Shown: positions 1 through 64,000 of the stretch, in pieces | How positions within the stretch are numbered: position 1 is the stretch's first letter | Layout of the letters: each line of letters begins with the position of its first letter | DNA from: a virus | Taxonomy: Duplodnaviria > Heunggongvirae > Uroviricota > Caudoviricetes | Direction: 5' to 3' (one strand) | Virus record (IMG/VR): IMGVR_UViG_2724679237_000005 | Coordinates: 44,631-108,630 of that record | DNA: 64,000 nt | Notes under the pieces: model-generated | What the model was told of the DNA's origin: nothing | Seen by the model: only the letters and a program-made list of their open reading frames with translations | Database searches by the model: none | Made by a program: the position numbers and the translations under genes

Positions 1-406
1 ACCGGCTGTGTTTCCGCAACATTTCGTCTACTGGGCCTGAGTAAACCTTGTCTACTTTCCCAAAACGGATGATTTTCCCTGTGTCTGCGGATACGAGGCA
101 AATCAGCTTGTCTGGTGATAAACGATCTCGCCACGTCACACCTGAACGGAGTGTGTTGAAGTAGGGAGCATCCAATCCGATGATCGGTTTACGAAATGCG
201 AGTAATGGAACGTACCTGATGCAACTGTTTAAATGAAAATTCACACCAGCCTTATCAAGTTTAATTCTGGTTTCGTAGATCGGGCACTTCGCCGCTATAC
301 CGCAGATGTCACAAAGCAACTTCTGCTTATTCAGGTTGGAATTTGATTCGATAGTGTAGGAGCCGTCTTCAAGACGACGAACCCAGCGCGTGCGTTTTAG
401 ATCCAT
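1..406 (-). CDS. hypothetical protein, 3' end truncated by window edge
   Basis: Minus-strand frame open from ATG (complement of 404-406) to position 1 with no stop; Cys-containing stretch LLCDICGIAAKCP; not in ORF track because it lacks a stop inside the window. Confidence 0.45.
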   Translation of the reverse strand, partial: MDLKRTRWVRRLEDGSYTIESNSNLNKQKLLCDICGIAAKCPIYETRIKLDKAGVNFHLNSCIRYVPLLAFRKPIIGLDAPYFNTLRSGVTWRDRLSPDKLICLVSADTGKIIRFGKVDKVYSGPVDEMLRKHSR

Positions 407-484
407 ATGTCATTTTTCTGTGATTGTTAGCCGAGGCAACGATAACCCACCAGGTGCGCCGAAGGTAGTAAATGCCTGTTTTAA

Positions 485-501
485 TTATTCACATATCCAC
501 A
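485..501. promoter_or_regulatory. two adjacent DnaA-box-like 9-mers (TTATTCACA, ATATCCACA)
   Basis: One mismatch each to DnaA box consensus TTATCCACA; located immediately left of GATC cluster and iterons. Confidence 0.5.
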
Positions 502-505
502 GGAT

Positions 506-565
506 AGATCCTAATAAAGAGATCCATAGATAGATCCTTGTATAGATCAAATAAGATCCCCGATC
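506..565. repeat. cluster of six GATC (Dam) sites in short AGATCC-type repeats, origin-like
   Basis: AGATCC at 506, 520, 532, 554; AGATCA at 544; GATC at 562; spacing 8-14 bp; same arrangement as methylation-sensitive origins of P1-type replicons. Confidence 0.5.
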
Positions 566-605
566 GCTGTAAGCCGCTCCACGACTGGTCTGAAGCCATG
601 TTCAT

Positions 606-710
606 GTATGCTGCCAGCGGTAATTGATAGTCTGTCAACGGTTCGCCGTATGCTGCCAACTGTTTTTGGTATGCTGCCAGCGGCAAATCAAGTATGCTGT
701 CAGCGGTTGA
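606..710. repeat. upstream iteron set, 4 copies of ~18-19 bp GTATGCTGYCAGCGGYDA
   Basis: Copies at 606-623, 648-660 (degenerate), 669-686, 692-710; same repeat recurs downstream of repA. Confidence 0.7.
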
Positions 711-727
711 ATGACAAAGGTGTCCAC

Positions 728-1822
728 ATGTCCACAAAAAATAAAAAAGGTAAAAATAACAAAGAAGTAGAAGATAATCTCGACAACTTTGAAGAAGGTT
801 CCCTTGAATTGTACACAGGGGAACTTGTCCCTAATAGCAACAATACAGTCCAACCAATTGCGTTGATGCGGCTGGGGTTGTTCGTGCCCACGCTCAAGGG
901 GACAAAATACAGCAAGCGTAACAAGCCAAATGAGATCGATGCTTCAAAGGAGCTTGTTCAGCTCGAAGTAGCCCGTTCTGAAGGCTATTCCGATATCAAG
1001 ATAACCGGTCCTCGTCTCGACATGGATCATGATTTCAAAACGTGGGTGGGCGTTGTGCGTTCGCTGGCAGAATACGGCGAACCTAACGGTCGTGTCGAGT
1101 TAAGCATCACGAAATTTGCGAAGTTTTGTGGCTATCCATCGTCACAGATCCGCAAAACACTCCGCGACCGGCTTACAAACAGTCTTTTGAAGATCATGCG
1201 TACAACTCTGTCTTTCCAGAGAACGTATGAAGAAAAGAACGTCGACGGCTCTAACAAGATCTCGCTTCTGATGGTGCACCTCATCAATAGCGTGGACTAC
1301 AACGAGCAGAAAGATACGGTGGTGTTCTATGCAGAACCGAAGCTGGCCGAACTATATCGCTTTGACCATAAGGTTCTTTTGCAGTTAAAGGTTATCAATA
1401 AGCTACCACGCAAAGAAACAGCACAGGCTCTGTACACCTTCATCGAAAGTCTTCCAACCAAGCCTGCGCCGGTATCGCTTGCTCGATTGCGTGCGCGACT
1501 CAATTTGAGTAGTAGGAATGTCAGCTCGCAGAATCAGACTATACGTAACGGCTTAAAAGCTCTCCAAGATTTGGGCTATCTCGAATACAGCGAGATTAAG
1601 CGTGGGCGGTCGATCTATATCCAGATTCACAGCCGCAATCCAAAACTCAAAGTCGCACCGCCAAAACCTGAAGACATCGAACCCAAAAAACCAGATGAGA
1701 AAGCTGGGGAAATTGATGCCAAACAGAACATTATCAACAAGATAACCGAACTTTCGCAGAATTTGACGCCTGAAAATATCAAGATGATTGAGATCCTTTC
1801 CAATAGTCTCAAACTGCTTTGA
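728..1822 (+). CDS. repA: RepA-like iteron-binding replication initiator
   Basis: Plus-strand ORF flanked on both sides by iteron arrays; ORF-track start at 608 lies inside the iterons, so the ATG at 728 (MSTKNKKGKNN) is the likely true start. Confidence 0.7.
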   Translation: MSTKNKKGKNNKEVEDNLDNFEEGSLELYTGELVPNSNNTVQPIALMRLGLFVPTLKGTKYSKRNKPNEIDASKELVQLEVARSEGYSDIKITGPRLDMDHDFKTWVGVVRSLAEYGEPNGRVELSITKFAKFCGYPSSQIRKTLRDRLTNSLLKIMRTTLSFQRTYEEKNVDGSNKISLLMVHLINSVDYNEQKDTVVFYAEPKLAELYRFDHKVLLQLKVINKLPRKETAQALYTFIESLPTKPAPVSLARLRARLNLSSRNVSSQNQTIRNGLKALQDLGYLEYSEIKRGRSIYIQIHSRNPKLKVAPPKPEDIEPKKPDEKAGEIDAKQNIINKITELSQNLTPENIKMIEILSNSLKLL

Positions 1823-2356
1823 TATGCTGTCAGCGGTGAAATGTATGCTATCAGCGGCTATTTTTCTGAAAAGTATGCTGTGAACGGTTAAAGATATGCT
1901 ACCAGCGGTATAGTGAGATGAACGTATGCTGTGAGCGGTAAATCATCTATCACCACTCAATGCTCTGTCATACCTCCCCAGTGGTTACTAACCTCGAAGA
2001 GTGCATTCCATATAGGTTTGCGCTCACTAACATTCTATTGCTATTGCGCTGATTGCTTGTAGTGAAAGGCATTTATTGCCTGCTGCTCCTGATAGAACGT
2101 ATGCTGTCAGAGGTGTTTTATTGAGGAATTTTTGTTTGGATATGCTATCAGCGGTAATTAATGGCATATGTCAGACCTTCGTATGCTGCCAGCGGTAATT
2201 TTGTTCTGGTTATACCCATACCGGTACATATTATTCATGCAATGTCTTAAGTATGCTGTCAGCGGTAAAAAATCGAGTAAAGTATGCTGTGAGCGGTGAG
2301 ATAGACTCTCGATATGCTATCAGCGGCAGTTGATTGTGTATGCTGTCAGCGGTGAC
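1823..2356. repeat. downstream iteron array, about 12 copies, incA-like copy-control locus
   Basis: Copies of (G/A)TATGCT(G/A)(T/C)(C/G)AGCGGT at 1823, 1844, 1874, 1896, 1924, 2099, 2141, 2182, 2252, 2282, 2313, 2338; irregular spacing, first copy overlaps repA stop. Confidence 0.7.
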
Positions 2357-2400
2357 GACTATGAAATATGACTGCGGAACGAGCCGCAGTCAGTTTGCAT

Positions 2401-2613
2401 TTAGTGTATTTTCTTCAACAGACCCCAAAGTGTTCCGGCTTTTGTAGTCAGTTTTCCTGTTTCTGGATCGTACATACGCCATTCACGCCGCTGGTGGACG
2501 ATATACCCATCTTCACGTTCCAGACGCTCAAGAACGCCAGGCTGCTTGAAACCCTTAGCACGCCAGTATCCGCTTGTTTTCTCGATTTCCAGACCTGCTA
2601 GTGTTAATGCCAT
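2401..2613 (-). CDS. hypothetical small protein (70 aa)
   Basis: ORF in same orientation as and overlapping (ATGA-type junction) the next gene; no recognisable motif. Confidence 0.4.
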   Translation of the reverse strand: MALTLAGLEIEKTSGYWRAKGFKQPGVLERLEREDGYIVHQRREWRMYDPETGKLTTKAGTLWGLLKKIH

Positions 2614-2948
2614 TATCCAACCTCCTTGCAGTCATCGAAAAGGTAGCTTTGCTGAGAAGCGTGAACGCCATAGAAGCCCTTGTATTTGTTGTATACGAAG
2701 TGATCTTCTCCGACGCCGGTTAATTTGCCATTACGGTTTGTGAGATATGGGGATGACAATACTCGATCGTCACGCACAACATAGAACTGGTCGCCGCTGT
2801 CTACGACCATCGCGCCATATGGTGCTTTTATGACGTCGGTAAGAGCGCCATTCTTAACGTCGGCTACAGACATTTCACACTGATAAACAGTGGTGTCGGC
2901 CACAACGATCGAAGAAAGGAACAACAGCGCGAATGGGATGGCCTTCAT
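2613..2948 (-). CDS. hypothetical secreted protein (111 aa)
   Basis: N-terminal signal-peptide-like hydrophobic segment MKAIPFALLFLSSIVVA; no recognisable domain. Confidence 0.5.
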   Translation of the reverse strand: MKAIPFALLFLSSIVVADTTVYQCEMSVADVKNGALTDVIKAPYGAMVVDSGDQFYVVRDDRVLSSPYLTNRNGKLTGVGEDHFVYNKYKGFYGVHASQQSYLFDDCKEVG

Positions 2949-3124
2949 GCTGCCACCTCTTTGATTACATCAAATGCTGAATTAAATACGAGCACGATAG
3001 CCAAAGCGTTTATGACTACGTCGTTCACCGGGGAAAAGACTTTACGAATGACACCAGTGAAAATGCTGTCGATGACAAAAGCTATTGACACGATGAGTAA
3101 CAAGTATTCAATAAAAATCTTCAT
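2945..3124 (-). CDS. small membrane protein (59 aa), below ORF-track size cutoff
   Basis: ATG at complement 3122-3124, stop overlaps start of 2613..2948 gene (ATGA); two hydrophobic helices (MKIFIEYLLLIVSIAFVIDSIF...). Confidence 0.35.
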   Translation of the reverse strand: MKIFIEYLLLIVSIAFVIDSIFTGVIRKVFSPVNDVVINALAIVLVFNSAFDVIKEVAA

Positions 3125-3163
3125 GATAGGTAGATACTAACTTATATAAATTTTACTGTAAAC

Positions 3164-3439
3164 TCACTCAAAAGTGCTGATGCTTAAAATACGCTCAAGA
3201 TGTGCGGCATCTTCATCACTGATTTGTTGAGTCTCTTCTACGTACCAACAGTTGCCGTTATGCCAACAAACACCATCATCATCAACCATCACTGAATCAG
3301 CGTCATGACCTGTATATTCAACGAGAATACGCTGGATCAGCGCGTCAGTTTCCTCGTCGTTAAGGCCATTGGCTTTGACCATAAAAAGCGGAAACACGTC
3401 ATAGACAGTGCTGGTAACGATTCGAACTAAAACTCTCAT
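3164..3439 (-). CDS. hypothetical protein (91 aa)
   Basis: ORF with upstream ATAAGTA-type intergenic motif; acidic, no recognisable domain. Confidence 0.45.
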   Translation of the reverse strand: MRVLVRIVTSTVYDVFPLFMVKANGLNDEETDALIQRILVEYTGHDADSVMVDDDGVCWHNGNCWYVEETQQISDEDAAHLERILSISTFE

Positions 3440-3494
3440 GTATTTTTCCTTTTGTGGTTAGTGTTTACTTATTTTGTTAGTTATGAATAGGCGA

Positions 3495-3920
3495 TCAATC
3501 TTCTTGTTTAGGGAAAAACTGTTCAATAACTCTGTCAACGGCTGTGTCTATATGGAGTAGATGCCACACAACCATATCTTTGCTCCCCATGCCTTGTGTG
3601 AATATCACGTCATACTTACGCCATGCGCAGTGGAACCAATATGCTGAGTCATCAATTGGTAAATCCTCTCCCGCCTCTTTGAAGTATTTCAGCAGCATTG
3701 CTTGCTCTGCCGTTGGCGTTGGGCCTATTTCCTGAGCGTACATACGGATAAATCGCTGCCAGTCTGTCTCGTCGGTGGTCGGATCTGGTGGATTCATTTC
3801 GGCGATAGCGTTTCGTAGCTGATGCGCCCAATCAGGTTCAGGAAAGCCTTTTGATACTTCATCATCAATAACATCCAGAGCCGCGTTTGCGGCATCGTAG
3901 AGTTTCTTAATTGCTGCCAT
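3495..3920 (-). CDS. hypothetical protein (141 aa)
   Basis: ORF in operon orientation; no recognisable domain. Confidence 0.5.
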   Translation of the reverse strand: MAAIKKLYDAANAALDVIDDEVSKGFPEPDWAHQLRNAIAEMNPPDPTTDETDWQRFIRMYAQEIGPTPTAEQAMLLKYFKEAGEDLPIDDSAYWFHCAWRKYDVIFTQGMGSKDMVVWHLLHIDTAVDRVIEQFFPKQED

Positions 3921-3983
3921 GTTTTACTTCTCCTTATAAATAGGAAAATAATCACCTTTGAAAAAAATAAAGCAAAGATATAT

Positions 3984-4250
3984 TCACTCCGATACAAGAC
4001 GTTTATATGCTTCAATATCTCGCCGTGCTTCACCGAGCTTCCTCCTTAGATCCATATTTTCCAATTCAAGTTTCTCCATGTCTTTTTGGTATCGATCGCG
4101 GTGTTCTTTCCATGCTTTTCGATACGCCTTCATGTATGTCGTATTAGCTTTTCTCTTTGCCTGACGAACAGCATGGTGGTTTTCTATAAACCAGTCAGGG
4201 TCGTTAAATGCGACCAACGCCAACCACTTCACCAATCCCTTTGTCTTCAC
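3984..4250 (-). CDS. hypothetical coiled-coil protein (88 aa)
   Basis: Charged heptad-like C-terminus (EKLELENMDLRRKLGEARRDIEAYKRL); overlaps the small lipoprotein ORF, so one of the two starts may be wrong. Confidence 0.35.
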   Translation of the reverse strand: MKTKGLVKWLALVAFNDPDWFIENHHAVRQAKRKANTTYMKAYRKAWKEHRDRYQKDMEKLELENMDLRRKLGEARRDIEAYKRLVSE

Positions 4251-4359
4251 CTAATTTGTTTACTTTGATGCCAACGTATCCAGGCTCCACGCGATCGCAG
4301 CCAGTAAGACCCATTGTGCAAATAGCCGCCAGAGCAACTGCAAGTAAACCTTTCTTCAT
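4204..4359 (-). CDS. small lipoprotein (52 aa), below ORF-track cutoff
   Basis: MKKGLLAVALAAICTMGLTGC: signal peptide with lipobox LTGC; ATG at complement 4357-4359. Confidence 0.3.
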   Translation of the reverse strand: MKKGLLAVALAAICTMGLTGCDRVEPGYVGIKVNKLGEDKGIGEVVGVGRI

Positions 4360-4362
4360 TAC

Positions 4363-4563
4363 TTATTTCCCCTTTGCTTTGATTAATGAGTTGATAAACT
4401 TACGACCAGCAATAAGACCGATTACAGGAGCACCAAAACCAACGATAACTCCAAACATGACGGCTAAATCACTCTTGGTAGAAATCAGCGACGGAACCAG
4501 TAAACCGTAGATGAGAGCCACTGAAAGGCCTGTGGCTACTGCCAATAGATAGATTTTGATCAT
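4363..4563 (-). CDS. small membrane protein (66 aa)
   Basis: Two predicted TM helices; preceded by ATAAGTA-type motif at 4596-4611. Confidence 0.45.
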   Translation of the reverse strand: MIKIYLLAVATGLSVALIYGLLVPSLISTKSDLAVMFGVIVGFGAPVIGLIAGRKFINSLIKAKGK

Positions 4564-4655
4564 GTGTTTTCCTATGTGGTTGTTATGCGAAAATAATAAG
4601 TAAGTACTTATATATTTTCAAGAGATAAAAAAGGCGTCCTGTGGACGCCTTGTGT

Positions 4656-5729
4656 TTACTCTTCTACTGACTCGGTGGGGTTGTCTTTTGCTCTTCGGTC
4701 GTCGATTGCCTGCAAAGCCGCAATGATTTCAGCCAGTGGCTTCTCCCGATACATCTCGACGATCTGCGATTTGGTGTATTTCTTGTCACCAATTTCAACT
4801 CGCCCGCTGGCGTTCTTTGGCAGGTATCCTTCTTCCAGCATGTACTCGACGAGCGATTCGATAACGTCGAGGCCACGAGTAGGATCGAAGTAGAATTTCC
4901 AGGTGCATTTGCCATACGGTGGTGCAACTTTGTTTTTGATGCATTCTGCGCCTACGTCCTGGCCGATCTTCTCTTTACCATCCTTCATCACCGATGCACC
5001 AAGACGGATACGTACAGAAGCGTAGAACTTCGGTGAATCCCCACCTGGCGACGTAGTAGGGTCGCCAAACATTACACCGATTTTTGTGCGAACCTGATTC
5101 AAGAAGATGATGCAGGCGTTGTATTTGCGTGCCCACAAAGCCAGAGTAGGGAAGTTCGCACTCGTCGCACGAGCCAGTGCCGTATTGTCGTTCATGTTTA
5201 GCTGATCTTTGTCTTTGGCAGTGCCTTCAGCCATCTTTTCGAACTTCTCGGCTTTGGAGTTCGGAACCATAGACGCAAGAGAGTCAGCCACGATACAGAT
5301 TGGTGCTGATTCGGGGATAAGCTCTTCATCACGAACCAATTTAAGTATTGTGCCGATCAACTCTACAGAGTCTTCGAAGGTATCTGGCTGCTTGTATACC
5401 CACTGACCGTCATCCTCATCTGCGTTCAGGCCATTGGCGACAGCCAGGCCAACGTCAAAACTGTTTTCATGATCGAGGAATACCGCCAGACCATCTTGTT
5501 TTTGAGCGGAGATCATCGCTGCTGTTGCAAGGAACGTTTTCCCTGCACTTGGAGGACCGAATACTTCGACGATACGACCACATGGGAAGCCGCCATCGTA
5601 ACGACCAGAAATAGCTTTGTTTAACGGTGGAAAGCCTGTATCAATCCAATGAGTTACTTTCTGAATTTCGTCGTTGCTACCGATTTTCTTTTTCAGAGCA
5701 AGTGCCAGTGCGGATTTTCCTTTTGCCAT
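4656..5729 (-). CDS. RecA-like recombinase ATPase
   Basis: Walker A GPPSAGKT and RecA-like Walker B region ICIVADSLASMVP; RecA core length. Confidence 0.75.
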   Translation of the reverse strand: MAKGKSALALALKKKIGSNDEIQKVTHWIDTGFPPLNKAISGRYDGGFPCGRIVEVFGPPSAGKTFLATAAMISAQKQDGLAVFLDHENSFDVGLAVANGLNADEDDGQWVYKQPDTFEDSVELIGTILKLVRDEELIPESAPICIVADSLASMVPNSKAEKFEKMAEGTAKDKDQLNMNDNTALARATSANFPTLALWARKYNACIIFLNQVRTKIGVMFGDPTTSPGGDSPKFYASVRIRLGASVMKDGKEKIGQDVGAECIKNKVAPPYGKCTWKFYFDPTRGLDVIESLVEYMLEEGYLPKNASGRVEIGDKKYTKSQIVEMYREKPLAEIIAALQAIDDRRAKDNPTESVEE

Positions 5730-5731
5730 GA

Positions 5732-6004
5732 TCAGGCTCCTTTTGTTTCGTTGATTCGTTTTAAAGCGGCGGATTCATCGAATACAATCGCATCGTGGTT
5801 AAGGAGTCTGGATACACGAGCGAGGATTTTTACGACCTGCTCGCTGACTAATCCAAACTCGCGATCTGTCGCTTTCATTCCGGCAGCGCCTAGAATTGAC
5901 GGCAGTGCGATGACAGCGTACTCACCGTGATAAAAGACAATCTCTTTTGCCAGTTGGGCAGGGGTGGTTGTAGCGCCATTGATAATCGATTTAAGCATTA
6001 GCAA
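5732..6004 (-). CDS. hypothetical protein (90 aa)
   Basis: ORF tightly packed between RecA-like gene and exonuclease gene. Confidence 0.4.
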   Translation of the reverse strand: MLMLKSIINGATTTPAQLAKEIVFYHGEYAVIALPSILGAAGMKATDREFGLVSEQVVKILARVSRLLNHDAIVFDESAALKRINETKGA

Positions 6005-6993
6005 TACCTTTCGAATGGAAGAACAAACACTTCAAGGTCTTCAAGGAACGAACGGAAATTCAGCTCGTAGCACAGTTGCTCGAATGCTTTCACGTCACGA
6101 TTGCCTTTGATTGTTTCGATTTCGGTAGGCGGAAACTTCGTCTCAATCAGGTTCATTAGCGTGATGTTTCTCTTGAACGCTTCGAGCATTCGACAGCCTG
6201 TTTTCTCGTTGAAGGCATTCTTCGCTAGTTTGTTGAAGGCGGTCTTATGACGCCCTTTATTAACCACGATTGAGCCGTCGTTGATGCCGCGTACCATCGT
6301 TGCGACACTTCCCCATTCATGCAGCAGCTCTTTCGCACCGCCAGCACCAATGCCACCAACACCGCTAATGTTGTCCGAGTTATCGCCTTGTAATGCTTTT
6401 GCTTCCAAAAATGCGCGAGGCGTGGCGAATCCTGTCAGCTCCGCAAATTGCTCAAAATTAACCTGCTTGTTTTTGGCGTCTTCACGCAGGCTTACCCAGC
6501 TTACGTTTTCACGAACTAACTGAAGCCAGTCGCTATCGCCTGTTAACAGATAGATGTGTTCAACGGTTGGCTGCGGTGCCATGCGGGATACCAGCAGCCC
6601 GGCCAGATCATCCGCTTCTGCATCTTTTGCAATGAGTTGGGTAACTCCAAGCGCGGTCATCATTTTGAGGATGTATGGCTTCTGGATAGCAAAGCCTTCC
6701 TTCATCTTTTTCATATCAGGATCGTCGTCGCGATTTGCTTTGTAGTCCGGGTAAAAGTCGCGACGCTTGTCACTAAATCCATCCCAAAGAATCATAGGTC
6801 GGGCATGGAGGATGGAGGCATAACGACGGACGTTCTTAACAAAGCCGAAAGCAGCCTGTACTTCCATTTCGCCGTTGTGCAATTTGTCAGATTGTTGGTG
6901 GTAATAACCCAGGCTATTGCCATCTACGAAGAGATAATTCACCGGTACATTCCTTCCAAAAAGTAAGGCGTCCGTAGACGCCTTACTGGTCAC
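5998..6993 (-). CDS. 5'-3' exonuclease / flap endonuclease (Pol I N-terminal nuclease family)
   Basis: LFVDGNSLGYY and LQGDNSDNISGVGGIGAGGAKELL match the conserved 5' nuclease and helix-hairpin-helix motifs. Confidence 0.7.
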   Translation of the reverse strand: MTSKASTDALLFGRNVPVNYLFVDGNSLGYYHQQSDKLHNGEMEVQAAFGFVKNVRRYASILHARPMILWDGFSDKRRDFYPDYKANRDDDPDMKKMKEGFAIQKPYILKMMTALGVTQLIAKDAEADDLAGLLVSRMAPQPTVEHIYLLTGDSDWLQLVRENVSWVSLREDAKNKQVNFEQFAELTGFATPRAFLEAKALQGDNSDNISGVGGIGAGGAKELLHEWGSVATMVRGINDGSIVVNKGRHKTAFNKLAKNAFNEKTGCRMLEAFKRNITLMNLIETKFPPTEIETIKGNRDVKAFEQLCYELNFRSFLEDLEVFVLPFERYC

Positions 6994-7002
6994 GTAATGG
7001 GA

Positions 7003-8031
7003 TTACAGAGAGTCCAGCTCTCTCAGTAGGTCATCCAGACCTTCATCTTCCGTCGCAGATGCGGTTGCTACAGATGTCGCTGCGACTGCTTCAGACTCTT
7101 TGACTGATACGGCAACGGCAGCGGAACTTGCCTCTGGTTTAAATTCAGTTTCAACGGCACGGAGGATTTCTTCATCAACCAGACTGGTTGGTTCAGAAGC
7201 CGGTGTGTGCGCGGTTGCTACAGCCGTCGCTCCTTCTGTATGACCAGTGACAGAGCCAAATCCAGGTAGTGCCGCAGCCGATGTTTTCGCGGTTGAGGAA
7301 ATTGCTGGTGCAGATGCTGCGGCAGTTGGTGCAGCGATGCCAATCAGACGACCCATAGTGCGAACTGTCGACAGAAGACGAGTTTCATCAGCCTGATTTG
7401 CGTATGCGATCAGATCATGCTGGGTGTTCCAGAATTTATCTTCGATATCGCCTTTGTAGACTTTACGCTTAGGCGAGACGTCATATTTGGTATCGCGACC
7501 AGAGCCAGTACGTTTAATCAGGAATGCGTAGCCTTCCTCTTTGCTCAGTGGATTGCCGATATCATCAGCGATGTCTTCGGTGATTGCTTTGCAGATATCA
7601 TCGAATACAGTAGACGGCAGCTCGATTAACTGGCATTTCTCAGCATCTGCGAAATCCTCACGAGCAGAAAGAATGCCGTTGACCAGGTAGCGAGGAGTGG
7701 CACGCATTTGACCGATGCGTTCTTCCATTGCTTTGTTACCCTTGTGACGAGCGCGACCTTCCATCACCATTTCGCATAGCTGACAAGCGCGACCGTGAGT
7801 ATGTTGCTCACAAATATAAGCGTTGGTTGCTTCTTTACCTTCCTCGTTCTGATACTTAACGTAGTGCATACCGAAAGTCTGGAAGAACTTACCGTTTGGG
7901 TCGTCTTTATTCGGGAAGATGCGGATATAGTTGACGCCGTCTTTTAAGCGAGTCAGATCAACGTTGTTACCACGTTTGGCGGCAATGTCTTCACGAGTTT
8001 TGTTAAGCAAATCAAGTAATGTCTTAGACAT
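7003..8031 (-). CDS. putative ssDNA-binding protein (gp32-like)
   Basis: Cys/His cluster CEQHTHGRACQLC suggestive of a zinc site, Ala/Ser-rich linker and acidic C-terminal tail EDEGLDDLLRELDSL; position between recombinase and polymerase genes. Confidence 0.4.
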   Translation of the reverse strand: MSKTLLDLLNKTREDIAAKRGNNVDLTRLKDGVNYIRIFPNKDDPNGKFFQTFGMHYVKYQNEEGKEATNAYICEQHTHGRACQLCEMVMEGRARHKGNKAMEERIGQMRATPRYLVNGILSAREDFADAEKCQLIELPSTVFDDICKAITEDIADDIGNPLSKEEGYAFLIKRTGSGRDTKYDVSPKRKVYKGDIEDKFWNTQHDLIAYANQADETRLLSTVRTMGRLIGIAAPTAAASAPAISSTAKTSAAALPGFGSVTGHTEGATAVATAHTPASEPTSLVDEEILRAVETEFKPEASSAAVAVSVKESEAVAATSVATASATEDEGLDDLLRELDSL

Positions 8032-8148
8032 GTGTTTCTCCTTGTTGTGATTTGGCCGATGGCGCTATGCGCGTTGGGCTTTCGTTCATTCGTGGCTCTT
8101 TCGAGCTGTTAAATGATAGATCAGTACTTACTTATTATCTATCAAAAA

Positions 8149-8604
8149 TCAACGGGGAGTAATAAAGCGTTCAGAGCCTAATCGCTCTAATTCAACGATG
8201 GCCATCTTTGACGCCTGAACGATCATGTCTCGGCGATGCGAAAAGGCGGCGACAGCATGTTTGTATATGTCTGCGATGTGCCGTGCTTCATCCAACTTCT
8301 GCCGTTTAGACAGATACTGTGGGTTTGTTTTAACCTTAGCGTCCAGTACAGATTCGTTGAACTTAATGCCGTTCATACTCAAGTTCTTACGCTCTGTGTC
8401 GTATAGCTTTGCTTCAACAGCTTCAAGGTTAAGTTTTGCTTCTGCGACACTTCTTTCTGCATGGGCGAGTTTTGAGCCATATTCCATCAACAGGCGGGGT
8501 TGTCTACGCCAGACTTCTTCCAGATTGTCTCGGTCAAACTCGAGATCAGACATTATTTTCTCGTAAATATCGGCGATCATGCGCATTTCCTTATCACTTA
8601 TCAT
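8149..8604 (-). CDS. hypothetical protein (151 aa)
   Basis: ORF; coiled-coil-like; could be a recombination mediator by context only. Confidence 0.4.
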   Translation of the reverse strand: MISDKEMRMIADIYEKIMSDLEFDRDNLEEVWRRQPRLLMEYGSKLAHAERSVAEAKLNLEAVEAKLYDTERKNLSMNGIKFNESVLDAKVKTNPQYLSKRQKLDEARHIADIYKHAVAAFSHRRDMIVQASKMAIVELERLGSERFITPR

Positions 8605-8674
8605 TTTGTATTGATTATATCATTGTAATGATGAGGCAATGAGCTTGAAGATAGGGGGGGGAGGGGATAAGGGA

Positions 8675-8700
8675 AAACATGGCCTTTATGGCCATGTTTA
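8675..8700 (-). terminator. hairpin downstream of dnaE C-terminal fragment
   Basis: Perfect palindrome AAACATGGCC-TTTA-GGCCATGTTT; on minus strand stem is followed by UUUU. Confidence 0.45.
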
Positions 8701-8705
8701 TTGGA

Positions 8706-9875
8706 TCACGTCTTAATAGTTTCTGCTACGTCGGCTAATATCGCTTCTAGTCGTTCTCCCTCTTCAGGTCTGAAGTAAAGAATGTTGGGGTTAAACCCGT
8801 AAAAGACAGTAACGTCAAGGTCTGGAAGATACTCCTTCCTGCCGACCAAATCGGATGGCTTGTTTTTGTTGTTAAACAATGCCGTTGCCCGGCTGCCACA
8901 CGTCAGCACATAGGTCGGACGCACCAGATTGATCTCTTCACGTATAAAGTCGGTGAACTGGCCGATCTCGTCTTTGGTGTAGTCTTTTTCTTTGTCTTTA
9001 ACCTTCTTGCAAACGCCTGTGACATAGAGATCGCCCATGCGTAAATCTCCAGCCGTCAATAGCTTGGCCTTAAAGTCGTCGTATCCGTTCTCCATAAAGT
9101 AACCGGTTCGAGCATCATTGCCGTTCGCATTGTCCAGAATGATCATGATTTTCGGCTTAATACCAATGCTGGGGCGGATTAGTTCATCACCTAAGCCCAT
9201 TTCAGCCGCCATCCGCGTCATGAGTACGTTAATTTCAGCCGAACGTTTGGGGTTCATCTCAAACGAACGTGAGGCTTTAACTGCGTCTATGACAAGATTT
9301 CCCATCAATTCAGCCTGGTCGCGTAGGCGCTCTGGAGCAGTTGCTGGCAGACTACCTGGCTCGATGGATGCAAACGCCCCTACTTTTTGCAGCGATTCGC
9401 GCACTCGACTATTACAGGCACGTTTCTCGACAGCTTCTTCGAATTGCGCCAGTGACTCGAATTTGCCGCCAACTTTTTCTCGCGCTCTCATGATGGCTTG
9501 GCAGCCATTCTCAGAACACCCCTTCACAGCAGAGAATGGCGCATACAGCACCTGGCTGCCATCTTCAAGCGTGCGGATCTCGATTCGGTTAGATGACACG
9601 TTAACGTCTGGTGGCAATACGCGAATTCCATAGGTCAGCGCATCTTTAACCAGCCCTTGGTGTTTATCTTCGCCAAGAATAGTGAGAGCAGCAGCGAAAA
9701 ACTCTGCGGGATAATGAGTTTTCAACCACATAGATTGATAACTGATTAAGGAGTAAGCAACAGAGTGTGATTTGTTGAAGGCATACGCGCCGGATTTCTC
9801 AAACATATTCCAGATTTCTTCGGCTCGTTCGTGCGTCAGGCCATTGCTCTCTTCAACTACACTGGTAATTTTCAT
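8706..9875 (-). CDS. dnaE: DNA polymerase III alpha (DnaE), C-terminal fragment
   Basis: Contains the DnaE fingers signature AYAFNKSHSVAYSLISYQSMWLKTHYPAEFFAA; own ATG overlapping stop of HNH ORF. Confidence 0.8.
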   Translation of the reverse strand: MKITSVVEESNGLTHERAEEIWNMFEKSGAYAFNKSHSVAYSLISYQSMWLKTHYPAEFFAAALTILGEDKHQGLVKDALTYGIRVLPPDVNVSSNRIEIRTLEDGSQVLYAPFSAVKGCSENGCQAIMRAREKVGGKFESLAQFEEAVEKRACNSRVRESLQKVGAFASIEPGSLPATAPERLRDQAELMGNLVIDAVKASRSFEMNPKRSAEINVLMTRMAAEMGLGDELIRPSIGIKPKIMIILDNANGNDARTGYFMENGYDDFKAKLLTAGDLRMGDLYVTGVCKKVKDKEKDYTKDEIGQFTDFIREEINLVRPTYVLTCGSRATALFNNKNKPSDLVGRKEYLPDLDVTVFYGFNPNILYFRPEEGERLEAILADVAETIKT

Positions 9876-10606
9876 TCAGTCACCTCATCAATCTTCACGA
9901 ACTCATACCCATTGGAGGCCAGCCAGTCCCGCTGGCGCTCCCAGCTCCATACCTTTTCACGCATTTCGCTATGCAGGCGAATGTGGGCGTCTTCTGGAAG
10001 TGCCACCAGATTCCCAGGGGCGTTATCTACCGTATCGCGGTTAATATGGTGGACATGTTCATCGTCACGTAGCTCCCGACCGAGACGTTCTTTCGCTATC
10101 AACCGATGAACGTATTCGTATTGCGAAACGCCATTGTTACCAACCAGCTGCATCATGTAGCCGTTGGTTTTTACGATGATGCCATCTTTGTAGTTGTTCG
10201 CTTCTTCTCCGATCTTTCCGCGTTTGGCAGCCGCCAGCTTTTCCTTCGTCTCCGCGCGGATTGTTCTGCCGGTTAGCTTTTTCGAAACGGTGGCCACTCG
10301 CTCATCGATATCAGCACGCAGACCGGCATTCCACGAGGTTTTCCCATACATAGGGTTGCCAGTGCCAGTCCGGGCTTCGGAGAGTCGCTTCATACGTTCG
10401 TCATTATTTTTGTTTTTGCCACGATTCCAGGCTGGGGTAGCGGAGATCCGCGCGTTTCCGCGCCTGATCCCCCATTTGGCTAATAAGCGGTCAATATTTG
10501 CCTTGCTGCAACCAGCTTCGGCGGCAATGTCTTCTTTTCTCATCAGGTCAACCATGTAACGCTGACGTAACCATTCTTCTGTGATTTTGTACTTCGTACT
10601 CGGCAT
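9872..10606 (-). CDS. HNH homing endonuclease inserted within dnaE
   Basis: C-terminal HNH motif EHVHHINRDTVDNAPGNLVALPEDAHIRLH; N-terminal NUMOD-like stretches (GKTSWNAGL, RAETKEKLAAAKRG); sits between the two dnaE fragments. Confidence 0.8.
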   Translation of the reverse strand: MPSTKYKITEEWLRQRYMVDLMRKEDIAAEAGCSKANIDRLLAKWGIRRGNARISATPAWNRGKNKNNDERMKRLSEARTGTGNPMYGKTSWNAGLRADIDERVATVSKKLTGRTIRAETKEKLAAAKRGKIGEEANNYKDGIIVKTNGYMMQLVGNNGVSQYEYVHRLIAKERLGRELRDDEHVHHINRDTVDNAPGNLVALPEDAHIRLHSEMREKVWSWERQRDWLASNGYEFVKIDEVTE

Positions 10607-10654
10607 TTCTAAGACTCACTAAACAAATTGTTTTCTTATCTTATAAATTAATTC

Positions 10655-13018
10655 TCAAATATCGAAGCTCGTTATGTCGGCATTTATTGCCATTGCTTCG
10701 GCATAAGTGCGACGCTCACCATCAGCACAAAGTAGGCGTGCTGCTTTATGGATTTTTCTCGTAGAACCGTCATCCAGTGACACTGTCACCCAGCCTTCCT
10801 CCGCTCGCTTAATGAAGTCGCCGCCAATGGATTTCATTTTCTCCATATCTTTTTTCCCGATCGCTTTCCTGACCGAGTCTGCTTCCGCCATTGAGAACCC
10901 CGCCAAGATTCGCGTAGCAGCCATGATCTGTTCCTGATAAATCAGAACACCGTTTGTGTCGCGAGAGATGTCGTCCAGCATAGGGTGTAAGGAATGTGGA
11001 GCCATGAAGCCTTTGGCCACGGAGACATAGTCGTCCAACATGCCGGATTGAATCGGGCCTGGTCGGAAGAGTGCGGTCGTGGCGACAACGGTCTTGAAGC
11101 TCATTGGCTCGATGCCACCGCCCAGATCTTTAAGCAACTTACGCATGGGGCCGGACTCCAGCTGGAATACGCCCTGCGTGTACCCTGCAGCGAACCCATC
11201 CAGAACCTTGCGATCGTCCAGTGGGATAGCGTCGAGATTGATATCTTCACCTGTGTTCTCTTTTATGTAGCGTTTTGCACTATCGAGCAAATCGAGAGTT
11301 GCCAGGCCAAGCACGTCCAGCTTAATTAGGCCCATAGCCTCGCAGTAACGCTTGTCAAATGCGATACAACGCGCGTCACCACGTCGTTCAACCGGTGTAC
11401 GTTCTGTCAGAGGAACACCTGCTACGATCATCCCTGCCGCATGTCTACCAAAGCCACGCATAAGGCTTTGTAACTTGCAGGCTGCATTGAATGCATCAGG
11501 ATATTTTGTTGCGTATTTGTCGAGACTTGCCAGTTGTTCGCGCAGTTCTTCCAATGGAAGGCTATCATCCTCAGCGTTCTTCAGTTCTTTTGATACCGCC
11601 ATATCTGCGGACTCCACACCATAAATACGAGCGGTGTCACGTAGTGCAGAGGCTGCGCCCAGGTAGGTGAAGTTCGGAATGCCTGCAACGTAATCTTCGC
11701 CGTAGCGTTCATTCAGATACTCGATCACCTCATGGCGACGTGCCTGGCTGAAGTCCAAATCCGCATCTGGCAAGTCGAGACGCTCAGGGTTGATGAAACG
11801 CTCAAACAGAAGACCGTGACGGATTGGGTCGACGTTGGTTATGCCTATGCACCACGCCACCAGAGAACCGGCAGAGGAACCACGACCAGGCCCAACGGGA
11901 ATGCCAGTTTCACGACTATGATTCATCAGATCGCGCACCATCAGGAAGTAACCACAGAATCCCAGGCGAGTCAGCGTGTCCATTTCGTACTTTAGCCGCT
12001 CAACATAAACCCTGTTCTCAGAAGCAGGTGGTGTGTATCCAAACTCTTTTGTGGTAAGACGTTTACGCAGCCCTGCAACAGCCAGTTTCATCAGCGTTGC
12101 AGGTTCGTCGTCTGCCATCTTGGGCAGTGCTGGTGGCAATTCATGCCAGCGCCATGTGCAGGAATCGATAATGGTATCCTGCGTTGTTGAGGCCATTGCA
12201 GCTGTTACAGGCACATCCATGCGAACGGAGAAGGCTTTAAGCGCCTCAAGGAGATGGCGGCGACCATTGACGGCGTTATCTCGCTGGTGGGGGATACGCA
12301 GACGATGCGGCTGGTCGATTTTGATGTTGTTCGTAACCATGTGCGCAATGTCTTTAATGTCTGCATCGTCGATCGATTCGTAATAAGCGGGATAGAACGC
12401 CACTGGCTCTATTTTCAATGCGCTGGCGACTTTCATCGCCCGGACGTTAATCTGGTCGTAGAATGGGGTAGGGTGCGGATAAACCACACTATAGAAGTTG
12501 TCTTTTCCACCCGCTGTAATCAGTGTGCTTATGATTTTTGCAAAATCGTTGCGTTGGAACACGCTACCGATGTCGGAAGTAAGCAGGATGATGTTGCCTT
12601 TGGCATATGTAGAAACCAACTGTTCGAGCGAGAGACGCGGTACAAAGTAGAACTGTTCTCGTGTGTTGGCCGCCGTCATTAGTTCGCAGATGTCGCGATA
12701 TCCTTGCTCATTTTTAATTAGAGCGGTAAACGAGTAGTTACGTCCCCGCTCTAATGATTCCATACATCTCATAGATTCTTTAGCAAGTTTAGCCCGGTGC
12801 TCGTATGTGGGATCATCAACAATGTTTAGTTTCACACCACAAATAACCGCCATGTCGTCACCAGCGGCACGTTGTAGTGGAATAACGCTCGCAATATTCA
12901 TGCTATCTGCTGAAATTACAGCGGTGTAGCCAGCTTCTCTGGCAATCTTCACCGCGTTTTCTGCTTTTAGAGCCGACTCCCCAAGTGAGAAGTCAGTTCG
13001 AACCATCAGTGCCTTCAT
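10655..13018 (-). CDS. dnaE: DNA polymerase III alpha (DnaE), N-terminal fragment (PHP and polymerase core)
   Basis: Palm motif GYFLMVRDLMNHSRETGIPVGPGRGSSAGSLVAWCIGITNVDP and LFERFINPERLDLPDADLDF; ends just before the fingers FNKSHS motif, which is found in the downstream fragment. Confidence 0.85.
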   Translation of the reverse strand: MKALMVRTDFSLGESALKAENAVKIAREAGYTAVISADSMNIASVIPLQRAAGDDMAVICGVKLNIVDDPTYEHRAKLAKESMRCMESLERGRNYSFTALIKNEQGYRDICELMTAANTREQFYFVPRLSLEQLVSTYAKGNIILLTSDIGSVFQRNDFAKIISTLITAGGKDNFYSVVYPHPTPFYDQINVRAMKVASALKIEPVAFYPAYYESIDDADIKDIAHMVTNNIKIDQPHRLRIPHQRDNAVNGRRHLLEALKAFSVRMDVPVTAAMASTTQDTIIDSCTWRWHELPPALPKMADDEPATLMKLAVAGLRKRLTTKEFGYTPPASENRVYVERLKYEMDTLTRLGFCGYFLMVRDLMNHSRETGIPVGPGRGSSAGSLVAWCIGITNVDPIRHGLLFERFINPERLDLPDADLDFSQARRHEVIEYLNERYGEDYVAGIPNFTYLGAASALRDTARIYGVESADMAVSKELKNAEDDSLPLEELREQLASLDKYATKYPDAFNAACKLQSLMRGFGRHAAGMIVAGVPLTERTPVERRGDARCIAFDKRYCEAMGLIKLDVLGLATLDLLDSAKRYIKENTGEDINLDAIPLDDRKVLDGFAAGYTQGVFQLESGPMRKLLKDLGGGIEPMSFKTVVATTALFRPGPIQSGMLDDYVSVAKGFMAPHSLHPMLDDISRDTNGVLIYQEQIMAATRILAGFSMAEADSVRKAIGKKDMEKMKSIGGDFIKRAEEGWVTVSLDDGSTRKIHKAARLLCADGERRTYAEAMAINADITSFDI

Positions 13019-13202
13019 GTGTTTTTACCTTTCTGGTTTTTTTGATTTTGTCATTGGGGAAGCCTACGAACTTCCCATGCATCGAAATCGCAACTTCTTT
13101 TGCTGATTGGTGACAATCGGGCTTGTCTGGACACACCAGACAAGCCTTACCAGTTTCAGAAGCAGCGATAAGAGAGCCGAAACATCCTTTACGCACGATC
13201 AA
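12993..13202 (-). CDS. small Cys-rich hypothetical protein (69 aa)
   Basis: CLVCPDKPDC cluster; overlaps dnaE start by 25 nt so its start may be internal. Confidence 0.3.
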   Translation of the reverse strand: MIVRKGCFGSLIAASETGKACLVCPDKPDCHQSAKEVAISMHGKFVGFPNDKIKKTRKVKTHEGTDGSN

Positions 13203-14434
13203 CCAAATATTTTTTGAACAACTTCACGAGCCGCTTGTGCAGAAGCTGAAGGGAGTTTGTTAATGAAAGAACGCTCAATACCTGTCACAAAGTCGCCTCG
13301 CATCATTCCAATCTTGGCCGACAACAAAAGTTCACGAGGGCCAATTGGCTGACTGATAAGGTGTTCTTCGTATCCATCGCGAACGATACCGGCAAACTTA
13401 ACCATCTTTTCTGCGTATTCATCCACGATACCGGCATTTATCAACATGTTGATCTCTGCCTCTTTGCTCATGTATTTCACATTCGAAACGATGCCAAAAC
13501 GCGAAAAGTTCGCGGCGTTCTGGATGTTTGTACCCTGGTACAAGCCGGTTTCATCACCAGATCCGTTCGTGTTGCCAGTGCCAATGAAAGCAAACCGTTC
13601 ATGCGGAGTAATGCGACGCCATTCTGGAGTCGCCTCTTTGATGACCAACGCTTCACCTTCCAGCACTGGCTGATACACGCCAAGAATCTGTGGAAACGCA
13701 AAGTCGTATTCATCCGCGAGGTAAACCCAGCCATGCTTCATTGCGAGCGCAAGCAAGCCAGGTTCGAAATACGTAGAGCCATCACGCGCCAGAATTTGCC
13801 CCGTAACATGTGCCTCTTCCATTGATGCTGTATGTTGGGCACGGATCAACGGACGATTGAGCAAAGCACATAGCTGTGTAGGCAATGACGATTTGCCTGT
13901 TCCTGCATGACCCCACAAATAGCCAGGTATGCCAAGTTCAAGCATCATGAAAATATCTTTGATCAGTTCGAAGTCGCCATATACGTAGCCTTTCTTCACT
14001 TCGGGAACGAACTCTGGAAACGGCGTATTGACGTTGACGCTAACCATGAGCGGCGTCCCACGTTTTGTTCCGAGTTCTTCCACCGTTACGTCTAGCAGTT
14101 CGTGAGCTGCGACCAGATCTGTCTTGTACTCAACTGTGCCTGTGTAGCCTGGGCTACTGGTCACGCCAGATGATTTGGCCATTTCGCTTTTTTGCTCGGC
14201 ACGTTTAGCTTGAATTGCATCAAGTGCCTTTTTCGATAGCGTTGGCTCATCTGGAAACTGTGTTGTGTACATTTTCAGTACGGTGTCAGGATCGGCATCT
14301 TTTACTGACTCAGGAATGCCCTCGCAATTACCATTGGCTACATGGGACTTAAAATAGTGAAATGATTTTCCGCACCACTTGCAAACAAGGTAATCAGAAG
14401 GATTTTTTTCATTTTGCAGTGCAGTAGTCGTCAT
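13199..14434 (-). CDS. AAA+ ATPase, MoxR/CobS-like
   Basis: Walker A GHAGTGKS, Walker B LADEYDF; followed by a VWA-domain partner as in CobS/CobT pairs common in phages. Confidence 0.7.
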   Translation of the reverse strand: MTTTALQNEKNPSDYLVCKWCGKSFHYFKSHVANGNCEGIPESVKDADPDTVLKMYTTQFPDEPTLSKKALDAIQAKRAEQKSEMAKSSGVTSSPGYTGTVEYKTDLVAAHELLDVTVEELGTKRGTPLMVSVNVNTPFPEFVPEVKKGYVYGDFELIKDIFMMLELGIPGYLWGHAGTGKSSLPTQLCALLNRPLIRAQHTASMEEAHVTGQILARDGSTYFEPGLLALAMKHGWVYLADEYDFAFPQILGVYQPVLEGEALVIKEATPEWRRITPHERFAFIGTGNTNGSGDETGLYQGTNIQNAANFSRFGIVSNVKYMSKEAEINMLINAGIVDEYAEKMVKFAGIVRDGYEEHLISQPIGPRELLLSAKIGMMRGDFVTGIERSFINKLPSASAQAAREVVQKIFG

Positions 14435-14529
14435 GCGTTTTTCCTTTGTTTTCTAATGAGCGTTCAACTTCTTATATAAATATATCATTAACTATCGTAA
14501 GTGGTTACTTATCATTAAGGCTGTTTTGT

Positions 14530-16638
14530 TCACTTTAAAATGATACGAGATAGTTCAGTAACTACAGATGAACCAAGACTATCAACGCTCGTTACCAGGG
14601 CATGATTTGAGTAAAATCTCTCCGGTGCGTCAGTCATGATGCCAATTGCCATCAAATCAATGTCAGTCTGCGTTTCAATTTGTTTCGCAACCGAACGCAA
14701 ATGAGCGTCAAAACCTCTCCCAACAGCCCACGGCGCGCCATCACTCAGAACAAGCATGATCTTCCTGTCCTCCATGCGACCGGAAAATAACGATGCAAGG
14801 CTGGCTATGCTTTCACCATCCACGTTATTAAGAAGTGGGAATGTGTAGCCTACGCACCCCATACGTGAGCGAACTTCGCGAGAATTTACCTTTTCATTCC
14901 AATTTTTGATGATAGGTAGCATTAAAGATTCAAAGCGAGAGAACTCATACTTGACAGCCTTAAGTTCTCCTGCCGCCATATGACTACCAAATGTAGTGAA
15001 GCCGGTGATAATGTTGGGAACATTTATTCGATCAAGGGCATCGGCGATGGTATATGCACTTGCAAGAGCCAATTGTATCGTTATACCACTCATTGAACCT
15101 GATAAATCAATCACTTGTTGAACACAGGCGTTAACGGCTTTAGATTCTTCTTTTTTACGAAACACGCGATCATCATTCATTGCTAATCTGTAGATACTAG
15201 AACCATGAATGCGCCCCCGACGCTGGCCCGGTATAAACTGAACTCTGTTTCTGCTTGCTATTGCTCGCTCTAGGTCTTTTGCCAGCGTCGACGAAACACC
15301 TGACGAAAGATGCTTTTCAATATATTTGTCGAAGAGCTGGTTGCCTTCAGGAACGATGCGATAGCGGCTGATTGGATATCCTCCCAAATCAATATCGGAG
15401 AATGTTTTAATAAGCCGTTTGATATGGGCTTCTGCCTGATCAATCGAGCCGATGAAGTCGTATGAGCGATTGTATGGCCTGTATTCGCTTTTCGAGCTTT
15501 CTGTTAACTCGCTTTTAATCGTTTCGGATAGAGCATCTTCTGTCATGCCTCCGACTTCATCTTCTATGCTATCCAGCTCCTCTAAAGCCTCTTCCAGACT
15601 CATTTTTGACGGAGTTGGAATATCTGAAGAGCCGTCTTCTGTCGTTTTTCTTTTTTCGTGGTCAGCGGTTAATGATTCTGACGCCGCGTTATCAGAAGCA
15701 TCAGAATCTGATACCTCTTCATCATTTTCTGTATCATCGAATATTGTTTCTGATGATTCAGAATTATCTGAATCATCACTGTCGTTATTATCATGTTTGT
15801 GCTTACTGTGTGATTCTGGTTTGATAGATTTGTGATTATCTAACGCTGAGGGTGTCTCATAATCTTCGTTATCTTCATTGTTTTCTCCAGAGGCATCCGT
15901 CTGGTCAGCGTCTGAAGGATCGGAAGTTTTTCCCGGAGCTGACTCCTTACCTTTGCTTTCACTTTCAGTGTCTTTGAGGATCTTAGCTATGGTCGCAGCC
16001 ACCTTTACACAATCCTCGGTGCAAGACATGTTACGCACAGCCACATCGATACCATGTTCTTTTAATAATGAAATTGGTTTCTCAATGACAGGCCAGTATT
16101 CATCCATGAAATCTACGAACGGTGCTTGGCCATCCCAGGCTCTTACAACCGGACAGAGAAAGAAGTTTAGAAAAAGCGCGCGCTGATCTTTGCCACAATA
16201 AGCAATAGCCTCTGAAGCCTTTGGTTTAAAGACTTTTTCGATTATAAGGCGCTGAGTTGCCATCAGATTACGTCTTGTTCCGTTAAAGACCTGCCCCATT
16301 TTTCGCTCGATGAACACGTCTTCTAAGGCATTCCATAGCGACCAGGAAGGAACGCGTCCTTTTTCTCTCATTTTGTTGGACACACGAATATCGGTAAACA
16401 AAATGTGAGCAACCTCATGATCGAGAAATCCGCGCACAGCATTCATCAATGCCGGTGTTGCGTTATCCGGGATTGATGGGATGTTTACGAGAATTGGCTC
16501 TCCATCATCGTTATAGCGTACATAAGCGTCGTCCCCTCGTTCTGCAACAGGGATGTTTTTACCTGAAAGGAGAGCGACAACTCGTTTTACACTGTCACGG
16601 AAGTCCTGAACCTCTTTGATGGAACGTTTTTTAGACAT
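14530..16638 (-). CDS. von Willebrand factor A domain protein, CobT-like partner of the AAA+ ATPase
   Basis: MIDAS motif DLSGSMSG; long acidic Ser/Asp-rich low-complexity region. Confidence 0.65.
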   Translation of the reverse strand: MSKKRSIKEVQDFRDSVKRVVALLSGKNIPVAERGDDAYVRYNDDGEPILVNIPSIPDNATPALMNAVRGFLDHEVAHILFTDIRVSNKMREKGRVPSWSLWNALEDVFIERKMGQVFNGTRRNLMATQRLIIEKVFKPKASEAIAYCGKDQRALFLNFFLCPVVRAWDGQAPFVDFMDEYWPVIEKPISLLKEHGIDVAVRNMSCTEDCVKVAATIAKILKDTESESKGKESAPGKTSDPSDADQTDASGENNEDNEDYETPSALDNHKSIKPESHSKHKHDNNDSDDSDNSESSETIFDDTENDEEVSDSDASDNAASESLTADHEKRKTTEDGSSDIPTPSKMSLEEALEELDSIEDEVGGMTEDALSETIKSELTESSKSEYRPYNRSYDFIGSIDQAEAHIKRLIKTFSDIDLGGYPISRYRIVPEGNQLFDKYIEKHLSSGVSSTLAKDLERAIASRNRVQFIPGQRRGRIHGSSIYRLAMNDDRVFRKKEESKAVNACVQQVIDLSGSMSGITIQLALASAYTIADALDRINVPNIITGFTTFGSHMAAGELKAVKYEFSRFESLMLPIIKNWNEKVNSREVRSRMGCVGYTFPLLNNVDGESIASLASLFSGRMEDRKIMLVLSDGAPWAVGRGFDAHLRSVAKQIETQTDIDLMAIGIMTDAPERFYSNHALVTSVDSLGSSVVTELSRIILK

Positions 16639-16736
16639 GGCTAATCCTTTGTTATGAAAACAAATTATTTACTAGTGTGTTTAATGTAGCACTGCGCGAA
16701 CAGGGAACTAAGCCATTCGCGCAGGGAGAAGAGGGG

Positions 16737-16949
16737 TTAACAGATTCTGACGGCTAAAGACCCGGAGCCGGTATTGAGAAGCGTGAAGCGTTTGTTGTTA
16801 AGTTCGAATATAAAGCCAGTTGTGTCATTCACACCAACCTGAATCTGCTCATTCGGTAGATCGGTGAGGATGTCAGCTACACACTCATCAGCTAATTTCT
16901 GTACGTGTCCGATCTCAAGAGCGATTAGGCTGGAAATAGTGGTTTTCAT
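16737..16949 (-). CDS. hypothetical protein (70 aa)
   Basis: ORF only; divergent from the HTH regulator gene. Confidence 0.35.
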   Translation of the reverse strand: MKTTISSLIALEIGHVQKLADECVADILTDLPNEQIQVGVNDTTGFIFELNNKRFTLLNTGSGSLAVRIC

Positions 16950-17126
16950 TCAATCAATCCATTCTAACTTATACTATGGTAAGGAATACTACTAAAATTT
17001 GTATCAATACTGAATACATCTATATCAGATGCAAGTTAATTTTCTTACCTATTTTGGGCTGGTTTTTCTCCATGCATGGACCTTTGCTCGGTCTTACAAG
17101 TGCCTGCCGAAAAAAATGATAATAGC

Positions 17127-17154
17127 TTTACAACCCTAATCTTTGATGTAATAT
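17127..17154 (+). promoter_or_regulatory. sigma70-like promoter for the HTH regulator
   Basis: TTTACA (17127-17132), 16-nt spacer, TAATAT (17149-17154); followed by palindrome GGTAAGCACTTACC at 17157-17170 and an AGGT Shine-Dalgarno. Confidence 0.45.
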
Positions 17155-17200
17155 CGGTAAGCACTTACCAGAGAGAATTAAACGCGCAAAGGTTGTAATA

Positions 17201-17587
17201 ATGTCTGACAACAAGATTGAATTTATAGAAAGTCGCTATGCTGCTTTTATCGCAGGGCTGATTGAATCCTCACCTATGAGTCAGGCCCAAATAGCCAGAC
17301 TTATTGGTTATAAAAATGCCAACAACCTTTCTTTAATTAAAAGTGGCAAAATTCCTTTGCCTATCGATAAGGTTCGTCCGCTGGCGCTGGCGCTGGGTAT
17401 TGAGCCAAGTCGTCTTATGATGATGGTGCTGGAAGAACGCCAACCTGAACTCGCAGCATTTTTATACAAAGAAGGCACCGCTCCTCTTAACGAGGACGAA
17501 AAACAGGTTCTTGCTGCATATAACGAGCGATTCGGTAAAGAGAAAGGCGCATCACAAAAGGTTGTTGAGGCCATAAAGTCTCTATGA
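17201..17587 (+). CDS. XRE-family helix-turn-helix transcriptional regulator (repressor-like)
   Basis: HTH segment SQAQIARLIGYKNANNLSLIKSG; convergent with the recombinase gene. Confidence 0.6.
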   Translation: MSDNKIEFIESRYAAFIAGLIESSPMSQAQIARLIGYKNANNLSLIKSGKIPLPIDKVRPLALALGIEPSRLMMMVLEERQPELAAFLYKEGTAPLNEDEKQVLAAYNERFGKEKGASQKVVEAIKSL

Positions 17588-18685
17588 AAAATTTACACGA
17601 ATAAGCTCTGTTGATAGACGATCTCCCTTGAATTTGTGGTCAATTTCGTCTAAATCCGGTTGCTCTACGATTGATGCGATGTACGTCGAGAAACTTTCTA
17701 AGGCGTCTCGCATCTCGTCCATATAATCGTGCCGGTCGTAGACCCGATCTATCCCCTCAAGACTGTGGTTCATGATTTTGCGTGATACCTCCTGGCTTAT
17801 GCCTAATGCTGGGAAGTAACTACGCGCAGTACGGCGCAAATCTCGGGGTGTAAATGGCTCAAGCTCCATCAGTTCTGGTCGTTCCAGAATACGACGTAAT
17901 GCCTGGGCTATTGCCACTTTAGACATAGGAAGGTCTTTCCCGATTTTTTTATTCGAAGGCACGAGCCACTGGCTATCTTTACCGTATTCGAACAACTCTT
18001 CAATGCATGTGCGCATTAATGTGCTTAAAGGCAGCGAATGCTCACGTGCTGACTTGTTTCTTTTGCCTTGATTCCAAACCCCACGCTTAAGATTGAACTC
18101 ACTTTTTTTAGCCCGCAGTACTTCGTCAGGTCGTCTTGCTGATACAAGACACAGCCTGGCCGCCCATTTTGTACCAGCGCACACATTGAAGTAGTCCCAT
18201 ATATTCCAGAACACCCATACCTCTGCGTCGGTCAGCTTCCGCTCGCGAGGTGTGGGCTTTGCGCCACCGGCAACTTTGTTTAGTGACATATCGTTTAACG
18301 GTGACACGTCTATCATTCCCTGGAAGGCGCACCAGCTAAGGAACTGCTTCATCAGAGAGAAAACGCGGCGGCCCATAACAATTTTGCCATCCAGTATTAG
18401 TGGGTTGACCAGTTGGTTCACCATGAACCTATTAATGTCACTTACTTTTACATCGGCAATGTGCGGCAAAACATGTATCAAAATACAATGAACAGCGATC
18501 TCTGGCCGACGTCTTGTTATCAGCAGAGATAAGCGAGTGAATAACATGAATGCGTCCGAGAATCTCATGTCATTGCTGACCTGGGAGATCATAACGGCCT
18601 GCATTTGAGATGCTCTTTCGAGATACTCAATCGCCTCTTTTGAGGTGTTCTCCGCAGCGCGTGCTCTGTCAAAGCTATTTTTCAT
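17582..18685 (-). CDS. tyrosine site-specific recombinase (integrase/resolvase family)
   Basis: C-terminal catalytic region with RDLRRTARS, HSLEGIDRVYDRHDY (His-x-x-Arg and Tyr nucleophile pattern). Confidence 0.75.
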   Translation of the reverse strand: MKNSFDRARAAENTSKEAIEYLERASQMQAVMISQVSNDMRFSDAFMLFTRLSLLITRRRPEIAVHCILIHVLPHIADVKVSDINRFMVNQLVNPLILDGKIVMGRRVFSLMKQFLSWCAFQGMIDVSPLNDMSLNKVAGGAKPTPRERKLTDAEVWVFWNIWDYFNVCAGTKWAARLCLVSARRPDEVLRAKKSEFNLKRGVWNQGKRNKSAREHSLPLSTLMRTCIEELFEYGKDSQWLVPSNKKIGKDLPMSKVAIAQALRRILERPELMELEPFTPRDLRRTARSYFPALGISQEVSRKIMNHSLEGIDRVYDRHDYMDEMRDALESFSTYIASIVEQPDLDEIDHKFKGDRLSTELIRVNFS

Positions 18686-18783
18686 ATGACAATCACCGAG
18701 TTACGCCGATGTACTGTATAAGTAAACAGTATATTAGGCATAGATTCTTATAGGATCAAGAGTAAAAGTAACTCATTTTCAGT

Positions 18784-18816
18784 AATGATTCCATACATAG
18801 TAGGTATGGAATCATT
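18784..18816. repeat. perfect 13-7-13 palindrome AATGATTCCATAC-ATAGTAG-GTATGGAATCATT
   Basis: Read directly; about 100 bp upstream of the recombinase start; followed on plus strand by a T-rich run, so it could alternatively act as a terminator hairpin. Confidence 0.6.
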
Positions 18817-18895
18817 TAGACGTTGTTTTTTGAATTTTAAGGGAAACAGGAGTGAGTTTGGTGGGAATAAAAACGGCTCCTGTGAGCCGTTTAAA

Positions 18896-19141
18896 TCAGA
18901 GGGTGCTGACGTATGCAGCCAGTTCTGTGTATCCGCCAATCGGTTGGCCATCGATCAGTACCTGGGGGATAGTCTCTACCGGTTTACCAACAATTTCACT
19001 AAGTTTTTCCTTGTCGATACCGGCAGTGGTGATGTCGATGTACTCATAATCACCGTAGCCATGTCCCTTTAGTTGCTTCGCCAGCTCGACCGCACGTTTG
19101 CAGTATGAGCAGTTATCTCGTCCGTAGATAGTGATCGTCAT
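18896..19141 (-). CDS. glutaredoxin-like protein
   Basis: Active-site CSYC in MTITIYGRDNCSYCKRA; ORF-track start at 19219 is probably too far upstream, the ATG at complement 19139-19141 gives an ~81-aa protein. Confidence 0.7.
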   Translation of the reverse strand: MTITIYGRDNCSYCKRAVELAKQLKGHGYGDYEYIDITTAGIDKEKLSEIVGKPVETIPQVLIDGQPIGGYTELAAYVSTL

Positions 19142-19315
19142 TGTTACCTCATAGAATTGATATGCAACTTTACTTACAAAGAAGATAGGTATGTGCATAC
19201 TTATCATTGCAGTCTGCATTATAAAGCTATTAAAGCCTCGATCAATCTATTAATTAAGGCATTGTTTGGTTAACATTACCCTAATATTTTATAGTTAGTA
19301 GAGTGAAATACATAC

Positions 19316-20578
19316 ATGCCTTTTTTAATTTTCATTATTATACTACTGCTCACCGTGATTTTTTGGGATTGGGTTGTTTTAAATGGTCAAATTGTTGGAA
19401 CATTGGCTACAGCATTTGCTTTTATAGCAACAGCATGGAATGCCTACGAAGCGAGAAAAAGTGCAAAAGCAGCTTTTTCAGCCCTTCAATTAACAACAGA
19501 ATCATTGTTCGAAATGCGAAAGAGTGCATTTAAACAATGGTTTGATTCCTTATTAAATCAACATGATGAGCTATGTCTTCTTGCAAAACAAATTATCGAT
19601 AAACGCAAAGTTAATTTAAACAGCGATGAGTTACATAGACTATATTACCCATTGGTAAAACAGCATGAGGTAATACAGTATGTGAAGCATATTATTAATA
19701 TTTTTGAGTATGTGGATAGTTCATTTTATATTGATGGGGAATGTCTAAAGGAAAAAAGAGCGTATGTGTCACAATTAATTTTCAAAATCCCACCTCAGAT
19801 GAAGTTGATCATTGCTATCTTTGGATTAAAAATCGATTATTGTGAACATATTAATTCGGGAAAACTGTGTTGTTTATTGAATAAATATGATTTTTTCAAT
19901 GATGAAATATTTTTTGATGATGCTTATTCAGATATGCCTTATCTGGATGCATTCATAAACCTTAGATTCAACAAAATATTCAAATCTCGAATGATAAATT
20001 ATTTTGATAATATCATTAAAAGTTATTATGTTCCATCGGACGTTAAAAGGGACTGGATGTTTCGAAACCCAAAGCTCGTGCCGTCGGTTCTTATGAATTA
20101 TAAAACTCCTTGTTCTCCTATAATTAATGATTACTTTGAGAAGTTGCCTTTACATGTAAGAAACTACTTTGAGGAACTACTTAAAACCGCGAATGATAGA
20201 GTTACTCATTTTGACGTTTACATCCCACGCCTTATTGGTTGTTCAATCGTGCAACATTACGAAGATGTGCCTTCCGAAAAAAACAGGTTAAATGACAGGA
20301 ATGATGTAATAGCTATGGCTGAAGATTACATCGAGAAAAGAAAATATAATCAACTGGATTACATACTTGAAGATATATACTTCAAGAGTGACGAAGATAT
20401 AATCCCTGGCCACCATTTGATTGTGGCATTTGATGACTATGAATTTAAATTATCACTCATTAAGATAAATGAGAATAAAGATAGCGATAATCTTTTAAAT
20501 CGAATTTATACTGAATCCAGTAGCATGGTTAAAGAATATAAGCGCGAAATATTAAAACTGGGCGACTATGTAAAGTAA
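19316..20578 (+). CDS. AT-rich accessory gene: membrane-anchored 420-aa protein of unknown function
   Basis: Plus-strand among minus-strand genes; markedly AT-rich codon usage; two N-terminal hydrophobic helices (FLIFIIILLLTVIFWDWVVL, IVGTLATAFAFIATAW); own terminator; no recognisable catalytic motif. Confidence 0.6.
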   Translation: MPFLIFIIILLLTVIFWDWVVLNGQIVGTLATAFAFIATAWNAYEARKSAKAAFSALQLTTESLFEMRKSAFKQWFDSLLNQHDELCLLAKQIIDKRKVNLNSDELHRLYYPLVKQHEVIQYVKHIINIFEYVDSSFYIDGECLKEKRAYVSQLIFKIPPQMKLIIAIFGLKIDYCEHINSGKLCCLLNKYDFFNDEIFFDDAYSDMPYLDAFINLRFNKIFKSRMINYFDNIIKSYYVPSDVKRDWMFRNPKLVPSVLMNYKTPCSPIINDYFEKLPLHVRNYFEELLKTANDRVTHFDVYIPRLIGCSIVQHYEDVPSEKNRLNDRNDVIAMAEDYIEKRKYNQLDYILEDIYFKSDEDIIPGHHLIVAFDDYEFKLSLIKINENKDSDNLLNRIYTESSSMVKEYKREILKLGDYVK

Positions 20579-20595
20579 ATTGCACTGTTCAACAA

Positions 20596-20624
20596 AAAAG
20601 GGGCCGAAGCCCCTTTGAATTTTG
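20596..20624 (+). terminator. rho-independent terminator of the AT-rich gene
   Basis: AAAAGGGGC-CGAA-GCCCCTTT stem-loop followed by TTTGAATTTT. Confidence 0.6.
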
Positions 20625-20690
20625 CGCTGAAAAAAGTGTTGCTAGGATGTTAGCAAGCTATGGTTAAGAACGTCTGCCGTAATTATCTAT

Positions 20691-20768
20691 CACAGCGTTG
20701 AGCGGTCTGGTTTATGTTAGCGGAGTCTTAATCGAGTTGATTAAAAGGCCAAACCGCTCAACGCTGTG
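20691..20768. other. long hairpin (20-bp arms, one mismatch) adjacent to the 3' end of tRNA-Ser
   Basis: CACAGCGTTGAGCGGTCTGG at 20691-20710 pairs with CCAAACCGCTCAACGCTGTG at 20749-20768; inner hairpin TTAATC/GATTAA in the loop. Confidence 0.5.
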
Positions 20769-20770
20769 TC

Positions 20771-20857
20771 TGGCGGAGAGTAATGGAATCGAACCATCAT
20801 CGTTTGCACAATGGGACGGTTTTCAAGACCGCTTGAGCACCATGCTCCCTACTCTCC
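20771..20857 (-). tRNA. tRNA-Ser (anticodon TGA)
   Basis: Hand-folded: acceptor GGAGAGT/ACTCTCC, anticodon arm GCGGT-CTTGAAA-ACCGT, long variable arm, T-loop GGTTCGATTCC, 3' GCCA encoded. Confidence 0.75.
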
Positions 20858-21177
20858 AGCTATTGTGATGGTCGGTGCTGAACTCCGACACAGGGTTGTA
20901 GCAAGCCCCGCAAAGCGCGCACTACTGTAGTTGCGGCACATCAGCCTGTGCATTCATCACAATGGTAAGATCACTACCTTTCGACCAGTCATTGTGCACA
21001 TGAACGACGATTAACCGTAATGATATTATCGTTGTGTTGTGAAGCCAGATGCTTATCTTCTGGTTGCTTCAAAGAGCTGCACTTCCTCACAACGGTAAGA
21101 GCACTGGTCTGACTCTATCGATTTACGGCCTTGTGGGTCAGTATCGCCGATTCGCCCAATGCTCTTACCTGTTGTGT

Positions 21178-21253
21178 TGGTGCCGGTTAACGGACTTGAA
21201 CCGCTGGCCATTCGCTTACAAAACGACTGCTCTACCAACTGAGCTAAACCGGC
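21178..21253 (-). tRNA. tRNA-Thr (anticodon TGT)
   Basis: Hand-folded: acceptor GCCGGTT/AACCGGC, D-arm GCTC-AGTTGGTA-GAGC, anticodon loop TTTGTAA, T-arm AGCGG-TTCAAGT-CCGTT, CCA encoded; one mismatch at top of anticodon stem. Confidence 0.7.
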
Positions 21254-21257
21254 AATT

Positions 21258-21344
21258 TGGTGGGGAGTGATGGAGTCGAACCACCCGAGTCGCCATGACA
21301 GTAGATTTACAGTCTACACCGCTACCTCTACGGACTAACTCCCC
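21258..21344 (-). tRNA. tRNA-Tyr (anticodon GTA)
   Basis: Hand-folded: acceptor GGGGAGT/ACTCCCC, anticodon arm GTAGA-CTGTAAA-TCTAC, long variable arm, T-loop GGTTCGACTCC, CCA encoded. Confidence 0.8.
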
Positions 21345-21349
21345 TAAAT

Positions 21350-21424
21350 TGGCGATGGTGGGTGGATTCGAACCACCGACCAGTTGGTTAACAGCCAACT
21401 GCTCTACCGCTGAGCTACACCATC
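21350..21424 (-). tRNA. tRNA-Asn (anticodon GTT)
   Basis: Hand-folded: acceptor GATGGTG/CACCATC, D-arm GCTC-AGCGGTA-GAGC, anticodon arm GTTGG-CTGTTAA-CCAAC, T-arm GGTGG-TTCGAAT-CCACC, CCA encoded. Confidence 0.8.
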
Positions 21425-21609
21425 AATTCAGCACTGCCAGTATTTATTACTCAACAGTGCCAATCGCGACGGTTTAGTTTCTGCCAGGAAACGCACCGCT
21501 ACTTGCACTTTTCGTTAGTGCCAGACGCTTTCGACTTCGCTCAATAGTAGAAGGCAAAATCTTTAAGTAGATGATGTTTCTGAGGACAGCACCTACTTTG
21601 TAATTTATA

Positions 21610-21632
21610 CAATGTGATGTATGGAATCATTT
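21610..21632. repeat. copy B of 23-bp repeat CAATGNGATGTATGGAATCATTT
   Basis: Shares 14 bp (GTATGGAATCATTT) with the right arm of the 18784-18816 palindrome and 22 of 23 bp with copy C. Confidence 0.6.
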
Positions 21633-21639
21633 GTTGTGA

Positions 21640-22160
21640 AAACAGGCACCAATGGCAACAGTGGTTAAACCTACACAACAATCCCGTCTTCACAACGTTG
21701 AGGCCACTACTCCGATTGAATGTTTGCCCAACATGTTACATATCAACGCTCGCCGGTATCTCTGTGAATAGAACCTTAGAATTGATAAAAATGTAATGGC
21801 CTCAACGTTGTGTGCTGGCTAACCATACCAGCCGGGCTACGTCGCCGCTTTTTAACCCAGTATAAACGACATAATTGAACAAAATGACGTAACAGGATGG
21901 GCGGTCAGTGGCTAAGAATCCGGGAGTCATATGGAGTTGAAAATATACCAACCGCCCATTCTGTTACTTCATCGGAGGGAACATGAATGTTCCCTCCTGC
22001 GTTCTGCAATCACACTCGCTCAGTGTGTCCCATTTCGGTAACGAGGCTGGAAACTGACCTCGCTGGTGTTTGGCTTATTAGGCTACTGCCAGATAGACTT
22101 CTTCGTTTGCACTTGTATTTAAGTTCAAACAGTCGCGTCTCAACGAAAACAAAGTCATCT
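21640..22160. other. ORF-poor, highly structured ~0.5-kb region; candidate noncoding RNA or cis-acting element
   Basis: No ORF with a credible start; inverted repeats 21691-21705/21798-21812 and 21897-21905/21951-21959; perfect hairpin GGAGGGAACA-TGAA-TGTTCCCTCC at 21975-21998; ATAAGTA-type motif at 22172-22193. Confidence 0.4.
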
Positions 22161-22202
22161 TATACATAAAAGATAAGTAAGTAAACACTTATCGCTGTGT
22201 TT

Positions 22203-22493
22203 TTATTCGGTTGTGACTTTTTTGATCAAGGCCACTCTACGACTAGGTGTTCTTGTGATGGTGGCAGTGAATCGTTTCGCTTGGATAGTAATGGTTTCGT
22301 TCTCCTTAAGTTGCCCGTAGCGAGTTTCAACCAGGGTGCCAAGACGCCACAGACCATCATCGATACGTTTATGACTAGCAAATTTAATCAGCAACAGTTT
22401 TACGACTAACTGACCTACGTAAAAGGCGAATGCGACTCCGGCCGCTAAGAAATAGGTGGCCAACCACCATTCCCAAGAAGTTAACTTGCTCAT
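22203..22493 (-). CDS. small membrane protein (96 aa)
   Basis: N-terminal TM helix WWLATYFLAAGVAFAFYVGQLVV; start overlaps stop of upstream small ORF (ATGA). Confidence 0.45.
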   Translation of the reverse strand: MSKLTSWEWWLATYFLAAGVAFAFYVGQLVVKLLLIKFASHKRIDDGLWRLGTLVETRYGQLKENETITIQAKRFTATITRTPSRRVALIKKVTTE

Positions 22494-22642
22494 TTTTTCA
22501 CCTTTGTTTCATGAACTACCCGATACACGCGCTTTCCGATGCACAGTGTTTTGGTTTTAAGTTCCTGCTTAATCAAATCACGACAGATGCCGAAGCCGAT
22601 AAGGAAGCCACCCATAAAAGCCAATGAGATGTATGGAATCAT
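22490..22642 (-). CDS. small membrane protein (50 aa) starting inside repeat copy C
   Basis: ATG at complement 22640-22642 within the repeat (MIPYISLAFMGGFLIGFGI...); stop overlaps next start; below ORF-track cutoff. Confidence 0.3.
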   Translation of the reverse strand: MIPYISLAFMGGFLIGFGICRDLIKQELKTKTLCIGKRVYRVVHETKVKK

Positions 22643-22647
22643 TTCAA
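22625..22647. repeat. copy C of 23-bp repeat CAATGNGATGTATGGAATCATTT
   Basis: Read directly at 22622-22644 region; provides the start codon of the 50-aa ORF on the minus strand. Confidence 0.6.
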
Positions 22648-22854
22648 CGCTCCTGACTCTACTAGTTGCTGTAGCAATACTTTCCCTTTATCAGTTAACT
22701 GGTAGTTGGCCGAACACTTCGTTTCAGAAACGTTTGCAACCAACCCTAACCGCTCTAACTTAGCCCGCGTTTTAGGCTTCCAGTACTCAGGGAACTCTGA
22801 CCACTTACTGATTTCATGAAGTGTTTCCTTCTCCCGTTTACTTAATACGATCAT
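22639..22854 (-). CDS. hypothetical small protein (71 aa)
   Basis: ORF; stop overlaps start of the next gene (ATGA). Confidence 0.45.
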   Translation of the reverse strand: MIVLSKREKETLHEISKWSEFPEYWKPKTRAKLERLGLVANVSETKCSANYQLTDKGKVLLQQLVESGALK

Positions 22855-23017
22855 CCTTAATCTCCTTCACGGTGTTGGTTATTTCTACAATGCGATAAAT
22901 ACGACCGCGTCTTTCTATAACACCGCTTTTAATGTAGTCATTGATGCAACTGGACATCACCACAATACCTATGAAAAAACCAACTGCTAAAAATGCAATC
23001 ATCCAACCGAGCATCAT
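22838..23017 (-). CDS. small membrane protein (59 aa), below ORF-track cutoff
   Basis: GGAGATAAAG Shine-Dalgarno then ATGATG at complement 23012-23017; hydrophobic MMLGWMIAFLAVGFFIGIVVM. Confidence 0.35.
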   Translation of the reverse strand: MMLGWMIAFLAVGFFIGIVVMSSCINDYIKSGVIERRGRIYRIVEITNTVKEIKDDRIK

Positions 23018-24336
23018 TCTTTATCTCCGATTCGATCTTCTGTATCGCGTAAGCAACGCGGCCATTTCAGTCGTGGGTGGCGTAAGCTGCCATCCGGCGT
23101 TTTCTCGTGACAATGAACCTCGACAATACGACCACGGTACTTCTCTTTGTTGTTCCAGATCTCGTCCAGATATTTATGCTTAATGCCGCTCGCACGAACA
23201 ATCACACCGTTTTCAAGGCGAATAACAATTTTTCCAAGCGTGTTGGCAAAACCAGAGTCCGGGTCGCCCGGCTCAAAGTCGATAATTTCACCATCTTCTG
23301 AATCTTCGTCTTTTAACTTCCACCAGCTGCGGGTACGTTTAAACTCGTAAACAGAGTTCGGATCTTTGCCCATCTCCCCTTCTTCGTTATCGTCCAGGCG
23401 TTTCATGAAGCGTTCGATGAAGTCTTCGTGGCTATGGATGATATAGAACGGATGCAGGTGAATGTCTTGTGTGTAGCCTTCACTGCGATCGTTTTTGAAC
23501 AACGCCACCAGCATAGCCAGGCGCTCTTTCAGCTTCATACCTGTCTTTGCATACTCTTTGGATTTAGCCTGTGCTCGCCATTCCGGTAGGAAGAAGTCGA
23601 AAACATGATAAATAGCGCCAATTGCCTGCACGTTCTTTTTGCGCAATGCAGATACGGACTGGTTAAATGAACCGGCTGTTCCTTCACCATCGAAGAAGAT
23701 GTGTTTGTGGCCTGAAAGTTTGCCTAATTCGAGCATGGCTGGCTTTAGGTGATCGAGAGACGTGATTGGATTACCAGTACGAGAAAGGAAGTTAACCTCT
23801 TCCTCGTCAACAATAACCTCACAAATTACTCGCAAACCATCGAGCTTAAGGCTGCCAATCATCGGCCATTTGGCTTTAGGATTTGGCTTGAAGGGGTATT
23901 TGTCGCCTTTTTCTTTATACGGTGACGCCAGCTGCACCTCGAATTTCGGAATGGGATTTTCAAAAACCTTGTTGCATAGGCTAATCCCAACGCCAGCTTT
24001 CGGATCTTTTAAGAGGAAACGACGGAAGACGTCCTGCCCATCGGCGCACATTGACGCAACGATAGACTCAACAGCAGCTATTGCTGCGTTCCCCGTCAGC
24101 TCGCGAGAGGCCAGCTTATTCAGTATATCAATGGCTTTTTCGTCACTAGGGACGGACTCACTAAGCGGCTCTGCCACTTTGTATTTCTTTACCCCAAAAC
24201 GGATGAAAGGGTTGAGCATCAATGAAACCATGCTTTGCTCGAAGTCATCCATGTTGGCTAATGCCTCTTTTTTTGCATTGGTTCCCATAGCTTTCATTTC
24301 GTCCAGCTTATGCTTAAGTGCGATCAACTTTTTCAT
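23014..24336 (-). CDS. ATP-dependent DNA ligase (phage type)
   Basis: Adenylation motif I KLDGLR in GSLKLDGLRVICEV (KxDGxR); size typical of T4-like ligases. Confidence 0.7.
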   Translation of the reverse strand: MKKLIALKHKLDEMKAMGTNAKKEALANMDDFEQSMVSLMLNPFIRFGVKKYKVAEPLSESVPSDEKAIDILNKLASRELTGNAAIAAVESIVASMCADGQDVFRRFLLKDPKAGVGISLCNKVFENPIPKFEVQLASPYKEKGDKYPFKPNPKAKWPMIGSLKLDGLRVICEVIVDEEEVNFLSRTGNPITSLDHLKPAMLELGKLSGHKHIFFDGEGTAGSFNQSVSALRKKNVQAIGAIYHVFDFFLPEWRAQAKSKEYAKTGMKLKERLAMLVALFKNDRSEGYTQDIHLHPFYIIHSHEDFIERFMKRLDDNEEGEMGKDPNSVYEFKRTRSWWKLKDEDSEDGEIIDFEPGDPDSGFANTLGKIVIRLENGVIVRASGIKHKYLDEIWNNKEKYRGRIVEVHCHEKTPDGSLRHPRLKWPRCLRDTEDRIGDKE

Positions 24337-24815
24337 TGTTGTTTTGCCTCCATATGTTGATCGATTTGCTCATGTGTTTCTTTTGTTGTTTCTTCAAGCA
24401 ACGCCGCATACACGTCAGTGATCGCTGTTTGTGATGTGGTGCTCTTCTTAACCATGCTATTAATCGTTACACTGTCACGTTTTCGTTTTATAGTTCTGGC
24501 TTGTTTATTCCGTTCTTCAACCTCCTTAATGAGTGCGGTCATATCTTCAAAATACAGAGATTCTCCTTTACGAATCTCTTCAACCATCATTTTTAACGCC
24601 TTGCATTTGCCTGCTTTAATAGCGGTTGCGCACGACTGGAAAGAAGTTCGAGGAAGACGGTTTTCTTTGAAGGCAAGAATGGTGTGCTGGCAAACGGAAT
24701 AGCTGCAATATGCCGACTCACCGTTTATCTTTACTTCCTCACAACGAAGTGAATAACCGTTATTTCCTGAAATAGAAGGGATTTTTGACAAATCAGCTTT
24801 CACAATTACCGCCAA
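24333..24815 (-). CDS. hypothetical Cys-rich protein (160 aa)
   Basis: ORF with CEEVKINGESAYCSYSVCQH and SCATAIKAGKC cysteines; no recognised family. Confidence 0.45.
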   Translation of the reverse strand: MAVIVKADLSKIPSISGNNGYSLRCEEVKINGESAYCSYSVCQHTILAFKENRLPRTSFQSCATAIKAGKCKALKMMVEEIRKGESLYFEDMTALIKEVEERNKQARTIKRKRDSVTINSMVKKSTTSQTAITDVYAALLEETTKETHEQIDQHMEAKQQ

Positions 24816-24870
24816 AAATAATCTTGTGCTTACCTATCATTATTTGCGTAAAAAACGACACACTGAGAGC

Positions 24871-25653
24871 TTACCAACTTCCCCAGCTAATCATCTTGCG
24901 CTGATCGCTTTCTAAGCGATAGGGGGCAAGAAGCTCTGTGACATGATTGGTGGCGTATGATTTAGCCTCTTGCTCTATCATCGGTAATTCGTTAGCAATC
25001 CTGACCATCTTCCCAGCAAATTCCGCCATTACGCCATCACATGCCTTACCCGCATCAACAACGATATGCACCAGATCCAACTGGCTTTTGCACATGTCCC
25101 AAAGAGTCGAATATTCGCTCTCCCTGATTAGGTTTACAGCATCATTAGCCCCTTTATTAATCAAAACCTCCAACAGATTTGTCGGGGTGACGAAATCGGC
25201 TTTCAGAGACAATGTTGGTTCAGCTTTTACCGACAGCAAGTAATCTTCAAAGTTTTGCTTGTCTTCCAGCAAAGCTAAACTACGCATAGCTCGAATTGAT
25301 TCTCGAATAACGGCTTCAATATGTTCGTCACCTGGAGGACAGATAATAGTATCTGTATAGATGACTCTGCCATCAAACCACGCCCCAACCTGCACTTTTA
25401 GAGTTCGTAAGTTTTCTTTGCGTACAAAAACAACTAATGCAGAACGTCGTGCATGTGCAGGTTCGCCCCATACGCACAACTTAACCTTCAGATAAGGTAG
25501 CCCCGGTAGAGGGATCTCGACCAAACGAGTGGCGATATGATCCATTGCCGTATTGACGGCTTTTTCAATGATGTCTAGCCGATTGCTCTCGCTGATTTCT
25601 AAACCAGTTTTATCAATGATGTTGCAGGCTAATCTCTTAATTTCTTCTTTCAT
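24871..25653 (-). CDS. hypothetical protein (260 aa)
   Basis: ORF with upstream ATAAGTA-type motif; no recognised domain. Confidence 0.5.
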   Translation of the reverse strand: MKEEIKRLACNIIDKTGLEISESNRLDIIEKAVNTAMDHIATRLVEIPLPGLPYLKVKLCVWGEPAHARRSALVVFVRKENLRTLKVQVGAWFDGRVIYTDTIICPPGDEHIEAVIRESIRAMRSLALLEDKQNFEDYLLSVKAEPTLSLKADFVTPTNLLEVLINKGANDAVNLIRESEYSTLWDMCKSQLDLVHIVVDAGKACDGVMAEFAGKMVRIANELPMIEQEAKSYATNHVTELLAPYRLESDQRKMISWGSW

Positions 25654-25778
25654 ACCAACTCCTAGCTAACGGATGAAAGTATTCTTACAAAAACTTAAGT
25701 ATGTATCTACTTATCATTTTAGATGCAATAGTTCTTTATACTAAGATGCCGGGCATATCCTCAGCCCAGCATTCACCT

Positions 25779-26192
25779 TTAATGAGCTACAGCCTCACTG
25801 TTGCACATCTTTCTGTAGACCTGCTTATAACGCTGTAAATCATGAGGATCATTAGGTGCCAACGACTTCGATAGGATTTTGTATACCACCCCTTTTGAAA
25901 ACATGCCCTTTGGCTTCATTTCGAGTTCAACAACATATGAGTGATAGCCCACGTATGCACCAAAGCCATTTTTGGCGTTTAATTCACCACACACAAAGCC
26001 TGTCACACTCCCATCATCATGATCAGTCCTGACAAACTTATCTTTCCTAAACATCACCGACGTGGGATCTTTCATATCATCCGCAATTGCCTGTTGGCCC
26101 AGAGTAATAGCCTTCTCGTCTGTAGGCTTACACCCAACTAATGCAAACAAAGACAATAAAGCACCTGTTAAAATCAACTTCTTTTTGCTCAT
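25779..26192 (-). CDS. lipoprotein (137 aa)
   Basis: Signal peptide with lipobox LVGC (MSKKKLILTGALLSLFALVGC). Confidence 0.55.
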   Translation of the reverse strand: MSKKKLILTGALLSLFALVGCKPTDEKAITLGQQAIADDMKDPTSVMFRKDKFVRTDHDDGSVTGFVCGELNAKNGFGAYVGYHSYVVELEMKPKGMFSKGVVYKILSKSLAPNDPHDLQRYKQVYRKMCNSEAVAH

Positions 26193-26422
26193 TTTGACTT
26201 CCCTTTATTTATATTTATCGTAGGTATTAGTTAACCAAAACACGAGCCGTGTCACAATAATTCCATAGCTCATTATCTCTATCGGTGATTAATATCACAT
26301 CAACTTTACAGTCCATAAATTAAATTATCAAAGCTGACAGATTAACTAAATTTAAGTACCCTTTTCGCACACTTGACGCTTGCCGCGTCTAAACTATTCA
26401 TCCTATATCAACAGAAAAAAAC

Positions 26423-27568
26423 ATGAAATACATAAAACCTTCATCGTTGCTGGCATTAACTTTGCTTTTTAGCTCTGGATTCGTTAACGCAGACAATAAA
26501 CAAACGCTGATAGAAGCCGCTAACGCAGGTGATACCGCAGCACAAAGTGAGTTAGGGACAAATTATTTGGATGGTGTCAATGGTTTTGATAAGGATGTAG
26601 TTGAGGCCAAGAAGTGGATTGATCTCGCTGCAGAAAAGGGAGATAAAGTAGCATATTATGCACTTGGAGTTATGTACACATTTGGCGAGGGTGTAGATAA
26701 AGACCTAAATAAAGCTGTTGAGTACTACAAACTTGCGGGGGATGCTCGTGAAGGTAGAGCCTACAACAATCTTGGTGCTATTTATCAAAAGGGGATGCTT
26801 GGTAAAGTAGATCATGCACTCGCCATTAAATACTTCAAACTAGCCTCTGATGCCGGGTATGTTAAAGCAACTTCAGTTCTTGGGGCGTATTACCAATATG
26901 GTAAAGGCGTTCAAAAGAATTATAAAAAGGCTTTTACTTATTACAAAAAGGCGGCAGACCAAGGCAGTTCAGAAGCTATGATAGGATTAGGAATACTATA
27001 CGATGATGGGTTAGGCGTTAAACGCAATGATGCAGAAGCAGTTAAGTGGTATAAAAAGGCAGCGGAACTTGGAAACGCCGACGCCATAACCAATCTTGGC
27101 ATTATGTATGAGAATGGGGAAGGAGTAAAAAAGGACTATAAAAAAGCAGCCGACCTTTATCAGACTGCTTGCAATAAAGGAGAAAAAAGAGGCTGTGAAT
27201 ACATTACTGAACTGAAAGAAAGCGGAAAATATCGAGTATCTGATTCCAAAGCCAAATCAAAATCAGATGTACAGCGACTTATTGCTAAATCCATTGATAA
27301 AGGCGTTAACGCAACTTTTACCTGGCAAGGTGATGACGCCACATTCACCGCTAATGGCGGCAAAATTGACTGCACTTTCCTAAAGGATTTTTCAGAGAAA
27401 GGAGGCAATCTGGCTACCTCGTTTGTTTGCACCGATAACGTTCAAATCATCCTGAAGCAATTCAGAGATACCAAGAATGCCTACCTCGCGGTAATGACTG
27501 ACAACTTCAACACAGAAGTTAAATCATTTTCGGTCAATGTTTACGTGACTAATACTGGTTCAAACTAA
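26423..27568 (+). CDS. secreted Sel1-repeat (TPR-like) protein with unknown C-terminal domain
   Basis: Signal peptide then at least six Sel1-like repeats (e.g. AYYALGVMYTFGEGVDKDLNKAVEYYKLA, AMIGLGILYDDGLGVKRNDAEAVKWYKKAA); plus-strand, lower GC. Confidence 0.7.
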   Translation: MKYIKPSSLLALTLLFSSGFVNADNKQTLIEAANAGDTAAQSELGTNYLDGVNGFDKDVVEAKKWIDLAAEKGDKVAYYALGVMYTFGEGVDKDLNKAVEYYKLAGDAREGRAYNNLGAIYQKGMLGKVDHALAIKYFKLASDAGYVKATSVLGAYYQYGKGVQKNYKKAFTYYKKAADQGSSEAMIGLGILYDDGLGVKRNDAEAVKWYKKAAELGNADAITNLGIMYENGEGVKKDYKKAADLYQTACNKGEKRGCEYITELKESGKYRVSDSKAKSKSDVQRLIAKSIDKGVNATFTWQGDDATFTANGGKIDCTFLKDFSEKGGNLATSFVCTDNVQIILKQFRDTKNAYLAVMTDNFNTEVKSFSVNVYVTNTGSN

Positions 27569-28813
27569 TGCTGCTATGCCTTTTACCTTGCTTAAAAGTT
27601 CAAGCTGTCGTGAGTAAGGTTTTGCGCAATAGTAGGCTTTGATAATCTTCCCCGGTGTCGCATCGCCGGGGTCGAGTCCTTCCTCGCCCAAACACGCAAC
27701 TTTGACATTAAGACCGATACTGGTCAGTCGCCTGGCTGCGGCCATAGTGTTGCGTATAGCTTGCTTTTCACTATCCCACATCATGATCACATTACGTAAC
27801 CCACGCGCCTTGAGCGTCAGGAACGCGCCTAACTGATCTTCTGCATCCTGAGTGGTGTTACCAGATAGATGCATCCCGAACGTTCCTATTGGTTCCACGT
27901 AATCACGTAATGTTTCTTCGTCAAAAATAGCTCGTTTAACCCCCATAACATCGAACGCCCCCTCACAGACAACTACAGTCTGTTTGCCGACTGCATTATG
28001 GCCGTTGTAGAGAAACTTACCTGAAGCTGGAAGCTGCATAGGAAAGAGGTAGCGGCGTTCTGCTGTACCGGTAATGTCTCGTCCCTGAAATGTCTTCATT
28101 ACCCCATCCAGATCGTAAACCGGTATCAGTATTCGCATATCGAATATCTGCCCTTTTACCTGATCTGTATACGGATCTACATAAGCGTGCTTGCCTTCGA
28201 CGCAGTATCGTAGGTCAAAATACTTTGCCATTTCAGGTGATATGTTTCGTTCAACCAGATAGTCTGGAAGACGGCCATCTATAGGAAGCTCGTAATGACG
28301 AGGGAGTGCAACTGGCCCCTCTAACTCGACTGTGCTTGCAAGCACTAGCTCTTCTTTCTTTGGTGCCCACCCCTGGGAAAGAAGGGCGTTCTGCACATAT
28401 TCCTCGAACTGTCGTCGTGATTTGCCGCTGTAGTGCTTGAGGAAGACCAGCTTATTGAACTGAATCTCTTCGGGATGATCACCAGCGAAGCATTTACCGA
28501 CGCCACTGGTCAGATTGAAATATACCTTCCAGTTGGAGCTGCCGCATACCGGACACTCTTTGATATTCACTTCACGACCGCGAGCACTCACGCCTCCACG
28601 TCGATAAACGATACCTTCAGTATCCAACCATTGTTCAAAATCTAATTCGGCAATTAGCTCTTTCAGCTCGCTCACGATAATTCCACTTTTAACAGGCAAT
28701 ATTGTGACCAACCTAAATGTTGATATAACATAAAGGCTCATGTGTTTTTCTTTTGTGGTTTGGCAAAAGAAAAGTTGTTTCACCAATGAATCAAGCGTGG
28801 AGGTGTTCTCCAC
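27560..28813 (-). CDS. DNA primase (zinc finger plus TOPRIM)
   Basis: CPVCGSS...CFAGDH zinc-binding motif and TOPRIM VVVCEGAFDVMG; track start is GTG inside a hairpin, true start uncertain. Confidence 0.65.
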   Translation of the reverse strand: MENTSTLDSLVKQLFFCQTTKEKHMSLYVISTFRLVTILPVKSGIIVSELKELIAELDFEQWLDTEGIVYRRGGVSARGREVNIKECPVCGSSNWKVYFNLTSGVGKCFAGDHPEEIQFNKLVFLKHYSGKSRRQFEEYVQNALLSQGWAPKKEELVLASTVELEGPVALPRHYELPIDGRLPDYLVERNISPEMAKYFDLRYCVEGKHAYVDPYTDQVKGQIFDMRILIPVYDLDGVMKTFQGRDITGTAERRYLFPMQLPASGKFLYNGHNAVGKQTVVVCEGAFDVMGVKRAIFDEETLRDYVEPIGTFGMHLSGNTTQDAEDQLGAFLTLKARGLRNVIMMWDSEKQAIRNTMAAARRLTSIGLNVKVACLGEEGLDPGDATPGKIIKAYYCAKPYSRQLELLSKVKGIAALV

Positions 28814-28822
28814 GCTTATTTT

Positions 28823-30163
28823 TTAGGTAACGTCTAAGATTCGCTCAATGAAGCGCATTTGTTCGAGGTTTTGTTTAACGCGAATGCTGATCCCTCCCTG
28901 CTGGTTACGCGAACCAGCAAAGTAGAGACGAGCCTCTCCTTTCGCTTCTTCTTCTTCGGTTTTGTTGATCGTTATTACCAGGTCAGCAATACGTACTTTT
29001 TCGATGTTGTCGGCAGCGTGCATCATTGTGGCAACTTCTGACGCGCCACCTTCACGGTTTGTTTGCGACGCCGTGATACCAGCAACGTTATGCTTGTCAT
29101 AAAGAGCACGTAAATCGGTGTAGATACTACGAATGTTGGCGCGATCATCACGAAGGTCATAACTGGCACGCATCAAATCTGCGTAGTCGACAACAACCAT
29201 GTCAGGCACCATGCCATTGGCTTTCATACTGTTAAGCATACGGTCCAGATCTGCCGGTGACATACTTCCTGACGGACGCTCAACAACCCACAAACTACCA
29301 ATCCCCTTAGAGGCTCCCAACTCTGCCAACTTACGATGAACTTCATCGCGCCGTTCCACCAACTTGGACATTTCCGTCTCCGACAATCTTGCATCAAAAC
29401 GGTCGGACAAAATGTTGGTGTGAACCTCCAGCGAGAGATACAGAACATTGTAGCCAGCAAGCGTTGCGTTTATGGAAAACTCACCCATTGCGGTCGATTT
29501 ACCGGATTTAGCGAACCCCATGAAGAGCACCATTTCGCGCTTTGCCCAGCCTTTTTGGTACAGCAACCTATCGAGAAGAGGGAGTCCAGTTGTAATACTG
29601 TTTGGTACATACTCCTCTGAAGCCTCATATTCACGCGCTTTCAATCGCTCACTTGCGGAGGTGTAGTAGTCATAGATTCCGGTCGCTTCGTTCGATCCAA
29701 TCTGCTGAACCTTGGCCATGATTGCCATCGCCCCCTGAAAGTCGCCCTTCTCTTTCAGTTCAGCAGCCTTAATCAGAGCATCATCAAACGCTACGCTTTT
29801 TGCGAAGGTTGATACCTGGTCAACCATGTACGAGGTATCGGACAATTTTTCTGCAAGGATGCGCTTAAACGCAGCAACAACATCGGCGAATAGTTCCTCA
29901 CGGATAGTCTTATCGCGTTTCGCACGCTTAAGCATATCCAGAATTGCAGATGAAGAGGGCGCGCTCTTGTACATACGGTAATAGCCCGAAACCATATTAA
30001 CCAATATGGCATTGGCCGCATTGGCAAATTGGCTAGGCACAACCAGATCTCCCGCACGAGTAAGAAACTCGTGATCACGACAAAAATATGCCGTCAGTCT
30101 GTTCTGGAAATCTTCATCAAACTCTTCGGACAGCCCGCGTCCTGTATGGCAAAGTTCGGTCAT
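28823..30163 (-). CDS. dnaB: DnaB-family replicative helicase
   Basis: Walker A GFAKSGKST, C-terminal Arg-finger region AGSRNQQGG; ORF-track start at 30190 is TTG, the ATG at complement 30161-30163 has a better Shine-Dalgarno (AAAGGAAAG). Confidence 0.75.
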   Translation of the reverse strand: MTELCHTGRGLSEEFDEDFQNRLTAYFCRDHEFLTRAGDLVVPSQFANAANAILVNMVSGYYRMYKSAPSSSAILDMLKRAKRDKTIREELFADVVAAFKRILAEKLSDTSYMVDQVSTFAKSVAFDDALIKAAELKEKGDFQGAMAIMAKVQQIGSNEATGIYDYYTSASERLKAREYEASEEYVPNSITTGLPLLDRLLYQKGWAKREMVLFMGFAKSGKSTAMGEFSINATLAGYNVLYLSLEVHTNILSDRFDARLSETEMSKLVERRDEVHRKLAELGASKGIGSLWVVERPSGSMSPADLDRMLNSMKANGMVPDMVVVDYADLMRASYDLRDDRANIRSIYTDLRALYDKHNVAGITASQTNREGGASEVATMMHAADNIEKVRIADLVITINKTEEEEAKGEARLYFAGSRNQQGGISIRVKQNLEQMRFIERILDVT

Positions 30164-30208
30164 GTGCTTTCCTTTGTTTTTTTTAAACAAATTGTTTTCT
30201 AGTATTAG

Positions 30209-30958
30209 TTAATTAGATAGGGGATCAATAAACCGCCGTGCTTCTTCCAGTTCTTCTGGAAAGTGGGCGGAAATAAGGCGCTCTGGAACGATTTCCATTA
30301 GCCAGATAGCGGAGAAAATTGCGCGTATGCGCTTGCTGCGGGGGATGGTGCGTAAACGCTCCAGAATCCACTCAAAATAGCTTTCCTGAATCGGGTTGAA
30401 CTGCATGTCTCCCATATGCTTAAAGCTAACCAGAGAGTCATCCAGACGGGTTGTTGCGCGTCTGGCTAATTTCTCTTCGAATATCTCAATCAACTCTGGC
30501 TGCCACAAATGCTGTGGGCGCGGCAGCTTGTCCCACAGACGTCGTGCAGCTGCGGAAAGAACGGTGGAAATAAAGTAGTCGTATGAGCAGCAATAGCGGT
30601 CAGCAAACTGGCGTGCTTTCCATAGCGACGTTTTATTGGCAGTCGACAACTCCTGATAAGGCAGGCGTTTTAACCCGGTGGTGAACGGAGCTGTTTCAAA
30701 GTGTTCGCGACCGTGCGTCAGCATGATATTTGAGTACTGACGTTTGTATGCCTCCGTAAAAAGACAGGTGGCCATGAGAGGATGCATGTCGCGGTAATCA
30801 AACCACTTCGTCTCGAAGAGTTCAGCCTCGTCTTTACAGCGCGACAAACCAATGTTTTCAGCGACCCACTTGTCCATAACAGCGGTATTCCACTCTGTCA
30901 TGAAGTCGTACTGGTCGTTGTCGATGGTATCGAAAAAGATTTGGCTCATGTGGCTCAC
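30209..30958 (-). CDS. hypothetical protein (249 aa), possibly replication-associated
   Basis: ORF immediately upstream of dnaB in the same operon; no recognised motif. Confidence 0.45.
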   Translation of the reverse strand: MSHMSQIFFDTIDNDQYDFMTEWNTAVMDKWVAENIGLSRCKDEAELFETKWFDYRDMHPLMATCLFTEAYKRQYSNIMLTHGREHFETAPFTTGLKRLPYQELSTANKTSLWKARQFADRYCCSYDYFISTVLSAAARRLWDKLPRPQHLWQPELIEIFEEKLARRATTRLDDSLVSFKHMGDMQFNPIQESYFEWILERLRTIPRSKRIRAIFSAIWLMEIVPERLISAHFPEELEEARRFIDPLSN

Positions 30959-31065
30959 CTGGTAGGTAGTTACTTACTTATCACAATGAGCGGATGATAG
31001 CGACTGGTGGCAGTTTTTGGAAGTGGAAACGGAAGGGAGTTGTTCTGGTGGTGTCTTTTAAAAGA

Positions 31066-31120
31066 CCTGCTTCCGTATATATTTAATAAGTTACTTATTA
31101 TTTATATATACAGAAGCAGG
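31066..31120. repeat. 55-bp AT-rich near-perfect palindrome with GC clamps
   Basis: CCTGCTTCCGTATATATTTAATAAGT / ACTTATTATTTATATATACAGAAGCAGG; lies in divergent intergenic region between the 249-aa gene and the GIY-YIG gene. Confidence 0.6.
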
Positions 31121-31230
31121 CATAACTTGTCGTCTTAGACGCCCAGAAGCTCTACACTTTGAGCCTGTTAAATTGATTAAAACCTATGTGTAAAATAGAA
31201 CGCATTAGTCAGTAGCAAAGAGATGCAATA

Positions 31231-31998
31231 ATGGACGATTTATCGGTATACGCGAGATCATTGGATAAGGCTAAATACTATGTTTACTGTCTCTATGATA
31301 CAGAAGACAAGATGAAAAGACCGTTTTACATAGGAAAAGGCAAATCGACTCGTTGTCTCGATCACATCAAGTATCCCGATGACTCTCCCAAATCCATGCG
31401 GATCAAAGAACTTTTGGCTAATAAAAAATTAGGCATAGATATTCTTCGTCATGGTATGGATGAAACCACAGCCAAACTTGTTGAGGCGACATGCATCGAC
31501 CTTATGGGGGTCGGAGAGCTTACGAATAAGGTTCGAGGAAGTGGTTCCATGATGGGCAGAATATCACTGGACGCCTACCATCACTTAGTGCTGCAAGAGG
31601 AAACTGAAATTGCTCCTGAGCACGCCGGTCTTGCCTTCCTGCTAAACAGCACCTACAAGTCAGGAATGTCCGCTCTGGCATTATATGAAGCTACGCGTGG
31701 CGTATGGGCAAAGGTTCCAAGAGACGAGAATCTCAAATATGCCTACGCTACATATGGTGGGCTGATAATGGAAGTTTATCAGATTGAATGCTGGGTCAAA
31801 GCCGGTTCTCAGCAGTACTTTACAAGGGATATAGCTCTTGGCCCCGACACAAAACGTTATGAATTTGTTGGCAGAATAGCCGATGAGCATATTAGAAAAC
31901 TGTATGTAGGCAAATTAATCAAGAAGCCACCAAGCTACGGTAGCCCTTTTGTGAAGGTTGGGATGGTTAGGACTGAACATAGTGTTAGCGCGGCATAA
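31231..31998 (+). CDS. GIY-YIG nuclease domain protein (free-standing homing-endonuclease-like)
   Basis: YVYCLYD...PFYIGKGKS...R...E motif arrangement of GIY-YIG domain at N-terminus; plus-strand, own terminator. Confidence 0.6.
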   Translation: MDDLSVYARSLDKAKYYVYCLYDTEDKMKRPFYIGKGKSTRCLDHIKYPDDSPKSMRIKELLANKKLGIDILRHGMDETTAKLVEATCIDLMGVGELTNKVRGSGSMMGRISLDAYHHLVLQEETEIAPEHAGLAFLLNSTYKSGMSALALYEATRGVWAKVPRDENLKYAYATYGGLIMEVYQIECWVKAGSQQYFTRDIALGPDTKRYEFVGRIADEHIRKLYVGKLIKKPPSYGSPFVKVGMVRTEHSVSAA

Positions 31999-32014
31999 AG
32001 CTGACACTGTAGTT

Positions 32015-32052
32015 ATGCATTGGCGCAATGTACGCGCCAATGCATGATTTTT
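32015..32052 (+). terminator. rho-independent terminator after GIY-YIG gene
   Basis: ATGCATTGGCGC-AATGTAC-GCGCCAATGCAT perfect 12-bp stem followed by GATTTTT. Confidence 0.55.
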
Positions 32053-32410
32053 AACCTTTCTTCATCAACTCTCGTTTGATTTCATCGGTACGCATCGTGA
32101 CATCGGCAGCGGTGATCGCCTCATTCAATTTCACGATGTCCTCGATTTCCTGCGGTGACTTCTCTGCCAGATGGAAAATGGCTGCTCGAATCACGTCAGA
32201 ACGAGTGAACTTCTCGAAGCGAGGGATGAACTTCATCATCTCCAGCAGTTCGAAGTATTCGTCCTCCAGTGACATTGTGCGGCTTTTAATTTTCTCTTTG
32301 CCACGAGTCGGGCGTCCCTGTGGTCTGACTGGTTGGCGCAAAGGAGTTGTGTTCTTAGCCGGTGCATCAGGCTCTTTGCGCTTTGCTAGGTCACCCATTT
32401 TCATGGACAT
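32051..32410 (-). CDS. small partition protein, ParG/ribbon-helix-helix-like centromere binder (putative)
   Basis: 119-aa basic N-terminus, translationally coupled directly downstream of parA as in type Ib partition systems. Confidence 0.45.
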   Translation of the reverse strand: MSMKMGDLAKRKEPDAPAKNTTPLRQPVRPQGRPTRGKEKIKSRTMSLEDEYFELLEMMKFIPRFEKFTRSDVIRAAIFHLAEKSPQEIEDIVKLNEAITAADVTMRTDEIKRELMKKG

Positions 32411-33078
32411 TATTCTTCTTCCTCCAGACTCAACAGATAATCTACAAATTCTTCAAACTCGGCTTCCGCCTTTTTGTCGCGCTCGCTACCGGTCATTTCA
32501 AAGATAGAACGACCAGACTCTTCCGCATCATCATAGACGTTGCGGTTATATAGATTGACTGGCGCAGACTCGATTCCAAACGTCTCAACAATCTCTTTAG
32601 CCGCCAGAATGCGAGACACTTGTGATGGCAAAGCCGGGCACTGGTTCATGACCGCGCGGACCTTCACTTTATCGTTTACATTGCGAACATTGTCGATAAT
32701 AGGATCGATGTCACGTAAAGATTTCAAATCACGACGCTTAGGACGCAGCGGGATAATGATAACGTCAGCCATCAGCATCGCTTGTCGCTGAATTTCGGAG
32801 TCAAAGCCACCAGCATCTACCACTACATACTCAGCTCTACCCTGAAGCGATTTTAGGTGCTTAATGATGTCATCCTGAACGTATGCAAAAGGAATCAGCT
32901 CAAGGTCTTCGTTCTGTCGACGGTCTTCACACCAGCTCGTTGTCGTGCGCTGAATATCTATATCGGTGATATAAACCTTCTTCTTCTTTTTGACTTTCAG
33001 GCAAACGGCAATTTGCTGGGCAACGGTGGATTTGCCAGGCCCGCCCTTTGTGCCGCCAACCACAAAGATCTTGGTCAT
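32410..33078 (-). CDS. parA: ParA partition ATPase (small, type Ib)
   Basis: Deviant Walker A GGTKGGPGKST; 222 aa. Confidence 0.8.
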   Translation of the reverse strand: MTKIFVVGGTKGGPGKSTVAQQIAVCLKVKKKKKVYITDIDIQRTTTSWCEDRRQNEDLELIPFAYVQDDIIKHLKSLQGRAEYVVVDAGGFDSEIQRQAMLMADVIIIPLRPKRRDLKSLRDIDPIIDNVRNVNDKVKVRAVMNQCPALPSQVSRILAAKEIVETFGIESAPVNLYNRNVYDDAEESGRSIFEMTGSERDKKAEAEFEEFVDYLLSLEEEE

Positions 33079-33231
33079 TGGAGAGTTCCCTTTGCGTATA
33101 TAATTATCGTCTGAAACAACTTGTTTTCTTATATGTGATATAGCCTAAATGCCTACGGCTGTGGTGTAAAGGTTAAATGGTAGGTGCTGCCTTAGAATTT
33201 TTAGGCGAGAATCAATGGCTGTTAACAAAAA

Positions 33232-33249
33232 AGGCGACCAAAGTCGCCT
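33232..33249 (-). terminator. rho-independent terminator for 33255..34007 gene
   Basis: AGGCGAC-CAAA-GTCGCCT hairpin flanked by A6 and T5 runs (bidirectional geometry). Confidence 0.5.
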
Positions 33250-33254
33250 GATTT

Positions 33255-34007
33255 TTAATCTTTTAGGTATAAACCTACTGGAGTTCTTGTTTTGCGGGAG
33301 ATGATAAGTACGATAAATTTCTGAACGTTAACTTGCACTTTGTTTGGGAGCCAAGAGCTTAACTCTGCATCAAGCAACAATCCTCTGTTCCACGGCAAAA
33401 ATCCGGTTTCTTTCCCCATCCCGTACTCGCCTAACACATCCTCGAACGTTTCTGTTTTGGCATTGTATATACGCACATCGCCGGTTCGCATGAGAGGCCC
33501 TGCCCAGATCTTAGCACCAGGAATGGTTTGTGTATCGTCGCAGACTAAATGCTCATACCAATGAAGAAGAAAGAGATAGGTACGGTGACACAATCCTCGC
33601 TGACGACGCTCTCTGACAGTTTCGACACCAGCTACCTGGTAACATTCGATCTCATTACCGTCTTCAACAAAACTATATTCACGCAGAGCTATCCTACCAG
33701 CGATCGTATTTTTGTTTTCGTCCAGAAGCCCGGACTGGAGCACCTCTTTGATAATCTCTTCTTCAGGGGCATCTTCATCCGCTCGATCTAAGATGAATTC
33801 GCTCAGGTCGCCTTGGTCGCGCGCACCTACACGTTCCATAGAGACATACAGGCAAATGTCATCTTCTGGTTCAATGATTTCAATTTCTGAGATTTTATAG
33901 AGGGAGGCTTCATTGATAAGAAAGCCAAAACGAACAACACGAGTCTCCCCTTTATGAGGAAACTCGCTTAGATCTTTTGAATATGCGCTATCTAGTGTAG
34001 GAGCCAT
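33255..34007 (-). CDS. hypothetical protein (250 aa)
   Basis: ORF followed by terminator; no recognised motif. Confidence 0.5.
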   Translation of the reverse strand: MAPTLDSAYSKDLSEFPHKGETRVVRFGFLINEASLYKISEIEIIEPEDDICLYVSMERVGARDQGDLSEFILDRADEDAPEEEIIKEVLQSGLLDENKNTIAGRIALREYSFVEDGNEIECYQVAGVETVRERRQRGLCHRTYLFLLHWYEHLVCDDTQTIPGAKIWAGPLMRTGDVRIYNAKTETFEDVLGEYGMGKETGFLPWNRGLLLDAELSSWLPNKVQVNVQKFIVLIISRKTRTPVGLYLKD

Positions 34008-34375
34008 TTTGTAGCAGAATCATCAGCCTTAACCGTGCTGACAATGCTACCATGATTGCGTAAGAAGCGGCGAATAGAATGTTCAATAACCTCCGAAAAA
34101 GCCTCGATAAAACGAGACAGCTCAGGGTACTGTTTAGCTGGCTTGACTACAAAACGAACACGACCATTCAGGTAAATTGCTTCAGCTAATGGCTTCACGC
34201 TTGCACCAGCGCGCTCAACATCGTCTTTGAAGGTAACGATGAAGCGTGAGTCTTCCGGTTCAATAGCGTCATTATTGAGCTTACGTACTTCAAGCTTGTG
34301 CTGATTCAGCACATGAGTCTCGATAATACTCGTGCAATCGCGAATAGTTTGTATAGAACGTTTCTCGTTCAGCAT
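33992..34375 (-). CDS. hypothetical protein (127 aa)
   Basis: ORF; overlaps next gene start by 16 nt. Confidence 0.45.
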   Translation of the reverse strand: MLNEKRSIQTIRDCTSIIETHVLNQHKLEVRKLNNDAIEPEDSRFIVTFKDDVERAGASVKPLAEAIYLNGRVRFVVKPAKQYPELSRFIEAFSEVIEHSIRRFLRNHGSIVSTVKADDSATKWLLH

Positions 34376-34599
34376 GTGTCCACCTTAGCCGTTAACACAA
34401 GTGTCATTGCGGCACCCCTCTCGGGGTTGAAGGCTACGAGGATGCGTAGCCTGTATGTGCCCACTTACGTGGATGCCTAATAAATCTACATCAAATTACT
34501 AAATGATTCAACATGAGCTTGAGTGAACAGGCGTGTATATGAGTGAAGATGCCATCTTTAGGATAAAAGGTAAACTGAGACCACTCATCAATCATCGAC

Positions 34600-34836
34600 T
34601 CAGTTCAGGTGCCCCCACTCACACAGCCTTTCACCTATCGTATTGTGGATAAGCAACTGTCGCTCCGTTTCCTCAGTCATAAAATCCTCTCTACTCACAT
34701 AGATAGGATTTGCAGCATCGCAGAATAGCACGCCTGGAGCCTGCGTCTTAATCACGCACCCATTTATCAAACAGCTCGCGATGAACACCAGAGGCATCTT
34801 TTTGCCGCACTTCATTAACCGTTTCATTTTTGACAT
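34600..34836 (-). CDS. o-spanin (Rz1-like outer-membrane lipoprotein), embedded in Rz frame
   Basis: Lipobox-like FIASC after short signal sequence, Pro/Cys-containing, encoded in alternate frame overlapping the Rz-like gene; start uncertain. Confidence 0.45.
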   Translation of the reverse strand: MSKMKRLMKCGKKMPLVFIASCLINGCVIKTQAPGVLFCDAANPIYVSREDFMTEETERQLLIHNTIGERLCEWGHLN

Positions 34837-34999
34837 CCACTGTGCTTTGAAGTCGTTTTCTGTCTTCCTGTTTTGCCTTCTCTTCCATTGCTCGTCGCGC
34901 CGCATTTCCGCCCATCGTGTAAGCGCCGACCAGAACGAAAAGAACGGCAGCCAGCGTAATCAAAGCAACTTTTAGCTTTGTCATCAGGCTGCCTAGCAT
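34748..34999 (-). CDS. i-spanin (Rz-like)
   Basis: N-terminal TM helix ALITLAAVLFVLVGAYT followed by charged coiled-coil region; sits with embedded lipoprotein ORF next to lysis genes. Confidence 0.55.
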   Translation of the reverse strand: MLGSLMTKLKVALITLAAVLFVLVGAYTMGGNAARRAMEEKAKQEDRKRLQSTVDVKNETVNEVRQKDASGVHRELFDKWVRD

Positions 35000-35000
35000 A

Positions 35001-35720
35001 TTAGACCATCCCTTTCTGGTGTCTTCTTACCTGCGACCAGGCGATAAATCCAGCCACAACAATAGTGGCAATACCGAAGATGATGCGTACTGTATCCCCG
35101 CTAGAGATATGACCTTGTGCTTTATCCATAGCAGCGGAAACCTGCGGCATAACATCGGCCAGCTGCGCCAGACCAATACCTGCTGTAACAGTTGCGCCTG
35201 CTGTTTCTTTAGTTACAGGAACAGCCTTCACGGTTTTCACCGGCTTAACGACGCCAGCTCGACGCAGACCTTCCTCAATAACTTCTGCCGCATACCAGGT
35301 GTTCAGCGTTTTTAGCGGACCTCGCCCATTCTCATGGCGAATGATTGCCTCAACCAAAGGTCGAAGAATGTCGTAATCATGCAGATCGATAATCATGTCT
35401 GCGGTTACACCAACGGCTTTAGACACCTCATTAATGTAGGCGTCAGTATTGTTTTCATTCGGCGGTGCCCAGCGTTCAATAACTTCACGAATGGTATCGA
35501 TACTTGAGCCGTCTTTTGCGCGACGTTTGTCGTGGTAGGTAATTAGAGTCACCGCCAGCGCACGAATCCCCCAAACAGGGTCTTTAAACGTGCAAAAGCG
35601 CGGTTCGTCTGGATTCGCAACCAGACCTTGCCACGGTGATCCTTTATCAAGATTACCGGGGTTATTATTACGAATGCCTCTCGGAGTCTTCATCCTTGAT
35701 CTCCTGTTATTGCAGTCCAT
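35001..35720 (-). CDS. putative endolysin or lysis-associated protein with C-terminal TM helix
   Basis: Position between holin-like and spanin genes; conserved-looking motif GIRNNNPGNL; C-terminal hydrophobic helix; enzymatic class not determinable by eye. Confidence 0.35.
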   Translation of the reverse strand: MDCNNRRSRMKTPRGIRNNNPGNLDKGSPWQGLVANPDEPRFCTFKDPVWGIRALAVTLITYHDKRRAKDGSSIDTIREVIERWAPPNENNTDAYINEVSKAVGVTADMIIDLHDYDILRPLVEAIIRHENGRGPLKTLNTWYAAEVIEEGLRRAGVVKPVKTVKAVPVTKETAGATVTAGIGLAQLADVMPQVSAAMDKAQGHISSGDTVRIIFGIATIVVAGFIAWSQVRRHQKGMV

Positions 35721-36042
35721 TTTTTACGCCATACGCGGCTAACCCCAAAAGCAGTGCAGTAATAATGAACGACGTTATTTTAGAAACAATGCCGCCAAAG
35801 AACCCACTGGAGATGGAATCTAACCGGTTAAGGAGCTTGTCCAGGTTGGAGTGTTGAATACTATGTTGCGCTGGGGTCATATCACCAAAGTAGGTTTTCA
35901 GCTGATCATTGACCTCCTGGCCAATTTCTTCACGTAGCTCTTTGCCTAATTTGCCAACAACCTCCCGAGCAACGATCGCGGCAATACGCTCAACTTGCTC
36001 TGTTGTAACGCCCGCCATCTCGTTCGACATGTTTTCCTCCAT
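35707..36042 (-). CDS. putative holin / small membrane protein
   Basis: C-terminal TM helix ITSFIITALLLGLAAYGV; lysis-cassette position. Confidence 0.35.
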   Translation of the reverse strand: MEENMSNEMAGVTTEQVERIAAIVAREVVGKLGKELREEIGQEVNDQLKTYFGDMTPAQHSIQHSNLDKLLNRLDSISSGFFGGIVSKITSFIITALLLGLAAYGVKNGLQ

Positions 36043-36108
36043 GAAAAGTCAAATCGGGATGGCGGATTTATATCACATTTCACCCTTTTGTTGTAGGTGT
36101 GTACTTAC

Positions 36109-36345
36109 CTACCATTCAGCATTGCAACGGACTGATGAGAAAGCACCTACTCCTACCCATCGCCAGTTATAGATGCTACCCGCTTTGTATAAGGTATAGT
36201 CGTTCACTTTTTTAACAGCATATATGGGTATGACTGTCTCCTGTCCACCAATGATAGCCTCACCATAACATATAGGTGTCGGCAATTTCTGGCAGCCAGT
36301 AAGAGAGAGAACAACAGCTATTGTTAGAAATAATCTTTTCATCAT
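36109..36345 (-). CDS. Cor/Llp-like small outer-membrane lipoprotein (candidate superinfection exclusion)
   Basis: 78 aa, signal peptide with lipobox LTGC, encoded directly downstream of tail fibre genes. Confidence 0.45.
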   Translation of the reverse strand: MMKRLFLTIAVVLSLTGCQKLPTPICYGEAIIGGQETVIPIYAVKKVNDYTLYKAGSIYNWRWVGVGAFSSVRCNAEW

Positions 36346-36352
36346 TTACTCA

Positions 36353-36961
36353 TCAGTTATACAGATTTCTATTTATTACCGGTACTCTGCCATTTACGCT
36401 AAAACTATGGCCGCCATTAAGTTGGTTTACGAATATAGAGCTAACAGTATTTCCATATGCCGCATATCCATAAACCATTGTCATGGCCCCGCCCGGTACT
36501 GGAACCGCGAACACATTTGCATATGTTGGGATTATCGCTGGCGGGTAATCAAAAACATGCCCTCCAGAACTGTTCCACTCCGTATTATTAAGAAAGGTAA
36601 ATGAAAGTGGGATATTTGCCGTATTATAGATCTCCTCTCCTCGCGCATTGAAAAAACTCATGCCCCAAGTTTCTTTTTTGGCTATACCTTTCGAAAATAC
36701 GTATATCGTGGCACTAGAGTCGCTACCCTGACCTCCGAAACTGTAAATCACCTGGTTGTTACGCACTATTCTGTTGGCTATTAATGAAACAGCTTTCGAA
36801 TAGGCAACAAAAATCATCGGTGAACGATCTGGAGATATTTGGGTGTTAAACTCTGTCCCGCCGGACAAAGAAACAACCTGCTTTCTCTGAAAAACGATAG
36901 GAGACAAAGAAGGAGACATCCAGACCTTCCCGTCAGATCGATATATCTTGCTTCCGTACAT
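36353..36961 (-). CDS. tail fibre-associated protein (202 aa)
   Basis: Gly/Ser/Asn-rich, translationally coupled (TAATG) to upstream gene, downstream of side tail fibre. Confidence 0.45.
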   Translation of the reverse strand: MYGSKIYRSDGKVWMSPSLSPIVFQRKQVVSLSGGTEFNTQISPDRSPMIFVAYSKAVSLIANRIVRNNQVIYSFGGQGSDSSATIYVFSKGIAKKETWGMSFFNARGEEIYNTANIPLSFTFLNNTEWNSSGGHVFDYPPAIIPTYANVFAVPVPGGAMTMVYGYAAYGNTVSSIFVNQLNGGHSFSVNGRVPVINRNLYN

Positions 36962-37215
36962 TATTTTTGAAAAACCAATATGTTTAAATTACCACTAGCT
37001 CCAGACCACGAAATGGTATTTCCAGAAACCGTAAGACTTGTGTATTTTCCATTGGTTACGTCCATTATGTAATAGTCGATTCCCAATCCCGCCTCAACCT
37101 CATATGTTCTACTTCCTGAACCAGAGGGAGTAAAATAATCGAGATAATAAACAGGGGCCAACGCATCGACCATCTCCTGTCTTGATGGCGACCAAACCTG
37201 TGCACCATAGCTCAT
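36961..37215 (-). CDS. hypothetical tail-associated protein (84 aa)
   Basis: ORF between fibre gene and 202-aa gene. Confidence 0.4.
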   Translation of the reverse strand: MSYGAQVWSPSRQEMVDALAPVYYLDYFTPSGSGSRTYEVEAGLGIDYYIMDVTNGKYTSLTVSGNTISWSGASGNLNILVFQK

Positions 37216-37275
37216 AAATATATCCTTATACTTTTAAGCAGGGGCTGGTTTAGTTCCAGCCCCGATTGAAGTTGT

Positions 37276-40200
37276 TTATTCTTTAGGTGAATTTAACTTC
37301 GTTTCAAGCTCCTCAACCCTTTTGGTCAATTGCTGAATATGATGAATGAGTGGTACAACCAAACGCTCATACATCACTCCTTCAGCGACCATACCATTTG
37401 AGGAAATATCTCCTGGAGAATCATTATTTGTTGGTTCACGCCAATGGACATATTGCGGGGCAATCTCACCAACCTCTTCAGCAATAAGGCCGTAATACCC
37501 CCAATCCTTTCGGTCACCTCGACAAATTGAACGATACCAAACAGGTCTTAATGACAAAAGTTCATCAGCATATCGATCTTGTAATGTTTCAATATCCTTT
37601 TTATAGCGCCTTGAAGATGTTGAACGCCAAACTGTATTGATACCTGGGTTTGGATCAATGTACATATTGGCACCGCTAGTAGTTGTGCCAATATCCCATA
37701 TAGCAAACCCTCCACTACCGCCTGATTTGACAACCAGTGTTTCAGCAATAATATCCAGGTTGCCACTATAGCCTGTCAGTGATGATCTGCTTGCATAGGA
37801 ACTTAGAAGGTTTGTTACCTCTGTTTTCGTATAAGCATTAAGGTTAGCCGCAGTCAAAGTAATATCGGCAGAGCCATCAAACGCCACACCAGCAATTTTC
37901 CTTGCTGTCTGCAATTTTGTGGCTGTTGCGGCATTACCAGTAGTATTCTGATTACCGGTTGTATTCACACCAGGGATTGAATCCTTAGCGGTATATACCT
38001 GCGCCCACGCTGACCATGCCGCATCAGTGGTATCTCTTCTGGAGCGAATGAAAACCGGCGCATGTGCACCGCTCGTACCACTCCAGCCAATAAGCAACTC
38101 GCCCTCACCAGCAGCACTCGCACCTTTCATGTGCAATACGTTGCCATACGTGGTCGGGTAGCTATTGTTGTACGCCTCGTACATTTGAATGCCAGCAGTA
38201 CCTTGAGTAGAACCGCTTAAAGCCGTAACTCGACCACGAGAAACCAATGTATTAATATTGATATCACCTGAACCATCAAACTTAACACCATTGATGTTTC
38301 TCGCTGTTTGCAACTTCGTAGCTGTTGAAGCATTGCCATTCAAGCTACCATTTACGCCACCAGTAACATTTAGTCCATTACCAATAGACACAACACCGCT
38401 GCTATTATTAATTATAATCGGTCGCAAACTGTTCCATGAACCTAACGTATCTCCTGATGCTGTTAGCATGAAATATGTGCTGCCGCCGTCATTACGGATA
38501 AAGAACCCGTAGTTACCGTAAGCAATGCGGAAACCATTTGCATATTTTGAAACGATCTCACCAGAAGACGTTAACCCTCCAGATAATGTGCCACCTGAAA
38601 GCGGTAATGCTCCTACATCAGAAGCTGTTGGTTTGTTTCTAGTGTTATAAGAACGACGCCAGCCTGGTGCATAATCACTTCCATTGTACACATAAATAAA
38701 TTCCGCATTGTTAACACCACCATGACCCGATGTTGTTGTCGTTGTAACACGAATAGTGTAGTGGCTTGTTGCCTTATTACTAAACACCTCAATCACGGAA
38801 CCAGATAGATCGATCCTACCGCAACCAGTGTCGTCTATATAATTATTGTTGGCGTAAGTCCATGAGCACCGTGCGATCCAATGTTTGTTTGTAAATGCCC
38901 CCTGATTATTTAGCCAAGTTATAAATTGAGCAGTCGTAAATGCCGTTCCGTTACCACTATTTAACCATCCAGCGGCAGCGGTTGGCGCGTTTATATCAGC
39001 CGGCTGAGGCATAAATCCAGTCGTGTAAACCTGCTCCCAACCACTTTCAAAACCATAGCCATCTCTTGAGGAACGGTAGAACAGACCACCATTTTTATAG
39101 TGAGCTTTAATTTGAAGCGTACGGCAACTACCTACACCGGTATAAAAGTTGGCAAGAATATAACTGTCGCCTGTTCTAGTTACATTGTAAGCACCAGATT
39201 CAGCATTCCACGGCACGCCACCATCAGCATCCGCATATGACCCTGTTGCCCTTCTTGCGAAAGCGGCAACATGCGCAGCGGTTAAAGTGATATCAGTAGA
39301 ACCATCAAATGGAACACCGGATATTTTTCTTGCAGTCTGAAGTTTTGTAGCAGTTGCAGCATTACCAGTGGTGTTCTGATTACCCGTAGTGTTTACACCT
39401 GGAAGGTTGATATTTGCAGAACCGTCGAAACCAACTCCACCGATAGATCTTGCCGTCTGCAATTTCGTTGCTGTACTTGCATTACCATTTAATGTTCCGG
39501 TGATCCCACCAGTAACAGACAACGGACCTGAAACTGTTCCTCCGGTTGTTGGCAGTGCTCCAATATCTAACGGCGTCGGTTTCTGATGTGTGCTATACAT
39601 CGTATAAACAACACCATCGGTAACGCTGGAAGGCTTACTCGCTGAATATGTTGGCGATGTATAAATAGAAACTGACGCATTTGCAGTACAATCCCAATGG
39701 ATATTTACACTCGTCGCATAATTGCCAATTTCAACGTAAATATCATATGTATCGCCGGATGTGTTGATCCAGGCGAAATTCGTTAATCCGACAGCTGTAC
39801 GCTTCCACAAAGCACCTGTAATCCCTTTGGGGTTTCCATTGCCTGCTCGTAGAACCAGTTCTGAAATGCCTGCCTGATGTGGGGAGCCGACGTTGTAACC
39901 AGCGCCACCAATCAATGCGATGTAAACGATGGAACTCGCTTGTGGCATTGTAACAGTAGCCAGTTTGAACCACCCGGCCCCGCCAGAGAAAGACATCGTT
40001 ATTGAATTTAAAGTACCAATATCTTTCGGCGTTAATGTGATATCCGCAGTCAGTGCTTTCCCGTTAATTTTTCGGTTAGATGGCACCCTGCTGTTCGCAT
40101 TGTCATTGACTACTTTAACTGCTTTTGGCGTTGCGGCCAGCGATTCACTGGTGCTGTCGACAGCACTGCTAAGTTTCACAACACCTTTAGTTGTAAGGCT

Positions 40201-41574
40201 TGCGTCTTCCATCGCAACTGCACCGGCAATCTCTTCAGCACGATCAGCAGCAGCTTCCGCACGGGTCGCAGCGGATTCAGCAGCAGTTTTGCTCTGAGAT
40301 GCTGCCGTCGCACTGCCTGCCGCCTCTGTTGCTTTCGTGGATGCCGTCGTGGCGCTGCCCTTCGCTGCTGACGCCTGTCTGGTCGCCTCATCTTTTGAAG
40401 CAGACGCAGATGATGCCGATGACGCTGCCGAACTGGCGGACGATGCGGCTGCCGTTTTTGAGGATTCTGCACGGGTTTCCGACGCTTTCGCGTTCGTTTC
40501 GGATGTCTTCGCTGCGGAAGCAGACCTCGCTGCTGCGCTGGCCTGTTCAGTGGCTTCGCCAGCCTTCGTTGTGGCTGTTGAAGCAGACGATGCGGCACTT
40601 TCTGCCGATTTTCCGGCGGCGGTGGCACTGGCTGAGGCCTGCCCGGCACTTGTTGACGCGGCACTGGCAGACGACGCAGCCGCTGTTTTTGAGCCTGCCG
40701 CAGCCGAGGCGCTCTGTCCCGCTGCCGTTTCAGAAGACCTGGCGTTCGTCTCGGACGTTTTTGCCGCCTTCGCGGAATTTCCTGCCGCCGTTGCCGAGGA
40801 AGCGGCATTACTGGCGCTCGAGGCTGCGCTCGTTTCTGATGATTTCGCTGCCTCTTTTGAGGCCGCCGCATCCCGGGCTGAGGTGGCAGCTTCTGACGCC
40901 TTCGTGGTCGCGGTGGATGCAGAAGTGGCTGCAGATTTTTGTGACGCTGCAGCATTCGTTTCAGACGTTTTCGCGGCACCGGCACTGGTGGCCGCCGCGC
41001 TTTTTGAGGACTCTGCAGCGGATGCACTTTGAGACGCTTGAGAGGCTTTTTCTCCAGCGGTATTGGCGCTTTCTGCTGCTGCGGCAGCACTGGCCGCCGC
41101 CTCACGAGCTTTGTCGCCAGCAGCATCAATCGCGTCAGTGTTATTTTTATACCACTCAACGTTTTCGTTGTGCTCGTTGACGATCTGCATTAGCGGCTTA
41201 ACGGTCACTTCTGTACCGTCTTCACGCTCGATTGTCACCTCATCCAGAGCAGTCAACCAACTGCGCATGGACTTGGAATCAGCCGACATACGCGACATTA
41301 GTGCTGTAAAGCGCGCGCTAAACTGTGTTAAGTCGCCTTCATAGGTCGTAATGATTCGGCACGGAACTTCAGACTGAGTTTCGCCGGTATAAGGTTCTGA
41401 GAGAACAATGTTCGTATCACTGGTTACGCGCTTGATCTCATACAGCTTATTGTCGGGGCCAATGACGATCATCCCCGGCAACACACCATTAGCTGTTACG
41501 TTCCAGGCTGTCCCTGCCCCAACCAGAGTATTGCTGCCCTGTGTAAATGTGATAGTACCTTCCCTGTACCACAT
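37276..41574 (-). CDS. stf: side tail fibre (lambda Stf-like) with C-terminal intramolecular chaperone domain
   Basis: Long Ala/Ser/Thr-rich segment closely resembling lambda Stf (AAKTSETNAAASQKSAATSAS...), five or more fibre repeats GNASTATKLQTAR-IxGV-FDGS, C-terminal SSRRYKKDIETL...YGLIAEEV chaperone-like domain. Confidence 0.85.
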   Translation of the reverse strand: MWYREGTITFTQGSNTLVGAGTAWNVTANGVLPGMIVIGPDNKLYEIKRVTSDTNIVLSEPYTGETQSEVPCRIITTYEGDLTQFSARFTALMSRMSADSKSMRSWLTALDEVTIEREDGTEVTVKPLMQIVNEHNENVEWYKNNTDAIDAAGDKAREAAASAAAAAESANTAGEKASQASQSASAAESSKSAAATSAGAAKTSETNAAASQKSAATSASTATTKASEAATSARDAAASKEAAKSSETSAASSASNAASSATAAGNSAKAAKTSETNARSSETAAGQSASAAAGSKTAAASSASAASTSAGQASASATAAGKSAESAASSASTATTKAGEATEQASAAARSASAAKTSETNAKASETRAESSKTAAASSASSAASSASSASASKDEATRQASAAKGSATTASTKATEAAGSATAASQSKTAAESAATRAEAAADRAEEIAGAVAMEDASLTTKGVVKLSSAVDSTSESLAATPKAVKVVNDNANSRVPSNRKINGKALTADITLTPKDIGTLNSITMSFSGGAGWFKLATVTMPQASSIVYIALIGGAGYNVGSPHQAGISELVLRAGNGNPKGITGALWKRTAVGLTNFAWINTSGDTYDIYVEIGNYATSVNIHWDCTANASVSIYTSPTYSASKPSSVTDGVVYTMYSTHQKPTPLDIGALPTTGGTVSGPLSVTGGITGTLNGNASTATKLQTARSIGGVGFDGSANINLPGVNTTGNQNTTGNAATATKLQTARKISGVPFDGSTDITLTAAHVAAFARRATGSYADADGGVPWNAESGAYNVTRTGDSYILANFYTGVGSCRTLQIKAHYKNGGLFYRSSRDGYGFESGWEQVYTTGFMPQPADINAPTAAAGWLNSGNGTAFTTAQFITWLNNQGAFTNKHWIARCSWTYANNNYIDDTGCGRIDLSGSVIEVFSNKATSHYTIRVTTTTTSGHGGVNNAEFIYVYNGSDYAPGWRRSYNTRNKPTASDVGALPLSGGTLSGGLTSSGEIVSKYANGFRIAYGNYGFFIRNDGGSTYFMLTASGDTLGSWNSLRPIIINNSSGVVSIGNGLNVTGGVNGSLNGNASTATKLQTARNINGVKFDGSGDININTLVSRGRVTALSGSTQGTAGIQMYEAYNNSYPTTYGNVLHMKGASAAGEGELLIGWSGTSGAHAPVFIRSRRDTTDAAWSAWAQVYTAKDSIPGVNTTGNQNTTGNAATATKLQTARKIAGVAFDGSADITLTAANLNAYTKTEVTNLLSSYASRSSLTGYSGNLDIIAETLVVKSGGSGGFAIWDIGTTTSGANMYIDPNPGINTVWRSTSSRRYKKDIETLQDRYADELLSLRPVWYRSICRGDRKDWGYYGLIAEEVGEIAPQYVHWREPTNNDSPGDISSNGMVAEGVMYERLVVPLIHHIQQLTKRVEELETKLNSPKE

Positions 41575-41666
41575 GTTGAATATGCTCCTTGATTTGGTGG
41601 GCTATCCTTGCCCACCATTAAGTATGTACCTACTTATTTTTACCGATATAAATATTTTTTTCTACA

Positions 41667-44600
41667 TTACAGAAGGCCAATTCTTACTCGTAGGACGTTG
41701 TTATCGTCATAAACGTCAATCCGCTGACCATTTATGACCAGTCGCCCATTACCCCCGCTATTACCGTTGATCTCAAGCGTTCCATTTTTGCCGAACCGCC
41801 ATCCAGATCTACCGCTAACAAAATTGGTAGATTGCAGATCGCCTACTTTTGCATTGGTGATTGTGCCATCCTTGATATACGCACCATTCATATAGGCGAT
41901 ACTGTTTTCGATAACAAATGGCGTGGTGATCTTCCCGTTAACAGAGTTGACCAAACCAAACCTGTCAGCCTGCACCAAAAACTGAGAAAGGCCAGTGGTG
42001 TCGATACCAAGCGCAATACCAGCAACATACTTCTGCCCTCCGCTCGTTGAAGTTTCCATTTTCAACGTCCACGCGGTTGACACTTTTTTGTTGGTATCAG
42101 CAATAGCTGTTGCCTGCTGTTGAATTGTCGCGGTATTTCCATCCACCTCTGCTTTCAGAGTATCGATTCGCCCACTCAGAGCATTATCTGCCTGCGTTCT
42201 CGCTGTCGTTTCAGTTGTTACCGCCGCGGAAATGTTGGCTGCCGTTTGAGACTCTAAGTTTGTGATTTGAGTCGCCAATGCAGCATCTTGCTCTGTACGC
42301 GTTTTCGTTTCGGTTGCTACAGCCGCTTTAATATCCTCTTTGTATTGAGAGGTCAGCTTGGTGATCTGAGACGACAACGCCGAGTCAGCATCAGTTCGAG
42401 CCTGCGTTTCAACTGCAACGGCCGCACTAATATCTTTCGCTGTCTGTGCTTTTAAACTTGAAACCTCTTTTGTTAAAGCGGTATCACCATCAGCACGAGC
42501 CGTTGTTTCTCTGGCAAGAGATGCCTCGAGATCATTAGCTTTTGCTGTAAGAGACGAAATCTGAGTGGACAATGCACTATCGGCATCAGTCCTTGCCTTT
42601 GTCTCTACAGCAACCGCTGCGGCAATATCAGTTCCGGTTTGTGCTCGCAGGCTGTTAATTTCTCGTGAGAGCGCCTGGTCAGCACTTGCTCTGGCCTCCT
42701 GCTCCTGAGTGATGGCAGCGGATATATCACCGTCAACCTTTGACTGAAGCTGGTTTATTTGTTTGGCTAACGCAGAGTCCCCGCTTGCTCGGGCCTCCTG
42801 CTCACTACGTATTGCAGCAGAAATATCATCATCAACCTTTGCCTGAAGTTGGGTGATCTGGCTTGCCAGAGCCGAATCTTCCGTTGCTCGGGCTTCTTGC
42901 TCTTCCTTAATAGCTGCGACGATATCGTTGCTTACTTTCGACTCAAGCTGAGTGATCTGTGTCGTCAGAGCTTCATCGGCAGATGTGCGAGCCTCCTGCT
43001 CTGTACTAATCGCCGCGCTGATATCTCCTTCAAACTTAGATTGCAGCTGAGTGACACGCTTTGCCAACGCTTCATCGCCATCGGCACGAGCGGTGGACTC
43101 TTCCAGAATACTGGCCTTAATGTCTTCGCCAATTTCTACGCGAATTTCCTCAACCTTCGTGGCCATTGCAGACATATCATCAGCAAAGGTTTTCTGTGTT
43201 GTTGCGATCTTCGCGTTATTGACCATCTGCTTGTGCTGGTCTTCATCTTGACGAAGAGCCAGGTCAATATTTGTTTTGGCTAACGCCTCAATGTTCGTAG
43301 TCAGTTCTGCACTGGCACGATCGACCTCTGCAACCGTCTTTTTCATTTCTTCAACGGCAGCGGAGCTTTCCTCTACCGTTGACTGCAACACTTCCAGTTG
43401 TTTAGCGTTTGCAGCATCGCCTTCAACACGAGCCTCGCTTTCCTTAGCAATAAGAGCCGCCGCTTCATCTCTTGCAGCCTTTATTGCCTCGACTGTATTA
43501 GCGAGAGCTTTATCGTGTTCAGATACGGTGTTTTCGATTTCAACAATTGCAGCATCAGTAGCATCAATTTTTTCAAACGCTTCATTGACCTTGTCGATCG
43601 TTGCCGAAACCTCACCTTTAAGCTCGGTTTGTGCGTTCTCCAAAGCATCGCTACGCTCGTTGAATTTTATTTCAAAACCCGCGAGGTTATCGCTGAACTG
43701 CTTATCTAATTCAGCTATATCTTCCTTAACGTCGTTTACCGACCCCTCCAAAGATTCGACGCTCTGGTTGATATGCTCATTTAACTCGTCAACTGCTTCT
43801 TGAGAGGCTTTGCTGTTGATGTCCTCAAGCAGAGCCTGACCAAGCTCGGAAGATGTAATTTTGCCAGCCAGGAACGACAGTACATCGCGAGTTGTCGCCT
43901 CTGTACCCAAGTTTGAGTTCGGAGGGCTTAACATACCTCGCTTGTTCGATGCTCGAACCCAGTAATACCACGTTTCGCTATCCCCAAGACCAGCATGTGT
44001 AAAGGTGGTGCTTGCAGACTCTGCGATCAGTTTCGCCGTATCCAGATTGTTGGTCTGGGATGCGTAAACATTAATGTGATCAAGGTCTACCGAATCTGGA
44101 TTAACCCAATTCAGTATCACATTACGATAGTCTCCAACGGCCGTTAATGACGTTGGTGCATCCGGCGGTGTCATTGTGCCCAGCACCTGATAAACGGTAC
44201 TGATAATTTCTGTTTTTTTACCGTTGAATGAAACCGCATACAGTTGGAAGTCGTAGCGTCCATTCTCCGCGACATTAACGATTTCGTATTGCTCTTCGGT
44301 TACACGCGCCGATTGCCAGTTCGATACATTGTTTTCATCAGAACGTCGCCAACTGATCCAATACTCTGGAGATTTTCCTTCCCATGTTGCAGTCAGTTTT
44401 ACTGACAGGTTGCCCGGGCTTGAGAGATAAGTCCCTTCAGTGATTTGCAGATTAGATGGCTTGGAGTAAGTTGGGTCCAATACCGTCGTATTCTGCGGGA
44501 TCAGCGTTGCGCCATTGTCGATTGCCTCATATTTAGACGGATTGTTCTCAACAGCGGTGATGTCAAAGCTACCCGGCGTTTCCCCCTGCGCGATGTTAAC

Positions 44601-46400
44601 GATGCGAACGCGCATAGGTTCGAGATCTGGTTCTGTAATTGTCCAGACACCGTTCAAAACAGGCGTTTCCGCTGACGACAGGGCTTTTGAAAACGTAACC
44701 TTTGTTATGTTTTCGCCAGTTTCAAGAACATCGCGTTCAACGATTTTGCCTTCCTGATTCAATATCCGAATAAAGCTGCCGCTTTTAGCTAACGACACAG
44801 GCGCATCGAGAGTGATGCTGTTTTTGGTAAACTCCACAATTCGACCGGAGTTACGTTTACCTGCACGATATTTGTTCTGAATCAGAACGGTTTCACCAGG
44901 CATCAGAAATGAGGCGTCTAAGCCGGCAGTAAATGTAATTACATCCGACTCCATTCTGGCGGTATACAAAAGCCACAAACCAACTCGGTGAGCCTGGCCT
45001 CGGCTTGTACATCCAAATGCTACGACTTCTGTTTTACGCTCACCATAACGGCGCATTGCGTCCTGATCTTCAACGTATTCGATGTTTTGCTTATAACCGT
45101 CCTCCTTGTTGTTGTAGGTTACGAGCGCAACGGATGGGCGATCTTTACGCGCAGAACCTTTATAGGTAAACAGTCCATCTTTGACGTTGGAGTTGGTAAA
45201 CATCATTACCGGATCTGATGGGCTATCCTGCATGATGTTAACCATGCCACCAGCCCAAAACACCATGCCGCGGAATGCACCGGCAATATCCTGAATTAAT
45301 CGGTATGCGTCTTGTCGACTGGTGATCTGCGTATTGATTGCAAAGCGTTTCTCTTTACCCCCAAAGCCATCATCGACCTCTTCGTCACAATATCGACCAA
45401 TCTGGTAGAGCTGGCCGAGGTCAATCATGGATTCCGACACAAATTGCCCAAGACCATACCGAGTATTGGTAAGCAAATCGTAGAGAATCCACGCAGGGTT
45501 TGAAGAAGACAACAGCTTAAAAGTACCGTCCCATACGCCGACATAAGTATTGGTGTATTCGTTGTAGTTTGACGGTACTCGGATTTTGATACCGCGCACC
45601 AAATACGAACGGGAAGGCATTGTGCTACCAAACTGCTCTGAATTGACCTTCAAGCCAACAAGAGCAGAGTTAGGGTAGTTCATTGGCGTGTCGACAATCT
45701 CACCTATGGAATCAACCCATGTGTCGTTGTAGAGGTACTGGCTACTGTTATCATCTGTAAGACGAATCACCCTAACCTTGTATGCACGACCAGGCTTAGG
45801 TAGTTTCAGCTCATAGCTACGGTAATACACGCCTGTTTTCTTTGCCGTTAGCGTGATATCAACGCTTTTTTCACCTTCAGCGACCACATCTACAAATGTT
45901 GAGTCGCCATTTGCTATCTGGAACTTGTACTCAACAGTCGTACCGTTCGTGTCACCAGTTTTTTTATCTATGCTTCGCAAAGAAGGAAACTTCATGATGA
46001 CACGAACCCGATCAGCTTCATCGTTATCGATTGAAACCGTTACATAATGTGTTTTTTTTAACTGGATATTGACGGATTTAGGCGTTTCAACGAAATCAAA
46101 GCCAGACATTGGAGTCTGGTCTTGTGAACCGTCGCGAAAATCCCATGTGATTCCGCTGAAGTTGGAGGAACCGTCTTCATTTACAATCGGCAGATCGTCG
46201 ATAAAAATAGATCTTGCGCCATTTACTAAGCCGCCAATTACCCCTTCCCCAAGAAGATCGAGGATAGCGGCCATTGCACGAGAATTTACGGTATCGTCGG
46301 CTTCAACCGGTGTACGGCTGGAGCTTTTGCTGCTTTTTTTACCACCCGCACCGGCAATAAACAGCGGTAGCTTTTTCTTCTTGAACTGTTCCATGTTCAA
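41667..46400 (-). CDS. J: central tail fibre / tip attachment protein J-like
   Basis: Strong similarity to lambda J core (ALVGLKVNSEQFGS, AFGCTSRGQAHRVGLWLL, KYVAGIALGIDT...SQFLV); contains a run of 33-aa coiled-coil repeats. Confidence 0.8.
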   Translation of the reverse strand: MNMEQFKKKKLPLFIAGAGGKKSSKSSSRTPVEADDTVNSRAMAAILDLLGEGVIGGLVNGARSIFIDDLPIVNEDGSSNFSGITWDFRDGSQDQTPMSGFDFVETPKSVNIQLKKTHYVTVSIDNDEADRVRVIMKFPSLRSIDKKTGDTNGTTVEYKFQIANGDSTFVDVVAEGEKSVDITLTAKKTGVYYRSYELKLPKPGRAYKVRVIRLTDDNSSQYLYNDTWVDSIGEIVDTPMNYPNSALVGLKVNSEQFGSTMPSRSYLVRGIKIRVPSNYNEYTNTYVGVWDGTFKLLSSSNPAWILYDLLTNTRYGLGQFVSESMIDLGQLYQIGRYCDEEVDDGFGGKEKRFAINTQITSRQDAYRLIQDIAGAFRGMVFWAGGMVNIMQDSPSDPVMMFTNSNVKDGLFTYKGSARKDRPSVALVTYNNKEDGYKQNIEYVEDQDAMRRYGERKTEVVAFGCTSRGQAHRVGLWLLYTARMESDVITFTAGLDASFLMPGETVLIQNKYRAGKRNSGRIVEFTKNSITLDAPVSLAKSGSFIRILNQEGKIVERDVLETGENITKVTFSKALSSAETPVLNGVWTITEPDLEPMRVRIVNIAQGETPGSFDITAVENNPSKYEAIDNGATLIPQNTTVLDPTYSKPSNLQITEGTYLSSPGNLSVKLTATWEGKSPEYWISWRRSDENNVSNWQSARVTEEQYEIVNVAENGRYDFQLYAVSFNGKKTEIISTVYQVLGTMTPPDAPTSLTAVGDYRNVILNWVNPDSVDLDHINVYASQTNNLDTAKLIAESASTTFTHAGLGDSETWYYWVRASNKRGMLSPPNSNLGTEATTRDVLSFLAGKITSSELGQALLEDINSKASQEAVDELNEHINQSVESLEGSVNDVKEDIAELDKQFSDNLAGFEIKFNERSDALENAQTELKGEVSATIDKVNEAFEKIDATDAAIVEIENTVSEHDKALANTVEAIKAARDEAAALIAKESEARVEGDAANAKQLEVLQSTVEESSAAVEEMKKTVAEVDRASAELTTNIEALAKTNIDLALRQDEDQHKQMVNNAKIATTQKTFADDMSAMATKVEEIRVEIGEDIKASILEESTARADGDEALAKRVTQLQSKFEGDISAAISTEQEARTSADEALTTQITQLESKVSNDIVAAIKEEQEARATEDSALASQITQLQAKVDDDISAAIRSEQEARASGDSALAKQINQLQSKVDGDISAAITQEQEARASADQALSREINSLRAQTGTDIAAAVAVETKARTDADSALSTQISSLTAKANDLEASLARETTARADGDTALTKEVSSLKAQTAKDISAAVAVETQARTDADSALSSQITKLTSQYKEDIKAAVATETKTRTEQDAALATQITNLESQTAANISAAVTTETTARTQADNALSGRIDTLKAEVDGNTATIQQQATAIADTNKKVSTAWTLKMETSTSGGQKYVAGIALGIDTTGLSQFLVQADRFGLVNSVNGKITTPFVIENSIAYMNGAYIKDGTITNAKVGDLQSTNFVSGRSGWRFGKNGTLEINGNSGGNGRLVINGQRIDVYDDNNVLRVRIGLL

Positions 46401-46411
46401 AAAATCCTTGT

Positions 46412-47005
46412 TTACATTAGCTGGTCAATCGTGATTGAAGAACTCACAACCTGTGAGCCAACCAGAATTTCCTCGCCATAGATAAGTTGTACTGGGTTGC
46501 CCTGGTTTTCTGTATTTTGAGGGCCGTCGAAATAATAAGAGTTCGAGTTATCTGCCTGTCTCACACTTTCGTTAGTGGCTTGCGGCGATATGATTTGTGA
46601 TATGCCGCCCATCATCAGTGACAAACCGAGAGGTGCTAAAGCAGGCATCACTACCGCCGATACAACCAACAAAGCGGCCCCTACTACCGTCTGAAACCAC
46701 CCAAAAGCAGATCCACCGCTTCCTCGCGGAACAGGTGTAATGCGGATTTTGGCAATGTTGTCAGACTGCCCCATCATCTGATATTCACTCTCGTCCACAG
46801 ACCACTTGTGGCCCTGTTTATTGGTGATCTGGATGTGGTATCTGTCATAGGTTTTGATGTTGCGCTTCATCCATGCTTTAAACCCTGGCTTGTTGGCCTC
46901 AATTAAATCCAGAGCCTGTTTTGTATTGCGCACCTTTAGATGCCAGTGGCGGCCAAAATGTTTGGCCATAGGGCCGCCAAGCTGCACATGAACTAACTCA
47001 GACAC
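46412..47005 (-). CDS. I: tail assembly protein I-like
   Basis: Size, position after J, C-terminal hydrophobic segment as in lambda gpI. Confidence 0.7.
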   Translation of the reverse strand: MSELVHVQLGGPMAKHFGRHWHLKVRNTKQALDLIEANKPGFKAWMKRNIKTYDRYHIQITNKQGHKWSVDESEYQMMGQSDNIAKIRITPVPRGSGGSAFGWFQTVVGAALLVVSAVVMPALAPLGLSLMMGGISQIISPQATNESVRQADNSNSYYFDGPQNTENQGNPVQLIYGEEILVGSQVVSSSITIDQLM

Positions 47006-47817
47006 GTCTCATCTCCCTTGAGCAAGTCTCTGTGACGCAAGTGATGCGTCGTATGTTTCTGATACATCCCGCCGTAATAAGCACGACAACTAAGGCGGTC
47101 GATCTGGTGATGAAGAATCATTCCATCGCCGATATAAACCGCACAGTGGTCAGGCATTTTTCCGTATTGGATAAAGAAGACGTCCCCACGTTGAGGTTCT
47201 GTTCCGGACGCAAGCCGTACCAATCCTTCGTTTCGGTAGTTCTGATCGAGAATGTCGTTATCGCCGGTGTACCACGATGGAATATGCAGGTGTGCGTTCG
47301 GGTTTAGTTCGACGTTAAACTCACGCTTCAAATAGTCCCGACACAACATCCAGCAATCAAATACGCCAAATACATACGGTCTGCCCAGGTATGGCATTTC
47401 GAAACCATCAGGTGTGATCACATTCATCTCGCTAAAATGGAAAGGGGCATCTCCCTCAACATTCTTGCGAATAGCCAGAATCATCCACGGAACTTCCGTC
47501 GCTTCGCAGCCTGCACGATCGGCATAAGATGCTTCTGCTGATTCATCAGTATGTGAATGCCAGATTGCGATAACATCACCCGCATCCTCTGCCGCCATAA
47601 TGTCGTCAACGTGCATTACAAAAGTGTTCTGCGGGTTCTCCGAAACATTCCGCGCTTCCATAAAGCGATATTTGTCGCCATTAGTTCTAACCAGAAAGCC
47701 ACACGCTTCATTAGGGTAGCGATTTATGGCGCAGAGATAGATTTGCTGCATAACGTCAGAGCCAAGCTCAGGGATTGCTTTATTACCCATACCGCGTAGC
47801 TCCAATAAATCCGCCAA
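46993..47817 (-). CDS. K: tail assembly protein K-like (JAB/MPN plus NlpC/P60)
   Basis: JAB metalloprotease motif around IWHSHTDESAEASYAD, position between L and I. Confidence 0.75.
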   Translation of the reverse strand: MADLLELRGMGNKAIPELGSDVMQQIYLCAINRYPNEACGFLVRTNGDKYRFMEARNVSENPQNTFVMHVDDIMAAEDAGDVIAIWHSHTDESAEASYADRAGCEATEVPWMILAIRKNVEGDAPFHFSEMNVITPDGFEMPYLGRPYVFGVFDCWMLCRDYLKREFNVELNPNAHLHIPSWYTGDNDILDQNYRNEGLVRLASGTEPQRGDVFFIQYGKMPDHCAVYIGDGMILHHQIDRLSCRAYYGGMYQKHTTHHLRHRDLLKGDETCLS

Positions 47818-48514
47818 AATGGATCACACCGTCGGCAAAATAATTCCGACGCGCATTACAGGCGTCATAACGTTTTGTGCAGTAATCCGCACCAGACATA
47901 GACGTCTGCTGGTTATTTTTGTCGAAATATGGACCGGTATAGCCGCATTCTGGCCCTCGGTATTTCCACGGGCAGGTGTTTTTAATGATCTGACGATACG
48001 GCAGTTGCACCCCCATCAAATCGAACACACTGGACAATTCAAACTCGACAACCTGATGAGTTTCGAGAGTTTTCTGTTCGATAAACCACATTTCATCCGG
48101 AAAATGTTGGTTTGGATCTGCTGTTGGGTTGCCGTCTTTAAAATTAACGGCATCGAGGAAGCGAGCCAGCGTCATCTTGCGAATAATGCGGCAGCCAACA
48201 AGATCGTCGTTCGCCTGAACTTCCGCAGAGACGGTTCCGGCAAAGTTCGATACCTGAATTTTTGGACGTGGCAACGTTCCCTGGCCAGTTTTGTCAAAGC
48301 CTGATGCTTTGATTGGCCACGGCTCGTATGTCACTCCTTGCCAGACGACCGGTTGCATCAGTTCGTTTGTTCCGGCGTGGAAGAATAGCTTTCCCCCTGA
48401 AGTTGTGTTCGACATATCCAATACGAACAACTCAATGAGTGCAGAGGGAGATAAGCTCTGAATATCAGCTTTAATTCCCATTGTTTCATCCTTGAAATAA
48501 GTAGGCGCTAACAT
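47783..48514 (-). CDS. L: minor tail protein L-like
   Basis: C-terminal Cys cluster CPWKYRGPECGYTGP...C...C as in lambda gpL. Confidence 0.75.
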   Translation of the reverse strand: MLAPTYFKDETMGIKADIQSLSPSALIELFVLDMSNTTSGGKLFFHAGTNELMQPVVWQGVTYEPWPIKASGFDKTGQGTLPRPKIQVSNFAGTVSAEVQANDDLVGCRIIRKMTLARFLDAVNFKDGNPTADPNQHFPDEMWFIEQKTLETHQVVEFELSSVFDLMGVQLPYRQIIKNTCPWKYRGPECGYTGPYFDKNNQQTSMSGADYCTKRYDACNARRNYFADGVIHFGGFIGATRYG

Positions 48515-48563
48515 CCTGTCAGCGCCACAATGATAGTAAATTAGTACTTACTTATCCAGATGC

Positions 48564-48899
48564 TTAAGCCTCAAATACTTGTCTGAATGTGGCAGTTAAG
48601 ACACAGTACCCCTGATATCGCTTGACCGTATGACTGTCACATACAACTACAATCTGCTTGCCTCTTGGATTAACCCAATAGAACGATTCAACACCTGATC
48701 GCTCAGTCAGGAAGTCATCGATTGCATTAATTTCGTTGTATGATCTGGTAAAGGTTAACGACCATTCTTCTTTAATACGATTAAGACCTTGAGCCTGTCG
48801 CTGCTCGTAGTCATCACCAAAATTAAGTACCGTTACATTCGGTTTTACGCTCTTTTCAGATTCGTAATCTGGATACCAATTAAACGTTTGTCTTTCCAT
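48564..48899 (-). CDS. M: minor tail protein M-like
   Basis: 111 aa, position immediately downstream of tape measure gene. Confidence 0.65.
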   Translation of the reverse strand: MERQTFNWYPDYESEKSVKPNVTVLNFGDDYEQRQAQGLNRIKEEWSLTFTRSYNEINAIDDFLTERSGVESFYWVNPRGKQIVVVCDSHTVKRYQGYCVLTATFRQVFEA

Positions 48900-48941
48900 C
48901 TCACATCCTTGTGAGACTGCCCCGGTCGGGGCAGTCGATAG

Positions 48942-51900
48942 TTAGTTACGTTGAGTGTTTGGGTTGAGTGATCCGCCAGGGCGTTTCTCTTGAGCGATAG
49001 TCTCAAGCGCGATTGCTTTCATCCGTTGAGCGGCATTGTTCCATATGCTTTCTGTATCGCCGGATTCTGTCGTGCTACCGTCACTATGGACGTTGATCTC
49101 AATTGATACAGGAGAAAGAACATTTCCGCCTCCACTCATACCATCGGTACTGAGCGTTACAGGGATTGTTCGGCCATCAGGCAATGGAACATACGCCTCA
49201 TTCATAGAACCTTCCCCAAACAACGCTAATTGAGGCGAGTTAGCAATACCGCCTTTCTGGTATGCCCGGAGCGGGATCACGCCGTCTTTTCCGAATATTC
49301 CTCCATTTGCAAACTTCGGGATTGCAGGAATGCCTTTAGTTCCGTCAGCCACACTGCTGGTTGCGGTTTTAGCAGAGCTTGATGTCACGCTGTCGAAACC
49401 ACCGCCAGTCCAAGCTGAAACAAGACCAGATGCAACCGTTGCTCCAAAACTCAACCACTTATTACCAGAGCCGGAAGCATTAGCTCCAAGCATTGCAAAC
49501 GCGGCAGACAGAGCGCCGGTAACAGAGCTGAGGTTCTGCATCGAGAAGATGGAGTCCTTCACTGCTTTTGTCTCAGCATCTTTGGCTTCGGTGCTATCAA
49601 ATAGCCCCGATACCCAGCTACCAATCGCATTTGTTGCAGTGCCAATTGCGCTGGTGGTCTGCTGTGTTGTTTGCCCCAATCCAGTTACCGAACTGGACGT
49701 CTCCTTCGTGGCTTCTCCTACTGACTTGTCGCCGTTAACAGTGTTGCCCATTCGTACCCCTTGATTGGCAACGGCGGAAGCAACCCCGGCCAGCAAATTA
49801 CCACTCTGTGAACTACCAGCTGCGGTGGTTCCCATCCCCAACATGTTCATTAGAGGCAGCGTGATCTGCGACTTCACGACCATATTGGTGATATCTTTCA
49901 AAATGGACTGAGACAGGCTGGAGAAGCTCATCTTCCCGTTAATAACGAAATCAGTCAGGACATCAGTTAAGCCACTAAACAAATCAGTCCAGGTGCTTTC
50001 GATCTGCTCTGCCAAGTTTTCGTATTCCAGTGCCAACTTCTGCGTCGCAATCCCCGTCTCTTTAATAAGCGCGGTATTGCCAGCAGCAATAAGTTGATTG
50101 ATTTTCTTTGTATAAAGCGCCACGACTTTAGGATCAGACGCCTTATCACGAAGTTCTATCAACGCTTTGAGATTGCGGTTGTAAGTGTCTTCGAAATCAG
50201 CAACTTTCTCTTCACGAGACGGCGTATAGCCAGCACTAATAATGGAATCCGCCTCCGGTGCCCAAGTGGAGATCATCTGCTCAACATTGCGGCGATTAAA
50301 CATCTCGCGATATTCAGGTGTCGCATTTTTGAGGTCTTCAAGACGTTTTTTCGCCTTGTCGATCATCTCTTGAGTGATGAACTCGTTAGGAATCGCATTA
50401 GCCAAATCAGTTAGCGATTTTGTTGTATCGCGAAGAGACTGATCAAACGATACCGTAGCCTTAGAGCTTTCACCCATTTGCCCCATAAGCTGATCGGCTT
50501 TATCCAGAGCCTTCTGATATCCGGCCGCCAGTTTCTGTTGCGCTGCCTGTTCTTTCTTGGCCGCACGCTGCGAGGCATTAGCTGATCGTTGGGCTGCTTT
50601 CTCGGCGGCTGCGGCATCCTGTTCACGAGCTTTAGTAAGTGCGGCAATGGCTGCGGCACGCTCTTCATCGCTCATTTTCTCCAGAGAGCTGGCACTGGAT
50701 GCTTTCTGCAAATTAAGCTGCGTCTTGAGTTGTTTAGGCCCAATAATCGGCTTACCTTCGAAGTCCATCATCGGAGTGCCGTCAGGCAAAGTACGTTGAT
50801 AAGTCGCAGAATCCATCTGGTTTCGCATATATTGCGCCAGCGCCTTCTGAGCAGCTTTATCAGTTGTACCTAACCCCAGAACAGTCCCCTGGTTTGACAT
50901 TACGCCCTTACCAGTTTTGGCAGCGTTATCTCTCTCGAACTCTGCCTGAGTCAGTTCCTGAGCGACGACTTCCAAATTCTCCTGATAACCACGAATACTG
51001 CCTTGCAGTTTCTTGATCTGCTCGGTGTTTCCTTCCTTTTTCGCTTTTTCAAGCTGATCATTAAGAGTGGCTATTTGCCCCTCGACAGCATTCTTACGAG
51101 AAGAAAGTGAATCAACCAGTTTTTGCGCAGGCTCCAGATAGCTTTTGTTTACCGTTTCACGTAACGGTGCCAATAGCTTGTTCTTTTCGTCATCTGAAAG
51201 TGAACCGTCATCATTGATTTTCTGGATCTTATCCAGAGCCTCCTGCCGGGCTTTCACGAATGTTGCCGCAAAGTCTCTATTCTCTTCCCGTATTTTCTCT
51301 ATCTGTGATTCTGCCGCATCTTTTGCAAGACGTTTGGCTACAGCAATGTCTCCGCGTTCAATTGCCCCAGTAGTTTTATCGCGTTTCTTACGAAGGTCAT
51401 TTAGCTCATTTTCTATACGCTTACGTTCATCCTGATTAATCTTTACTGTAGTTCCGGCCATACCCGGCCCATAAACCACCTTTTCGCCAGATTTTAACTC
51501 TTGTTCCTTTTGCGTGATTTGTTGCTCAAGACGCGCTTTATACTCCGCCATCTGTGCACGTTTGGCCGCCGTCATCGCCTCTGGTATTTTCCTAATCTCG
51601 TCAACGACCTTTGAAGTTTCGCTGCGGAGCATGGTCATGTACGTGATTAGGCCAGCAACAGCTACAGTGGCAACTGTAAATGCTGCCCCTATAGGGTTTG
51701 CTGCAATGAACGCCGTTAATCCAGCAAAAGCGCCTTTAAGCCCCGTAATCGCCCCACGGATGGCGAAAATAAGAGAGGGGATCGGAGCCAGCCCCATACG
51801 TGCCGCACGATTGAATCGAGTTACTGCTGTAGCGCCGAGGTTAAATGGAGTCTGTATGGCGGTCGCCATCGTGGCAAAGGTGCTAACCATCTGGCTGCCT

Positions 51901-53522
51901 GCGCCAACTACCCCCATGATCCCTGCTCGCATCAGTTTGAACGCAACCATCGCGGCCACTACCTTACCGAGATTAATTACCAGCTCTTGGTTCTTTGCTA
52001 ACCATTGAGCAAGCTGACGCAACCCATCGATTGCCGTCGTTAACCCCGAGCCTAAAGAATTGGCAAACGAAATCCCTTCGGCGCTATTCATGATTGAAGC
52101 CAGTTCTTTCATCCCCTTCGATAGAGAATCCAGATATCCGGCCTGACCAACCCGATCAGCAAATAACGTGAATGACGTCTGAAGTTGCGCCAGCGCACCT
52201 GTGTAGGTTTGCATCATGTCTTTCGCTGCGTTCTCATTCTCCGCACGCAGACCAACAAACATCAGAGACAACGCCTGTTTTGCCTCAACCGTACCGCTGG
52301 CAACGGCTTTAGTCAGTTCCCCCATAGTGATGCCTGCGGCGTCTGCCATTGCCTGCATCGCGTTAGGAACGGCTTCACCTAATTGCTGACGTAGTTCTTC
52401 CATTGACACAACGCCCTTACCGGACATCTGCTGAACGGCCACAGCCGCACGTTTCAACAGCTCACTATCACCACCAAAACGAGCAACGGAGTCCACCAGC
52501 GCCTTCAGAGAACCATCGGTTGGATCTAAGCCAGCAGAACGAAACTTCACGAAGGAATCTGTTAACGCCTGCATCGCGAACGGCGCATTTTGCGCCATGT
52601 CTACGATGTACTTCATATCATCAGCGGCAGCCTGGCCCGGGTTGGACTTCTCCTTATTCAACCCTCGAAGCATCACCCGCATACGTTCCATTTCGGCCGC
52701 AGCTTCAACAATAGGCTTCTGCCACCCAAACATGATGTCAGTAACCGTTCTGGCTGCATCTCCGATCTCGCCAAGCAGGAAAATGTTGCCACGAAGGCCA
52801 GAGAACATACCTCCTTCGTTACTTTTACCGCTATGGCCAGAAGCGCCGCTACGCCGCCCGCTACCACCATCGCCACTTCCAGATGTACGAACGCGTACCG
52901 GCTTGCTAATCAGTTGCTGACGTCCGATAACTTCGTCCATCTGCTCACGAACCTTTTTCAGTCCCTCGGCAGCCTGACTCGTTGTGACACCCCAATTACT
53001 GAGTCGCTTCGTCGTGGTATTAAGGCGCGTATTCATGCCACTCACGGACGCAGAGACTTCTTTGGCCTCCGTACCAAAGCGGCTTGCGCTTTTGCTTGCA
53101 TAGGTCGCCCAATCAGAGAAATCATTTAGCTCTGATTGCACTTTACGTAATGACGCGGTGAGTTTATCTACTGAAGAAGTTGTCGTATCGACGCGCTCAA
53201 TCAGGGCTTTAAGACCAGAATTGAGGCTGGTGATGTTGCCACGCATTTTACGCGTAGCATCTGAAGCAAGCTCAAAACCGGCAGCTACATCCTGTAGTTT
53301 ATCTGCCGTAGAATCGAGCTTGCTTTCCAGAACGCCAATGATACGGGCGACCGAACCCAAAGAGCGTTCAAAGGTTTGGATTTTTTGAGCAGGCTTTGTT
53401 ACCTGCTCACCAAATCGAGTAAGCAGTTTCCCCGCACGATCGATTGACGCTGTAAACTGTTTGTCTTCCAGCGACAGGATAAACTCTACGTTTTGTGACA
53501 TTCCCTTGTCATCCTCTGCCAA
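48942..53522 (-). CDS. tail tape measure protein
   Basis: 1526 aa, extended alpha-helical/coiled-coil composition, Gly-rich hydrophobic segments, position between chaperones and gpM. Confidence 0.85.
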   Translation of the reverse strand: MAEDDKGMSQNVEFILSLEDKQFTASIDRAGKLLTRFGEQVTKPAQKIQTFERSLGSVARIIGVLESKLDSTADKLQDVAAGFELASDATRKMRGNITSLNSGLKALIERVDTTTSSVDKLTASLRKVQSELNDFSDWATYASKSASRFGTEAKEVSASVSGMNTRLNTTTKRLSNWGVTTSQAAEGLKKVREQMDEVIGRQQLISKPVRVRTSGSGDGGSGRRSGASGHSGKSNEGGMFSGLRGNIFLLGEIGDAARTVTDIMFGWQKPIVEAAAEMERMRVMLRGLNKEKSNPGQAAADDMKYIVDMAQNAPFAMQALTDSFVKFRSAGLDPTDGSLKALVDSVARFGGDSELLKRAAVAVQQMSGKGVVSMEELRQQLGEAVPNAMQAMADAAGITMGELTKAVASGTVEAKQALSLMFVGLRAENENAAKDMMQTYTGALAQLQTSFTLFADRVGQAGYLDSLSKGMKELASIMNSAEGISFANSLGSGLTTAIDGLRQLAQWLAKNQELVINLGKVVAAMVAFKLMRAGIMGVVGAGSQMVSTFATMATAIQTPFNLGATAVTRFNRAARMGLAPIPSLIFAIRGAITGLKGAFAGLTAFIAANPIGAAFTVATVAVAGLITYMTMLRSETSKVVDEIRKIPEAMTAAKRAQMAEYKARLEQQITQKEQELKSGEKVVYGPGMAGTTVKINQDERKRIENELNDLRKKRDKTTGAIERGDIAVAKRLAKDAAESQIEKIREENRDFAATFVKARQEALDKIQKINDDGSLSDDEKNKLLAPLRETVNKSYLEPAQKLVDSLSSRKNAVEGQIATLNDQLEKAKKEGNTEQIKKLQGSIRGYQENLEVVAQELTQAEFERDNAAKTGKGVMSNQGTVLGLGTTDKAAQKALAQYMRNQMDSATYQRTLPDGTPMMDFEGKPIIGPKQLKTQLNLQKASSASSLEKMSDEERAAAIAALTKAREQDAAAAEKAAQRSANASQRAAKKEQAAQQKLAAGYQKALDKADQLMGQMGESSKATVSFDQSLRDTTKSLTDLANAIPNEFITQEMIDKAKKRLEDLKNATPEYREMFNRRNVEQMISTWAPEADSIISAGYTPSREEKVADFEDTYNRNLKALIELRDKASDPKVVALYTKKINQLIAAGNTALIKETGIATQKLALEYENLAEQIESTWTDLFSGLTDVLTDFVINGKMSFSSLSQSILKDITNMVVKSQITLPLMNMLGMGTTAAGSSQSGNLLAGVASAVANQGVRMGNTVNGDKSVGEATKETSSSVTGLGQTTQQTTSAIGTATNAIGSWVSGLFDSTEAKDAETKAVKDSIFSMQNLSSVTGALSAAFAMLGANASGSGNKWLSFGATVASGLVSAWTGGGFDSVTSSSAKTATSSVADGTKGIPAIPKFANGGIFGKDGVIPLRAYQKGGIANSPQLALFGEGSMNEAYVPLPDGRTIPVTLSTDGMSGGGNVLSPVSIEINVHSDGSTTESGDTESIWNNAAQRMKAIALETIAQEKRPGGSLNPNTQRN

Positions 53523-53778
53523 ATATTTGCATCAGTTGCTCTTTGGCGTCAGGGTCTGCCTTATCCTGGCTTGGATCGTAGACTTTATCTGTTACGACTG
53601 GTCTTCCAATCCTGAGTTGCAAACCCTCCATGAACGCCTTCACAGCCTCGCCATCCGCCTGGGACGCACGAGCGACTTGTAAGTTGCGGACATCCTCTTC
53701 CGCACGCAGACGGTCTATATTGCGACTGAGCATCCAGAACATCGTGAGAGGAACGTTCAGTAGCTCTAATGGCGACAC
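53509..53778 (-). CDS. tail assembly chaperone extension (T-like), probable frameshift product
   Basis: ORF in alternate frame directly downstream of G-like chaperone and upstream of tape measure. Confidence 0.4.
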   Translation of the reverse strand: MSPLELLNVPLTMFWMLSRNIDRLRAEEDVRNLQVARASQADGEAVKAFMEGLQLRIGRPVVTDKVYDPSQDKADPDAKEQLMQIFGRG

Positions 53779-53858
53779 GGCGTAGTGAGCAACTACACGA
53801 CTGAAATAGAATCCGAGATCTATTGAGACGGTCCTTGTCCCGGATTCATCGCGGGAAA

Positions 53859-54176
53859 TTACTTTGCCCCTTCGCCAGCCGCTTTTTCGTTTTCTTCATC
53901 AATCACTTCCATAGCGAAGGTGAAGATCTGCTGGAGTTGCGGAACAGTCAGTTTTTCAAGAACTTCGTCAGGTACTGAAGGGATAACCTTACGAACCAGA
54001 TCTGCATAAGCTGTCACTTGCTCAACAGGAGACATGTTCATGAGATCTTTGCCTTCCATCTGCTTGATGGAAACGAACAGACCTACCGTCATTTCAACGA
54101 TGGGATATTCCTGACCGCCAAATTTGATGCTTTTCTTCGGAGGCAGAATGGAATCTAGATCGAGTAATTTGGTCAT
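53859..54176 (-). CDS. tail assembly chaperone (G-like)
   Basis: 105 aa acidic protein between major tail and tape measure genes. Confidence 0.55.
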   Translation of the reverse strand: MTKLLDLDSILPPKKSIKFGGQEYPIVEMTVGLFVSIKQMEGKDLMNMSPVEQVTAYADLVRKVIPSVPDEVLEKLTVPQLQQIFTFAMEVIDEENEKAAGEGAK

Positions 54177-54231
54177 TGGTTAAAATCCTTTTAAAAGAGA
54201 GGCCCATCCTGAGCCTCTGCTTAATTACTGA

Positions 54232-55014
54232 TTAATCTGCGGGGTTAATCGTTACTGACTTAGTTGCCTTCTTACCACCGCTATTGCTGGTGAAGGAGAT
54301 ATTTGTAGAACCCTGCGCCACACCACGTACCAGACCCGTTTGATCTACCGTGGCCTTTTCCTGGTCTTCAGATTCCCAAACACCGGTTTTGTCTGCGGCA
54401 TCAGCTGGAGTGATTTCGGCTGTCAGTTGCACAGTCTCCCCTGCTTTTACAGTTGGAGATTCCGGTTTGATCGACACGGTTTTTACCGGTTTAGGGCCGC
54501 TCATTCTTCCCAGAACGCCTTCGTCATCAGGGTATGCGCTGAACTGAACAGAGAACACACGAACATCATCAGACTGGTAAGTCATGGTGAAGTTACCTGC
54601 GGTCGCAGCTTTCGGGATGGTCAGAACGTAGTCGGTAGTGTCCTGCGGAGTCAGAACCAGCTCTTTGGCTACGTCGATCAGGTTGACACCCTGTGCGGAA
54701 GTGATGGTCACAGCGTTGTCGTCTTCGTTCAGAGTAGACCCCGGCATCAGATCGACCATATTTTTCAACACAGACTCGGCCAGCGGCGCAGTAATGGTAA
54801 TGTTACGACCCTGCACCAGCTCTGACATAATTGTCTGGCCGTGCTGGTCGACAGTGACTTTCAGCGTTTCAGTGGCTACTTCAACCTGAACACCACCTTT
54901 GGTGTAACCCAAATCCACACCACCAAACGACACCTTACAGGCACCAAGTTTGATGTTTTTTACATGGGTATTAGACATTGATGGAAAACTCCTTTTTCCG
55001 TTAATTCTACGCAT
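54232..55014 (-). CDS. major tail protein with C-terminal Ig-like (Big_2) domain
   Basis: C-terminal Big_2-like segment VKTVSIKPESPTVKAGETVQLTAEITPADA; position upstream of chaperones. Confidence 0.7.
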   Translation of the reverse strand: MRRINGKRSFPSMSNTHVKNIKLGACKVSFGGVDLGYTKGGVQVEVATETLKVTVDQHGQTIMSELVQGRNITITAPLAESVLKNMVDLMPGSTLNEDDNAVTITSAQGVNLIDVAKELVLTPQDTTDYVLTIPKAATAGNFTMTYQSDDVRVFSVQFSAYPDDEGVLGRMSGPKPVKTVSIKPESPTVKAGETVQLTAEITPADAADKTGVWESEDQEKATVDQTGLVRGVAQGSTNISFTSNSGGKKATKSVTINPAD

Positions 55015-55052
55015 TCATTGCGCTAATAGTAAGTATATACTTACCGATTAAC

Positions 55053-55409
55053 CTAATTCAATAAATAGCCAGCAAATTCAACAGGAATGCCTGCTTCTAT
55101 TAATGCTCCATCATTTTTGGGATAAATGATTGGCATCGCCATCGGTCGTACCAGTCGAAAATAAACACCACCAGATTCCGTTTCCTCTACTGGAAACATC
55201 TCAATGATTTTATTGGCTTTCTCAACCGTCGTAGTAATTGACGAACCACGCACAATTATTGTGAATGATTCGTGGTAAAAGCCCTGTAGCTCATGATCGA
55301 TGCTGATACCGGTATTTGGGTTAATAAGCAGGACGCCAGATTTCACATTGGCAGGCAAGTAGTGACAGAAAATGTCAGTCCCGACCGTGCCAATCTTTGC
55401 CTTCTGCAT
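55053..55409 (-). CDS. tail completion / tail terminator protein (putative)
   Basis: Position; ORF-track start at 55559 overlaps upstream gene by 120 nt, internal ATG at complement 55407-55409 used. Confidence 0.4.
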   Translation of the reverse strand: MQKAKIGTVGTDIFCHYLPANVKSGVLLINPNTGISIDHELQGFYHESFTIIVRGSSITTTVEKANKIIEMFPVEETESGGVYFRLVRPMAMPIIYPKNDGALIEAGIPVEFAGYLLN

Positions 55410-55437
55410 CAAACTTGCAAACGCTTCAATAAACACA

Positions 55438-55911
55438 TTAACCTCTCGTAAAACCGGCTTTTCTGGCAGCCTCAAGAATCGCTTCTGAGAACTGCTTCTC
55501 GCTAATTTCCACCGCTCTTTCCAGAAAGTGTGGCCCAACACGAGGTTTAACACCGGCAATTGGTGGGTTTGTCACGTTCTTCATTCGAGAAAGATAACCG
55601 AGTCGGTATTTACCCAGCTCCATGTACTTAGCATAGTCACCGACTTCTACGCCCGGATGCCCCTGACGTGGTTTTGCTCCAGACACAGAAAGCTCAATGC
55701 GCAGCCCTGAATAACCTTCTTTAATCACCCTGGCAAAGATGGCTGTCTCCAGAGATCCGGTTTCCAGCGGGGCCATTGCACGGCTGAGACGCTCAACCAA
55801 ACGCGCCAGCTTTTCCATGTCCCGAATAAGATATCGCTTAAATGCTTTCTGGCTGTTATTGAGTCTATTCCCCGCACGTTTGAACTGATGCGCATCGTAT
55901 TTCAGACCCAT
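55438..55911 (-). CDS. head-tail joining protein (putative)
   Basis: Position between head and tail modules. Confidence 0.45.
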   Translation of the reverse strand: MGLKYDAHQFKRAGNRLNNSQKAFKRYLIRDMEKLARLVERLSRAMAPLETGSLETAIFARVIKEGYSGLRIELSVSGAKPRQGHPGVEVGDYAKYMELGKYRLGYLSRMKNVTNPPIAGVKPRVGPHFLERAVEISEKQFSEAILEAARKAGFTRG

Positions 55912-56342
55912 ATATTCGCCCCCACTTCAAGATGCCCAGGTCTTCCTCGTAGCCCCCAGCGGCGATGAACACTGGACACCTTTAATTTTTGACCTTCAAG
56001 GATCAGCACATCATCAAGTTGTACAGCCGCTTCTAAAGGGACAACTAACACAGCATCAAACAGCTCCAGACTCGCCTTACCACGACTACCAGAGCTATCA
56101 GCACGAACTGACGATTTCTCATTACTCTGTTCGAACTTAACCACGCCGACATTCGTCTTCCTGACGAATTGTAATTGCGCCTCGCCGTAAACGTTCTTTG
56201 CGCCAAAGCGGTAGATCGCAATTTCTGTTTGCCATGAAATATTCATGCTCTCTCCCTGTTGTTGTCGGTCGCTCTCATTACTGGCCAAAAACCCTTTCGA
56301 CCAAAAGTAAATAATGCGACTGGCGTTACGCACGGCGAACAA
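55902..56342 (-). CDS. head-tail adaptor / head closure protein (putative)
   Basis: Position only. Confidence 0.4.
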   Translation of the reverse strand: MFAVRNASRIIYFWSKGFLASNESDRQQQGESMNISWQTEIAIYRFGAKNVYGEAQLQFVRKTNVGVVKFEQSNEKSSVRADSSGSRGKASLELFDAVLVVPLEAAVQLDDVLILEGQKLKVSSVHRRWGLRGRPGHLEVGANIWV

Positions 56343-57159
56343 TCATACGGTTGTTGATGTAACTGACCAGCAAGCGCCAGGTACTACGAGCCACATGCAC
56401 GTTTGCAGCTTTACCGGTACGGTACATGTTGGTTGTTTCACCGATGGACTCTGACAAAATGCCATCCTCTCGTGCTGCGGCAACATCATTGCCATTTGCG
56501 ATCTCACACGCTTCGTTGACAACGGCAAGCATCAACGCTTCTTTGAAGTAGTCAGGGAACTCTTCAAACTTCTCCTGCGTCATCTTTTCCCAATCGACTA
56601 AATCATGCCGGTACGCTCCATCTGCTCCCCACGGAATGTCATACACATTCAGCATATTTTGAGGGCGATCGTATCGGTCAAAGTCGATACGTAGAATTTT
56701 GCGGATTGAGAACGGTAAAGTTTTAATTCGTCTGGTAGCCTCAATGAGACGCTTGCGCATTAAGCCTTCACCATCCGACAGCAAAGTGTCCCCATTCAGC
56801 ATATCGATCGCCTGCATTTGAGCATCAGCGACAGTTGCAAACGACTGTTCTGGTATCGACAGTTCAAAACTATTCAGCAGAACATACATTTGCCGCTCTT
56901 CATGCGTCAGACCCGATGCAACAGCCTTCACAATGACGTACCGCAGATCTCGCTCTTTCTCAGAGAGCTGGTTATATTCAGCCGACACGACAACCGGAAT
57001 CGACATTTGACCGCTGGTAATTTCTAGCGGCTCGCCATCAACGAGAATAGCCCCGGTGCTGTCCTTTACTGTGTAGGTAGCAGATTCGATATCCAGCACG
57101 TTGAAGGCAAATGAAAGAGAAACAGCTTCACCGCTACGATACGAGTCGATCTGCGCCAT
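56326..57159 (-). CDS. hypothetical structural protein (277 aa)
   Basis: ORF in head module. Confidence 0.4.
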   Translation of the reverse strand: MAQIDSYRSGEAVSLSFAFNVLDIESATYTVKDSTGAILVDGEPLEITSGQMSIPVVVSAEYNQLSEKERDLRYVIVKAVASGLTHEERQMYVLLNSFELSIPEQSFATVADAQMQAIDMLNGDTLLSDGEGLMRKRLIEATRRIKTLPFSIRKILRIDFDRYDRPQNMLNVYDIPWGADGAYRHDLVDWEKMTQEKFEEFPDYFKEALMLAVVNEACEIANGNDVAAAREDGILSESIGETTNMYRTGKAANVHVARSTWRLLVSYINNRMIVRRA

Positions 57160-57593
57160 TACTCACCGCCTTGTGCTTTCAGGATGCCGTCAATCATTTC
57201 GACAATTCCTTTCGCTTTAACACCAACCTGATTACCAATAACTCGTAGACCGGCAATACCTTCGTTGTCTGCAATGGACTCCAGCTCTTCTCGTGTGAAA
57301 GTCTGAATCTGTTTGGCCGGTTCATCTGGTGTCCCACGTTTCATTGGCACAATGTCAGGCGCTGCTGGCTCGGTAATCAGGTCTGCGGTCAATTCACCAC
57401 GATCACTGTATGCGGCAGACGGAGAAACATTTTTGCCCTCTACTGTTGACGCTCGCATTGAAGCACAAATCCTCTGCTGATCGATAAAAGGCAACTCTGC
57501 GACGGACACCCCATTCTCGAACTGAACGCCGCACAACATTCCCGAATAACCGGAAAATTGCGGTTCTAATAAAACAATTTTTGCTGGTTTCAT
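57159..57593 (-). CDS. hypothetical structural protein (144 aa)
   Basis: ORF in head module. Confidence 0.4.
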   Translation of the reverse strand: MKPAKIVLLEPQFSGYSGMLCGVQFENGVSVAELPFIDQQRICASMRASTVEGKNVSPSAAYSDRGELTADLITEPAAPDIVPMKRGTPDEPAKQIQTFTREELESIADNEGIAGLRVIGNQVGVKAKGIVEMIDGILKAQGGE

Positions 57594-57637
57594 AACGCTT
57601 TCTCTCTACATGGGCGGCGAAAGCCGCCCAATATCGG

Positions 57638-58558
57638 TTATTCCTGTGCGACAGTAACTTCTACAGTCGCTGTCGCTTTGTGGCTACCATCTTGGGTAGT
57701 AACCTCGATTGTGGCAGTGCCAGCCGCAACACCAGTTACAACACCGGTTTCGCTGTCCACCGTTGCAAACTCGGTATTTTTGGATTCCCAAGTAACGGTT
57801 TTATTTGTTGCTCCTGCCGGCTCGACATTTGCGGTCAGCTGAACAGTTTTGTTTGCCTCAACGGTTGTGCTATTTGGGTCGATTTCGACACCAGTAACAG
57901 CCACAACAGGCGCAGTTACTTCCACCGTTGCAGTTGCCTTTTTGCTGCCATCTTGGGAAACGATCTCAATCGTCGCAGTGCCAACTTCTACACCAGTAAC
58001 GTTCCCGCTCTGGTCTACCGTTGCCTTGTCTTCATTTTTGGAAGACCAGGTAACTGCCTTATTCGTCGCATTTGACGGCTGAACATTCGCTTTCAGACTG
58101 ACTGATTTCCCTTTCTCAACAGAGGTTGAGTCTGGCGTTACCGTTACGGATTGAACGGCTACCGGATTTACGGTGACTTCCACTGACGCGGAAAGCTGGG
58201 TTTCCTGATCAGTTGCGGTAATTTTCACTTTGCCTGGTGCTACGCCAGTTACTAATCCAGTGCCGTTGACGGTTGCAATTTGATCATTGGCTGACTTCCA
58301 GGTGAATGAACTGGCACTCTTACCCATAGTAATACCTGCACTAAGTTGAACAGTTTTCCCAACCAAAACTGACGGTGAAGCCGGGGTTATGTTTACGGAT
58401 TGGGAGAAGGGAACCGCCTGCAAACAAGCAGATAGCTGACTTTGTTGTCGCTCGGTTAAAGGTTCATCGGAGATAGAATTGGTAAATCCGGCACGGCACA
58501 TATGCCCCGTAAAATCCGAAAATGCCTCTTCCGTAATCTTCATCTTTTGTTCTGGCAT
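57638..58558 (-). CDS. Ig-like (Big_2) repeat protein, probable capsid decoration protein
   Basis: Three tandem Big_2-like repeats (e.g. VTGVEIDPNSTTVEANKTVQLTANVEPAGATNKTVTWES). Confidence 0.6.
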   Translation of the reverse strand: MPEQKMKITEEAFSDFTGHMCRAGFTNSISDEPLTERQQSQLSACLQAVPFSQSVNITPASPSVLVGKTVQLSAGITMGKSASSFTWKSANDQIATVNGTGLVTGVAPGKVKITATDQETQLSASVEVTVNPVAVQSVTVTPDSTSVEKGKSVSLKANVQPSNATNKAVTWSSKNEDKATVDQSGNVTGVEVGTATIEIVSQDGSKKATATVEVTAPVVAVTGVEIDPNSTTVEANKTVQLTANVEPAGATNKTVTWESKNTEFATVDSETGVVTGVAAGTATIEVTTQDGSHKATATVEVTVAQE

Positions 58559-58573
58559 TTCTCGCTCCTACAA

Positions 58574-58600
58574 AAAGGGTGGGCGTATAGCCCACCCTTT
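58574..58600 (-). terminator. rho-independent terminator after putative major capsid gene
   Basis: AAAGGGTGGGC-TATAC-GCCCACCCTTT followed on minus strand by TTTTTG. Confidence 0.6.
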
Positions 58601-58631
58601 AACATAGATAATTACTTATCTACTGCACTGA

Positions 58632-59507
58632 TTAAATTTTTACATTGGTCAATGCAGCGATAGCCTTATCGTGCTTATTCGCCAGAGAGCAGTACCACTT
58701 CACACGGGTACGTACTGCGTCTTTGTTCTGTACAGTACCAATGTTTTCAACAACGATACCTGCGTTGTCGCCGCCATACAGACCTGTAACGCCGTTCTCT
58801 TCTGACAGATGCAGGCAGTAGATGCTTGCTTTGCCAGAATCGGTCGGGATGAAGTCGTTGATGATGAACGGAACGCCGTTATGACACAGCATCGGACGAC
58901 CGAAGTTCTCCATCATGATTTCAGACGGGCCTACGTTTACTGTACGCAGCAGCGCACGGTAAGCACGCAGGTGCTCTGAACGCATCATGATGCAGTCAGC
59001 ACCAAGATCTTTCACCGCATCGACCAGTTCGTCGAACATAGAGAAAGTCATAGATGCACCGGCGATATCGATCTTCTGATCTGCGTGCATCAGGCGTGGA
59101 ATGCCGTCAAACGCTTTGTTGTTGGAGCTGGAGTCACCCAAAATCAGGTTGCGACGGAACGCACGAGCCAGACCTTTAACTTTCTGACGAACCTGAATAG
59201 CCAACTGGTTGTTGGTGTCGGCCATAGTGGTCGCCAGGAATTTATCAACGTCTACGTCACCAGCCAGAATACGCAGTTTCGCAACGCATTCTTCGAAGGT
59301 TGCTGCACCTTCAGGGATGGTGTCGTTAACGTCGATGAAGGTAGCTTCACTCAGCGTTTTTTCACGGTTGTACAGATATGCCTTTGAATTAATTTTCATA
59401 AAAGGCAAGATGGCAAACAGGTCATCGCGATCGATGATAGTTTCGATCACACCCTGTTCAAGTTCGTTGTTAGACAGCTTTTCAGCTTCTTCACGCAGTA
59501 ATGGCAT
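58632..59507 (-). CDS. putative major capsid protein
   Basis: Position after scaffold-like gene, followed by strong terminator; no motif verified. Confidence 0.5.
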   Translation of the reverse strand: MPLLREEAEKLSNNELEQGVIETIIDRDDLFAILPFMKINSKAYLYNREKTLSEATFIDVNDTIPEGAATFEECVAKLRILAGDVDVDKFLATTMADTNNQLAIQVRQKVKGLARAFRRNLILGDSSSNNKAFDGIPRLMHADQKIDIAGASMTFSMFDELVDAVKDLGADCIMMRSEHLRAYRALLRTVNVGPSEIMMENFGRPMLCHNGVPFIINDFIPTDSGKASIYCLHLSEENGVTGLYGGDNAGIVVENIGTVQNKDAVRTRVKWYCSLANKHDKAIAALTNVKI

Positions 59508-59532
59508 CTATCAATTCCCTTTGATTTAGATG

Positions 59533-60420
59533 TTACTTAAGTCCAATTTTCCCCAGACCGGAGGCCAACTTATCCATAGTCGACTTGTTCTTCGGTTGGG
59601 ATATTGTGTAGGTCGATTTGGAATGTGAGCCTACACCCTGCTTGGCTTCGCTACGCATCAATGCGTCAGCTTCCGGATCTGCCCGCACAATGCGTTCAAT
59701 CGCGGATTCAAACGGCAACGGCTTACCTTCACCGTCAACCAGAACAGCTCGTTCTTTGTGACCTGCCGGTTTGTCATAACCCACTACGCTACCGTCTTCA
59801 CCCACTTCAAAATGAGAACCGTAGATCACGCGGGCTTTTGCCGGAGTCATCAGAACTTTGTCACGTAGGAAGAGAGAGTTACTGAAGGAAGCGCCCACGG
59901 TCATCTCGACTAATTGAGATTTCAGTGATGCGTTTTCACTTTCCAGTGCTGCATAACGTTCGTCACGCTGTGCCAGCTCTGCCTGGTGTGCTTCGATCAT
60001 CTGTTTTTTAACAGCATCGAACTCACCACGACGCTCCAGTTCAGCTTGCTCCGCCTCACGACGTGCGTTTTCTGCGGCCTGTTCAGCTTCTAAAAGCTGG
60101 CGAGCACGCGCCGGGTCGATTTCACCGTACTGAGCAAGCTGATCGGCCAATGTGCGCTCTTTCTCTTTGCGCTTCATGTTCTCTTTCAGCAGTTCAGCAC
60201 CAGCTTTCTTGGTTTTGCGAAGTTCGGCCAGTAACTCTTCATGAGTCATGCCAGCGTATTCGTCATCACCCTTCGGCTGCTCTTTTTGTTCACCCTGTTT
60301 GTCAGGATCTTGTGTACTCTGCTCATTATCAGCAGCTACACCGCCAGCGCCTCCACGCTCATGCGCTTCAGCGACATCCATCAGACCACGACGGGCCAAA
60401 AGCATTTGCCACAGATTCAT
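59533..60420 (-). CDS. scaffolding protein (putative)
   Basis: Highly charged coiled-coil composition (EAEQAAENARREAEQAELERRGE), between portal and capsid genes. Confidence 0.5.
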   Translation of the reverse strand: MNLWQMLLARRGLMDVAEAHERGGAGGVAADNEQSTQDPDKQGEQKEQPKGDDEYAGMTHEELLAELRKTKKAGAELLKENMKRKEKERTLADQLAQYGEIDPARARQLLEAEQAAENARREAEQAELERRGEFDAVKKQMIEAHQAELAQRDERYAALESENASLKSQLVEMTVGASFSNSLFLRDKVLMTPAKARVIYGSHFEVGEDGSVVGYDKPAGHKERAVLVDGEGKPLPFESAIERIVRADPEADALMRSEAKQGVGSHSKSTYTISQPKNKSTMDKLASGLGKIGLK

Positions 60421-60441
60421 AAAAATTCCTTTTGTTACTTA

Positions 60442-62016
60442 TCACTCGTTCTCTTGAGTAGATGAGTCCCCATTCCCTCGGGGTTGATCTTGCCCGCTTT
60501 CTTGGGCCGCACCACGATCATAAGTAAGTGCTGACTTATTTTCAAGGGTATTTAGATCATTTTTTGGAGGAAAATTCAAGAGATCTTTATCAAATTCCTT
60601 TTTCATCGCCTCAGTAATGTTCGGGAAAATCTTCTCAATAAGCATTTCCATCTGGTGACGACGTACAGAGTCCGGTGCCTGAAGTAATGACAGTTTCTCG
60701 GCAACAGAAAATTCATCAGTAAGGCCACGAATATCGAAACTTTCTGGATACGCAATTAAAGAGTGGTCTTCGTCCAGATCTACCCCCATCCATTTCGCAA
60801 CCAGTAGCATGATTTGGCGTTCAGCCCTTTCCAGACGCTCTGCTTTTGTGACAAGCAAGCTATTTACACGCTGGAAGTCATACATTTTTGCGGCACCAGA
60901 TGAATTATCGATTCCCTGTGCGTTGTCCTGCTTCGTTCGCTCACCAGCTACACCAACTGAATGGTAGATTTCGTTAATCACCGTCTTAATCGTAGTGATG
61001 ATCATCTGAGCTTGTTTCGGGTCTGGTGACAGATAAAACGGCTGGTTTCCACCTTCAGAATCGTAGGTGAAGACTCGCTTTGTGCCCATTTCAAGCACTT
61101 TAGTGTGGTTTTCATCACCAGGTAAAAGCGACTGTACCGGTATAGCCAACTGGCTAAATGTCTGATCCTGAATAATGGCATCAAGGTTTGACAGATAGTT
61201 TGCAACCGCACGATCAAGATAAGCGATATCATCGATCAACGATGGGCTGAAATACGGTGATTCACTTTCTCCAATACAATCAACAGGAAACACAGGAACT
61301 ACGCCGAGATTATGCTCACCGCTATCCTCTAAAATAACTTTTGCCTGACGGCGACCTGCTCCACCAGCGCCCTTCTTCACTTCCTCACGGAACAGATACC
61401 ACTCGTTTTGTGTCCACAGACGATAACGTTGGTATTCCTGACCTGTAGAAGTAAAAGGATCTGCGTCATCACGAGCGACTTCCACAATTAACGCCCACAA
61501 CATATTCCCGTCGTCGTCCCATGCCACATCCAGCATTTGCTGAGGTGAAATCCAGTAGGCGTAGGCGCGAGCATCTTTCTTTTTCTCGTCAGCTACTGAC
61601 TCAACATCACCACTCATCGTGCTATCGACAACAACCCATATGCGACCGTAAATAGACGACTGCAAATCAATAGCGGCCATAAATGAGTCAATAGAGGCAT
61701 TCTGGCGAGTCGCACGTTTCCAGAAATTGCGGATCTGCTCTGGTGCCTCTTCGATATTTCTATGAATGTCTTCTTTAAAGAGATATTTGTTGATGAGGTT
61801 TACCACCTCACGAGTGTGGTTGAAGCGATAAGCACGTTCAACTCGCTCCTTAAACTCCTGATCTCCCTCTTTAAAGTAACGAAAGATATTGTCTGTAAAC
61901 CAACCACGCCCGCCAGCGTAAGTGCTGGCGAGGAAGTCCCAATGTTCTTTTTTCTTTTCGTATTCCGGGTGGCGTCGCGCCACCAGATCCTTAATTTGTT
62001 TGTCGTTCAATTCCAT
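60442..62016 (-). CDS. portal protein
   Basis: 524 aa, immediately downstream of terminase large subunit. Confidence 0.7.
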   Translation of the reverse strand: MELNDKQIKDLVARRHPEYEKKKEHWDFLASTYAGGRGWFTDNIFRYFKEGDQEFKERVERAYRFNHTREVVNLINKYLFKEDIHRNIEEAPEQIRNFWKRATRQNASIDSFMAAIDLQSSIYGRIWVVVDSTMSGDVESVADEKKKDARAYAYWISPQQMLDVAWDDDGNMLWALIVEVARDDADPFTSTGQEYQRYRLWTQNEWYLFREEVKKGAGGAGRRQAKVILEDSGEHNLGVVPVFPVDCIGESESPYFSPSLIDDIAYLDRAVANYLSNLDAIIQDQTFSQLAIPVQSLLPGDENHTKVLEMGTKRVFTYDSEGGNQPFYLSPDPKQAQMIITTIKTVINEIYHSVGVAGERTKQDNAQGIDNSSGAAKMYDFQRVNSLLVTKAERLERAERQIMLLVAKWMGVDLDEDHSLIAYPESFDIRGLTDEFSVAEKLSLLQAPDSVRRHQMEMLIEKIFPNITEAMKKEFDKDLLNFPPKNDLNTLENKSALTYDRGAAQESGQDQPRGNGDSSTQENE

Positions 62017-62042
62017 TTGAATAACCTTAGATAATTACTTAC

Positions 62043-63299
62043 CTATCGAGAACCACCAAGAATAACACGGTTTTTGACTGGATACCTACGATGTACTGGA
62101 TAGCCCAATGCGTCTGCACTATGCTCAATGCCACCTGTCTTATCCATATCTCGTGTTCCAGGCTTGTAGATGACTTTTTCCAGTGAATCAATCAAATGCT
62201 TGCACTTCGGATCGATATACAGCCGGATATCTCCAGATGCGGTCATCAGCATTCGGTTAACAGCATTAACACGATCCGCAATTGGCGGGTGCTTTTTCGA
62301 ATAATCGACACGTAAGAATCCCTTCTCTTTGAATATGTCGACGTCAGACTCCCCGCGAGCATGTTGGCGATAAGCACCTGCCGGATCTGGAAATACCGTT
62401 ATCTGTGATTTCCAGCGCCAGAAGCGTCTCTCAAGCTCATCACAAACCTCTGCCGTGTTAGAGGAAAAGAGCACCAATTCATCAATTGCCCATAGCTCAC
62501 CATTTGGCTGAGGTTGCAAAATTACTGAAGACATCGGGTCAATGTTGAAGTCCTGCCCTACCCATATAGGCAACCGAGGGTTGAACTGAAGCGGTTTTAC
62601 ATGCACGTTACGATCGAACGGGTAGTAAACGCGCCCGGACATGTTCTCAAAGCTCGCCAGGTACTCCTGAGCGAACGATTTCGGGTCCATATCGTTCTTA
62701 GCAGCTTCAATTTCCGCCGTAGGTACAAACGGAGAATCGGCAGTTACAAACTGCCAGCTCTTCCACTGTCCCTTTCTTTGCAGCTCTACATTCTGGCCTA
62801 TAGTCCACAGTTTGTGAAATTCCGAGAAGCCTTTTGGCGTACCAATGATCAGTGCACCGCCGCGTGTCGATGAAAGAGTAGGTCGTAACACCTTGTACCA
62901 GGTGTCAGCCTTCATATCCTGAAATTCATCAAGCACTACAAAATGCAACGCTACGCCGCGCAGAGTGTCAGGCTTATCAGCACCTTTGAGGGCGATCTCC
63001 GAACCGTTCTTCAACACGATTGTCATCGTGGTGTCGTTCTTTTTCCTAACCCACTTACGAGGCAGAACTTCCTGTAGATCGTCCCACAAAATCTGGCGAG
63101 CCATCTGGTAAGTAGGAGCGACATACCAGACCCTTTGCTTTTTTTCCTTTGCCGCCGCACGAATAATAGTGGAGATCGACAACCGGGATTTTCCCCAGCG
63201 TCGACCAGCACAAACAACTTTAAATCGATGCGGAGACTGGAAGACTTTCATCTGTCCAGAATGCAGTTGCACAAGACTGAGCGAGGACGGGATTGCCAT
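62043..63299 (-). CDS. terminase large subunit
   Basis: Walker A VVCAGRRWGKS and Walker B-like VVLDEFQD in N-terminal ATPase domain; C-terminal nuclease-sized domain. Confidence 0.8.
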   Translation of the reverse strand: MAIPSSLSLVQLHSGQMKVFQSPHRFKVVCAGRRWGKSRLSISTIIRAAAKEKKQRVWYVAPTYQMARQILWDDLQEVLPRKWVRKKNDTTMTIVLKNGSEIALKGADKPDTLRGVALHFVVLDEFQDMKADTWYKVLRPTLSSTRGGALIIGTPKGFSEFHKLWTIGQNVELQRKGQWKSWQFVTADSPFVPTAEIEAAKNDMDPKSFAQEYLASFENMSGRVYYPFDRNVHVKPLQFNPRLPIWVGQDFNIDPMSSVILQPQPNGELWAIDELVLFSSNTAEVCDELERRFWRWKSQITVFPDPAGAYRQHARGESDVDIFKEKGFLRVDYSKKHPPIADRVNAVNRMLMTASGDIRLYIDPKCKHLIDSLEKVIYKPGTRDMDKTGGIEHSADALGYPVHRRYPVKNRVILGGSR

Positions 63300-63931
63300 T
63301 ATTCGTCCTCCCCTTCACTTCCATCATCTGTCGCATCAAATTCGCTTAGAGCTTCTTCTTCCAACGTCTCAAGCAATTCGTCATCGATGATTTCAGGCTC
63401 GTCGTCTTCCTGACGTAATTTCGCCACCTGGGAAGGCGTAAGCTCACCAAATACCAGGTTCGGAATTTCTTCCTCGTCATTTTCCGCATGATCCATGCCC
63501 AATGCTTTGGACGAAACTTCAAAGCATTTTGCAAGGGTATTACTTGCTCTCTGTAAGCTCTTGAGAGAATCCTCAATCGCCCCTAAAGGCTTACCCTCAC
63601 GTTTGGCCGTAGTGACTTCGACCATCACCATCTGCCCCAACGCATACGCCCAGCCGTCATAACGTGTACGACGTTCTTCTATCTTTTCCGCACGGGCTTT
63701 AGCGCGAAGCTCTGCGTCAGATTTAAGAGACTCACGAACCATCTTCCCAACAGAGTCCGCGCCTTTCTCTAATCCTCGCTTTTTGAAATGTCTGGAGAGT
63801 GTTTCACGACGAATGCCGTACTCTTCCTCCAGCTTTGAGAGTGTATATTCGCCTGACGTCCATTTGGCTTCAGCTTCGGCCCACTCCGCTGGTGTCAGGC
63901 GAGTTTTTACCTCGTCTTTTTCGACCGTCAT
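63299..63931 (-). CDS. terminase small subunit (putative)
   Basis: Directly upstream of large subunit with overlapping stop/start; N-terminal HTH-like segment, acidic C-terminus. Confidence 0.55.
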   Translation of the reverse strand: MTVEKDEVKTRLTPAEWAEAEAKWTSGEYTLSKLEEEYGIRRETLSRHFKKRGLEKGADSVGKMVRESLKSDAELRAKARAEKIEERRTRYDGWAYALGQMVMVEVTTAKREGKPLGAIEDSLKSLQRASNTLAKCFEVSSKALGMDHAENDEEEIPNLVFGELTPSQVAKLRQEDDEPEIIDDELLETLEEEALSEFDATDDGSEGEDE

Positions 63932-64000
63932 AGATCCCTCTAAAACACACAGAGCGCGTCCATGCGCTCTAAAACAACTTGTTTACTGCATCTGCTAACC

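Follow-up and report, generated by a model that had tools for sequence, protein, structure and literature searches.

Positions 485 to 2357 of the window (the whole 64-kb stretch of DNA analyzed here) very probably form the entire replicon by which a common E. coli phage-plasmid, an SSU5-like element of the pECOH89/p09EL50 lineage, is maintained as a plasmid; the replicon belongs to the P1 RepA/RepFIB iteron family. DnaA boxes, GATC heptamers, a GC-rich spacer, iterons, repA, and more iterons follow one another in this order (Table 1). All features listed in the initial annotation lie where it placed them or no more than a few bases away. The initial annotation had recognized here the oriR/incC-repA-incA architecture of the P1 family, and this reading is borne out by RepA homology, by nucleotide-level alignment of the origin, and by the placement of the iteron arrays. 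Alignment with P1 and related phage-plasmid replicons, which the same annotation had proposed as a check, returned the same order of parts together with a homologous RepA and origin. The replicon is a true and quite ordinary relative of those of phage P1 and of IncFIB plasmids; it is already catalogued, though undissected, and its family is textbook. Because RepA is slightly nearer to IncFIB RepA (approximately 50% identity) than to that of P1, "P1/RepFIB" is a more accurate family label than P1 alone.

TABLE 1 Features of the replicon and of associated loci in the window
Feature	Position	Strand	Remarks
Two tandem putative DnaA boxes	485..501	+	TTATTCACA and ATATCCACA, sharing one base; outer end of origin
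GATC heptamer block	503..566	+	Six Dam sites; A+T-rich, 36% GC
GC-rich spacer	567..605	+	GCTGTAAGCCGCTCCACGACTGG; 54% GC; between heptamers and iterons
Five direct iterons, incC-like	606..711	+	Starts 607, 628, 649, 670, 693; spacing 21/21/21/23 bp
Two tandem TGTCCACA motifs	720..736	+	9-mers GTGTCCACA and ATGTCCACA; overlap repA start codon
repA	728..1822	+	364 aa; predicted iteron-binding initiator, P1 RepA/RepFIB family
incA-like control array, block 1	1822..1943	+	Five direct iterons: 1823, 1844, 1874, 1895, 1925
Non-iteron insert	1944..2098		155 bp; splits downstream array
incA-like control array, block 2	2099..2357	+	Seven direct iterons: 2100, 2141, 2182, 2252, 2283, 2313, 2339
Terminator-like GC-rich hairpin	2369..2392		9 pairs; T runs on both strands
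Likely partition locus	32051..33078	-	ParA-type ATPase 32410-33078 (222 aa) and partner ORF 32051-32410 (119 aa)

The repA reading frame chosen in the initial annotation is a sensible one, with AAGG 7 nucleotides upstream of its ATG, and its product matches the family. RepA is recognized by Pfam Rep3_N (3.9e-9; 37.5 bits, cut-off 22.4) and by PHROG 775 (4.6e-133), with no match in NCBIfam. Membership in an unrelated family, the outcome said at the outset to count against a P1-type replicon, was not what we found: in tblastn searches, residues 32 to 309 align with the RepA proteins of P1 and P7 at 43.5% identity (E value, 2e-64), identity to SSU5 RepA is 47.9%, and more than 5,000 plasmid records match, among them IncFIB plasmids (typed as such by MOB-suite), which supply the approximately 50% identical proteins. 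An alignment of nine family members spans the full 286 amino acids of P1 RepA and contains 68 invariant columns. Relative to P1 RepA, the protein is about 30 residues longer at the N terminus and carries a RepFIB-like C-terminal tail of about 55 amino acids, which P1 RepA lacks. Some depositors name the gene "repFIB replication protein A." Searches of PDB sequences with RepA alone and with the nine-sequence family profile returned nothing meaningful and no solved close relative. In relatives, PGAP annotates a 404-amino-acid repA open reading frame starting at the equivalent of position 608; this longer frame is most likely an artifact, because four of the five origin iterons hold an in-frame ATG, spaced in multiples of three.

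Upstream of the iterons, the origin aligns with those of known family members. TTATTCACA (485-493) conforms to TTWTNCACA, which has only four matches on both strands of the window, and ATATCCACA (493-501) agrees with TTATCCACA at eight of nine positions. In alignments, these boxes, already noted in the initial annotation and indeed tandem, fall on the site annotated for DnaA binding in P1 oriR (AF234172, 62891-62908) and on the boxes present in IncFIB origins. The six GATC sites likewise noted there in short repeats are present, at 507, 521, 533, 545, 555, and 562, within the heptamers TAGATCC, GAGATCC, TAGATCC, TAGATCA, and AAGATCC and the additional CCGATCG. The cluster is unique, as three or more GATC sites per 60 bp occur nowhere else in the window, and six within 60 bp (59 bp here) arose in 1 of 2,000 random placements. 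The five Dam sites annotated in P1 oriR line up with this block column by column, and the block is kept in Klebsiella pJN2-26, pCFSAN004177P_01, IncFIB plasmids, RCS47, and JK004; strand opening and sequestration by SeqA presumably both take place here. A Dam-like methylase (DPPY motif) is not among the proteins encoded in the window. The spacer is also conserved (GTTGCAGGCCGCGCCACGTCTGG in P1). At the inner end of the origin, the two TGTCCACA motifs account for all but one of the three copies found on both strands of the window, and the 9-mers containing them each match the DnaA box at seven of nine positions. A Klebsiella relative has GTATCCACA, an eight-of-nine match, at the equivalent position, and P1 and JK004 have CTATCCACA and TTATCCACA approximately 27 nucleotides upstream of repA. 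These motifs are possibly weak inner DnaA boxes, an assignment that we consider tentative.

The iteron core TATGCTGYCAGCGGT, allowing up to three mismatches, gave 19 matches where 2.6 ± 1.8 were expected, a number reached in 0 of 100 shuffles; 17 of the 19 lie on the plus strand beside repA. The array upstream of repA had been described with four members, and the array stands, but the count does not: we find five, the copy at 628-642 being degenerate here (three mismatches) and better preserved in p09EL50 and PhiR41_1 (two mismatches). Presumably, the repA promoter is embedded in this array. A promoter scan found no consensus sigma-70 promoter on the plus strand upstream of repA or among the origin iterons, and the elements located where P1 has PrepA are weak (TTGGTA-16-TCAAGT), so autorepression of repA is proposed by analogy. 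An inverted near-copy of iteron 3 and its flank inside repA (1060-1083 versus 640-663; 18 of 19 over the core) did not look like a chance occurrence, but we rejected it as a conserved site, given drift at synonymous positions in Klebsiella pJN2-26 and pCFSAN004177P_01.

Downstream of repA, the "about twelve" iterons first reported proved to be exactly twelve, all direct, running from 1823 to 2357. The repA stop codon is immediately followed by the first of them, a placement shared with copy 9 of P1 incA. In the deposited phage PhiR41_1, exactly 87 bp (three iterons) are missing between the copies at 2252 and 2339, so that the array numbers 12 iterons here, 9 in PhiR41_1, 8 in Klebsiella, and 4 on a non-phage plasmid. 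A freely varying array length is nevertheless a weakened proposal: the sampled plasmids retain the full 661-bp region, with PhiR41_1 the exception found. Across lineages, the iteron core is TATGCTGYCAGCGGT here and in Klebsiella, ATGTGTGCTGGAGGG in P1 and JK004, GTTGACTGTACGCGA in RCS47, and ACCACTRTAGAGAG in SSU5; iteron sequence and RepA lineage therefore co-vary within an architecture that is retained.

An entirely different identity for these repeats is implied by the annotation of Klebsiella phage pJN2-26 (MZ779062), in which two 20-bp copies are labeled attR and attL. We give almost no credence to phage attachment sites flanking repA: the pJN2-26 locus holds 13 copies and the present one 17, rather than two; they occupy the positions of the RepA-binding iterons of P1; there is no adjacent integrase; and every occurrence in E. 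coli is extrachromosomal. A less distant alternative accepts the repeats as iterons and denies the downstream array a role in negative copy control; the array might instead act, for example, as a centromere-like site, start replication as a second origin, or simply soak up RepA without pairing. The uniformly direct orientation, the 155-bp insert, and an irregular spacing that ranges from 21 to 175 bp are unlike P1 incA, and no partition centromere was found near the ParA gene, as such a reading might lead one to expect. We nonetheless judge it quite improbable, since the downstream core is that of the origin iterons, making RepA the expected ligand, and the array shares with P1 incA its exact starting point, the stop codon of repA. 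Neither DnaA boxes nor a GATC cluster lies beside it, and natural variants with 12, 9, 8, and 4 copies imply that the number of repeats is not essential.

Negative copy control by the downstream iterons is thus the preferred reading, although the control region is not a simple copy of incA, because all twelve iterons are direct and the insert interrupts the array. The insert contains no iteron at up to three mismatches, has no Rfam match, finds no aligned counterpart in the Klebsiella relative, and folds modestly (z of -2.2 and -1.3); it is kept in approximately 120 near-identical plasmids. It is conceivable, but on balance unlikely, that the region is more than a P1-style incA and that the insert carries an extra regulatory element. 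If so, a promoter or small transcript might be located there, for example, or a binding site coupling copy control to the lysis-lysogeny state of the phage. In the same unlikely reading, the natural variants in iteron number could set differing copy numbers, which would be relevant to the dosage of resistance genes borne on these phage-plasmids.

By homology with P1 oriR, we infer DnaA- and Dam-dependent initiation, autorepression, and handcuffing for this replicon, each biochemical step being modeled on that system. RepA monomers would fill the five 21-bp-phased iterons of the origin, and host DnaA would bind the tandem boxes at its outer end and possibly the weak boxes at 720-736. Opening would need full Dam methylation of the six GATC sites; once the fork had passed, the hemimethylated sites would be sequestered by SeqA, preventing immediate re-firing. 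RepA bound to the origin iterons would repress the repA promoter. The twelve downstream iterons would bind further RepA and pair with the origin iterons ("handcuffing"), which would shut off initiation as copies build up and so hold the prophage at low copy number.

The distribution of the replicon is that of a plasmid. At least 80% of the region is present in 115 of 5,426 complete E. coli genomes, and of the 273 matching places in such genomes, every one is on a plasmid and none is on a chromosome. Many plasmids, p09EL50 among them, match at 98.7 to 99.4% identity over 2.1 kb; the downstream array of pECOH89 (NC_023916) is 98.8% identical over its full length, and the replicon of phage PhiR41_1 is 98.6% identical. 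Because every E. coli occurrence is plasmid-borne and a deposited phage carries a near-identical replicon, maintenance of the element as a plasmid prophage, as first suggested from the sequence, is supported. These matches place the element with pECOH89 and p09EL50 in one lineage of SSU5-like phage-plasmids (MOB-suite rep_cluster_488). pECOH89 and p09EL50 have identical RepA proteins, which are 48% identical to pLF82 RepA, and some members of the lineage bear extended-spectrum β-lactamase (ESBL) genes, such as CTX-M-15 in pECOH89 (PMC3999498). A pLF82-type replicon was considered for the present element and rejected, as phage Cyrano (108,379 bp, as pLF82) has an SSU5-type RepA with 47.9% identity.

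The element also encodes its own DnaE, DnaB-like helicase, and RecA, as well as ligase and toprim proteins, and has other, presumably lytic, modes of replication. So large a replication gene set would fit a scenario in which the replicon is a relic and the element is maintained as a plasmid from another origin by means of its own DnaE, DnaB-like helicase, and primase. In phage P1, oriR serves the plasmid state, and the lytic replicon is separate. The P1 annotation thus offers a precedent for a similar division of labor here, and we regard a relic as very unlikely on other grounds as well: neither repA nor any of the 17 iterons is disrupted, and they are 97 to 99% conserved in approximately 120 plasmids; rep_cluster_488 is the sole replicon typed in p09EL50 and pECOH89; and the cassette is also present on a non-phage plasmid. 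This 34.7-kb plasmid has homology to exactly positions 478 to 1895 of the window, a stretch that opens with the DnaA boxes and closes with the fourth iteron downstream of repA; these positions would be the natural limits of a minimal cassette.

On its right, the replicon appears to be bounded by the terminator-like hairpin, which would separate it from a converging cra-like gene (2401-2613, minus strand). A type Ia parA-parB-parS locus directly after the downstream array is absent, and small reverse-strand open reading frames are found there instead. Linkage of parABS to incA is a trait of phage P1 itself and not of the replicon family. Of the "ParA pair" placed further right in the initial annotation, one member holds: the 222-amino-acid protein matches Pfam AAA_31, MipZ, CbiA, and ParA, and the window encodes no other ATPase with a deviant Walker A motif. 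The second gene is the 119-amino-acid open reading frame, which has no Pfam match, and no centromere repeats were found near the small ParA gene. The two genes are likely a partition locus that is separate from the replicon and not P1-like.

The replicon adds no new scientific principle. Copy number, incompatibility, and stable inheritance would all depend on it in a lineage found in approximately 2% of complete E. coli genomes. The map of its origin and iterons corrects two recurrent annotation errors, namely, the 404-amino-acid RepA start running through the iterons and the labeling of iterons as attL and attR. The minimal cassette could be used for vector or curing work.

Compared with P1 and P7, the order of parts is identical, including five 21-bp-phased iterons and an array starting at the repA stop codon. 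The P1 record annotates, in the same order, a DnaA site, five Dam sites (six here), five incC iterons, repA, and nine incA iterons, and the non-iteron half of P1 oriR (DnaA boxes, GATC heptamers, and GC-rich spacer) aligns base by base with the origin described here. The incC phasing is 21/21/21/22 in P1 and 21/21/21/23 here. The iteron cores are related (TGTGCTGGAGGG versus TATGCTGYCAGCGG); because the iteron sequence nevertheless differs, the two replicons are presumed to differ in incompatibility. Downstream, P1 has nine iterons, three direct and six inverted, whereas the twelve here are all direct and split by the insert, and parA-parB-parS directly follows incA in P1, while the small ParA gene lies 30 kb off in the present element.

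The IncFIB/RepFIB replicons (F/P307 type and Klebsiella IncFIB) have the closest initiators outside the phage-plasmids, and these initiators share with the RepA described here a variable C-terminal tail. Their origins have in common a module of DnaA boxes, five GATC sites, and spacer, aligning base by base with the present one, followed by four or five 21-bp-phased iterons, with iterons again after repA. The iteron cores of the two plasmids examined are ATAAACTGTAGT and CATACCGCAGTC, in contrast to TATGCTGYCAGCGGT; the shared iteron sequence of classical IncFIB incompatibility specificity is therefore not found here, and MOB-suite types the present replicon separately. The IncFIB downstream arrays examined are short (three to four copies) and include inverted copies, and their carrier is a conjugative F-type plasmid rather than a phage-plasmid. 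Inverted iterons indeed occur in the arrays of SSU5, RCS47, JK004, P1, and IncFIB, and none downstream of repA here.

SSU5 and pLF82 (phage Cyrano) have a replicon of the same family in the same slot, between a 645-bp upstream open reading frame and the cra-like gene. The SSU5 flanks are 73 to 77% identical to those of the present element, and Cyrano is 99% identical over 100 bp at the cra-like gene (2401-2500 in the window), the only stretch that matches. SSU5 differs in having unrelated iterons, a mixed downstream orientation, and a tandem duplicate of the origin module. Because the flanks are shared, while the RepA proteins are only 47.9% identical and the iterons unrelated, the replicon cassette has been exchanged within a conserved backbone. 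SSU5-like backbones thus swap replicon cassettes of a single family, an exchange by which related phage-plasmids can probably coexist.

Within the window, the TATGCTGYCAGCGGT repeat (up to three mismatches) occurs 19 times, a count not attained in any of 100 shuffles (expectation, 2.6 ± 1.8); 17 of the 19 lie on the + strand around repA. An initial annotation had placed a P1-type replicon here, with four iterons upstream of repA and about twelve downstream. Twelve downstream iterons were indeed mapped, between 1823 and 2339, and the upstream array is also present; however, it contains five iterons rather than four, the lower count reflecting the degeneracy of the copy at 628. Most downstream spacings correspond to whole helical turns (21, 30-31, and 41 bp), with exceptions of 26, 70, and 175 bp.

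Features of the replicon and of associated loci in the window
Feature	Position	Strand	Remarks
DnaA box 1	485-493		TTATTCACA; fits relaxed DnaA box TTWTNCACA
DnaA box 2	493-501		ATATCCACA; 8/9 to TTATCCACA
GATC sites	507, 521, 533, 545, 555, 562		six, 3' of DnaA boxes
Upstream iterons	607, 628, 649, 670, 693	+	five, spacing 21/21/21/23 bp
Tandem TGTCCACA motifs	721-736		two copies, overlapping repA start
repA	728-1822	+	
Downstream iterons	1823, 1844, 1874, 1895, 1925; 2100, 2141, 2182; 2252, 2283, 2313, 2339	+	twelve
Non-iteron insert	1944-2098		155 bp, splits downstream array
Gene abutting replicon	2401-2613	-	P1 Cra (Cre-associated)-like in relatives' annotation
dnaE, C part	8706-9875	-	389 aa; HHH_6
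Homing-endonuclease gene	9872-10606		inside dnaE; HNH_3+NUMOD3
dnaE, N part	10655-13018	-	787 aa; PHP, alpha, finger domains
Tyrosine recombinase	17582-18685	-	Phage_integrase domain
ParA-type ATPase	32410-33078	-	222 aa; only such ATPase found
ParA partner ORF	within 32051-33078	-	119 aa, no Pfam family

The non-iteron insert has no Rfam match and folds unremarkably; it is kept across the E. coli lineage and has no counterpart in the Klebsiella relative. Separately, iteron 3 and its 9-nt 5' flank (640-663, + strand) have an inverted near-copy inside the repA coding sequence (1060-1083, - strand), identical at 18 of 19 positions over 640-658 and unlikely to have arisen by chance. We rejected this near-copy as a conserved site: in Klebsiella phage pJN2-26 and plasmid pCFSAN004177P_01 it is kept no further than coding constraint.

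Both DnaA boxes and all six GATC sites named in the initial annotation were recovered. TTWTNCACA has only four matches on the two strands of the 64-kb window. GATC has a mean density of 4.2 per kb, and no other place in the window has three or more sites within 60 bp; random placement gave six in 60 bp in 1 of 2000 trials, placing the cluster beyond chance. Five of the six sites sit within (T/G/A)AGATC(C/A) heptamers, and CCGATCG surrounds the remaining one; all fall in an A+T-rich block (36% GC). The tandem TGTCCACA motifs had been missed; this octamer occurs three times in the whole window. The same place is occupied by GTATCCACA in the Klebsiella relative, and P1 and JK004 carry (C/T)TATCCACA about 27 nt before repA. 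Tentatively, the pair may represent weak inner DnaA boxes.

The repA reading frame proposed earlier is upheld, with AAGG preceding its start at the right distance. A longer ORF (608-1822), corresponding to the PGAP annotation in relatives, is solely a product of the upstream array: of its five iterons, four contain an ATG in frame, at intervals divisible by three. RepA matches Pfam Rep3_N, the WH1 domain of iteron initiators (37.5 bits; cut-off, 22.4), and PHROG 775 (4.6e-133). In tblastn searches of phages, it is 43.5% identical to RepA of P1 and P7 (E value, 2e-64), 41% to the RCS47/SJ46 type, 47.9% to SSU5 and Cyrano, and 85 to 87% to Klebsiella SSU5-like proteins. A search of plasmids returned at least 5000 matching records; among the matches listed, identity is about 50% for those that carry a RepB-family or RepFIB RepA annotation, and the retrieved records of two of these are typed IncFIB. 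An alignment of nine RepA sequences has 68 invariant columns and spans all 286 aa of the P1 protein. P1 lacks a C-terminal tail (about 55 aa) that the window RepA has in common with RepFIB and SSU5 proteins, among which it varies. No solved structure was detectable by sequence search. RepA is a P1-family initiator and, given its identity to the P1 and P7 proteins, not a member of an unrelated family.

A 2.1-kb region spanning the replicon is 98.6 to 99.6% identical to the deposited phage PhiR41_1 (~108 kb) and to approximately 120 PLSDB plasmids, mostly 100 to 115 kb and nearly all non-mobilizable, from E. coli, E. albertii, Shigella, and Salmonella. These include p09EL50 (E. coli O104:H4) and pECOH89, for both of which rep_cluster_488 is the sole MOB-suite type. 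We take the PlasmidFinder name to be IncFIB(H89-PhagePlasmid), because pECOH89 carries the replicon and this label is used in the literature. The region (at least 80% of its length) is present in 115 of 5,426 complete E. coli genomes, where plasmids account for all 273 matching places and chromosomes for none. Elsewhere, the window carries phage and replication genes for RecA, a FEN-type exonuclease, DnaE, a DnaB-like helicase, and tail, portal, and terminase proteins in synteny with p09EL50, which identifies the element as an SSU5-like phage-plasmid. Falgenhauer et al. related pECOH89, a phage-like plasmid, to SSU5, pHCM2, and pLF82; its RepA was identical to the p09EL50 protein and shared 48% identity with the pLF82 protein (PMC3999498). 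In the literature searched, we found no paper on the iterons or origin of this replicon and no co-occurrence of SSU5, phage-plasmid, and iterons; none of the relatives' records inspected carries iteron annotation. The replicon is a catalogued (rep_cluster_488) yet undissected member of a textbook family.

Natural variants differ mainly in the downstream array. In PhiR41_1 (PV340561, 4061 region), exactly 87 bp are deleted from one iteron to an identical one relative to window 2252-2339, so that three downstream iterons are missing and 9 remain versus 12. Elsewhere in the E. coli lineage the array is stably complete, about 120 plasmids keeping every iteron; pJN2-26 has eight. A replicon with an 86% identical RepA (rep_cluster_488) also occurs in CP012496 (pCFSAN004177P_01, 1251-2677), a non-phage plasmid whose 34.7 kb also include ccdAB and replicons of the IncFIA and IncFIC types. 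Homology to the window has exact limits, 478 at the DnaA boxes and 1895 at the fourth downstream iteron; the plasmid has only four iterons downstream of repA. These limits are a natural delimitation of the cassette and suggest that the full downstream array is dispensable, although the other replicons of this plasmid qualify the point. In the pJN2-26 record (MZ779062), two of 13 RepA iterons (2378-2397 and 3648-3667) are labelled attR and attL, almost certainly a mis-annotation.

The probable partition locus (32051-33078, - strand) consists of the ParA-type ATPase gene and its partner ORF. No obvious centromere repeats were found near the ParA gene; in p09EL50, two ParB/Srx-domain genes adjoin the terminase genes. 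Since the replicon was extrachromosomal wherever it occurred in E. coli, the tyrosine recombinase may resolve dimers. Relatives encode a phage-type N6-adenine methyltransferase (p09EL50 [NC_018651], 44738-45331, outside the window), called "dam" (PMC3999498); none of this type is encoded inside the window. Depending on its specificity, the relatives' enzyme could methylate the origin GATC cluster independently of the host. The dnaE gene (Pol III alpha; 8706-13018, - strand) is parted into two ORFs by an inserted homing-endonuclease gene; they align to residues 1-782 and 795-1172 of the single 1172-aa coding sequence in p09EL50.

The mechanism of P1 oriR is known from the Chattoraj, Abeles, and Austin laboratories, and P1 record AF234172 also carries functional notes. 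By analogy, RepA monomers would likely fill the five origin iterons and DnaA would bind its boxes; the A+T-rich heptamer block would open if fully Dam-methylated and, when hemimethylated, be sequestered by SeqA. RepA on the origin iterons would repress repA, and the downstream iterons would titrate RepA and pair with the origin iterons, blocking initiation at higher copy number. Among the origin iterons no consensus promoter was found, and the hexamers at the P1 PrepA positions are weak.

SSU5 (JQ965645) carries two tandem origin-module copies upstream of repA (2266-2500 and 2645-2900). Either copy comprises one or more DnaA boxes, GATC heptamers, a spacer, and some five iterons. Six GATCs persist in the distal copy, which is 77% identical to the window flank and origin, and the heptamers of the repA-proximal copy have decayed.

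Read in repA orientation, AF234172 presents two tandem DnaA boxes, five Dam sites, five incC iterons holding PrepA, repA, and nine incA iterons, the last overlapping the repA stop codon, followed by parA, parB, and parS. The order of parts in P1 oriR-repA-incA is identical to that in the window, as the initial annotation proposed. Alignment with P1 and related replicons revealed nucleotide-level homology in the non-iteron half of the origin, where P1 CACTTATCCACATTATCCACTGGATAGATCCAATAAT...GATCCCTGATCGTTGCAGGCCGCGCCACGTCTGG aligns with AATTATTCACATATCCACAGGATAGATCCTAATAAA...GATCCCCGATCGCTGTAAGCCGCTCCACGACTGG in the window. This module is also found in two IncFIB plasmids, the P1-like phages RCS47 and JK004, pJN2-26, and SSU5. 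Iteron sequence varies by RepA lineage, with number and phasing constant, as expected for co-evolving initiator-site pairs. P1 differs in having three direct and six inverted downstream iterons, whereas all twelve are direct in the window; SSU5, RCS47, JK004, and the IncFIB plasmids have mixed orientations, and the all-direct pattern is common only to the close Klebsiella and pCFSAN004177P_01 relatives. P1 also has five GATCs rather than six, shorter RepA termini, and a ParA of about 400 aa with ParB and parS, in contrast to a 222-aa ParA-type ATPase not adjacent to the replicon. Sequence comparison places the replicon in the P1 RepA/RepFIB family, marginally nearer RepFIB, and we infer that it works like P1 oriR-repA-incA.

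Follow-up and report, generated by a model that had tools for sequence, protein, structure and literature searches.

The window analysed here, a stretch of 64,000 nucleotides, is part of an SSU5/pHCM2-type phage-plasmid in which many genes are preceded by copies of one imperfect palindrome. We give a probability of roughly 0.55 to the reading that this palindrome is an operator dispersed over host-type lytic promoters, where a putative element-encoded dimeric protein, probably a repressor, would keep the lytic units silent. The observations behind this reading are the site itself, its symmetry, its conservation at the level of DNA, its restriction to one plasmid family, its overlap with the best σ70-like promoters in gene direction and, in a close relative, induction steps at the junctions that carry it.

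A palindrome at gene junctions of the window

The initial annotation had singled out ATAAGTA/TACTTAT as a recurrent intergenic motif unlikely to reflect chance, and the counts bear this out. ATAAGTA occurred 21 times on the two strands of the window, versus 5.57 ± 2.57 times in dinucleotide shuffles (at least 21 in 0 of 100 shuffles), and TAAGTA in gene orientation was the top intergenic-enriched 6-mer, with 18 intergenic versus 9 coding copies (p = 4e-13, on the basis of an intergenic share of 9% of the sequence). The heptamer forms one arm of an imperfect palindrome of 24-26 bp, TGATARGTAAGT|ACTTACYTATCA (the dyad), which has the half-site WRATARGTAAGT and a deeply conserved inner core, AGTAAGY|RCTTACT, and is composed of four AAGT-like subsites at a pitch of 4 bp. 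A 21-nt matrix returned 39 matches of at least 12 bits in the window versus 0.5 in Markov-2 random sequence, and a symmetric half-site model returned 16 dyads of at least 14 bits versus 0.1 expected; overall, the window holds 16-18 such dyads. Twelve of the 15 positions first listed proved to be genuine dyads (4596, 8124, 14503, 19196, 22172, 25708, 30971, 41631, 48543, 55025, 58611, and 62034), and the inverted pairs quoted at 4596-4611, 22172-22193, and 55025-55045 were correct. Position 3465 is a weak dyad, and 18717 and 60434 are isolated half-sites, the latter (TGATAAGTA) overlapping a stop codon. Absent from that list were dyads at 3124-3147, 36091-36114, and 60518-60541 and a core dyad at 17151-17174.

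In the head and tail half of the window, the dyad at 62025-62048 (CGATAGGTAAGTAATTATCTAAGG; 21.4 bits) lies in the 26-nt gap between terL and the portal gene, a gap which also holds a dyad in the ∼96%-identical relative Cyrano, in SSU5, in pJN2-26, and in all distant lineages. The dyad at 60518-60541 (25.4 bits) lies inside the 3' end of the portal gene and has orthologues at 3524 in Cyrano and 3541 in SSU5. Others stand right after the stop of the major capsid gene (58602-58625, 20.9 bits), where an intrinsic terminator follows (58597-58572; "class B"); upstream of a tail tube-like gene at 54232-55014 (55027-55050, 23.8 bits); between minor tail genes M and L (48534-48557, 22.2 bits), ahead of a GC hairpin (48526-48504); at the junction of the tail tip J and tail fibre genes (41616-41639, 24.9 bits), also ahead of a GC hairpin; and upstream of the holin/lysis cassette at 35707-36042 (36091-36114, 22.5 bits; in Cyrano, the orthologue at 26655 precedes the holin gene).

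The remaining half holds replication, tRNA, and switch genes. The dyad at 30960-30983 (27.9 bits; Cyrano orthologue at 31294) ends 10 nt short of the start codon of gene 30209-30958, the first of the helicase/primase block. Dyads also lie upstream of gene 24871-25653, the CYRAN_34 homologue (25693-25716, 22.0 bits); at the head of the unit with the four-tRNA cluster at 20771-21424 (22171-22194, 22.8 bits); upstream of the glutaredoxin gene (19183-19206, 28.6 bits); upstream of the gp32-like SSB gene at 7003-8031 (8114-8137, 28.8 bits); after an intrinsic terminator at 4651-4631 ("class A"; 4594-4617, 29.2 bits); and at gene 2945-3124, whose start codon stands at the end of the dyad (3124-3147, 23.2 bits). 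A 22-bp variant precedes the cobS-like gene at 13199-14434 (14494-14515; 18.3 and 16.1 bits with the 21-nt matrix; orthologues at 45260 in Cyrano and 45121 in SSU5). The core dyad at 17151-17174 (GGTAAGTGCTTACC) lies in the divergent region between the Xre and cro-like genes and is a conserved island amid diverged flanks in Cyrano and in Klebsiella pJN2-26 (17.2 bits there). Weak dyads precede gene 3164-3439 (3454-3475; 15.5 and 16.8 bits with the 21-nt matrix) and gene 24333-24815 (24816-24839; 14.3 bits, with one good arm, the upstream at 15.4 and the downstream at -1.0). Two members are uncertain: a weak dyad inside the cobT-like coding sequence (15822-15845, 15.2 bits; orthologues at 43930 in Cyrano and 43659 in SSU5) and a variant of the palindrome, ATAAGTAACTTAT, which a large AT-rich terminator hairpin carries in its loop (31080-31104; 14.8-16.8 bits with the 21-nt matrix).

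The motif was thus confirmed, as first proposed, in both modules, replication (early-type) and structural/lysis (late-type). A point against the operator reading is that one operator shared by early-type and late-type genes would not account for temporal control. The stated placement, 15-90 bp upstream of start codons, is roughly true and uninformative: the distance from dyad end to start codon in Cyrano spanned -1 to 159 nt, with 747 nt ahead of the tRNA cluster. Dyads had no preferred place within gaps (relative position 0.05-0.89), and the upstream stop was the nearer in 12 of 22.

Conservation as a DNA site

About 30 dyads each were found in E. coli, Salmonella, and Klebsiella relatives, at the same gene junctions. 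Cyrano has 34 dyad clusters and SSU5 has 30, and positions are kept there and in pJN2-26 while sequences differ in detail. Distant lineages, with portal proteins 51-62% identical and no nucleotide similarity, retain the core AGTAAGY|RCTTACT. Near-consensus sites occurred only on SSU5-type plasmids, in 241 of 5,426 complete E. coli genomes, and none of 1,270 places was on an E. coli chromosome. Because the sites are confined to such plasmids, the binder should be element-encoded.

The dyad might in principle have no function, as a compositional artefact or a small repeat spread through the genome. Its consensus is A/T-rich with an internal 4-bp periodicity, and it has stop codons in two of three frames on both strands, which by themselves confine it to intergenic DNA, so that the intergenic placement is partly forced. 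Against this, counts are ∼100-fold above random expectation, orthologous junctions retain the site between genera and in lineages without nucleotide similarity while its flanks diverge, and there are no flanking repeat or transposon features. The conservation data effectively refute this reading, to which we leave almost no probability.

Three functions had been offered for the motif: that it belongs to a promoter, binds a transcription factor, or directs RNA processing. The last would make the transcribed palindrome a hairpin in 5' leaders that might be processed by an RNase, affect stability, or act as a translational operator. Dyads do lie in transcribed leaders near ribosome-binding sites, often 0-20 nt away, and the phage-plasmid encodes a FljA-family protein, relatives of which act post-transcriptionally (PMC2652032). 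However, arm pairing (73.6%) was fully explained by column composition (73.4% in shuffles, of which 223 of 500 gave an equal or higher value), arm combinations at the degenerate R position were random (GC 20, AT 21, GU 15, and AC 18), and G.U was not favoured over A.C on the sense strand (88 versus 81, p = 0.64). The dyad also precedes the tRNA cluster, where translational control is irrelevant. Since each arm conserves its own sequence without covariation, we conclude that this symmetric palindrome is a DNA site for a dimeric protein rather than an RNA hairpin. The transcription-factor site is the best supported of the three proposals; the RNA-level reading is already disfavoured, and we consider it very improbable.

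Dyads on host-type promoters and induction in a relative

The proposal of a phage-specific promoter element held in part. Dyads do sit on promoters, and these look like host σ70 promoters with a varying −10 register and no phage-specific consensus. Thirteen of the 18 window dyads overlapped a top-0.5% σ70-like promoter in gene direction (∼24% expected). On the gene strand, the three best promoters, and 6 of the best 25, lay on dyads (2.4% expected, p = 2e-5), versus 1 of 25 on the other strand. The best σ70-type promoter of the window and first on the gene strand (60545 to 60517, TTGAAA-17-TATGAT) overlaps the dyad inside the portal gene and reads into the next head gene; the second, a near-consensus promoter (19245 to 19218, TTGATC-16-TATAAT), has the glutaredoxin dyad at about +5 to +28; and the third (4621 to 4593, TTGAAA-17-TATTAT) wholly contains the dyad at 4594-4617. 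Promoters at 3162 to 3134 (TTTACA-17-TAGTAT) and 55061 to 55032 (TTGAAT-18-TATACT) overlap the dyads at 3124-3147 and 55027-55050, and promoter-like sequences lie at 8141 to 8113 and 48558 to 48530 on the dyads at 8114-8137 and 48534-48557. Dyads 36091, 24816, 22171, and 58602 had no convincing σ70 promoter. The A/T-rich arms of the dyad resemble −10 hexamers, which is a source of part of the promoter overlap.

Expression was taken from published RNA-seq data for Cyrano under five conditions (PMC9928086, S1 Table), in which most values are near the detection floor and MB6 was taken as "induced" from the rise of the cro-like gene and some lytic genes. Genes after dyads were near background in uninduced cultures and tracked the cro-like gene across the five conditions. 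Steps averaged +0.54 at dyad junctions and -0.21 at the others (one-sided p = 0.014). Ranked by induction-specific step, the first three junctions in the genome all carry a dyad: 59 to 60 (+4.1 log2; equivalent of dyad 3124-3147), 55 to 56 (+3.9 log2; 4594-4617), and 11 to 12 (+3.1 log2; 55027-55050). At the most inducible junctions, the dyad covers the spacer or the −10 of the promoter, in three different registers. Junction 33 to 34 (equivalent of dyad 25693-25716) was up 2-3.4 log2 in all conditions. Several dyads (58602, 48534, and 41616) come after a stop codon and before a terminator or hairpin, a location that is odd for a promoter-operator, and the genes downstream of them step down, not up, as at Cyrano junction 5 to 6 (equivalent of dyad 58602-58625; down 3 log2 in MB6).

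The same promoters bear on whether the dyad is instead an activator box, at which a phage-encoded activator such as the MarR-like protein C123 would recruit host RNA polymerase to promoters lacking a good −35, as do P1 Lpa and T4 MotA. σ70-like promoters are depleted across the window as a whole, some dyads occupy tiny gaps inside late operons (62025), and the dyad core AAGT|ACTT resembles the Lpa box of P1 late promoters, AAGTnACTT, which likewise occurs in many copies before late operons. Activators need a fixed geometry, however, and neither a −35 nor a −10 was found at a fixed spacing from the dyad, the −10 lying anywhere between dyad positions -16 and +23. Good −35 and −10 hexamers are already present at the dyad junctions that are the most inducible, and several dyads lie directly before terminators. 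The 9-bp Lpa box also has one base at its centre and is followed, after exactly 4 nt, by a −10 hexamer, whereas AAGT|ACTT here has no central base, lies within a 24-26 bp dyad, and has no −10 in fixed register; neither tblastn nor hhalign detected an Lpa homologue.

Candidate binding proteins and comparable systems

Both the role of the binding protein as a repressor and its identity are inferred. The candidates, none of them proven, are an Xre repressor, a MarR-like winged-helix protein, a ribbon-helix-helix (RHH) protein, and ParB-like proteins. Leading among them, as a putative dyad-binding repressor, is the Xre-family helix-turn-helix (HTH) protein of 128 aa encoded at 17201-17587 on the plus strand (phrog_8, 6.6e-12; Pfam HTH_19, 0.0015, below cutoff). 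Lysogens express its Cyrano homologue, CYRAN_45, which was treated as the master repressor (PMC9928086). The Xre protein is present in 996 plasmids and is as widespread as the dyads, and E. coli and Klebsiella versions have a conserved recognition helix. The plus-strand promoter that reads into the Xre gene (17127 to 17154, TTTACA-16-TAATAT) has its predicted start site at the core dyad, 17151-17174. The Xre gene is missing from SSU5, though SSU5 retains well-matched dyads, and for this reason another conserved protein may be the binder.

C123 is conserved in every lineage and encoded immediately upstream of terS, as lpa is upstream of pacA in P1. It is predicted to fold as a winged helix (pLDDT 82; MepR/MarR/ZitR matches with TM 0.7-0.76), its recognition helix is conserved across all lineages and altered in the two lineages whose dyads alter, and its mRNA rises in MB6 along with the induced junction genes. 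These points, together with SSU5 having dyads and no Xre gene, favour C123 as an activator; MarR-type proteins are usually repressors. With the geometry of the promoters weighed in, we regard the activator box as a possible but distinctly weaker reading than the operator. Across lineages, the dyad core is conserved and the β-strand of the RHH-like protein is not. Small repressors of the MarR and RHH (Arc/Mnt/CopG) families, which act as dimers or tetramers, recognize pseudo-palindromes of 16-24 bp that consist of short subsites and overlap the −10 or −35, a likeness to the dyad; the two proteins here are assigned to these families by fold or sequence pattern alone.

Two conserved ParB_N proteins head a conserved operon which begins at one of the strongest dyads in every lineage. 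They could bind the dyads as loading or anchoring sites for global silencing or DNA organization, in the manner of KorB or Noc, in which case distance to promoters would be immaterial. ParB-family proteins bind 13-16 bp palindromes, and those used by KorB (RK2) and Noc (B. subtilis) are dispersed; the lack of a preferred gap position and the sites that make little sense for a promoter would fit. The KorA-KorB system of RK2/IncP is similarly plasmid-borne, with ∼12-30 palindromic operators dispersed over the backbone at variable promoter distance, many silenced operons, and ParB-family proteins, but its operator sequences are unrelated and the ParB-like genes here are at background level in lysogens. 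Moreover, the element's partition ATPase, ParA, is located elsewhere with its own small partner, and an architectural role does not require the strong strand-specific link of dyads with gene-direction σ70 promoters. We consider this reading unlikely.

The operator reading has its nearest counterparts in two phage repressor systems. Like the lambdoid CI/Cro pair (Xre-family), the element has an HTH repressor gene divergent from a small lytic-direction gene and a palindromic operator with a ∼14-bp core, one copy of which is at the repressor's own promoter. Unlike Cro, the small divergent protein does not look like an HTH protein, and lambdoid operators are clustered at OL and OR, with late genes reached via antitermination, whereas ∼30 dyads are dispersed here over the whole lytic genome. 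Phage P1 is likewise a plasmid-prophage with lytic operons scattered over ∼100 kb, in which copies of one C1 operator overlap σ70 promoters and directly control each operon, and the circuit includes expression of the repressor itself; the P1 record annotates C1 operators at ref, mat, ssb, c4, kilA-repL, and lpa. The C1 operators are asymmetric 17-mers, sometimes paired, whereas the dyad is symmetric and 24-26 bp long; its candidate repressor is an HTH protein of Xre type and no homologue of C1; and P1 has its late structural operons under Lpa-dependent promoters and outside C1 operator control, whereas the dyad is found before head, tail, and lysis genes as well.

We found no earlier description of the dyad for the SSU5-like plasmid family, a very common one; the logic of dispersed operators is already familiar, as phage P1 does likewise. 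As an operator, the dyad would be bound by a dimeric or dimer-of-dimers protein of the phage-plasmid's own, at ∼30 copies per ∼108-kb genome on or adjoining ordinary host σ70-type promoters that would read into replication, nucleotide metabolism, tRNA, lysis, head, and tail units. The bound protein would occlude the spacer, the −10, or the start site and so keep these units silent during plasmid life, and at the start site of the Xre gene's own promoter it would provide autoregulation. Once the repressor was inactivated, the dyad promoters would fire.

A palindromic site in the intergenic gaps

The heptamer ATAAGTA is present in 21 copies in the window against 5.6 expected, a count that 0 of 100 shuffles reached. 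In an unbiased k-mer test, TAAGTA in gene orientation was the top intergenic-enriched hexamer of the window, with 18 intergenic versus 9 coding copies where intergenic DNA is 9% of the sequence, confirming the proposal of the initial annotation that ATAAGTA/TACTTAT is a nonrandom, intergenic motif. Aligning the sites revealed conservation well beyond the heptamer, including an A at +9 in 14/14 sites, and an iterated matrix matched nearly all sites twice, once on each strand, at an offset of 3 nt. This makes the element an imperfect palindrome of 24 bp, which can be extended to 26 bp (TGATARGTAAGT|ACTTACYTATCA) and which we refer to as the dyad, naming each copy by its start in the window. A symmetric half-site model identified 16 dyads in the window and 86 in four genomes, compared with ∼0.1 expected per 64 kb of Markov-2 random sequence. 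Of the 15 positions first annotated, 12 proved to be true dyads, another is a weak one, and the remaining two are half-sites without a partner; dyads 3124, 36091, 60518, and 17151 had been left out.

The motif had also been described as lying 15 to 90 bp upstream of start codons. We give this spacing little weight, as the dyads showed no preferred place within intergenic gaps (relative position 0.05–0.89, with 12/22 nearer the upstream stop codon). The dyad consensus is interrupted by stop codons in two of its three reading frames on either strand, and it can therefore hardly exist inside genes. No flank positions are conserved beyond dyad positions 0 and 25.

Palindromes in intergenic DNA can also be RNA hairpins, and an RNA processing signal was among the functions originally suggested. 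We rejected this. Each arm of the dyad keeps its own sequence without covariation: arm combinations at the degenerate R position (GC 20, AT 21, GU 15, and AC 18) are as independence predicts, and the fraction of paired cells (73.6%) matches that in composition-preserving shuffles (73.4%; 223/500 shuffles at least as high), as does the covariation score (0.182 versus 0.174). Sense-strand G.U mismatches (88) and A.C mismatches (81) were taken as equal, the two arms are near-equivalent in information (13.2 versus 11.7 bits), and no Rfam families other than tRNAs were found. Because the arms do not covary and there is no G.U bias, we read the dyad as a DNA site whose signature is that of symmetric protein binding and not of a selected RNA hairpin.

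The window shares 96 to 97% identity with Escherichia phages CMS-2020a and Cyrano (pLF82) across most of its extent and ∼80% identity with Salmonella phage SSU5, and, judged by sequence, it is part of an SSU5/pHCM2-type phage-plasmid. Read with the Cyrano annotation as a guide, its minus strand encodes, in order, terS, terL, portal, head, tail, lysis, and partition genes; helicase/primase, ligase, a tRNA cluster, and then integrase, an Xre repressor, and a small divergent gene; and finally cobT/cobS-like genes, DnaE, UvsY, a gp32-like SSB, an exonuclease, and a RecA-like gene. At the left end lies repA, the gene for plasmid replication, which encodes a Rep3-type initiator (608–1822, plus strand), together with its iterons. 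The iteron ACCGCTGACAGCATAC, present in ∼10 copies at 690 to 700 and 1823 to 2346, flanks repA and is the second k-mer family by intergenic enrichment in the window; this region serves the phage-plasmid as its plasmid replication origin. Four tRNA genes (Asn, Tyr, Thr, and Ser; 20771–21424, minus strand) lie ∼750 nt downstream of the dyad at 22171 to 22194; ARAGORN called 4/4, and Rfam at the gathering threshold called three, leaving tRNA-Ser unreported. The DnaE (Pol III alpha) gene is split within 8706 to 13202 (minus strand), with residues 1 to 781 encoded at 13018 to 10676 and residues 778 to 1166 at 9881 to 8715, by a ∼0.8-kb insert carrying a 244-aa HNH/NUMOD3 homing endonuclease ORF (9872–10606); dnaE is uninterrupted in Cyrano and SSU5, and the insert is either an intron or a free-standing endonuclease that left a two-piece polymerase. 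Two plus-strand genes without dyads of their own break the lytic gene array, one for a Sel1-repeat protein (26423–27568) and one for a LEM-3-like GIY-YIG nuclease (31231–31998), and these are probably accessory or mobile insertions.

Predicted promoters and transcript steps at the dyads

We scored promoters with a weighted −35/−10 sigma70 model, so that all promoters described here are predictions. Of 18 dyads in the window, 13 overlap a gene-direction promoter in the top 0.5%, against an expectation of ∼24%. The three best gene-strand promoters of the 64 kb all sit on dyads: 60545→60517 (TTGAAA-17-TATGAT), 19245→19218 (TTGATC-16-TATAAT), and 4621→4593 (TTGAAA-17-TATTAT). Among the top 25 gene-strand predictions, six are on dyads (2.4% expected, p = 2e-5), compared with 1/25 on the opposite strand. 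The −10 of the overlapping promoters ranges between dyad positions −16 and +23. Covering the spacer, −10, or start site of directional host-type promoters in variable register, such a symmetric site has operator geometry, and we favor, with a probability of roughly 55%, the reading that the dyad would be a repressor operator at host-type lytic promoters. An activator box at the same promoters is disfavored because it would need a fixed register, and we consider it unlikely. The suggestion of a promoter element was partly right: dyads do coincide with the best sigma70-like promoters of the window, but no element stands at a fixed distance (−35 or −10) in the 50-nt flanks of 86 sites. Overall, the initial observation is confirmed and sharpened, in that the motif is a conserved, dispersed, palindromic putative protein-binding site tied to host-type promoters of lytic genes.

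We considered two further promoter arrangements. A T4-type late promoter (TATAAATA with the gp55 sigma), which has a −10-only consensus at a set distance from the start, was rejected, as the motif has the form of a dyad instead of one −10 box. The annotations of Cyrano, SSU5, and the Klebsiella phage-plasmid pJN2-26 list no sigma-like protein, and when ∼60 small or unknown proteins were scanned with Pfam, PHROG, and NCBIfam, neither a sigma factor nor an RNA polymerase nor any known late activator emerged. A directional −10 in the gene-proximal outer arm, seen in one viral lineage (L131), failed on 235 unique sites, in which TAnnnT at dyad position 20 occurred 87 times on the gene side and 113 times on the far side. 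Separately, sigma70-like promoters were markedly depleted relative to dinucleotide shuffles across positions 1 to 60000 on both strands (22 versus 32, 15 versus 36, and 8 versus 21 per 20-kb block), which suggests selection against spurious promoters in the element.

We took advantage of a published study of strain LF82, which provides per-gene RNA-seq for Cyrano in five conditions and whose authors reported 39-fold induction of Cyrano by ciprofloxacin (PMC9928086). In the values from uninduced cultures, Cyrano genes downstream of dyads were near background, and the well-expressed genes were the Xre repressor, toxin–antitoxin pairs, partition genes, and a few others. In 6-h macrophage samples, which we infer to be induced, expression rose for the cro-like and integrase genes and for part of the lytic gene set, and the induced genes tracked the cro-like gene across all five conditions. 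We compared expression steps over 98 co-directional gene junctions, and in these data, which come from a relative and include many values near the detection floor, the mean step was +0.54 at dyad junctions versus −0.21 at other junctions (one-sided p = 0.014), with only some dyad junctions responding. The top three induction-specific steps of the whole element were all at dyad junctions, between Cyrano genes 59→60 (+4.1 log2), 55→56 (+3.9), and 11→12 (+3.1). These correspond to window dyads 3124, 4594, and 55027, and at each a predicted sigma70 promoter overlaps the dyad. In uninduced cultures, ordinary terminators located in those gaps largely account for the step-downs at dyad junctions.

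Dyads and terminators were arranged in two ways. In class A gaps, the order is stop codon, terminator, dyad, and gene (for example, 4594); in class B gaps, it is stop codon, dyad, terminator or hairpin, and gene (for example, 58602, 48534, and 41616). A class B dyad, lying between the stop codon and the terminator, is unexplained by the operator model; such dyads might be orphan operators, roadblocks, or antisense promoters. The late-region dyads in 58572 to 58625, 48504 to 48557, and 41590 to 41639 are each directly followed by a GC-rich hairpin, and that after the major capsid gene is a clear intrinsic terminator. At 31040 to 31140, there is a large AT-rich hairpin or bidirectional terminator whose loop is a variant palindrome, ATAAGTAACTTAT, with a near-identical copy upstream of terS in Cyrano (108358–108378).

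Distribution of the dyad and candidate binding proteins

Cyrano, SSU5, and pJN2-26 carry 21 to 34 dyads each at the same gene junctions, with sequences that vary in detail and a consensus that is kept; by element, the counts are 16 to 18 in the window, 26 to 34 in Cyrano, 23 to 30 in SSU5, and 21 in pJN2-26. An IMG/VR pattern scan followed by a portal-based search recovered distant lineages, whose portal proteins are 51 to 62% identical and which have no nucleotide similarity to the window. These lineages have dyads at syntenic places, among them the UvsW|ParB divergent region and the tiny gap between terL and portal. All lineages retain the inner core AGTAAGY|RCTTACT, and the outer arms are A/T-rich and specific to each lineage. 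The outer AAGT/ACTT pair is retained in one low-GC lineage, in which the inner pair decays, and in another lineage the reverse is seen; the site therefore behaves as four AAGT-like subsites with a 4-bp pitch. Perfect dyads in five further viral contigs (L013, L030, L033, L100, and L115) were set aside as unrelated, as they have no neighboring gene in common, and they look like chance or simple-repeat palindromes.

Near-consensus dyads were found in 241 of 5,426 complete E. coli genomes, at 1,270 places in total, all on plasmids of ∼100 to 116 kb and none on a chromosome. They were also found in 835 PLSDB plasmids from Klebsiella, Escherichia, Enterobacter, Yersinia, Salmonella, and other genera. 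Yersinia pestis pMT1 is one of these plasmids, and others are Salmonella plasmids whose genus and size profile is that anticipated for pHCM2-like elements. With 0 chromosomal sites in the 5,426 E. coli genomes, a host transcription factor is unlikely, and because no host regulon carries the dyad, its binder should be encoded by the element itself. Distribution could not discriminate among candidates, since the dyads, the Xre protein, and C123, a MarR-like protein, all have the same genus profile.

Of four candidates, we tentatively placed the Xre protein (17201–17587, plus strand) first on parsimony. It matches phrog_8 "transcriptional regulator" (6.6e-12) and Pfam HTH_19 (0.0015, below the curated cutoff), its PLSDB homologues are annotated "XRE family transcriptional regulator," and its gene is expressed in lysogens. 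A core dyad (17151–17174) lies at the predicted start site of the gene's own promoter (17127→17154), as a conserved island in Klebsiella. The recognition helix YKN.N.LSLIK is kept between E. coli and Klebsiella in proteins that are only 57% identical overall, and the protein is as widespread as the dyads (996 plasmid records). SSU5 (NC_018843) is without the entire module that comprises the integrase, the Xre repressor, and the small divergent gene (window 16737–18685), and we had been concerned that the Xre protein could not be the binder if SSU5 has none. We withdrew this objection, as the module is core to the supergroup across those records and the lytic isolate SSU5 is the exception; it fits a repressor-deleted lytic derivative.

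Another candidate, C123, is an 88-aa protein encoded ∼140 nt past the right end of the window, just upstream of terS, with a modeled fold of the MarR-type winged helix. It is present in every lineage, and its helix differs in the two lineages whose dyads differ; it is poorly expressed in lysogens. A word-index protein search with C123 returned only relatives of at least 74% identity, all "hypothetical protein," and a viral fold search gave generic winged-helix matches only. A further candidate is an RHH-like protein, conserved in position and highly expressed in Cyrano lysogens, whose sequence, including the DNA-contacting strand, is not conserved. Its gene is directly downstream of uvsW in all lineages examined: in Cyrano at 103221 to 103499 (L004:3221–3499, minus strand) and in three other viral lineages at L132:845–1147, L200:379–684, and L136:1068–1505. 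The remaining candidate is a pair of ParB-N-domain proteins encoded outside the window, CYRAN_119 and CYRAN_120 (PF02195, 3e-13 and 1e-8), which heads a dyad-fronted operon and is conserved in all lineages; it is silent (at background) in lysogens.

The element also encodes a full-length FljA-family protein (PF03614, "repressor of phase-1 flagellin," E = 1e-80) outside the window, at Cyrano 100780 to 101301 (L004:780–1301, minus strand), which is conserved among Cyrano, SSU5, and pJN2-26 and shows moderate expression in lysogens. We demoted it to a distant outsider as a binder because FljA is reported to act on mRNA (PMC2652032). The gene may serve lysogenic conversion, with the flagellin mRNA of the host as its target.

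Known systems and the plasmid–lysis switch

The closest functional analogue of the putative regulon would be the C1 operators of P1, which are dispersed over a plasmid-prophage, stand as many copies of one operator before separate operons (here, 16–18 in the window), and overlap the sigma70 promoters of those operons (here, predicted promoters at 13/18 dyads). The dyad is symmetric, unlike the P1 operators, which are 17-mers without symmetry, and the candidate repressor here is of the Xre type, to which C1 has no relation. The resemblance is one of function and not of family membership, and the principle of a dispersed operator regulon in a plasmid-prophage, established in P1, is not new.

A P1 Lpa-dependent late promoter was also considered, using P1 boxes extracted from NC_005856. 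The P1 box, AAGTnACTT, shares the flavor of the dyad half-site, and the lpa–pacA synteny parallels that of C123 and terS. We rejected this reading because its three defining features failed. The P1 box is a 9-bp palindrome centered near −22, whereas here AAGT|ACTT lacks the central base and sits inside a 24- to 26-bp dyad, the AAGT-A-ACTT spacing being found only in the variant at 31092, where it is exactly that of the P1 box. The −10 is fixed 4 nt downstream of the P1 box, whereas no fixed register is kept here. Finally, neither a tblastn search of the window, Cyrano, SSU5, and pJN2-26 with P1 Lpa as the query (best E = 1) nor hhalign of the C123 alignment against Lpa (probability 0.15%) found an Lpa homologue.

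An Xre-family HTH gene with a palindromic putative operator at its own predicted promoter is like an Xre/CI-type repressor–operator pair. The ParB-N-domain proteins are a likeness to ParB/KorB-type global regulons; KorB-type and MarR/RHH-type operators are possible mechanistic relatives by analogy, and we regard a ParB-type reading of the dyad as very unlikely. Quite unlikely, too, is a supergroup-wide scheme in which one operator would wire ∼30 promoters (early-type replication, tRNAs, lysis, and late structural genes) to a single conserved non-Xre plasmid-style regulator, either the MarR-like winged helix near terS or the KorB-like ParB pair. If true, the largest enterobacterial phage-plasmid family would run lysis by a plasmid-type "central control" and not by an early-to-late phage cascade.

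We found no description of the dyad motif or of SSU5/pHCM2 promoters in the searchable literature, and nothing published there on control of the switch between plasmid life and lysis in SSU5-type elements. The SSU5-type group has been described as carrying resistance genes, and SSU5/pHCM2/pKpn/pMT1-type phage-plasmids are very common, as the E. coli genomes and PLSDB plasmids marked by dyads indicate. The dyad provides a simple sequence signature with which to recognize these elements and delimit their transcription units. With a defined putative operator, a map of ∼30 promoters, and a short list of candidates, the plasmid/lysis switch becomes testable, and regulation in a very common family of phage-plasmids is opened to experiment.

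Follow-up and report, generated by a model that had tools for sequence, protein, structure and literature searches.

Organization of the dnaE locus

The window, by which we mean the entire 64,000-nucleotide stretch that was analysed, carries a DNA polymerase III alpha gene (dnaE) on its minus strand as two open reading frames, dnaE-N and dnaE-C, with an HNH endonuclease gene, HEG-A, between them. The features of the locus are as follows.

13018..10655, minus strand: dnaE-N ORF, 787 aa (Pfam PHP, DNA_pol3_alpha, DNA_pol3_finger)
10793..13018, minus strand: dnaE-N core, residues 1-742 of 787, with PHP, palm/NTPase and most of the fingers, ending ...FIKRAEEG
10655..10792, minus strand: tail, 45 codons (WVTVSLDDGSTRKIHKAARLLCADGERRTYAEAMAINADITSFDI) plus TGA stop; putative remnant of a split-intein N-fragment, corresponding to its C-terminal half from the block B region to the split site
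10607..10654, minus strand: 48-nt leader from the dnaE-N stop to the HNH start; palindrome AAACAA-T-TTGTTT at 10621-10633
9872..10606, minus strand: HEG-A, predicted free-standing HNH homing endonuclease gene, 244 aa (Pfam HNH_3 and NUMOD3)
9881..9886, minus strand: Shine-Dalgarno sequence GAGGTG of dnaE-C, 6 nt before the ATG, inside the last codons of the HNH gene
9875..8706, minus strand: dnaE-C ORF, 389 aa (Pfam HHH_6, weak UDG match)
9843..9875, minus strand: head, codons 1-11 of dnaE-C (MKITSVVEESN); putative vestigial start of a split-intein C-fragment
8706..9842, minus strand: dnaE-C core, 378 codons plus stop, with the remaining fingers including the FNKSHS motif, helix-hairpin-helix and a C-terminal UDG-family-like domain

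The Pfam matches were strong for dnaE-N (DNA_pol3_alpha 4e-74, DNA_pol3_finger 1.8e-45, with PHP also matched); those of dnaE-C were HHH_6 (5.2e-17) and UDG (0.0034), and HEG-A has NUMOD3 (2.7e-6) in its N-terminal DNA-binding region and HNH_3 (7.9e-8) at its C-terminal side. The succession of 787-aa, 244-aa HNH/NUMOD and 389-aa frames, with a 48-nt gap and a stop-ATG overlap, had been described in the original prediction, and all of its positions and sequence statements were confirmed. The dnaE-N ORF ends 44 residues past ...KRAEEGW; dnaE-C opens with MKITSVVEESNG-LTHERAEEIWNMFEKSGAYAFNKSHS, its ATG overlapping the HNH stop as ATGA, and the non-coding sequence between the polymerase ORFs amounts to 48 nt only. 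The HNH gene has its own start, and dnaE-C has its own ATG and GAGGTG Shine-Dalgarno sequence, equivalents of which (AGGTGG/GAGG) precede dnaE-C in Buttiauxella and in loci L016, L078, L057 and L012. The cassette site lies in the DnaE fingers domain, between ...GAxx(G/S) and G(M/L)....

The two polymerase ORFs match intact homologues of 1168 and 1172 aa as colinear halves: residues 1-782 of dnaE-N align with 1-782 of PhiR41_1 and residues 6-389 of dnaE-C with 789-1172, at 93-95% identity over the polymerase halves. A sequencing artefact does not explain the break: the 787/244/389 structure recurs in 26 plasmids of PLSDB and in 23 complete genomes of E. coli, and copies from Enterobacter and Cronobacter, 85-89% identical at the DNA level, have it too. 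The tail and head had been taken for extra residues. This holds by comparison with cellular DnaE, but not within the polymerase's own lineage, where they are native and occur fused in frame in intact members.

The operator-like motif noted upstream of the HNH ORF does exist, as one copy of a palindrome that is spread through the genome and not specific to this ORF: AAACAA-T-TTGTTT is present in 5 copies in the window (0.4 expected), upstream of several minus-strand genes. The 48-nt leader that holds it is conserved in the Enterobacter, Cronobacter and APEC copies, is kept in the HNH-less Buttiauxella allele and occurs as two copies in L027. Its RNA hairpin is modest (z=-2.15).

Two maintained genes rather than an intron or a pseudogene

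HNH-bearing group I introns are known in phage polymerase genes, and an HNH gene with its own start sits here within such a conserved gene, as would suit an mRNA that self-splices to allow translation of one contiguous DnaE. However, an Rfam search for a group I intron core over positions 9500-11100 returned no match at E<=10, and the 48 nt of non-coding sequence, together with the overlap of the HNH stop and the next ATG, speak against this reading. Split alleles lacking the HNH gene (Buttiauxella, L027, L048) have spacers of ~70 nt, too short for an intron core; in the Buttiauxella plasmid the two ORFs are again 787 and 389 aa long, separated by 69 nt that hold no endonuclease gene. Relative to dnaE-N, the reading frames of dnaE-C and the HNH gene vary between loci, which argues against recoding as well as against an intron. 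In addition, the Shine-Dalgarno sequence and ATG of dnaE-C are conserved, the head is conserved as protein, and tail and head bear the marks of purifying selection at the protein level. With no Rfam match, HNH-less spacers of ~70 nt and this protein-level selection, the intron option left open by the original prediction is effectively refuted, and we assign it almost no probability.

Among split alleles, dN/dS was 0.03-0.06 for dnaE-N and 0.02-0.07 for dnaE-C, with dS reaching >1, and pN/pS of the tail and head within the cassette lineage was 0.05-0.15. By these substitution patterns, both polymerase halves as well as the tail and head are evidently under purifying selection. The split arrangement is common in Enterobacterales phage-plasmids, being found in about a third of the PLSDB plasmids that carry this dnaE, yet it is annotated as a pseudogene: PGAP/RefSeq flags dnaE-C as 'incomplete; missing N-terminus'. 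That flag, and the presence of IS100 inside this dnaE in two E. coli plasmids, would fit a decaying, inactive polymerase whose work is left to the host replisome. Against decay stand the low dN/dS at substantial dS, the conserved translation signals of dnaE-C, the frequency of the split among plasmids, and the preservation of the 787 and 389 ORF lengths in four to five genera (Escherichia, Enterobacter, Cronobacter, Klebsiella, Buttiauxella) and in deep metagenomic relatives; we regard a pseudogene as very improbable. The IS100 insertions do suggest that the polymerase may be dispensable for plasmid maintenance and that selection may act only in lytic growth. The option favoured in the original prediction, insertion of a free-standing endonuclease gene that left two polypeptides, is supported by the separate starts, the selection on both halves and the HNH-less splits.

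Relationship of the tail and head to split DnaE inteins

Judged by their joint conservation, the 45-aa tail and 11-aa head form one module. It is present in all split genes and absent from deep intact homologues; the head motif MK[IV]xS[VI]xPLxx is conserved in C-fragments down to ~35-40% identity. When a profile of the module (14 sequences, 56 positions) was searched against PDB (177,635 sequences), the top 14 matches were all DnaE inteins (E=1.6e-5 to 1.2e-2), the next match having E=0.31, and a reversed-sequence control of the same search gave 0 matches at E<=10. The alignment covers intein residues ~57-107, crossing the natural split site into IntC. The module therein corresponds to the C-terminal half of the intein N-fragment, and the endonuclease gene occupies the natural split site. 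In AlphaFold models the module folds with high confidence (pLDDT 92-96) into a compact unit rich in beta structure, for which DnaE inteins were the only high-probability Foldseek matches after Pol III alpha (probability 0.91-0.98; best intein match, rmsd 3.8 A over 65 columns; E-values weak, 0.1-0.4), a result not fully independent of the sequence result because Foldseek also scores amino-acid identity. These matches indicate homology, and we conclude that the module is of intein origin.

The tail and head could instead be element-derived extensions like those of Aeh1 NrdA, with a chance resemblance of a small beta-hairpin to inteins. The weak Foldseek E-values are in keeping with this, as are the lack of any Hint or intein match in Pfam scans of single module sequences, the absence of inteins from the results of an exhaustive phmmer search that used the 45-aa tail as query, and the failure to find a full-length intein at the cassette site among the relatives searched, which leaves the steps between intein and relic undocumented. 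Such a coincidence is nevertheless difficult to reconcile with a profile search in which DnaE inteins alone precede the E=0.31 match and the reversed control is empty, with an aligned segment that stops at the intein split site, which is both the gene break and the position of endonucleases in inteins, and with the same inteins ranking first among non-polymerase Foldseek matches. We consider it unlikely, while leaving it a modest share of probability.

Homology to DnaE split inteins, with an HNH gene at the split site in a topology identical to that of the fractured genes of Dassa et al. (PMC2677866), raises the question of whether tail and head still trans-splice and ligate the halves into a canonical DnaE. 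Several features make this highly improbable. The module has 45+11 residues, compared with 88-105 plus 33-54 in real split inteins (PMC2677866). The relic retains the part of the Hint fold bordering the natural split site, while the entire N-terminal lobe is missing; there is no block A with its Cys/Ser1 and no block F or G with the terminal His-Asn, the His of block B varies, and the residue following the module is Gly rather than Cys/Ser/Thr. With all splicing and catalytic residues gone, the dnaE halves cannot be ligated. Furthermore, fused alleles keep the module permanently in a protein under purifying selection.

Distribution and mobility of the cassette

The split layout recurs down to ~35-40% identity. 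Split genes are patchy on the polymerase tree, with intact, module-less sister genes interspersed, and they carry either of two unrelated HNH families, a distribution that identifies the cassette as mobile. The second family, HEG-B, has the domain order NUMOD4-HNH-HTH and is found at this same position in Klebsiella and in loci L016, L057, L070 and L078. HEG-A is present or absent among close relatives, including near-identical plasmids. A block of 95-100% identity is centred on the HNH gene between flanks of 73-89%, and dS of HEG-A is far under that of the flanks. In most SSU5-like plasmids the module is fused in frame, with at least 3 different joints. The original prediction did not include the vestigial split intein, the second HNH family at the same site, or the age, mobility and wide distribution of an arrangement that is more than a single insertion event.

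If the HNH protein had been domesticated, for example as a polymerase accessory or regulator, and were no longer a selfish homing enzyme, it should diverge in step with its polymerase partner. HEG-A orthologues at the same site indeed share 35-46% identity across deep lineages, resembling the 36-56% of the host halves, with an invariant catalytic HNH core and dN/dS of 0.17-0.45. On the other hand, presence/absence polymorphism among near-identical plasmids, replacement by an unrelated family, loss of the endonuclease with retention of the split, the co-conversion block, the low dS and the patchiness on the host tree are hallmarks of a mobile element, and domestication has in our view only a slim chance of being correct.

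Proposed model

We consider it likely that dnaE of this SSU5-like phage-plasmid consists of two working genes, split by a mobile HNH cassette with the remains of a non-splicing split intein. The cassette comprises, in order, ~45 codons of intein-N relic, a stop, the leader, the HNH gene, a Shine-Dalgarno sequence with ATG, and ~11 codons of intein-C relic. The three genes are probably co-transcribed. The 787-aa and 389-aa proteins would be made separately and never joined, whether by RNA splicing, protein splicing or recoding, and dnaE-N and dnaE-C would function as a two-polypeptide polymerase. The relic may serve as a non-covalent docking module for the halves, the head of dnaE-C completing its beta-sheet in trans. 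AlphaFold models of both fused forms have one terminal strand at the joint and no two-strand hairpin, which is neutral for docking, and since the N-terminal Hint lobe is missing, there is no ground to presume that the halves associate by 'capture and collapse' as inteins do. The endonuclease, with a presumed activity and target, would keep the cassette mobile, HNH gene and relic being copied into cassette-free alleles of related phages, and the two unrelated HNH families alternate within the same relic. Loss of the endonuclease would have one of two outcomes, a split gene with nothing between its halves but a spacer, or a 'healed' gene fused in frame with the relic as a ~50-aa insert, the form present in SSU5.

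Comparison with known systems

In fractured genes, split-intein halves flank a free-standing homing endonuclease gene, and three metagenomic DnaE loci are included among them (Dassa et al. 2009, PMC2677866). The order host-N plus intein-N, endonuclease, intein-C plus host-C in one operon, the occurrence in phage genes for DNA synthesis, the placement of the endonuclease where inteins are canonically split, and control elements that apparently arrive with the endonuclease are all shared with the present locus. Here, in contrast, the intein is reduced to 45+11 residues without any splicing residue, integration is in the fingers ~20 residues upstream of FNKSHS, fused alleles retain the relic permanently, and the endonucleases are HNH proteins, whereas those found in the fractured genes were GIY-YIG and Vsr-like, HNH being merely predicted (PMC2677866).

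In phage Aeh1, nrdA is fragmented by mobE, and the element-derived NrdA tails are essential (Friedrich et al. 2007; Crona et al. 2010, PMC3045599). There too, a free-standing HNH gene splits an essential DNA-metabolism gene and overlaps the downstream fragment, and the enzyme assembles from two polypeptides without splicing. That case concerns a single phage, whereas the cassette described here extends across the polymerase family to ~35-40% identity, is associated with two families of endonuclease and has tails of recognisable origin, an intein. In Aeromonas phages 25 and 44RR, gene 43 is split as 43A/43B; the halves are separated by a seg endonuclease gene in one phage and by an untranslated spacer alone in a relative, and they co-purify and are active (Petrov et al. 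2006, reviewed in PMC2988022). The two adjacent replicative-polymerase genes are similar to ours, and HNH-bearing and HNH-less alleles parallel the seg and spacer forms, but the polymerase here is a C-family DnaE rather than the B-family gp43, for which no intein-derived module was reported (PMC2988022).

By both sequence and structure, the module is closest to the cyanobacterial split DnaE inteins (Ssp/Npu), which likewise have DnaE as host and lie in the same part of the fingers; unlike in the present case, separate loci encode the cyanobacterial halves, which bear complete inteins and undergo trans-splicing. We take their insertion point to be directly before CFNKSHS, ~20 residues downstream of the cassette site described here.

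The polymerase locus consists of three genes

The window derives from an SSU5/pHCM2-like phage-plasmid of Enterobacteriaceae. As the original prediction described, its DNA polymerase III alpha locus comprises three minus-strand ORFs, and their coordinates, sizes and domains were all confirmed.

13018..10655, minus strand: dnaE-N, 787 aa, with PHP, DNA_pol3_alpha and DNA_pol3_finger domains
48 nt, minus strand: gap from the dnaE-N stop to the HNH ATG, the only non-coding sequence in the interruption
10606..9872, minus strand: HNH/NUMOD3 ORF, 244 aa (HNH_3 7.9e-8, NUMOD3 2.7e-6)
9875..8706, minus strand: dnaE-C, 389 aa, in which Pfam detects HHH_6 and, weakly, UDG; the HNH stop and the dnaE-C ATG overlap as ATGA

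The close relatives PhiR41_1, SSU5 and CMS-2020a carry an uninterrupted gene of 1172 or 1168 codons. An alignment placed the two polymerase ORFs colinear with the gene of intact relatives at 93-95% identity, which identified them as the contiguous halves they had been taken for. Relative to intact alleles the net insertion amounts to 806 nt; across window 9826-10775 the DNA no longer resembles theirs. As in genes in pieces of the Aeh1 nrdA type, the ORFs are adjacent and colinear, an endonuclease gene lies between them and element-derived tails occupy the new termini. The same split structure was found in 26 PLSDB plasmids, in 23 of 5,426 complete E. coli genomes (plasmid-borne and single copy in every case), and also in Enterobacter and Cronobacter; this recurrence rules out an assembly artefact.

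Where cellular DnaE has its OB-fold and tau-binding C-terminus, this polymerase ends in a UDG-family-like domain, formed by the C-terminal ~150 aa of dnaE-C (window 8706-9300). The Pfam UDG match is 0.0034 in the window, and most relatives match PF03167; in some PGAP annotations the entire C-fragment is called 'uracil-DNA glycosylase'. Separately, four proteins from E. coli and Enterobacter records (P0199, P0216, P0242 and P0108; 879-1075 aa) have N-terminal parts of dnaE fused to a RecA domain (PF00154), probably through deletions that joined dnaE with the downstream recA-like gene.

Both polymerase fragments appear to be maintained as separate polypeptides

The original prediction had left open whether the interruption was a group I intron carrying a homing endonuclease or a free-standing insertion. 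A covariance-model search of window 9500-11100 (cmscan) for a group I intron core gave no Rfam family match at E<=10. Together with the mere 48 nt of non-coding sequence, the ~70-nt spacers of split alleles that lack the HNH gene (Buttiauxella, L027) and the varying frames, this led us to reject the intron. In the Buttiauxella plasmid the 787+389 halves are separated by 69 nt, without an endonuclease gene. This spacer retains the 48-nt leader, followed by ATG TCA TGA and the final six HNH codons, which overlap the dnaE-C start, and is a deletion footprint. Further endonuclease-less split alleles were found at three loci (L027, L028 and L048). At the last of these, a 287-nt gap between the halves (4708-4994) holds a small ORF (MNTDTFTNKLNRRSEAVIQEE...GWWSN, ~56 aa) where the endonuclease would be.

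Fusion of the products by recoding was also considered. In the window, dnaE-N and the HNH gene share a reading frame, with one stop and 16 codons between them. The frames of HNH and dnaE-C relative to dnaE-N vary between loci, so readthrough or frameshifting cannot be general, and we regard the shared frame in the window as coincidence. For translational bypass of the T4 gene 60 type, a matching codon is present both ahead of the stop and near the beginning of dnaE-C (in the window ATT, in Klebsiella GTT); bypass is nevertheless implausible over a gap of ~790 nt with landing positions that vary between alleles.

dnaE-C has its own Shine-Dalgarno sequence (GAGGTG) 6 nt upstream of the ATG, with equivalents at other loci, and no sigma-70 promoter or terminator was predicted inside the locus on the gene strand. 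Among split alleles of four genera all ORF lengths are preserved, and dN/dS was 0.03-0.06 for dnaE-N and 0.02-0.07 for dnaE-C at dS up to >1. Selection, separate translation signals and conserved ORF lengths all point to both fragments being kept functional. With the split also persisting where the endonuclease is gone, these observations favor the second option, a free-standing insertion that leaves the polymerase as two polypeptides.

PGAP annotation of NZ_CP070135.1 (L005 3952-5070) and other RefSeq copies labels dnaE-C a pseudogene ('incomplete; missing N-terminus') and dnaE-N a complete dnaE, so that the split is invisible in public annotation. A pseudogene is contradicted by the low dN/dS, the preserved ORF lengths and the Shine-Dalgarno sequence and ATG of dnaE-C. 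In two E. coli plasmids (PLSDB NZ_CP035843.1 and NZ_CP070074.1), IS100 (istA/istB) lies inside a fused dnaE, which suggests that the polymerase is not strictly required for plasmid maintenance.

A palindrome precedes the HNH gene and other genes

An operator-like motif had been noted upstream of the HNH ORF. The palindrome is real, AAACAA-N-TTGTTT (gene-strand context TA.AAGAAAACAA.TTGTTT), but it is not peculiar to this ORF: the window holds five copies against 0.4 expected.

10621-10633: palindrome copy
16658-16670: palindrome copy
30185-30197: palindrome copy
33114-33126: palindrome copy
63972-63984: palindrome copy

The first four lie ~20-45 nt upstream of minus-strand gene starts, and the palindrome also persists in the spacers of Buttiauxella and L027, which lack the endonuclease. 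It resembles a phage promoter or operator element that several genes share. A modest RNA hairpin is predicted in the leader (window 10585-10675, minus strand; -15.8 kcal/mol, z=-2.15) and includes the region before the HNH start codon, reminiscent of the translational masking of phage homing-endonuclease genes.

Two unrelated endonucleases occupy the same site

The 244-aa ORF is organized as a stand-alone gene, with an HNH motif, a DNA-binding module and its own ATG past the upstream stop. The HNH core (EHVHHI..N.P.NL..H..LH) is invariant in seven orthologues. Presence of the gene is polymorphic at one site (26 of ~745 PLSDB plasmids, 23 of 243 E. coli carriers). Its dS was 0.02-0.38, compared with 0.3-2.9 for the flanks, with dN/dS of 0.17-0.45. 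The gene centres a block of 95-100% identity (~window 11000-9820), whereas both flanks are 73-89% identical, even between E. coli plasmids. Such an identity block between diverged flanks is a signature of co-conversion. By its organization, polymorphism and this signature the ORF is a mobile, free-standing gene for a putative HNH homing endonuclease.

In Klebsiella phage GArcari-2022b an unrelated NUMOD4-HNH_3-HTH endonuclease interrupts the polymerase gene at the identical codon (787+389); it has only the HNH core in common with the window enzyme (28% over 57 aa). This second type was found in 243 PLSDB plasmids; counting both types, about a third of the ~745-811 PLSDB plasmids with this dnaE are split. 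A word-based search with the HNH protein returned only relatives of >=87% identity and no new contexts. No uninterrupted cognate of the window-type junction was found in PLSDB, where the HNH-less Buttiauxella allele was recovered instead. Another putative homing endonuclease is encoded in a distant relative by a GIY-YIG/NUMOD3 gene (L012 1-393), which is separated by a few genes from the split dnaE downstream of it and adjoins a gene for a sigma-70 region-2 protein.

The split arrangement is old. A protein search with the healed junction, that of the single-ORF alleles, gave dozens of C-fragments (383-422 aa) among the matches listed, down to ~40% identity, all of which share one starting point and a conserved head, MK[IV]xS[VI]xPLxxG[ML]. 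Proteins >435 aa were absent among those listed matches, which is not evidence of absence; intact proteins were recovered with the N-fragment query. Contigs of distant C-fragments carry the same three genes between the same neighbours, with AAA_5 on the upstream side and gp32-like, 5'-3' exonuclease and RecA on the downstream side. At distant loci the orthologues of the window HNH protein are 35-46% identical and the polymerase halves 36-56%, about equally diverged, and the second endonuclease type is likewise conserved at the same site (36-42% identity). The best 80 IMG/VR loci are mostly intact genes, interspersed with splits carrying the first type, the second type or no endonuclease; in the polymerase tree an intact gene is sister to each of the deep split loci.

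A tail and head module accompanies the split

In deep intact genes the sequence at the site is ...FVAGAVKSGM...LW..FAGYxFNKSHS. Split genes add ~44-45 residues to the end of dnaE-N (the tail) and ~11 to the start of dnaE-C (the head), placed exactly between ...GAxx(G/S) and G(M/L). Every member of the Enterobacterales clade has this tail plus head module, either in split form or as an in-frame fusion, and at least three fusion joints were distinguished (type A, 1172 aa; type B, 1168 aa; L029, 1193 aa). Because the whole clade has the module and the joints differ, intact SSU5-type genes look like healed versions of the split gene. Between window and Cronobacter, the 57 module codons differ by 15 synonymous and 3 nonsynonymous changes, and module pN/pS is 0.05-0.15 overall within the lineage of the cassette (module plus endonuclease gene). 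Module subtypes cut across endonuclease type, the tail of L046 (first type) being closest to that of L070 (second type). The module is the constant part and the endonuclease the exchangeable part.

The module resembles the middle of DnaE inteins

A profile was built from 14 modules and searched against all PDB sequences. Its 14 best matches were DnaE inteins only (7qil, 2keq, 4kl5, 4lx3, 4qfq, 5ol1/5/6/7, 1zd7, 1zde, 3nzm, 4gig and 4kl6; E=1.6e-5 to 1.2e-2), the next match being unrelated (E=0.31), and a reversed-sequence control of the profile gave no match at E<=10. The alignment covers intein residues ~57-107 only, from the block-B region to the end of the N-fragment and across the natural split site into the C-fragment. 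AlphaFold modeled the module with confidence, at pLDDT 92-96 in a 259-aa fused type-B fragment (P0001), where two beta-strands (34-39 and 44-48) and two short bridges precede a helix (63-69) and a long strand (73-80). The elements had the same order in the 1172-aa type-A protein P0186 (~80-92). In Foldseek the same inteins were the only high-probability matches after Pol III alpha (probability 0.91-0.98); their E-values were weak and the best rmsd was 3.8 A, over 65 columns.

Pfam scans of single module sequences detected no Hint domain; weak matches to the SH3-like Myosin_N in 4 of the 14 sequences were disregarded. An exhaustive phmmer search with the 45-aa tail found no intein donor, only polymerase tails and spurious tandem-repeat proteins (MBG, LRR) whose scores were summed over repeats.

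A functional trans-splicing intein was rejected. Missing from the module are blocks A, F and G, the block-B His, the terminal Asn and the +1 nucleophile. It begins with W, Q, M, E or Y and has no counterpart of the ~55 residues at the N-terminus of an intein or of the final ~25 of IntC. The block-B Thr position is a near-invariant His, the block-B His is not conserved and the +1 residue is Gly. Its 45+11 aa compare with ~120 aa or more expected of a splicing intein, and fused alleles keep it in frame. Genuine fractured-gene inteins, in contrast, have 88-105 + 33-54 residues and all five catalytic residues. Splicing is therefore excluded by inference from the missing blocks and residues and the small size. 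By profile and model, the module appears to be a vestigial split intein, a relic.

Discussion

We propose a cassette in which relic-N and a stop are followed by the leader, the endonuclease gene, Shine-Dalgarno/ATG and relic-C. The endonuclease would copy it into cassette-free alleles, its putative targets, after which the polymerase would be made as two polypeptides, probably from co-transcribed genes. In fused models the dnaE-C head strand belongs to the beta-structure of the module; since that structure would have to form in trans in split alleles, we infer that the relic may dock the two halves non-covalently. At the joint, where a two-strand hairpin was sought, the model of the 1172-aa fused form shows a single strand and is uninformative for docking. 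Real split inteins first associate through the disordered portion of the N-fragment together with the C-fragment, a mechanism termed 'capture and collapse' (PMC11766414). Aeh1 NrdA shows that a fragmented enzyme can require element-derived tails for its assembly (PMC3045599), and split gene 43 that a replicative polymerase in two pieces can be active (PMC2988022).

Tentatively, and with confidence a little short of even, we suggest that a chemistry-dead split intein has been kept as a small selected docking device. With its exchangeable endonuclease it would form a mobile gene-splitting cassette that spreads without inactivating phage and phage-plasmid polymerases and is later healed by in-frame fusion, leaving a permanent insert. 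One gene family displays the whole life cycle of the cassette: invasion, endonuclease swapping, endonuclease loss and healing by fusion. The split is common in clinical Klebsiella, Enterobacter and E. coli plasmids, some with resistance genes, and RefSeq labels of pseudogene or 'uracil-DNA glycosylase' for the C-terminal half misrepresent a replication module. If the docking is true, the non-splicing pair could serve as a protein-assembly or short heterodimerisation tag.

Endonuclease-split genes and intein-based fractured genes are already known. A non-splicing intein relic with exchangeable HNH endonucleases across a polymerase family, repeatedly healed, was not found in the searchable literature, nor was anything linking SSU5 or pHCM2 with inteins; two papers on phage-plasmid genomics contain no mention of dnaE or HNH. 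The locus links two routes by which phage genes survive fragmentation, the trans-splicing split inteins of fractured genes and the element-derived tails of Aeh1 NrdA, and suggests that interaction tails can be intein leftovers. If this is true, the relic would be a natural intermediate between the intein-based and the tail-based answers to gene fragmentation.
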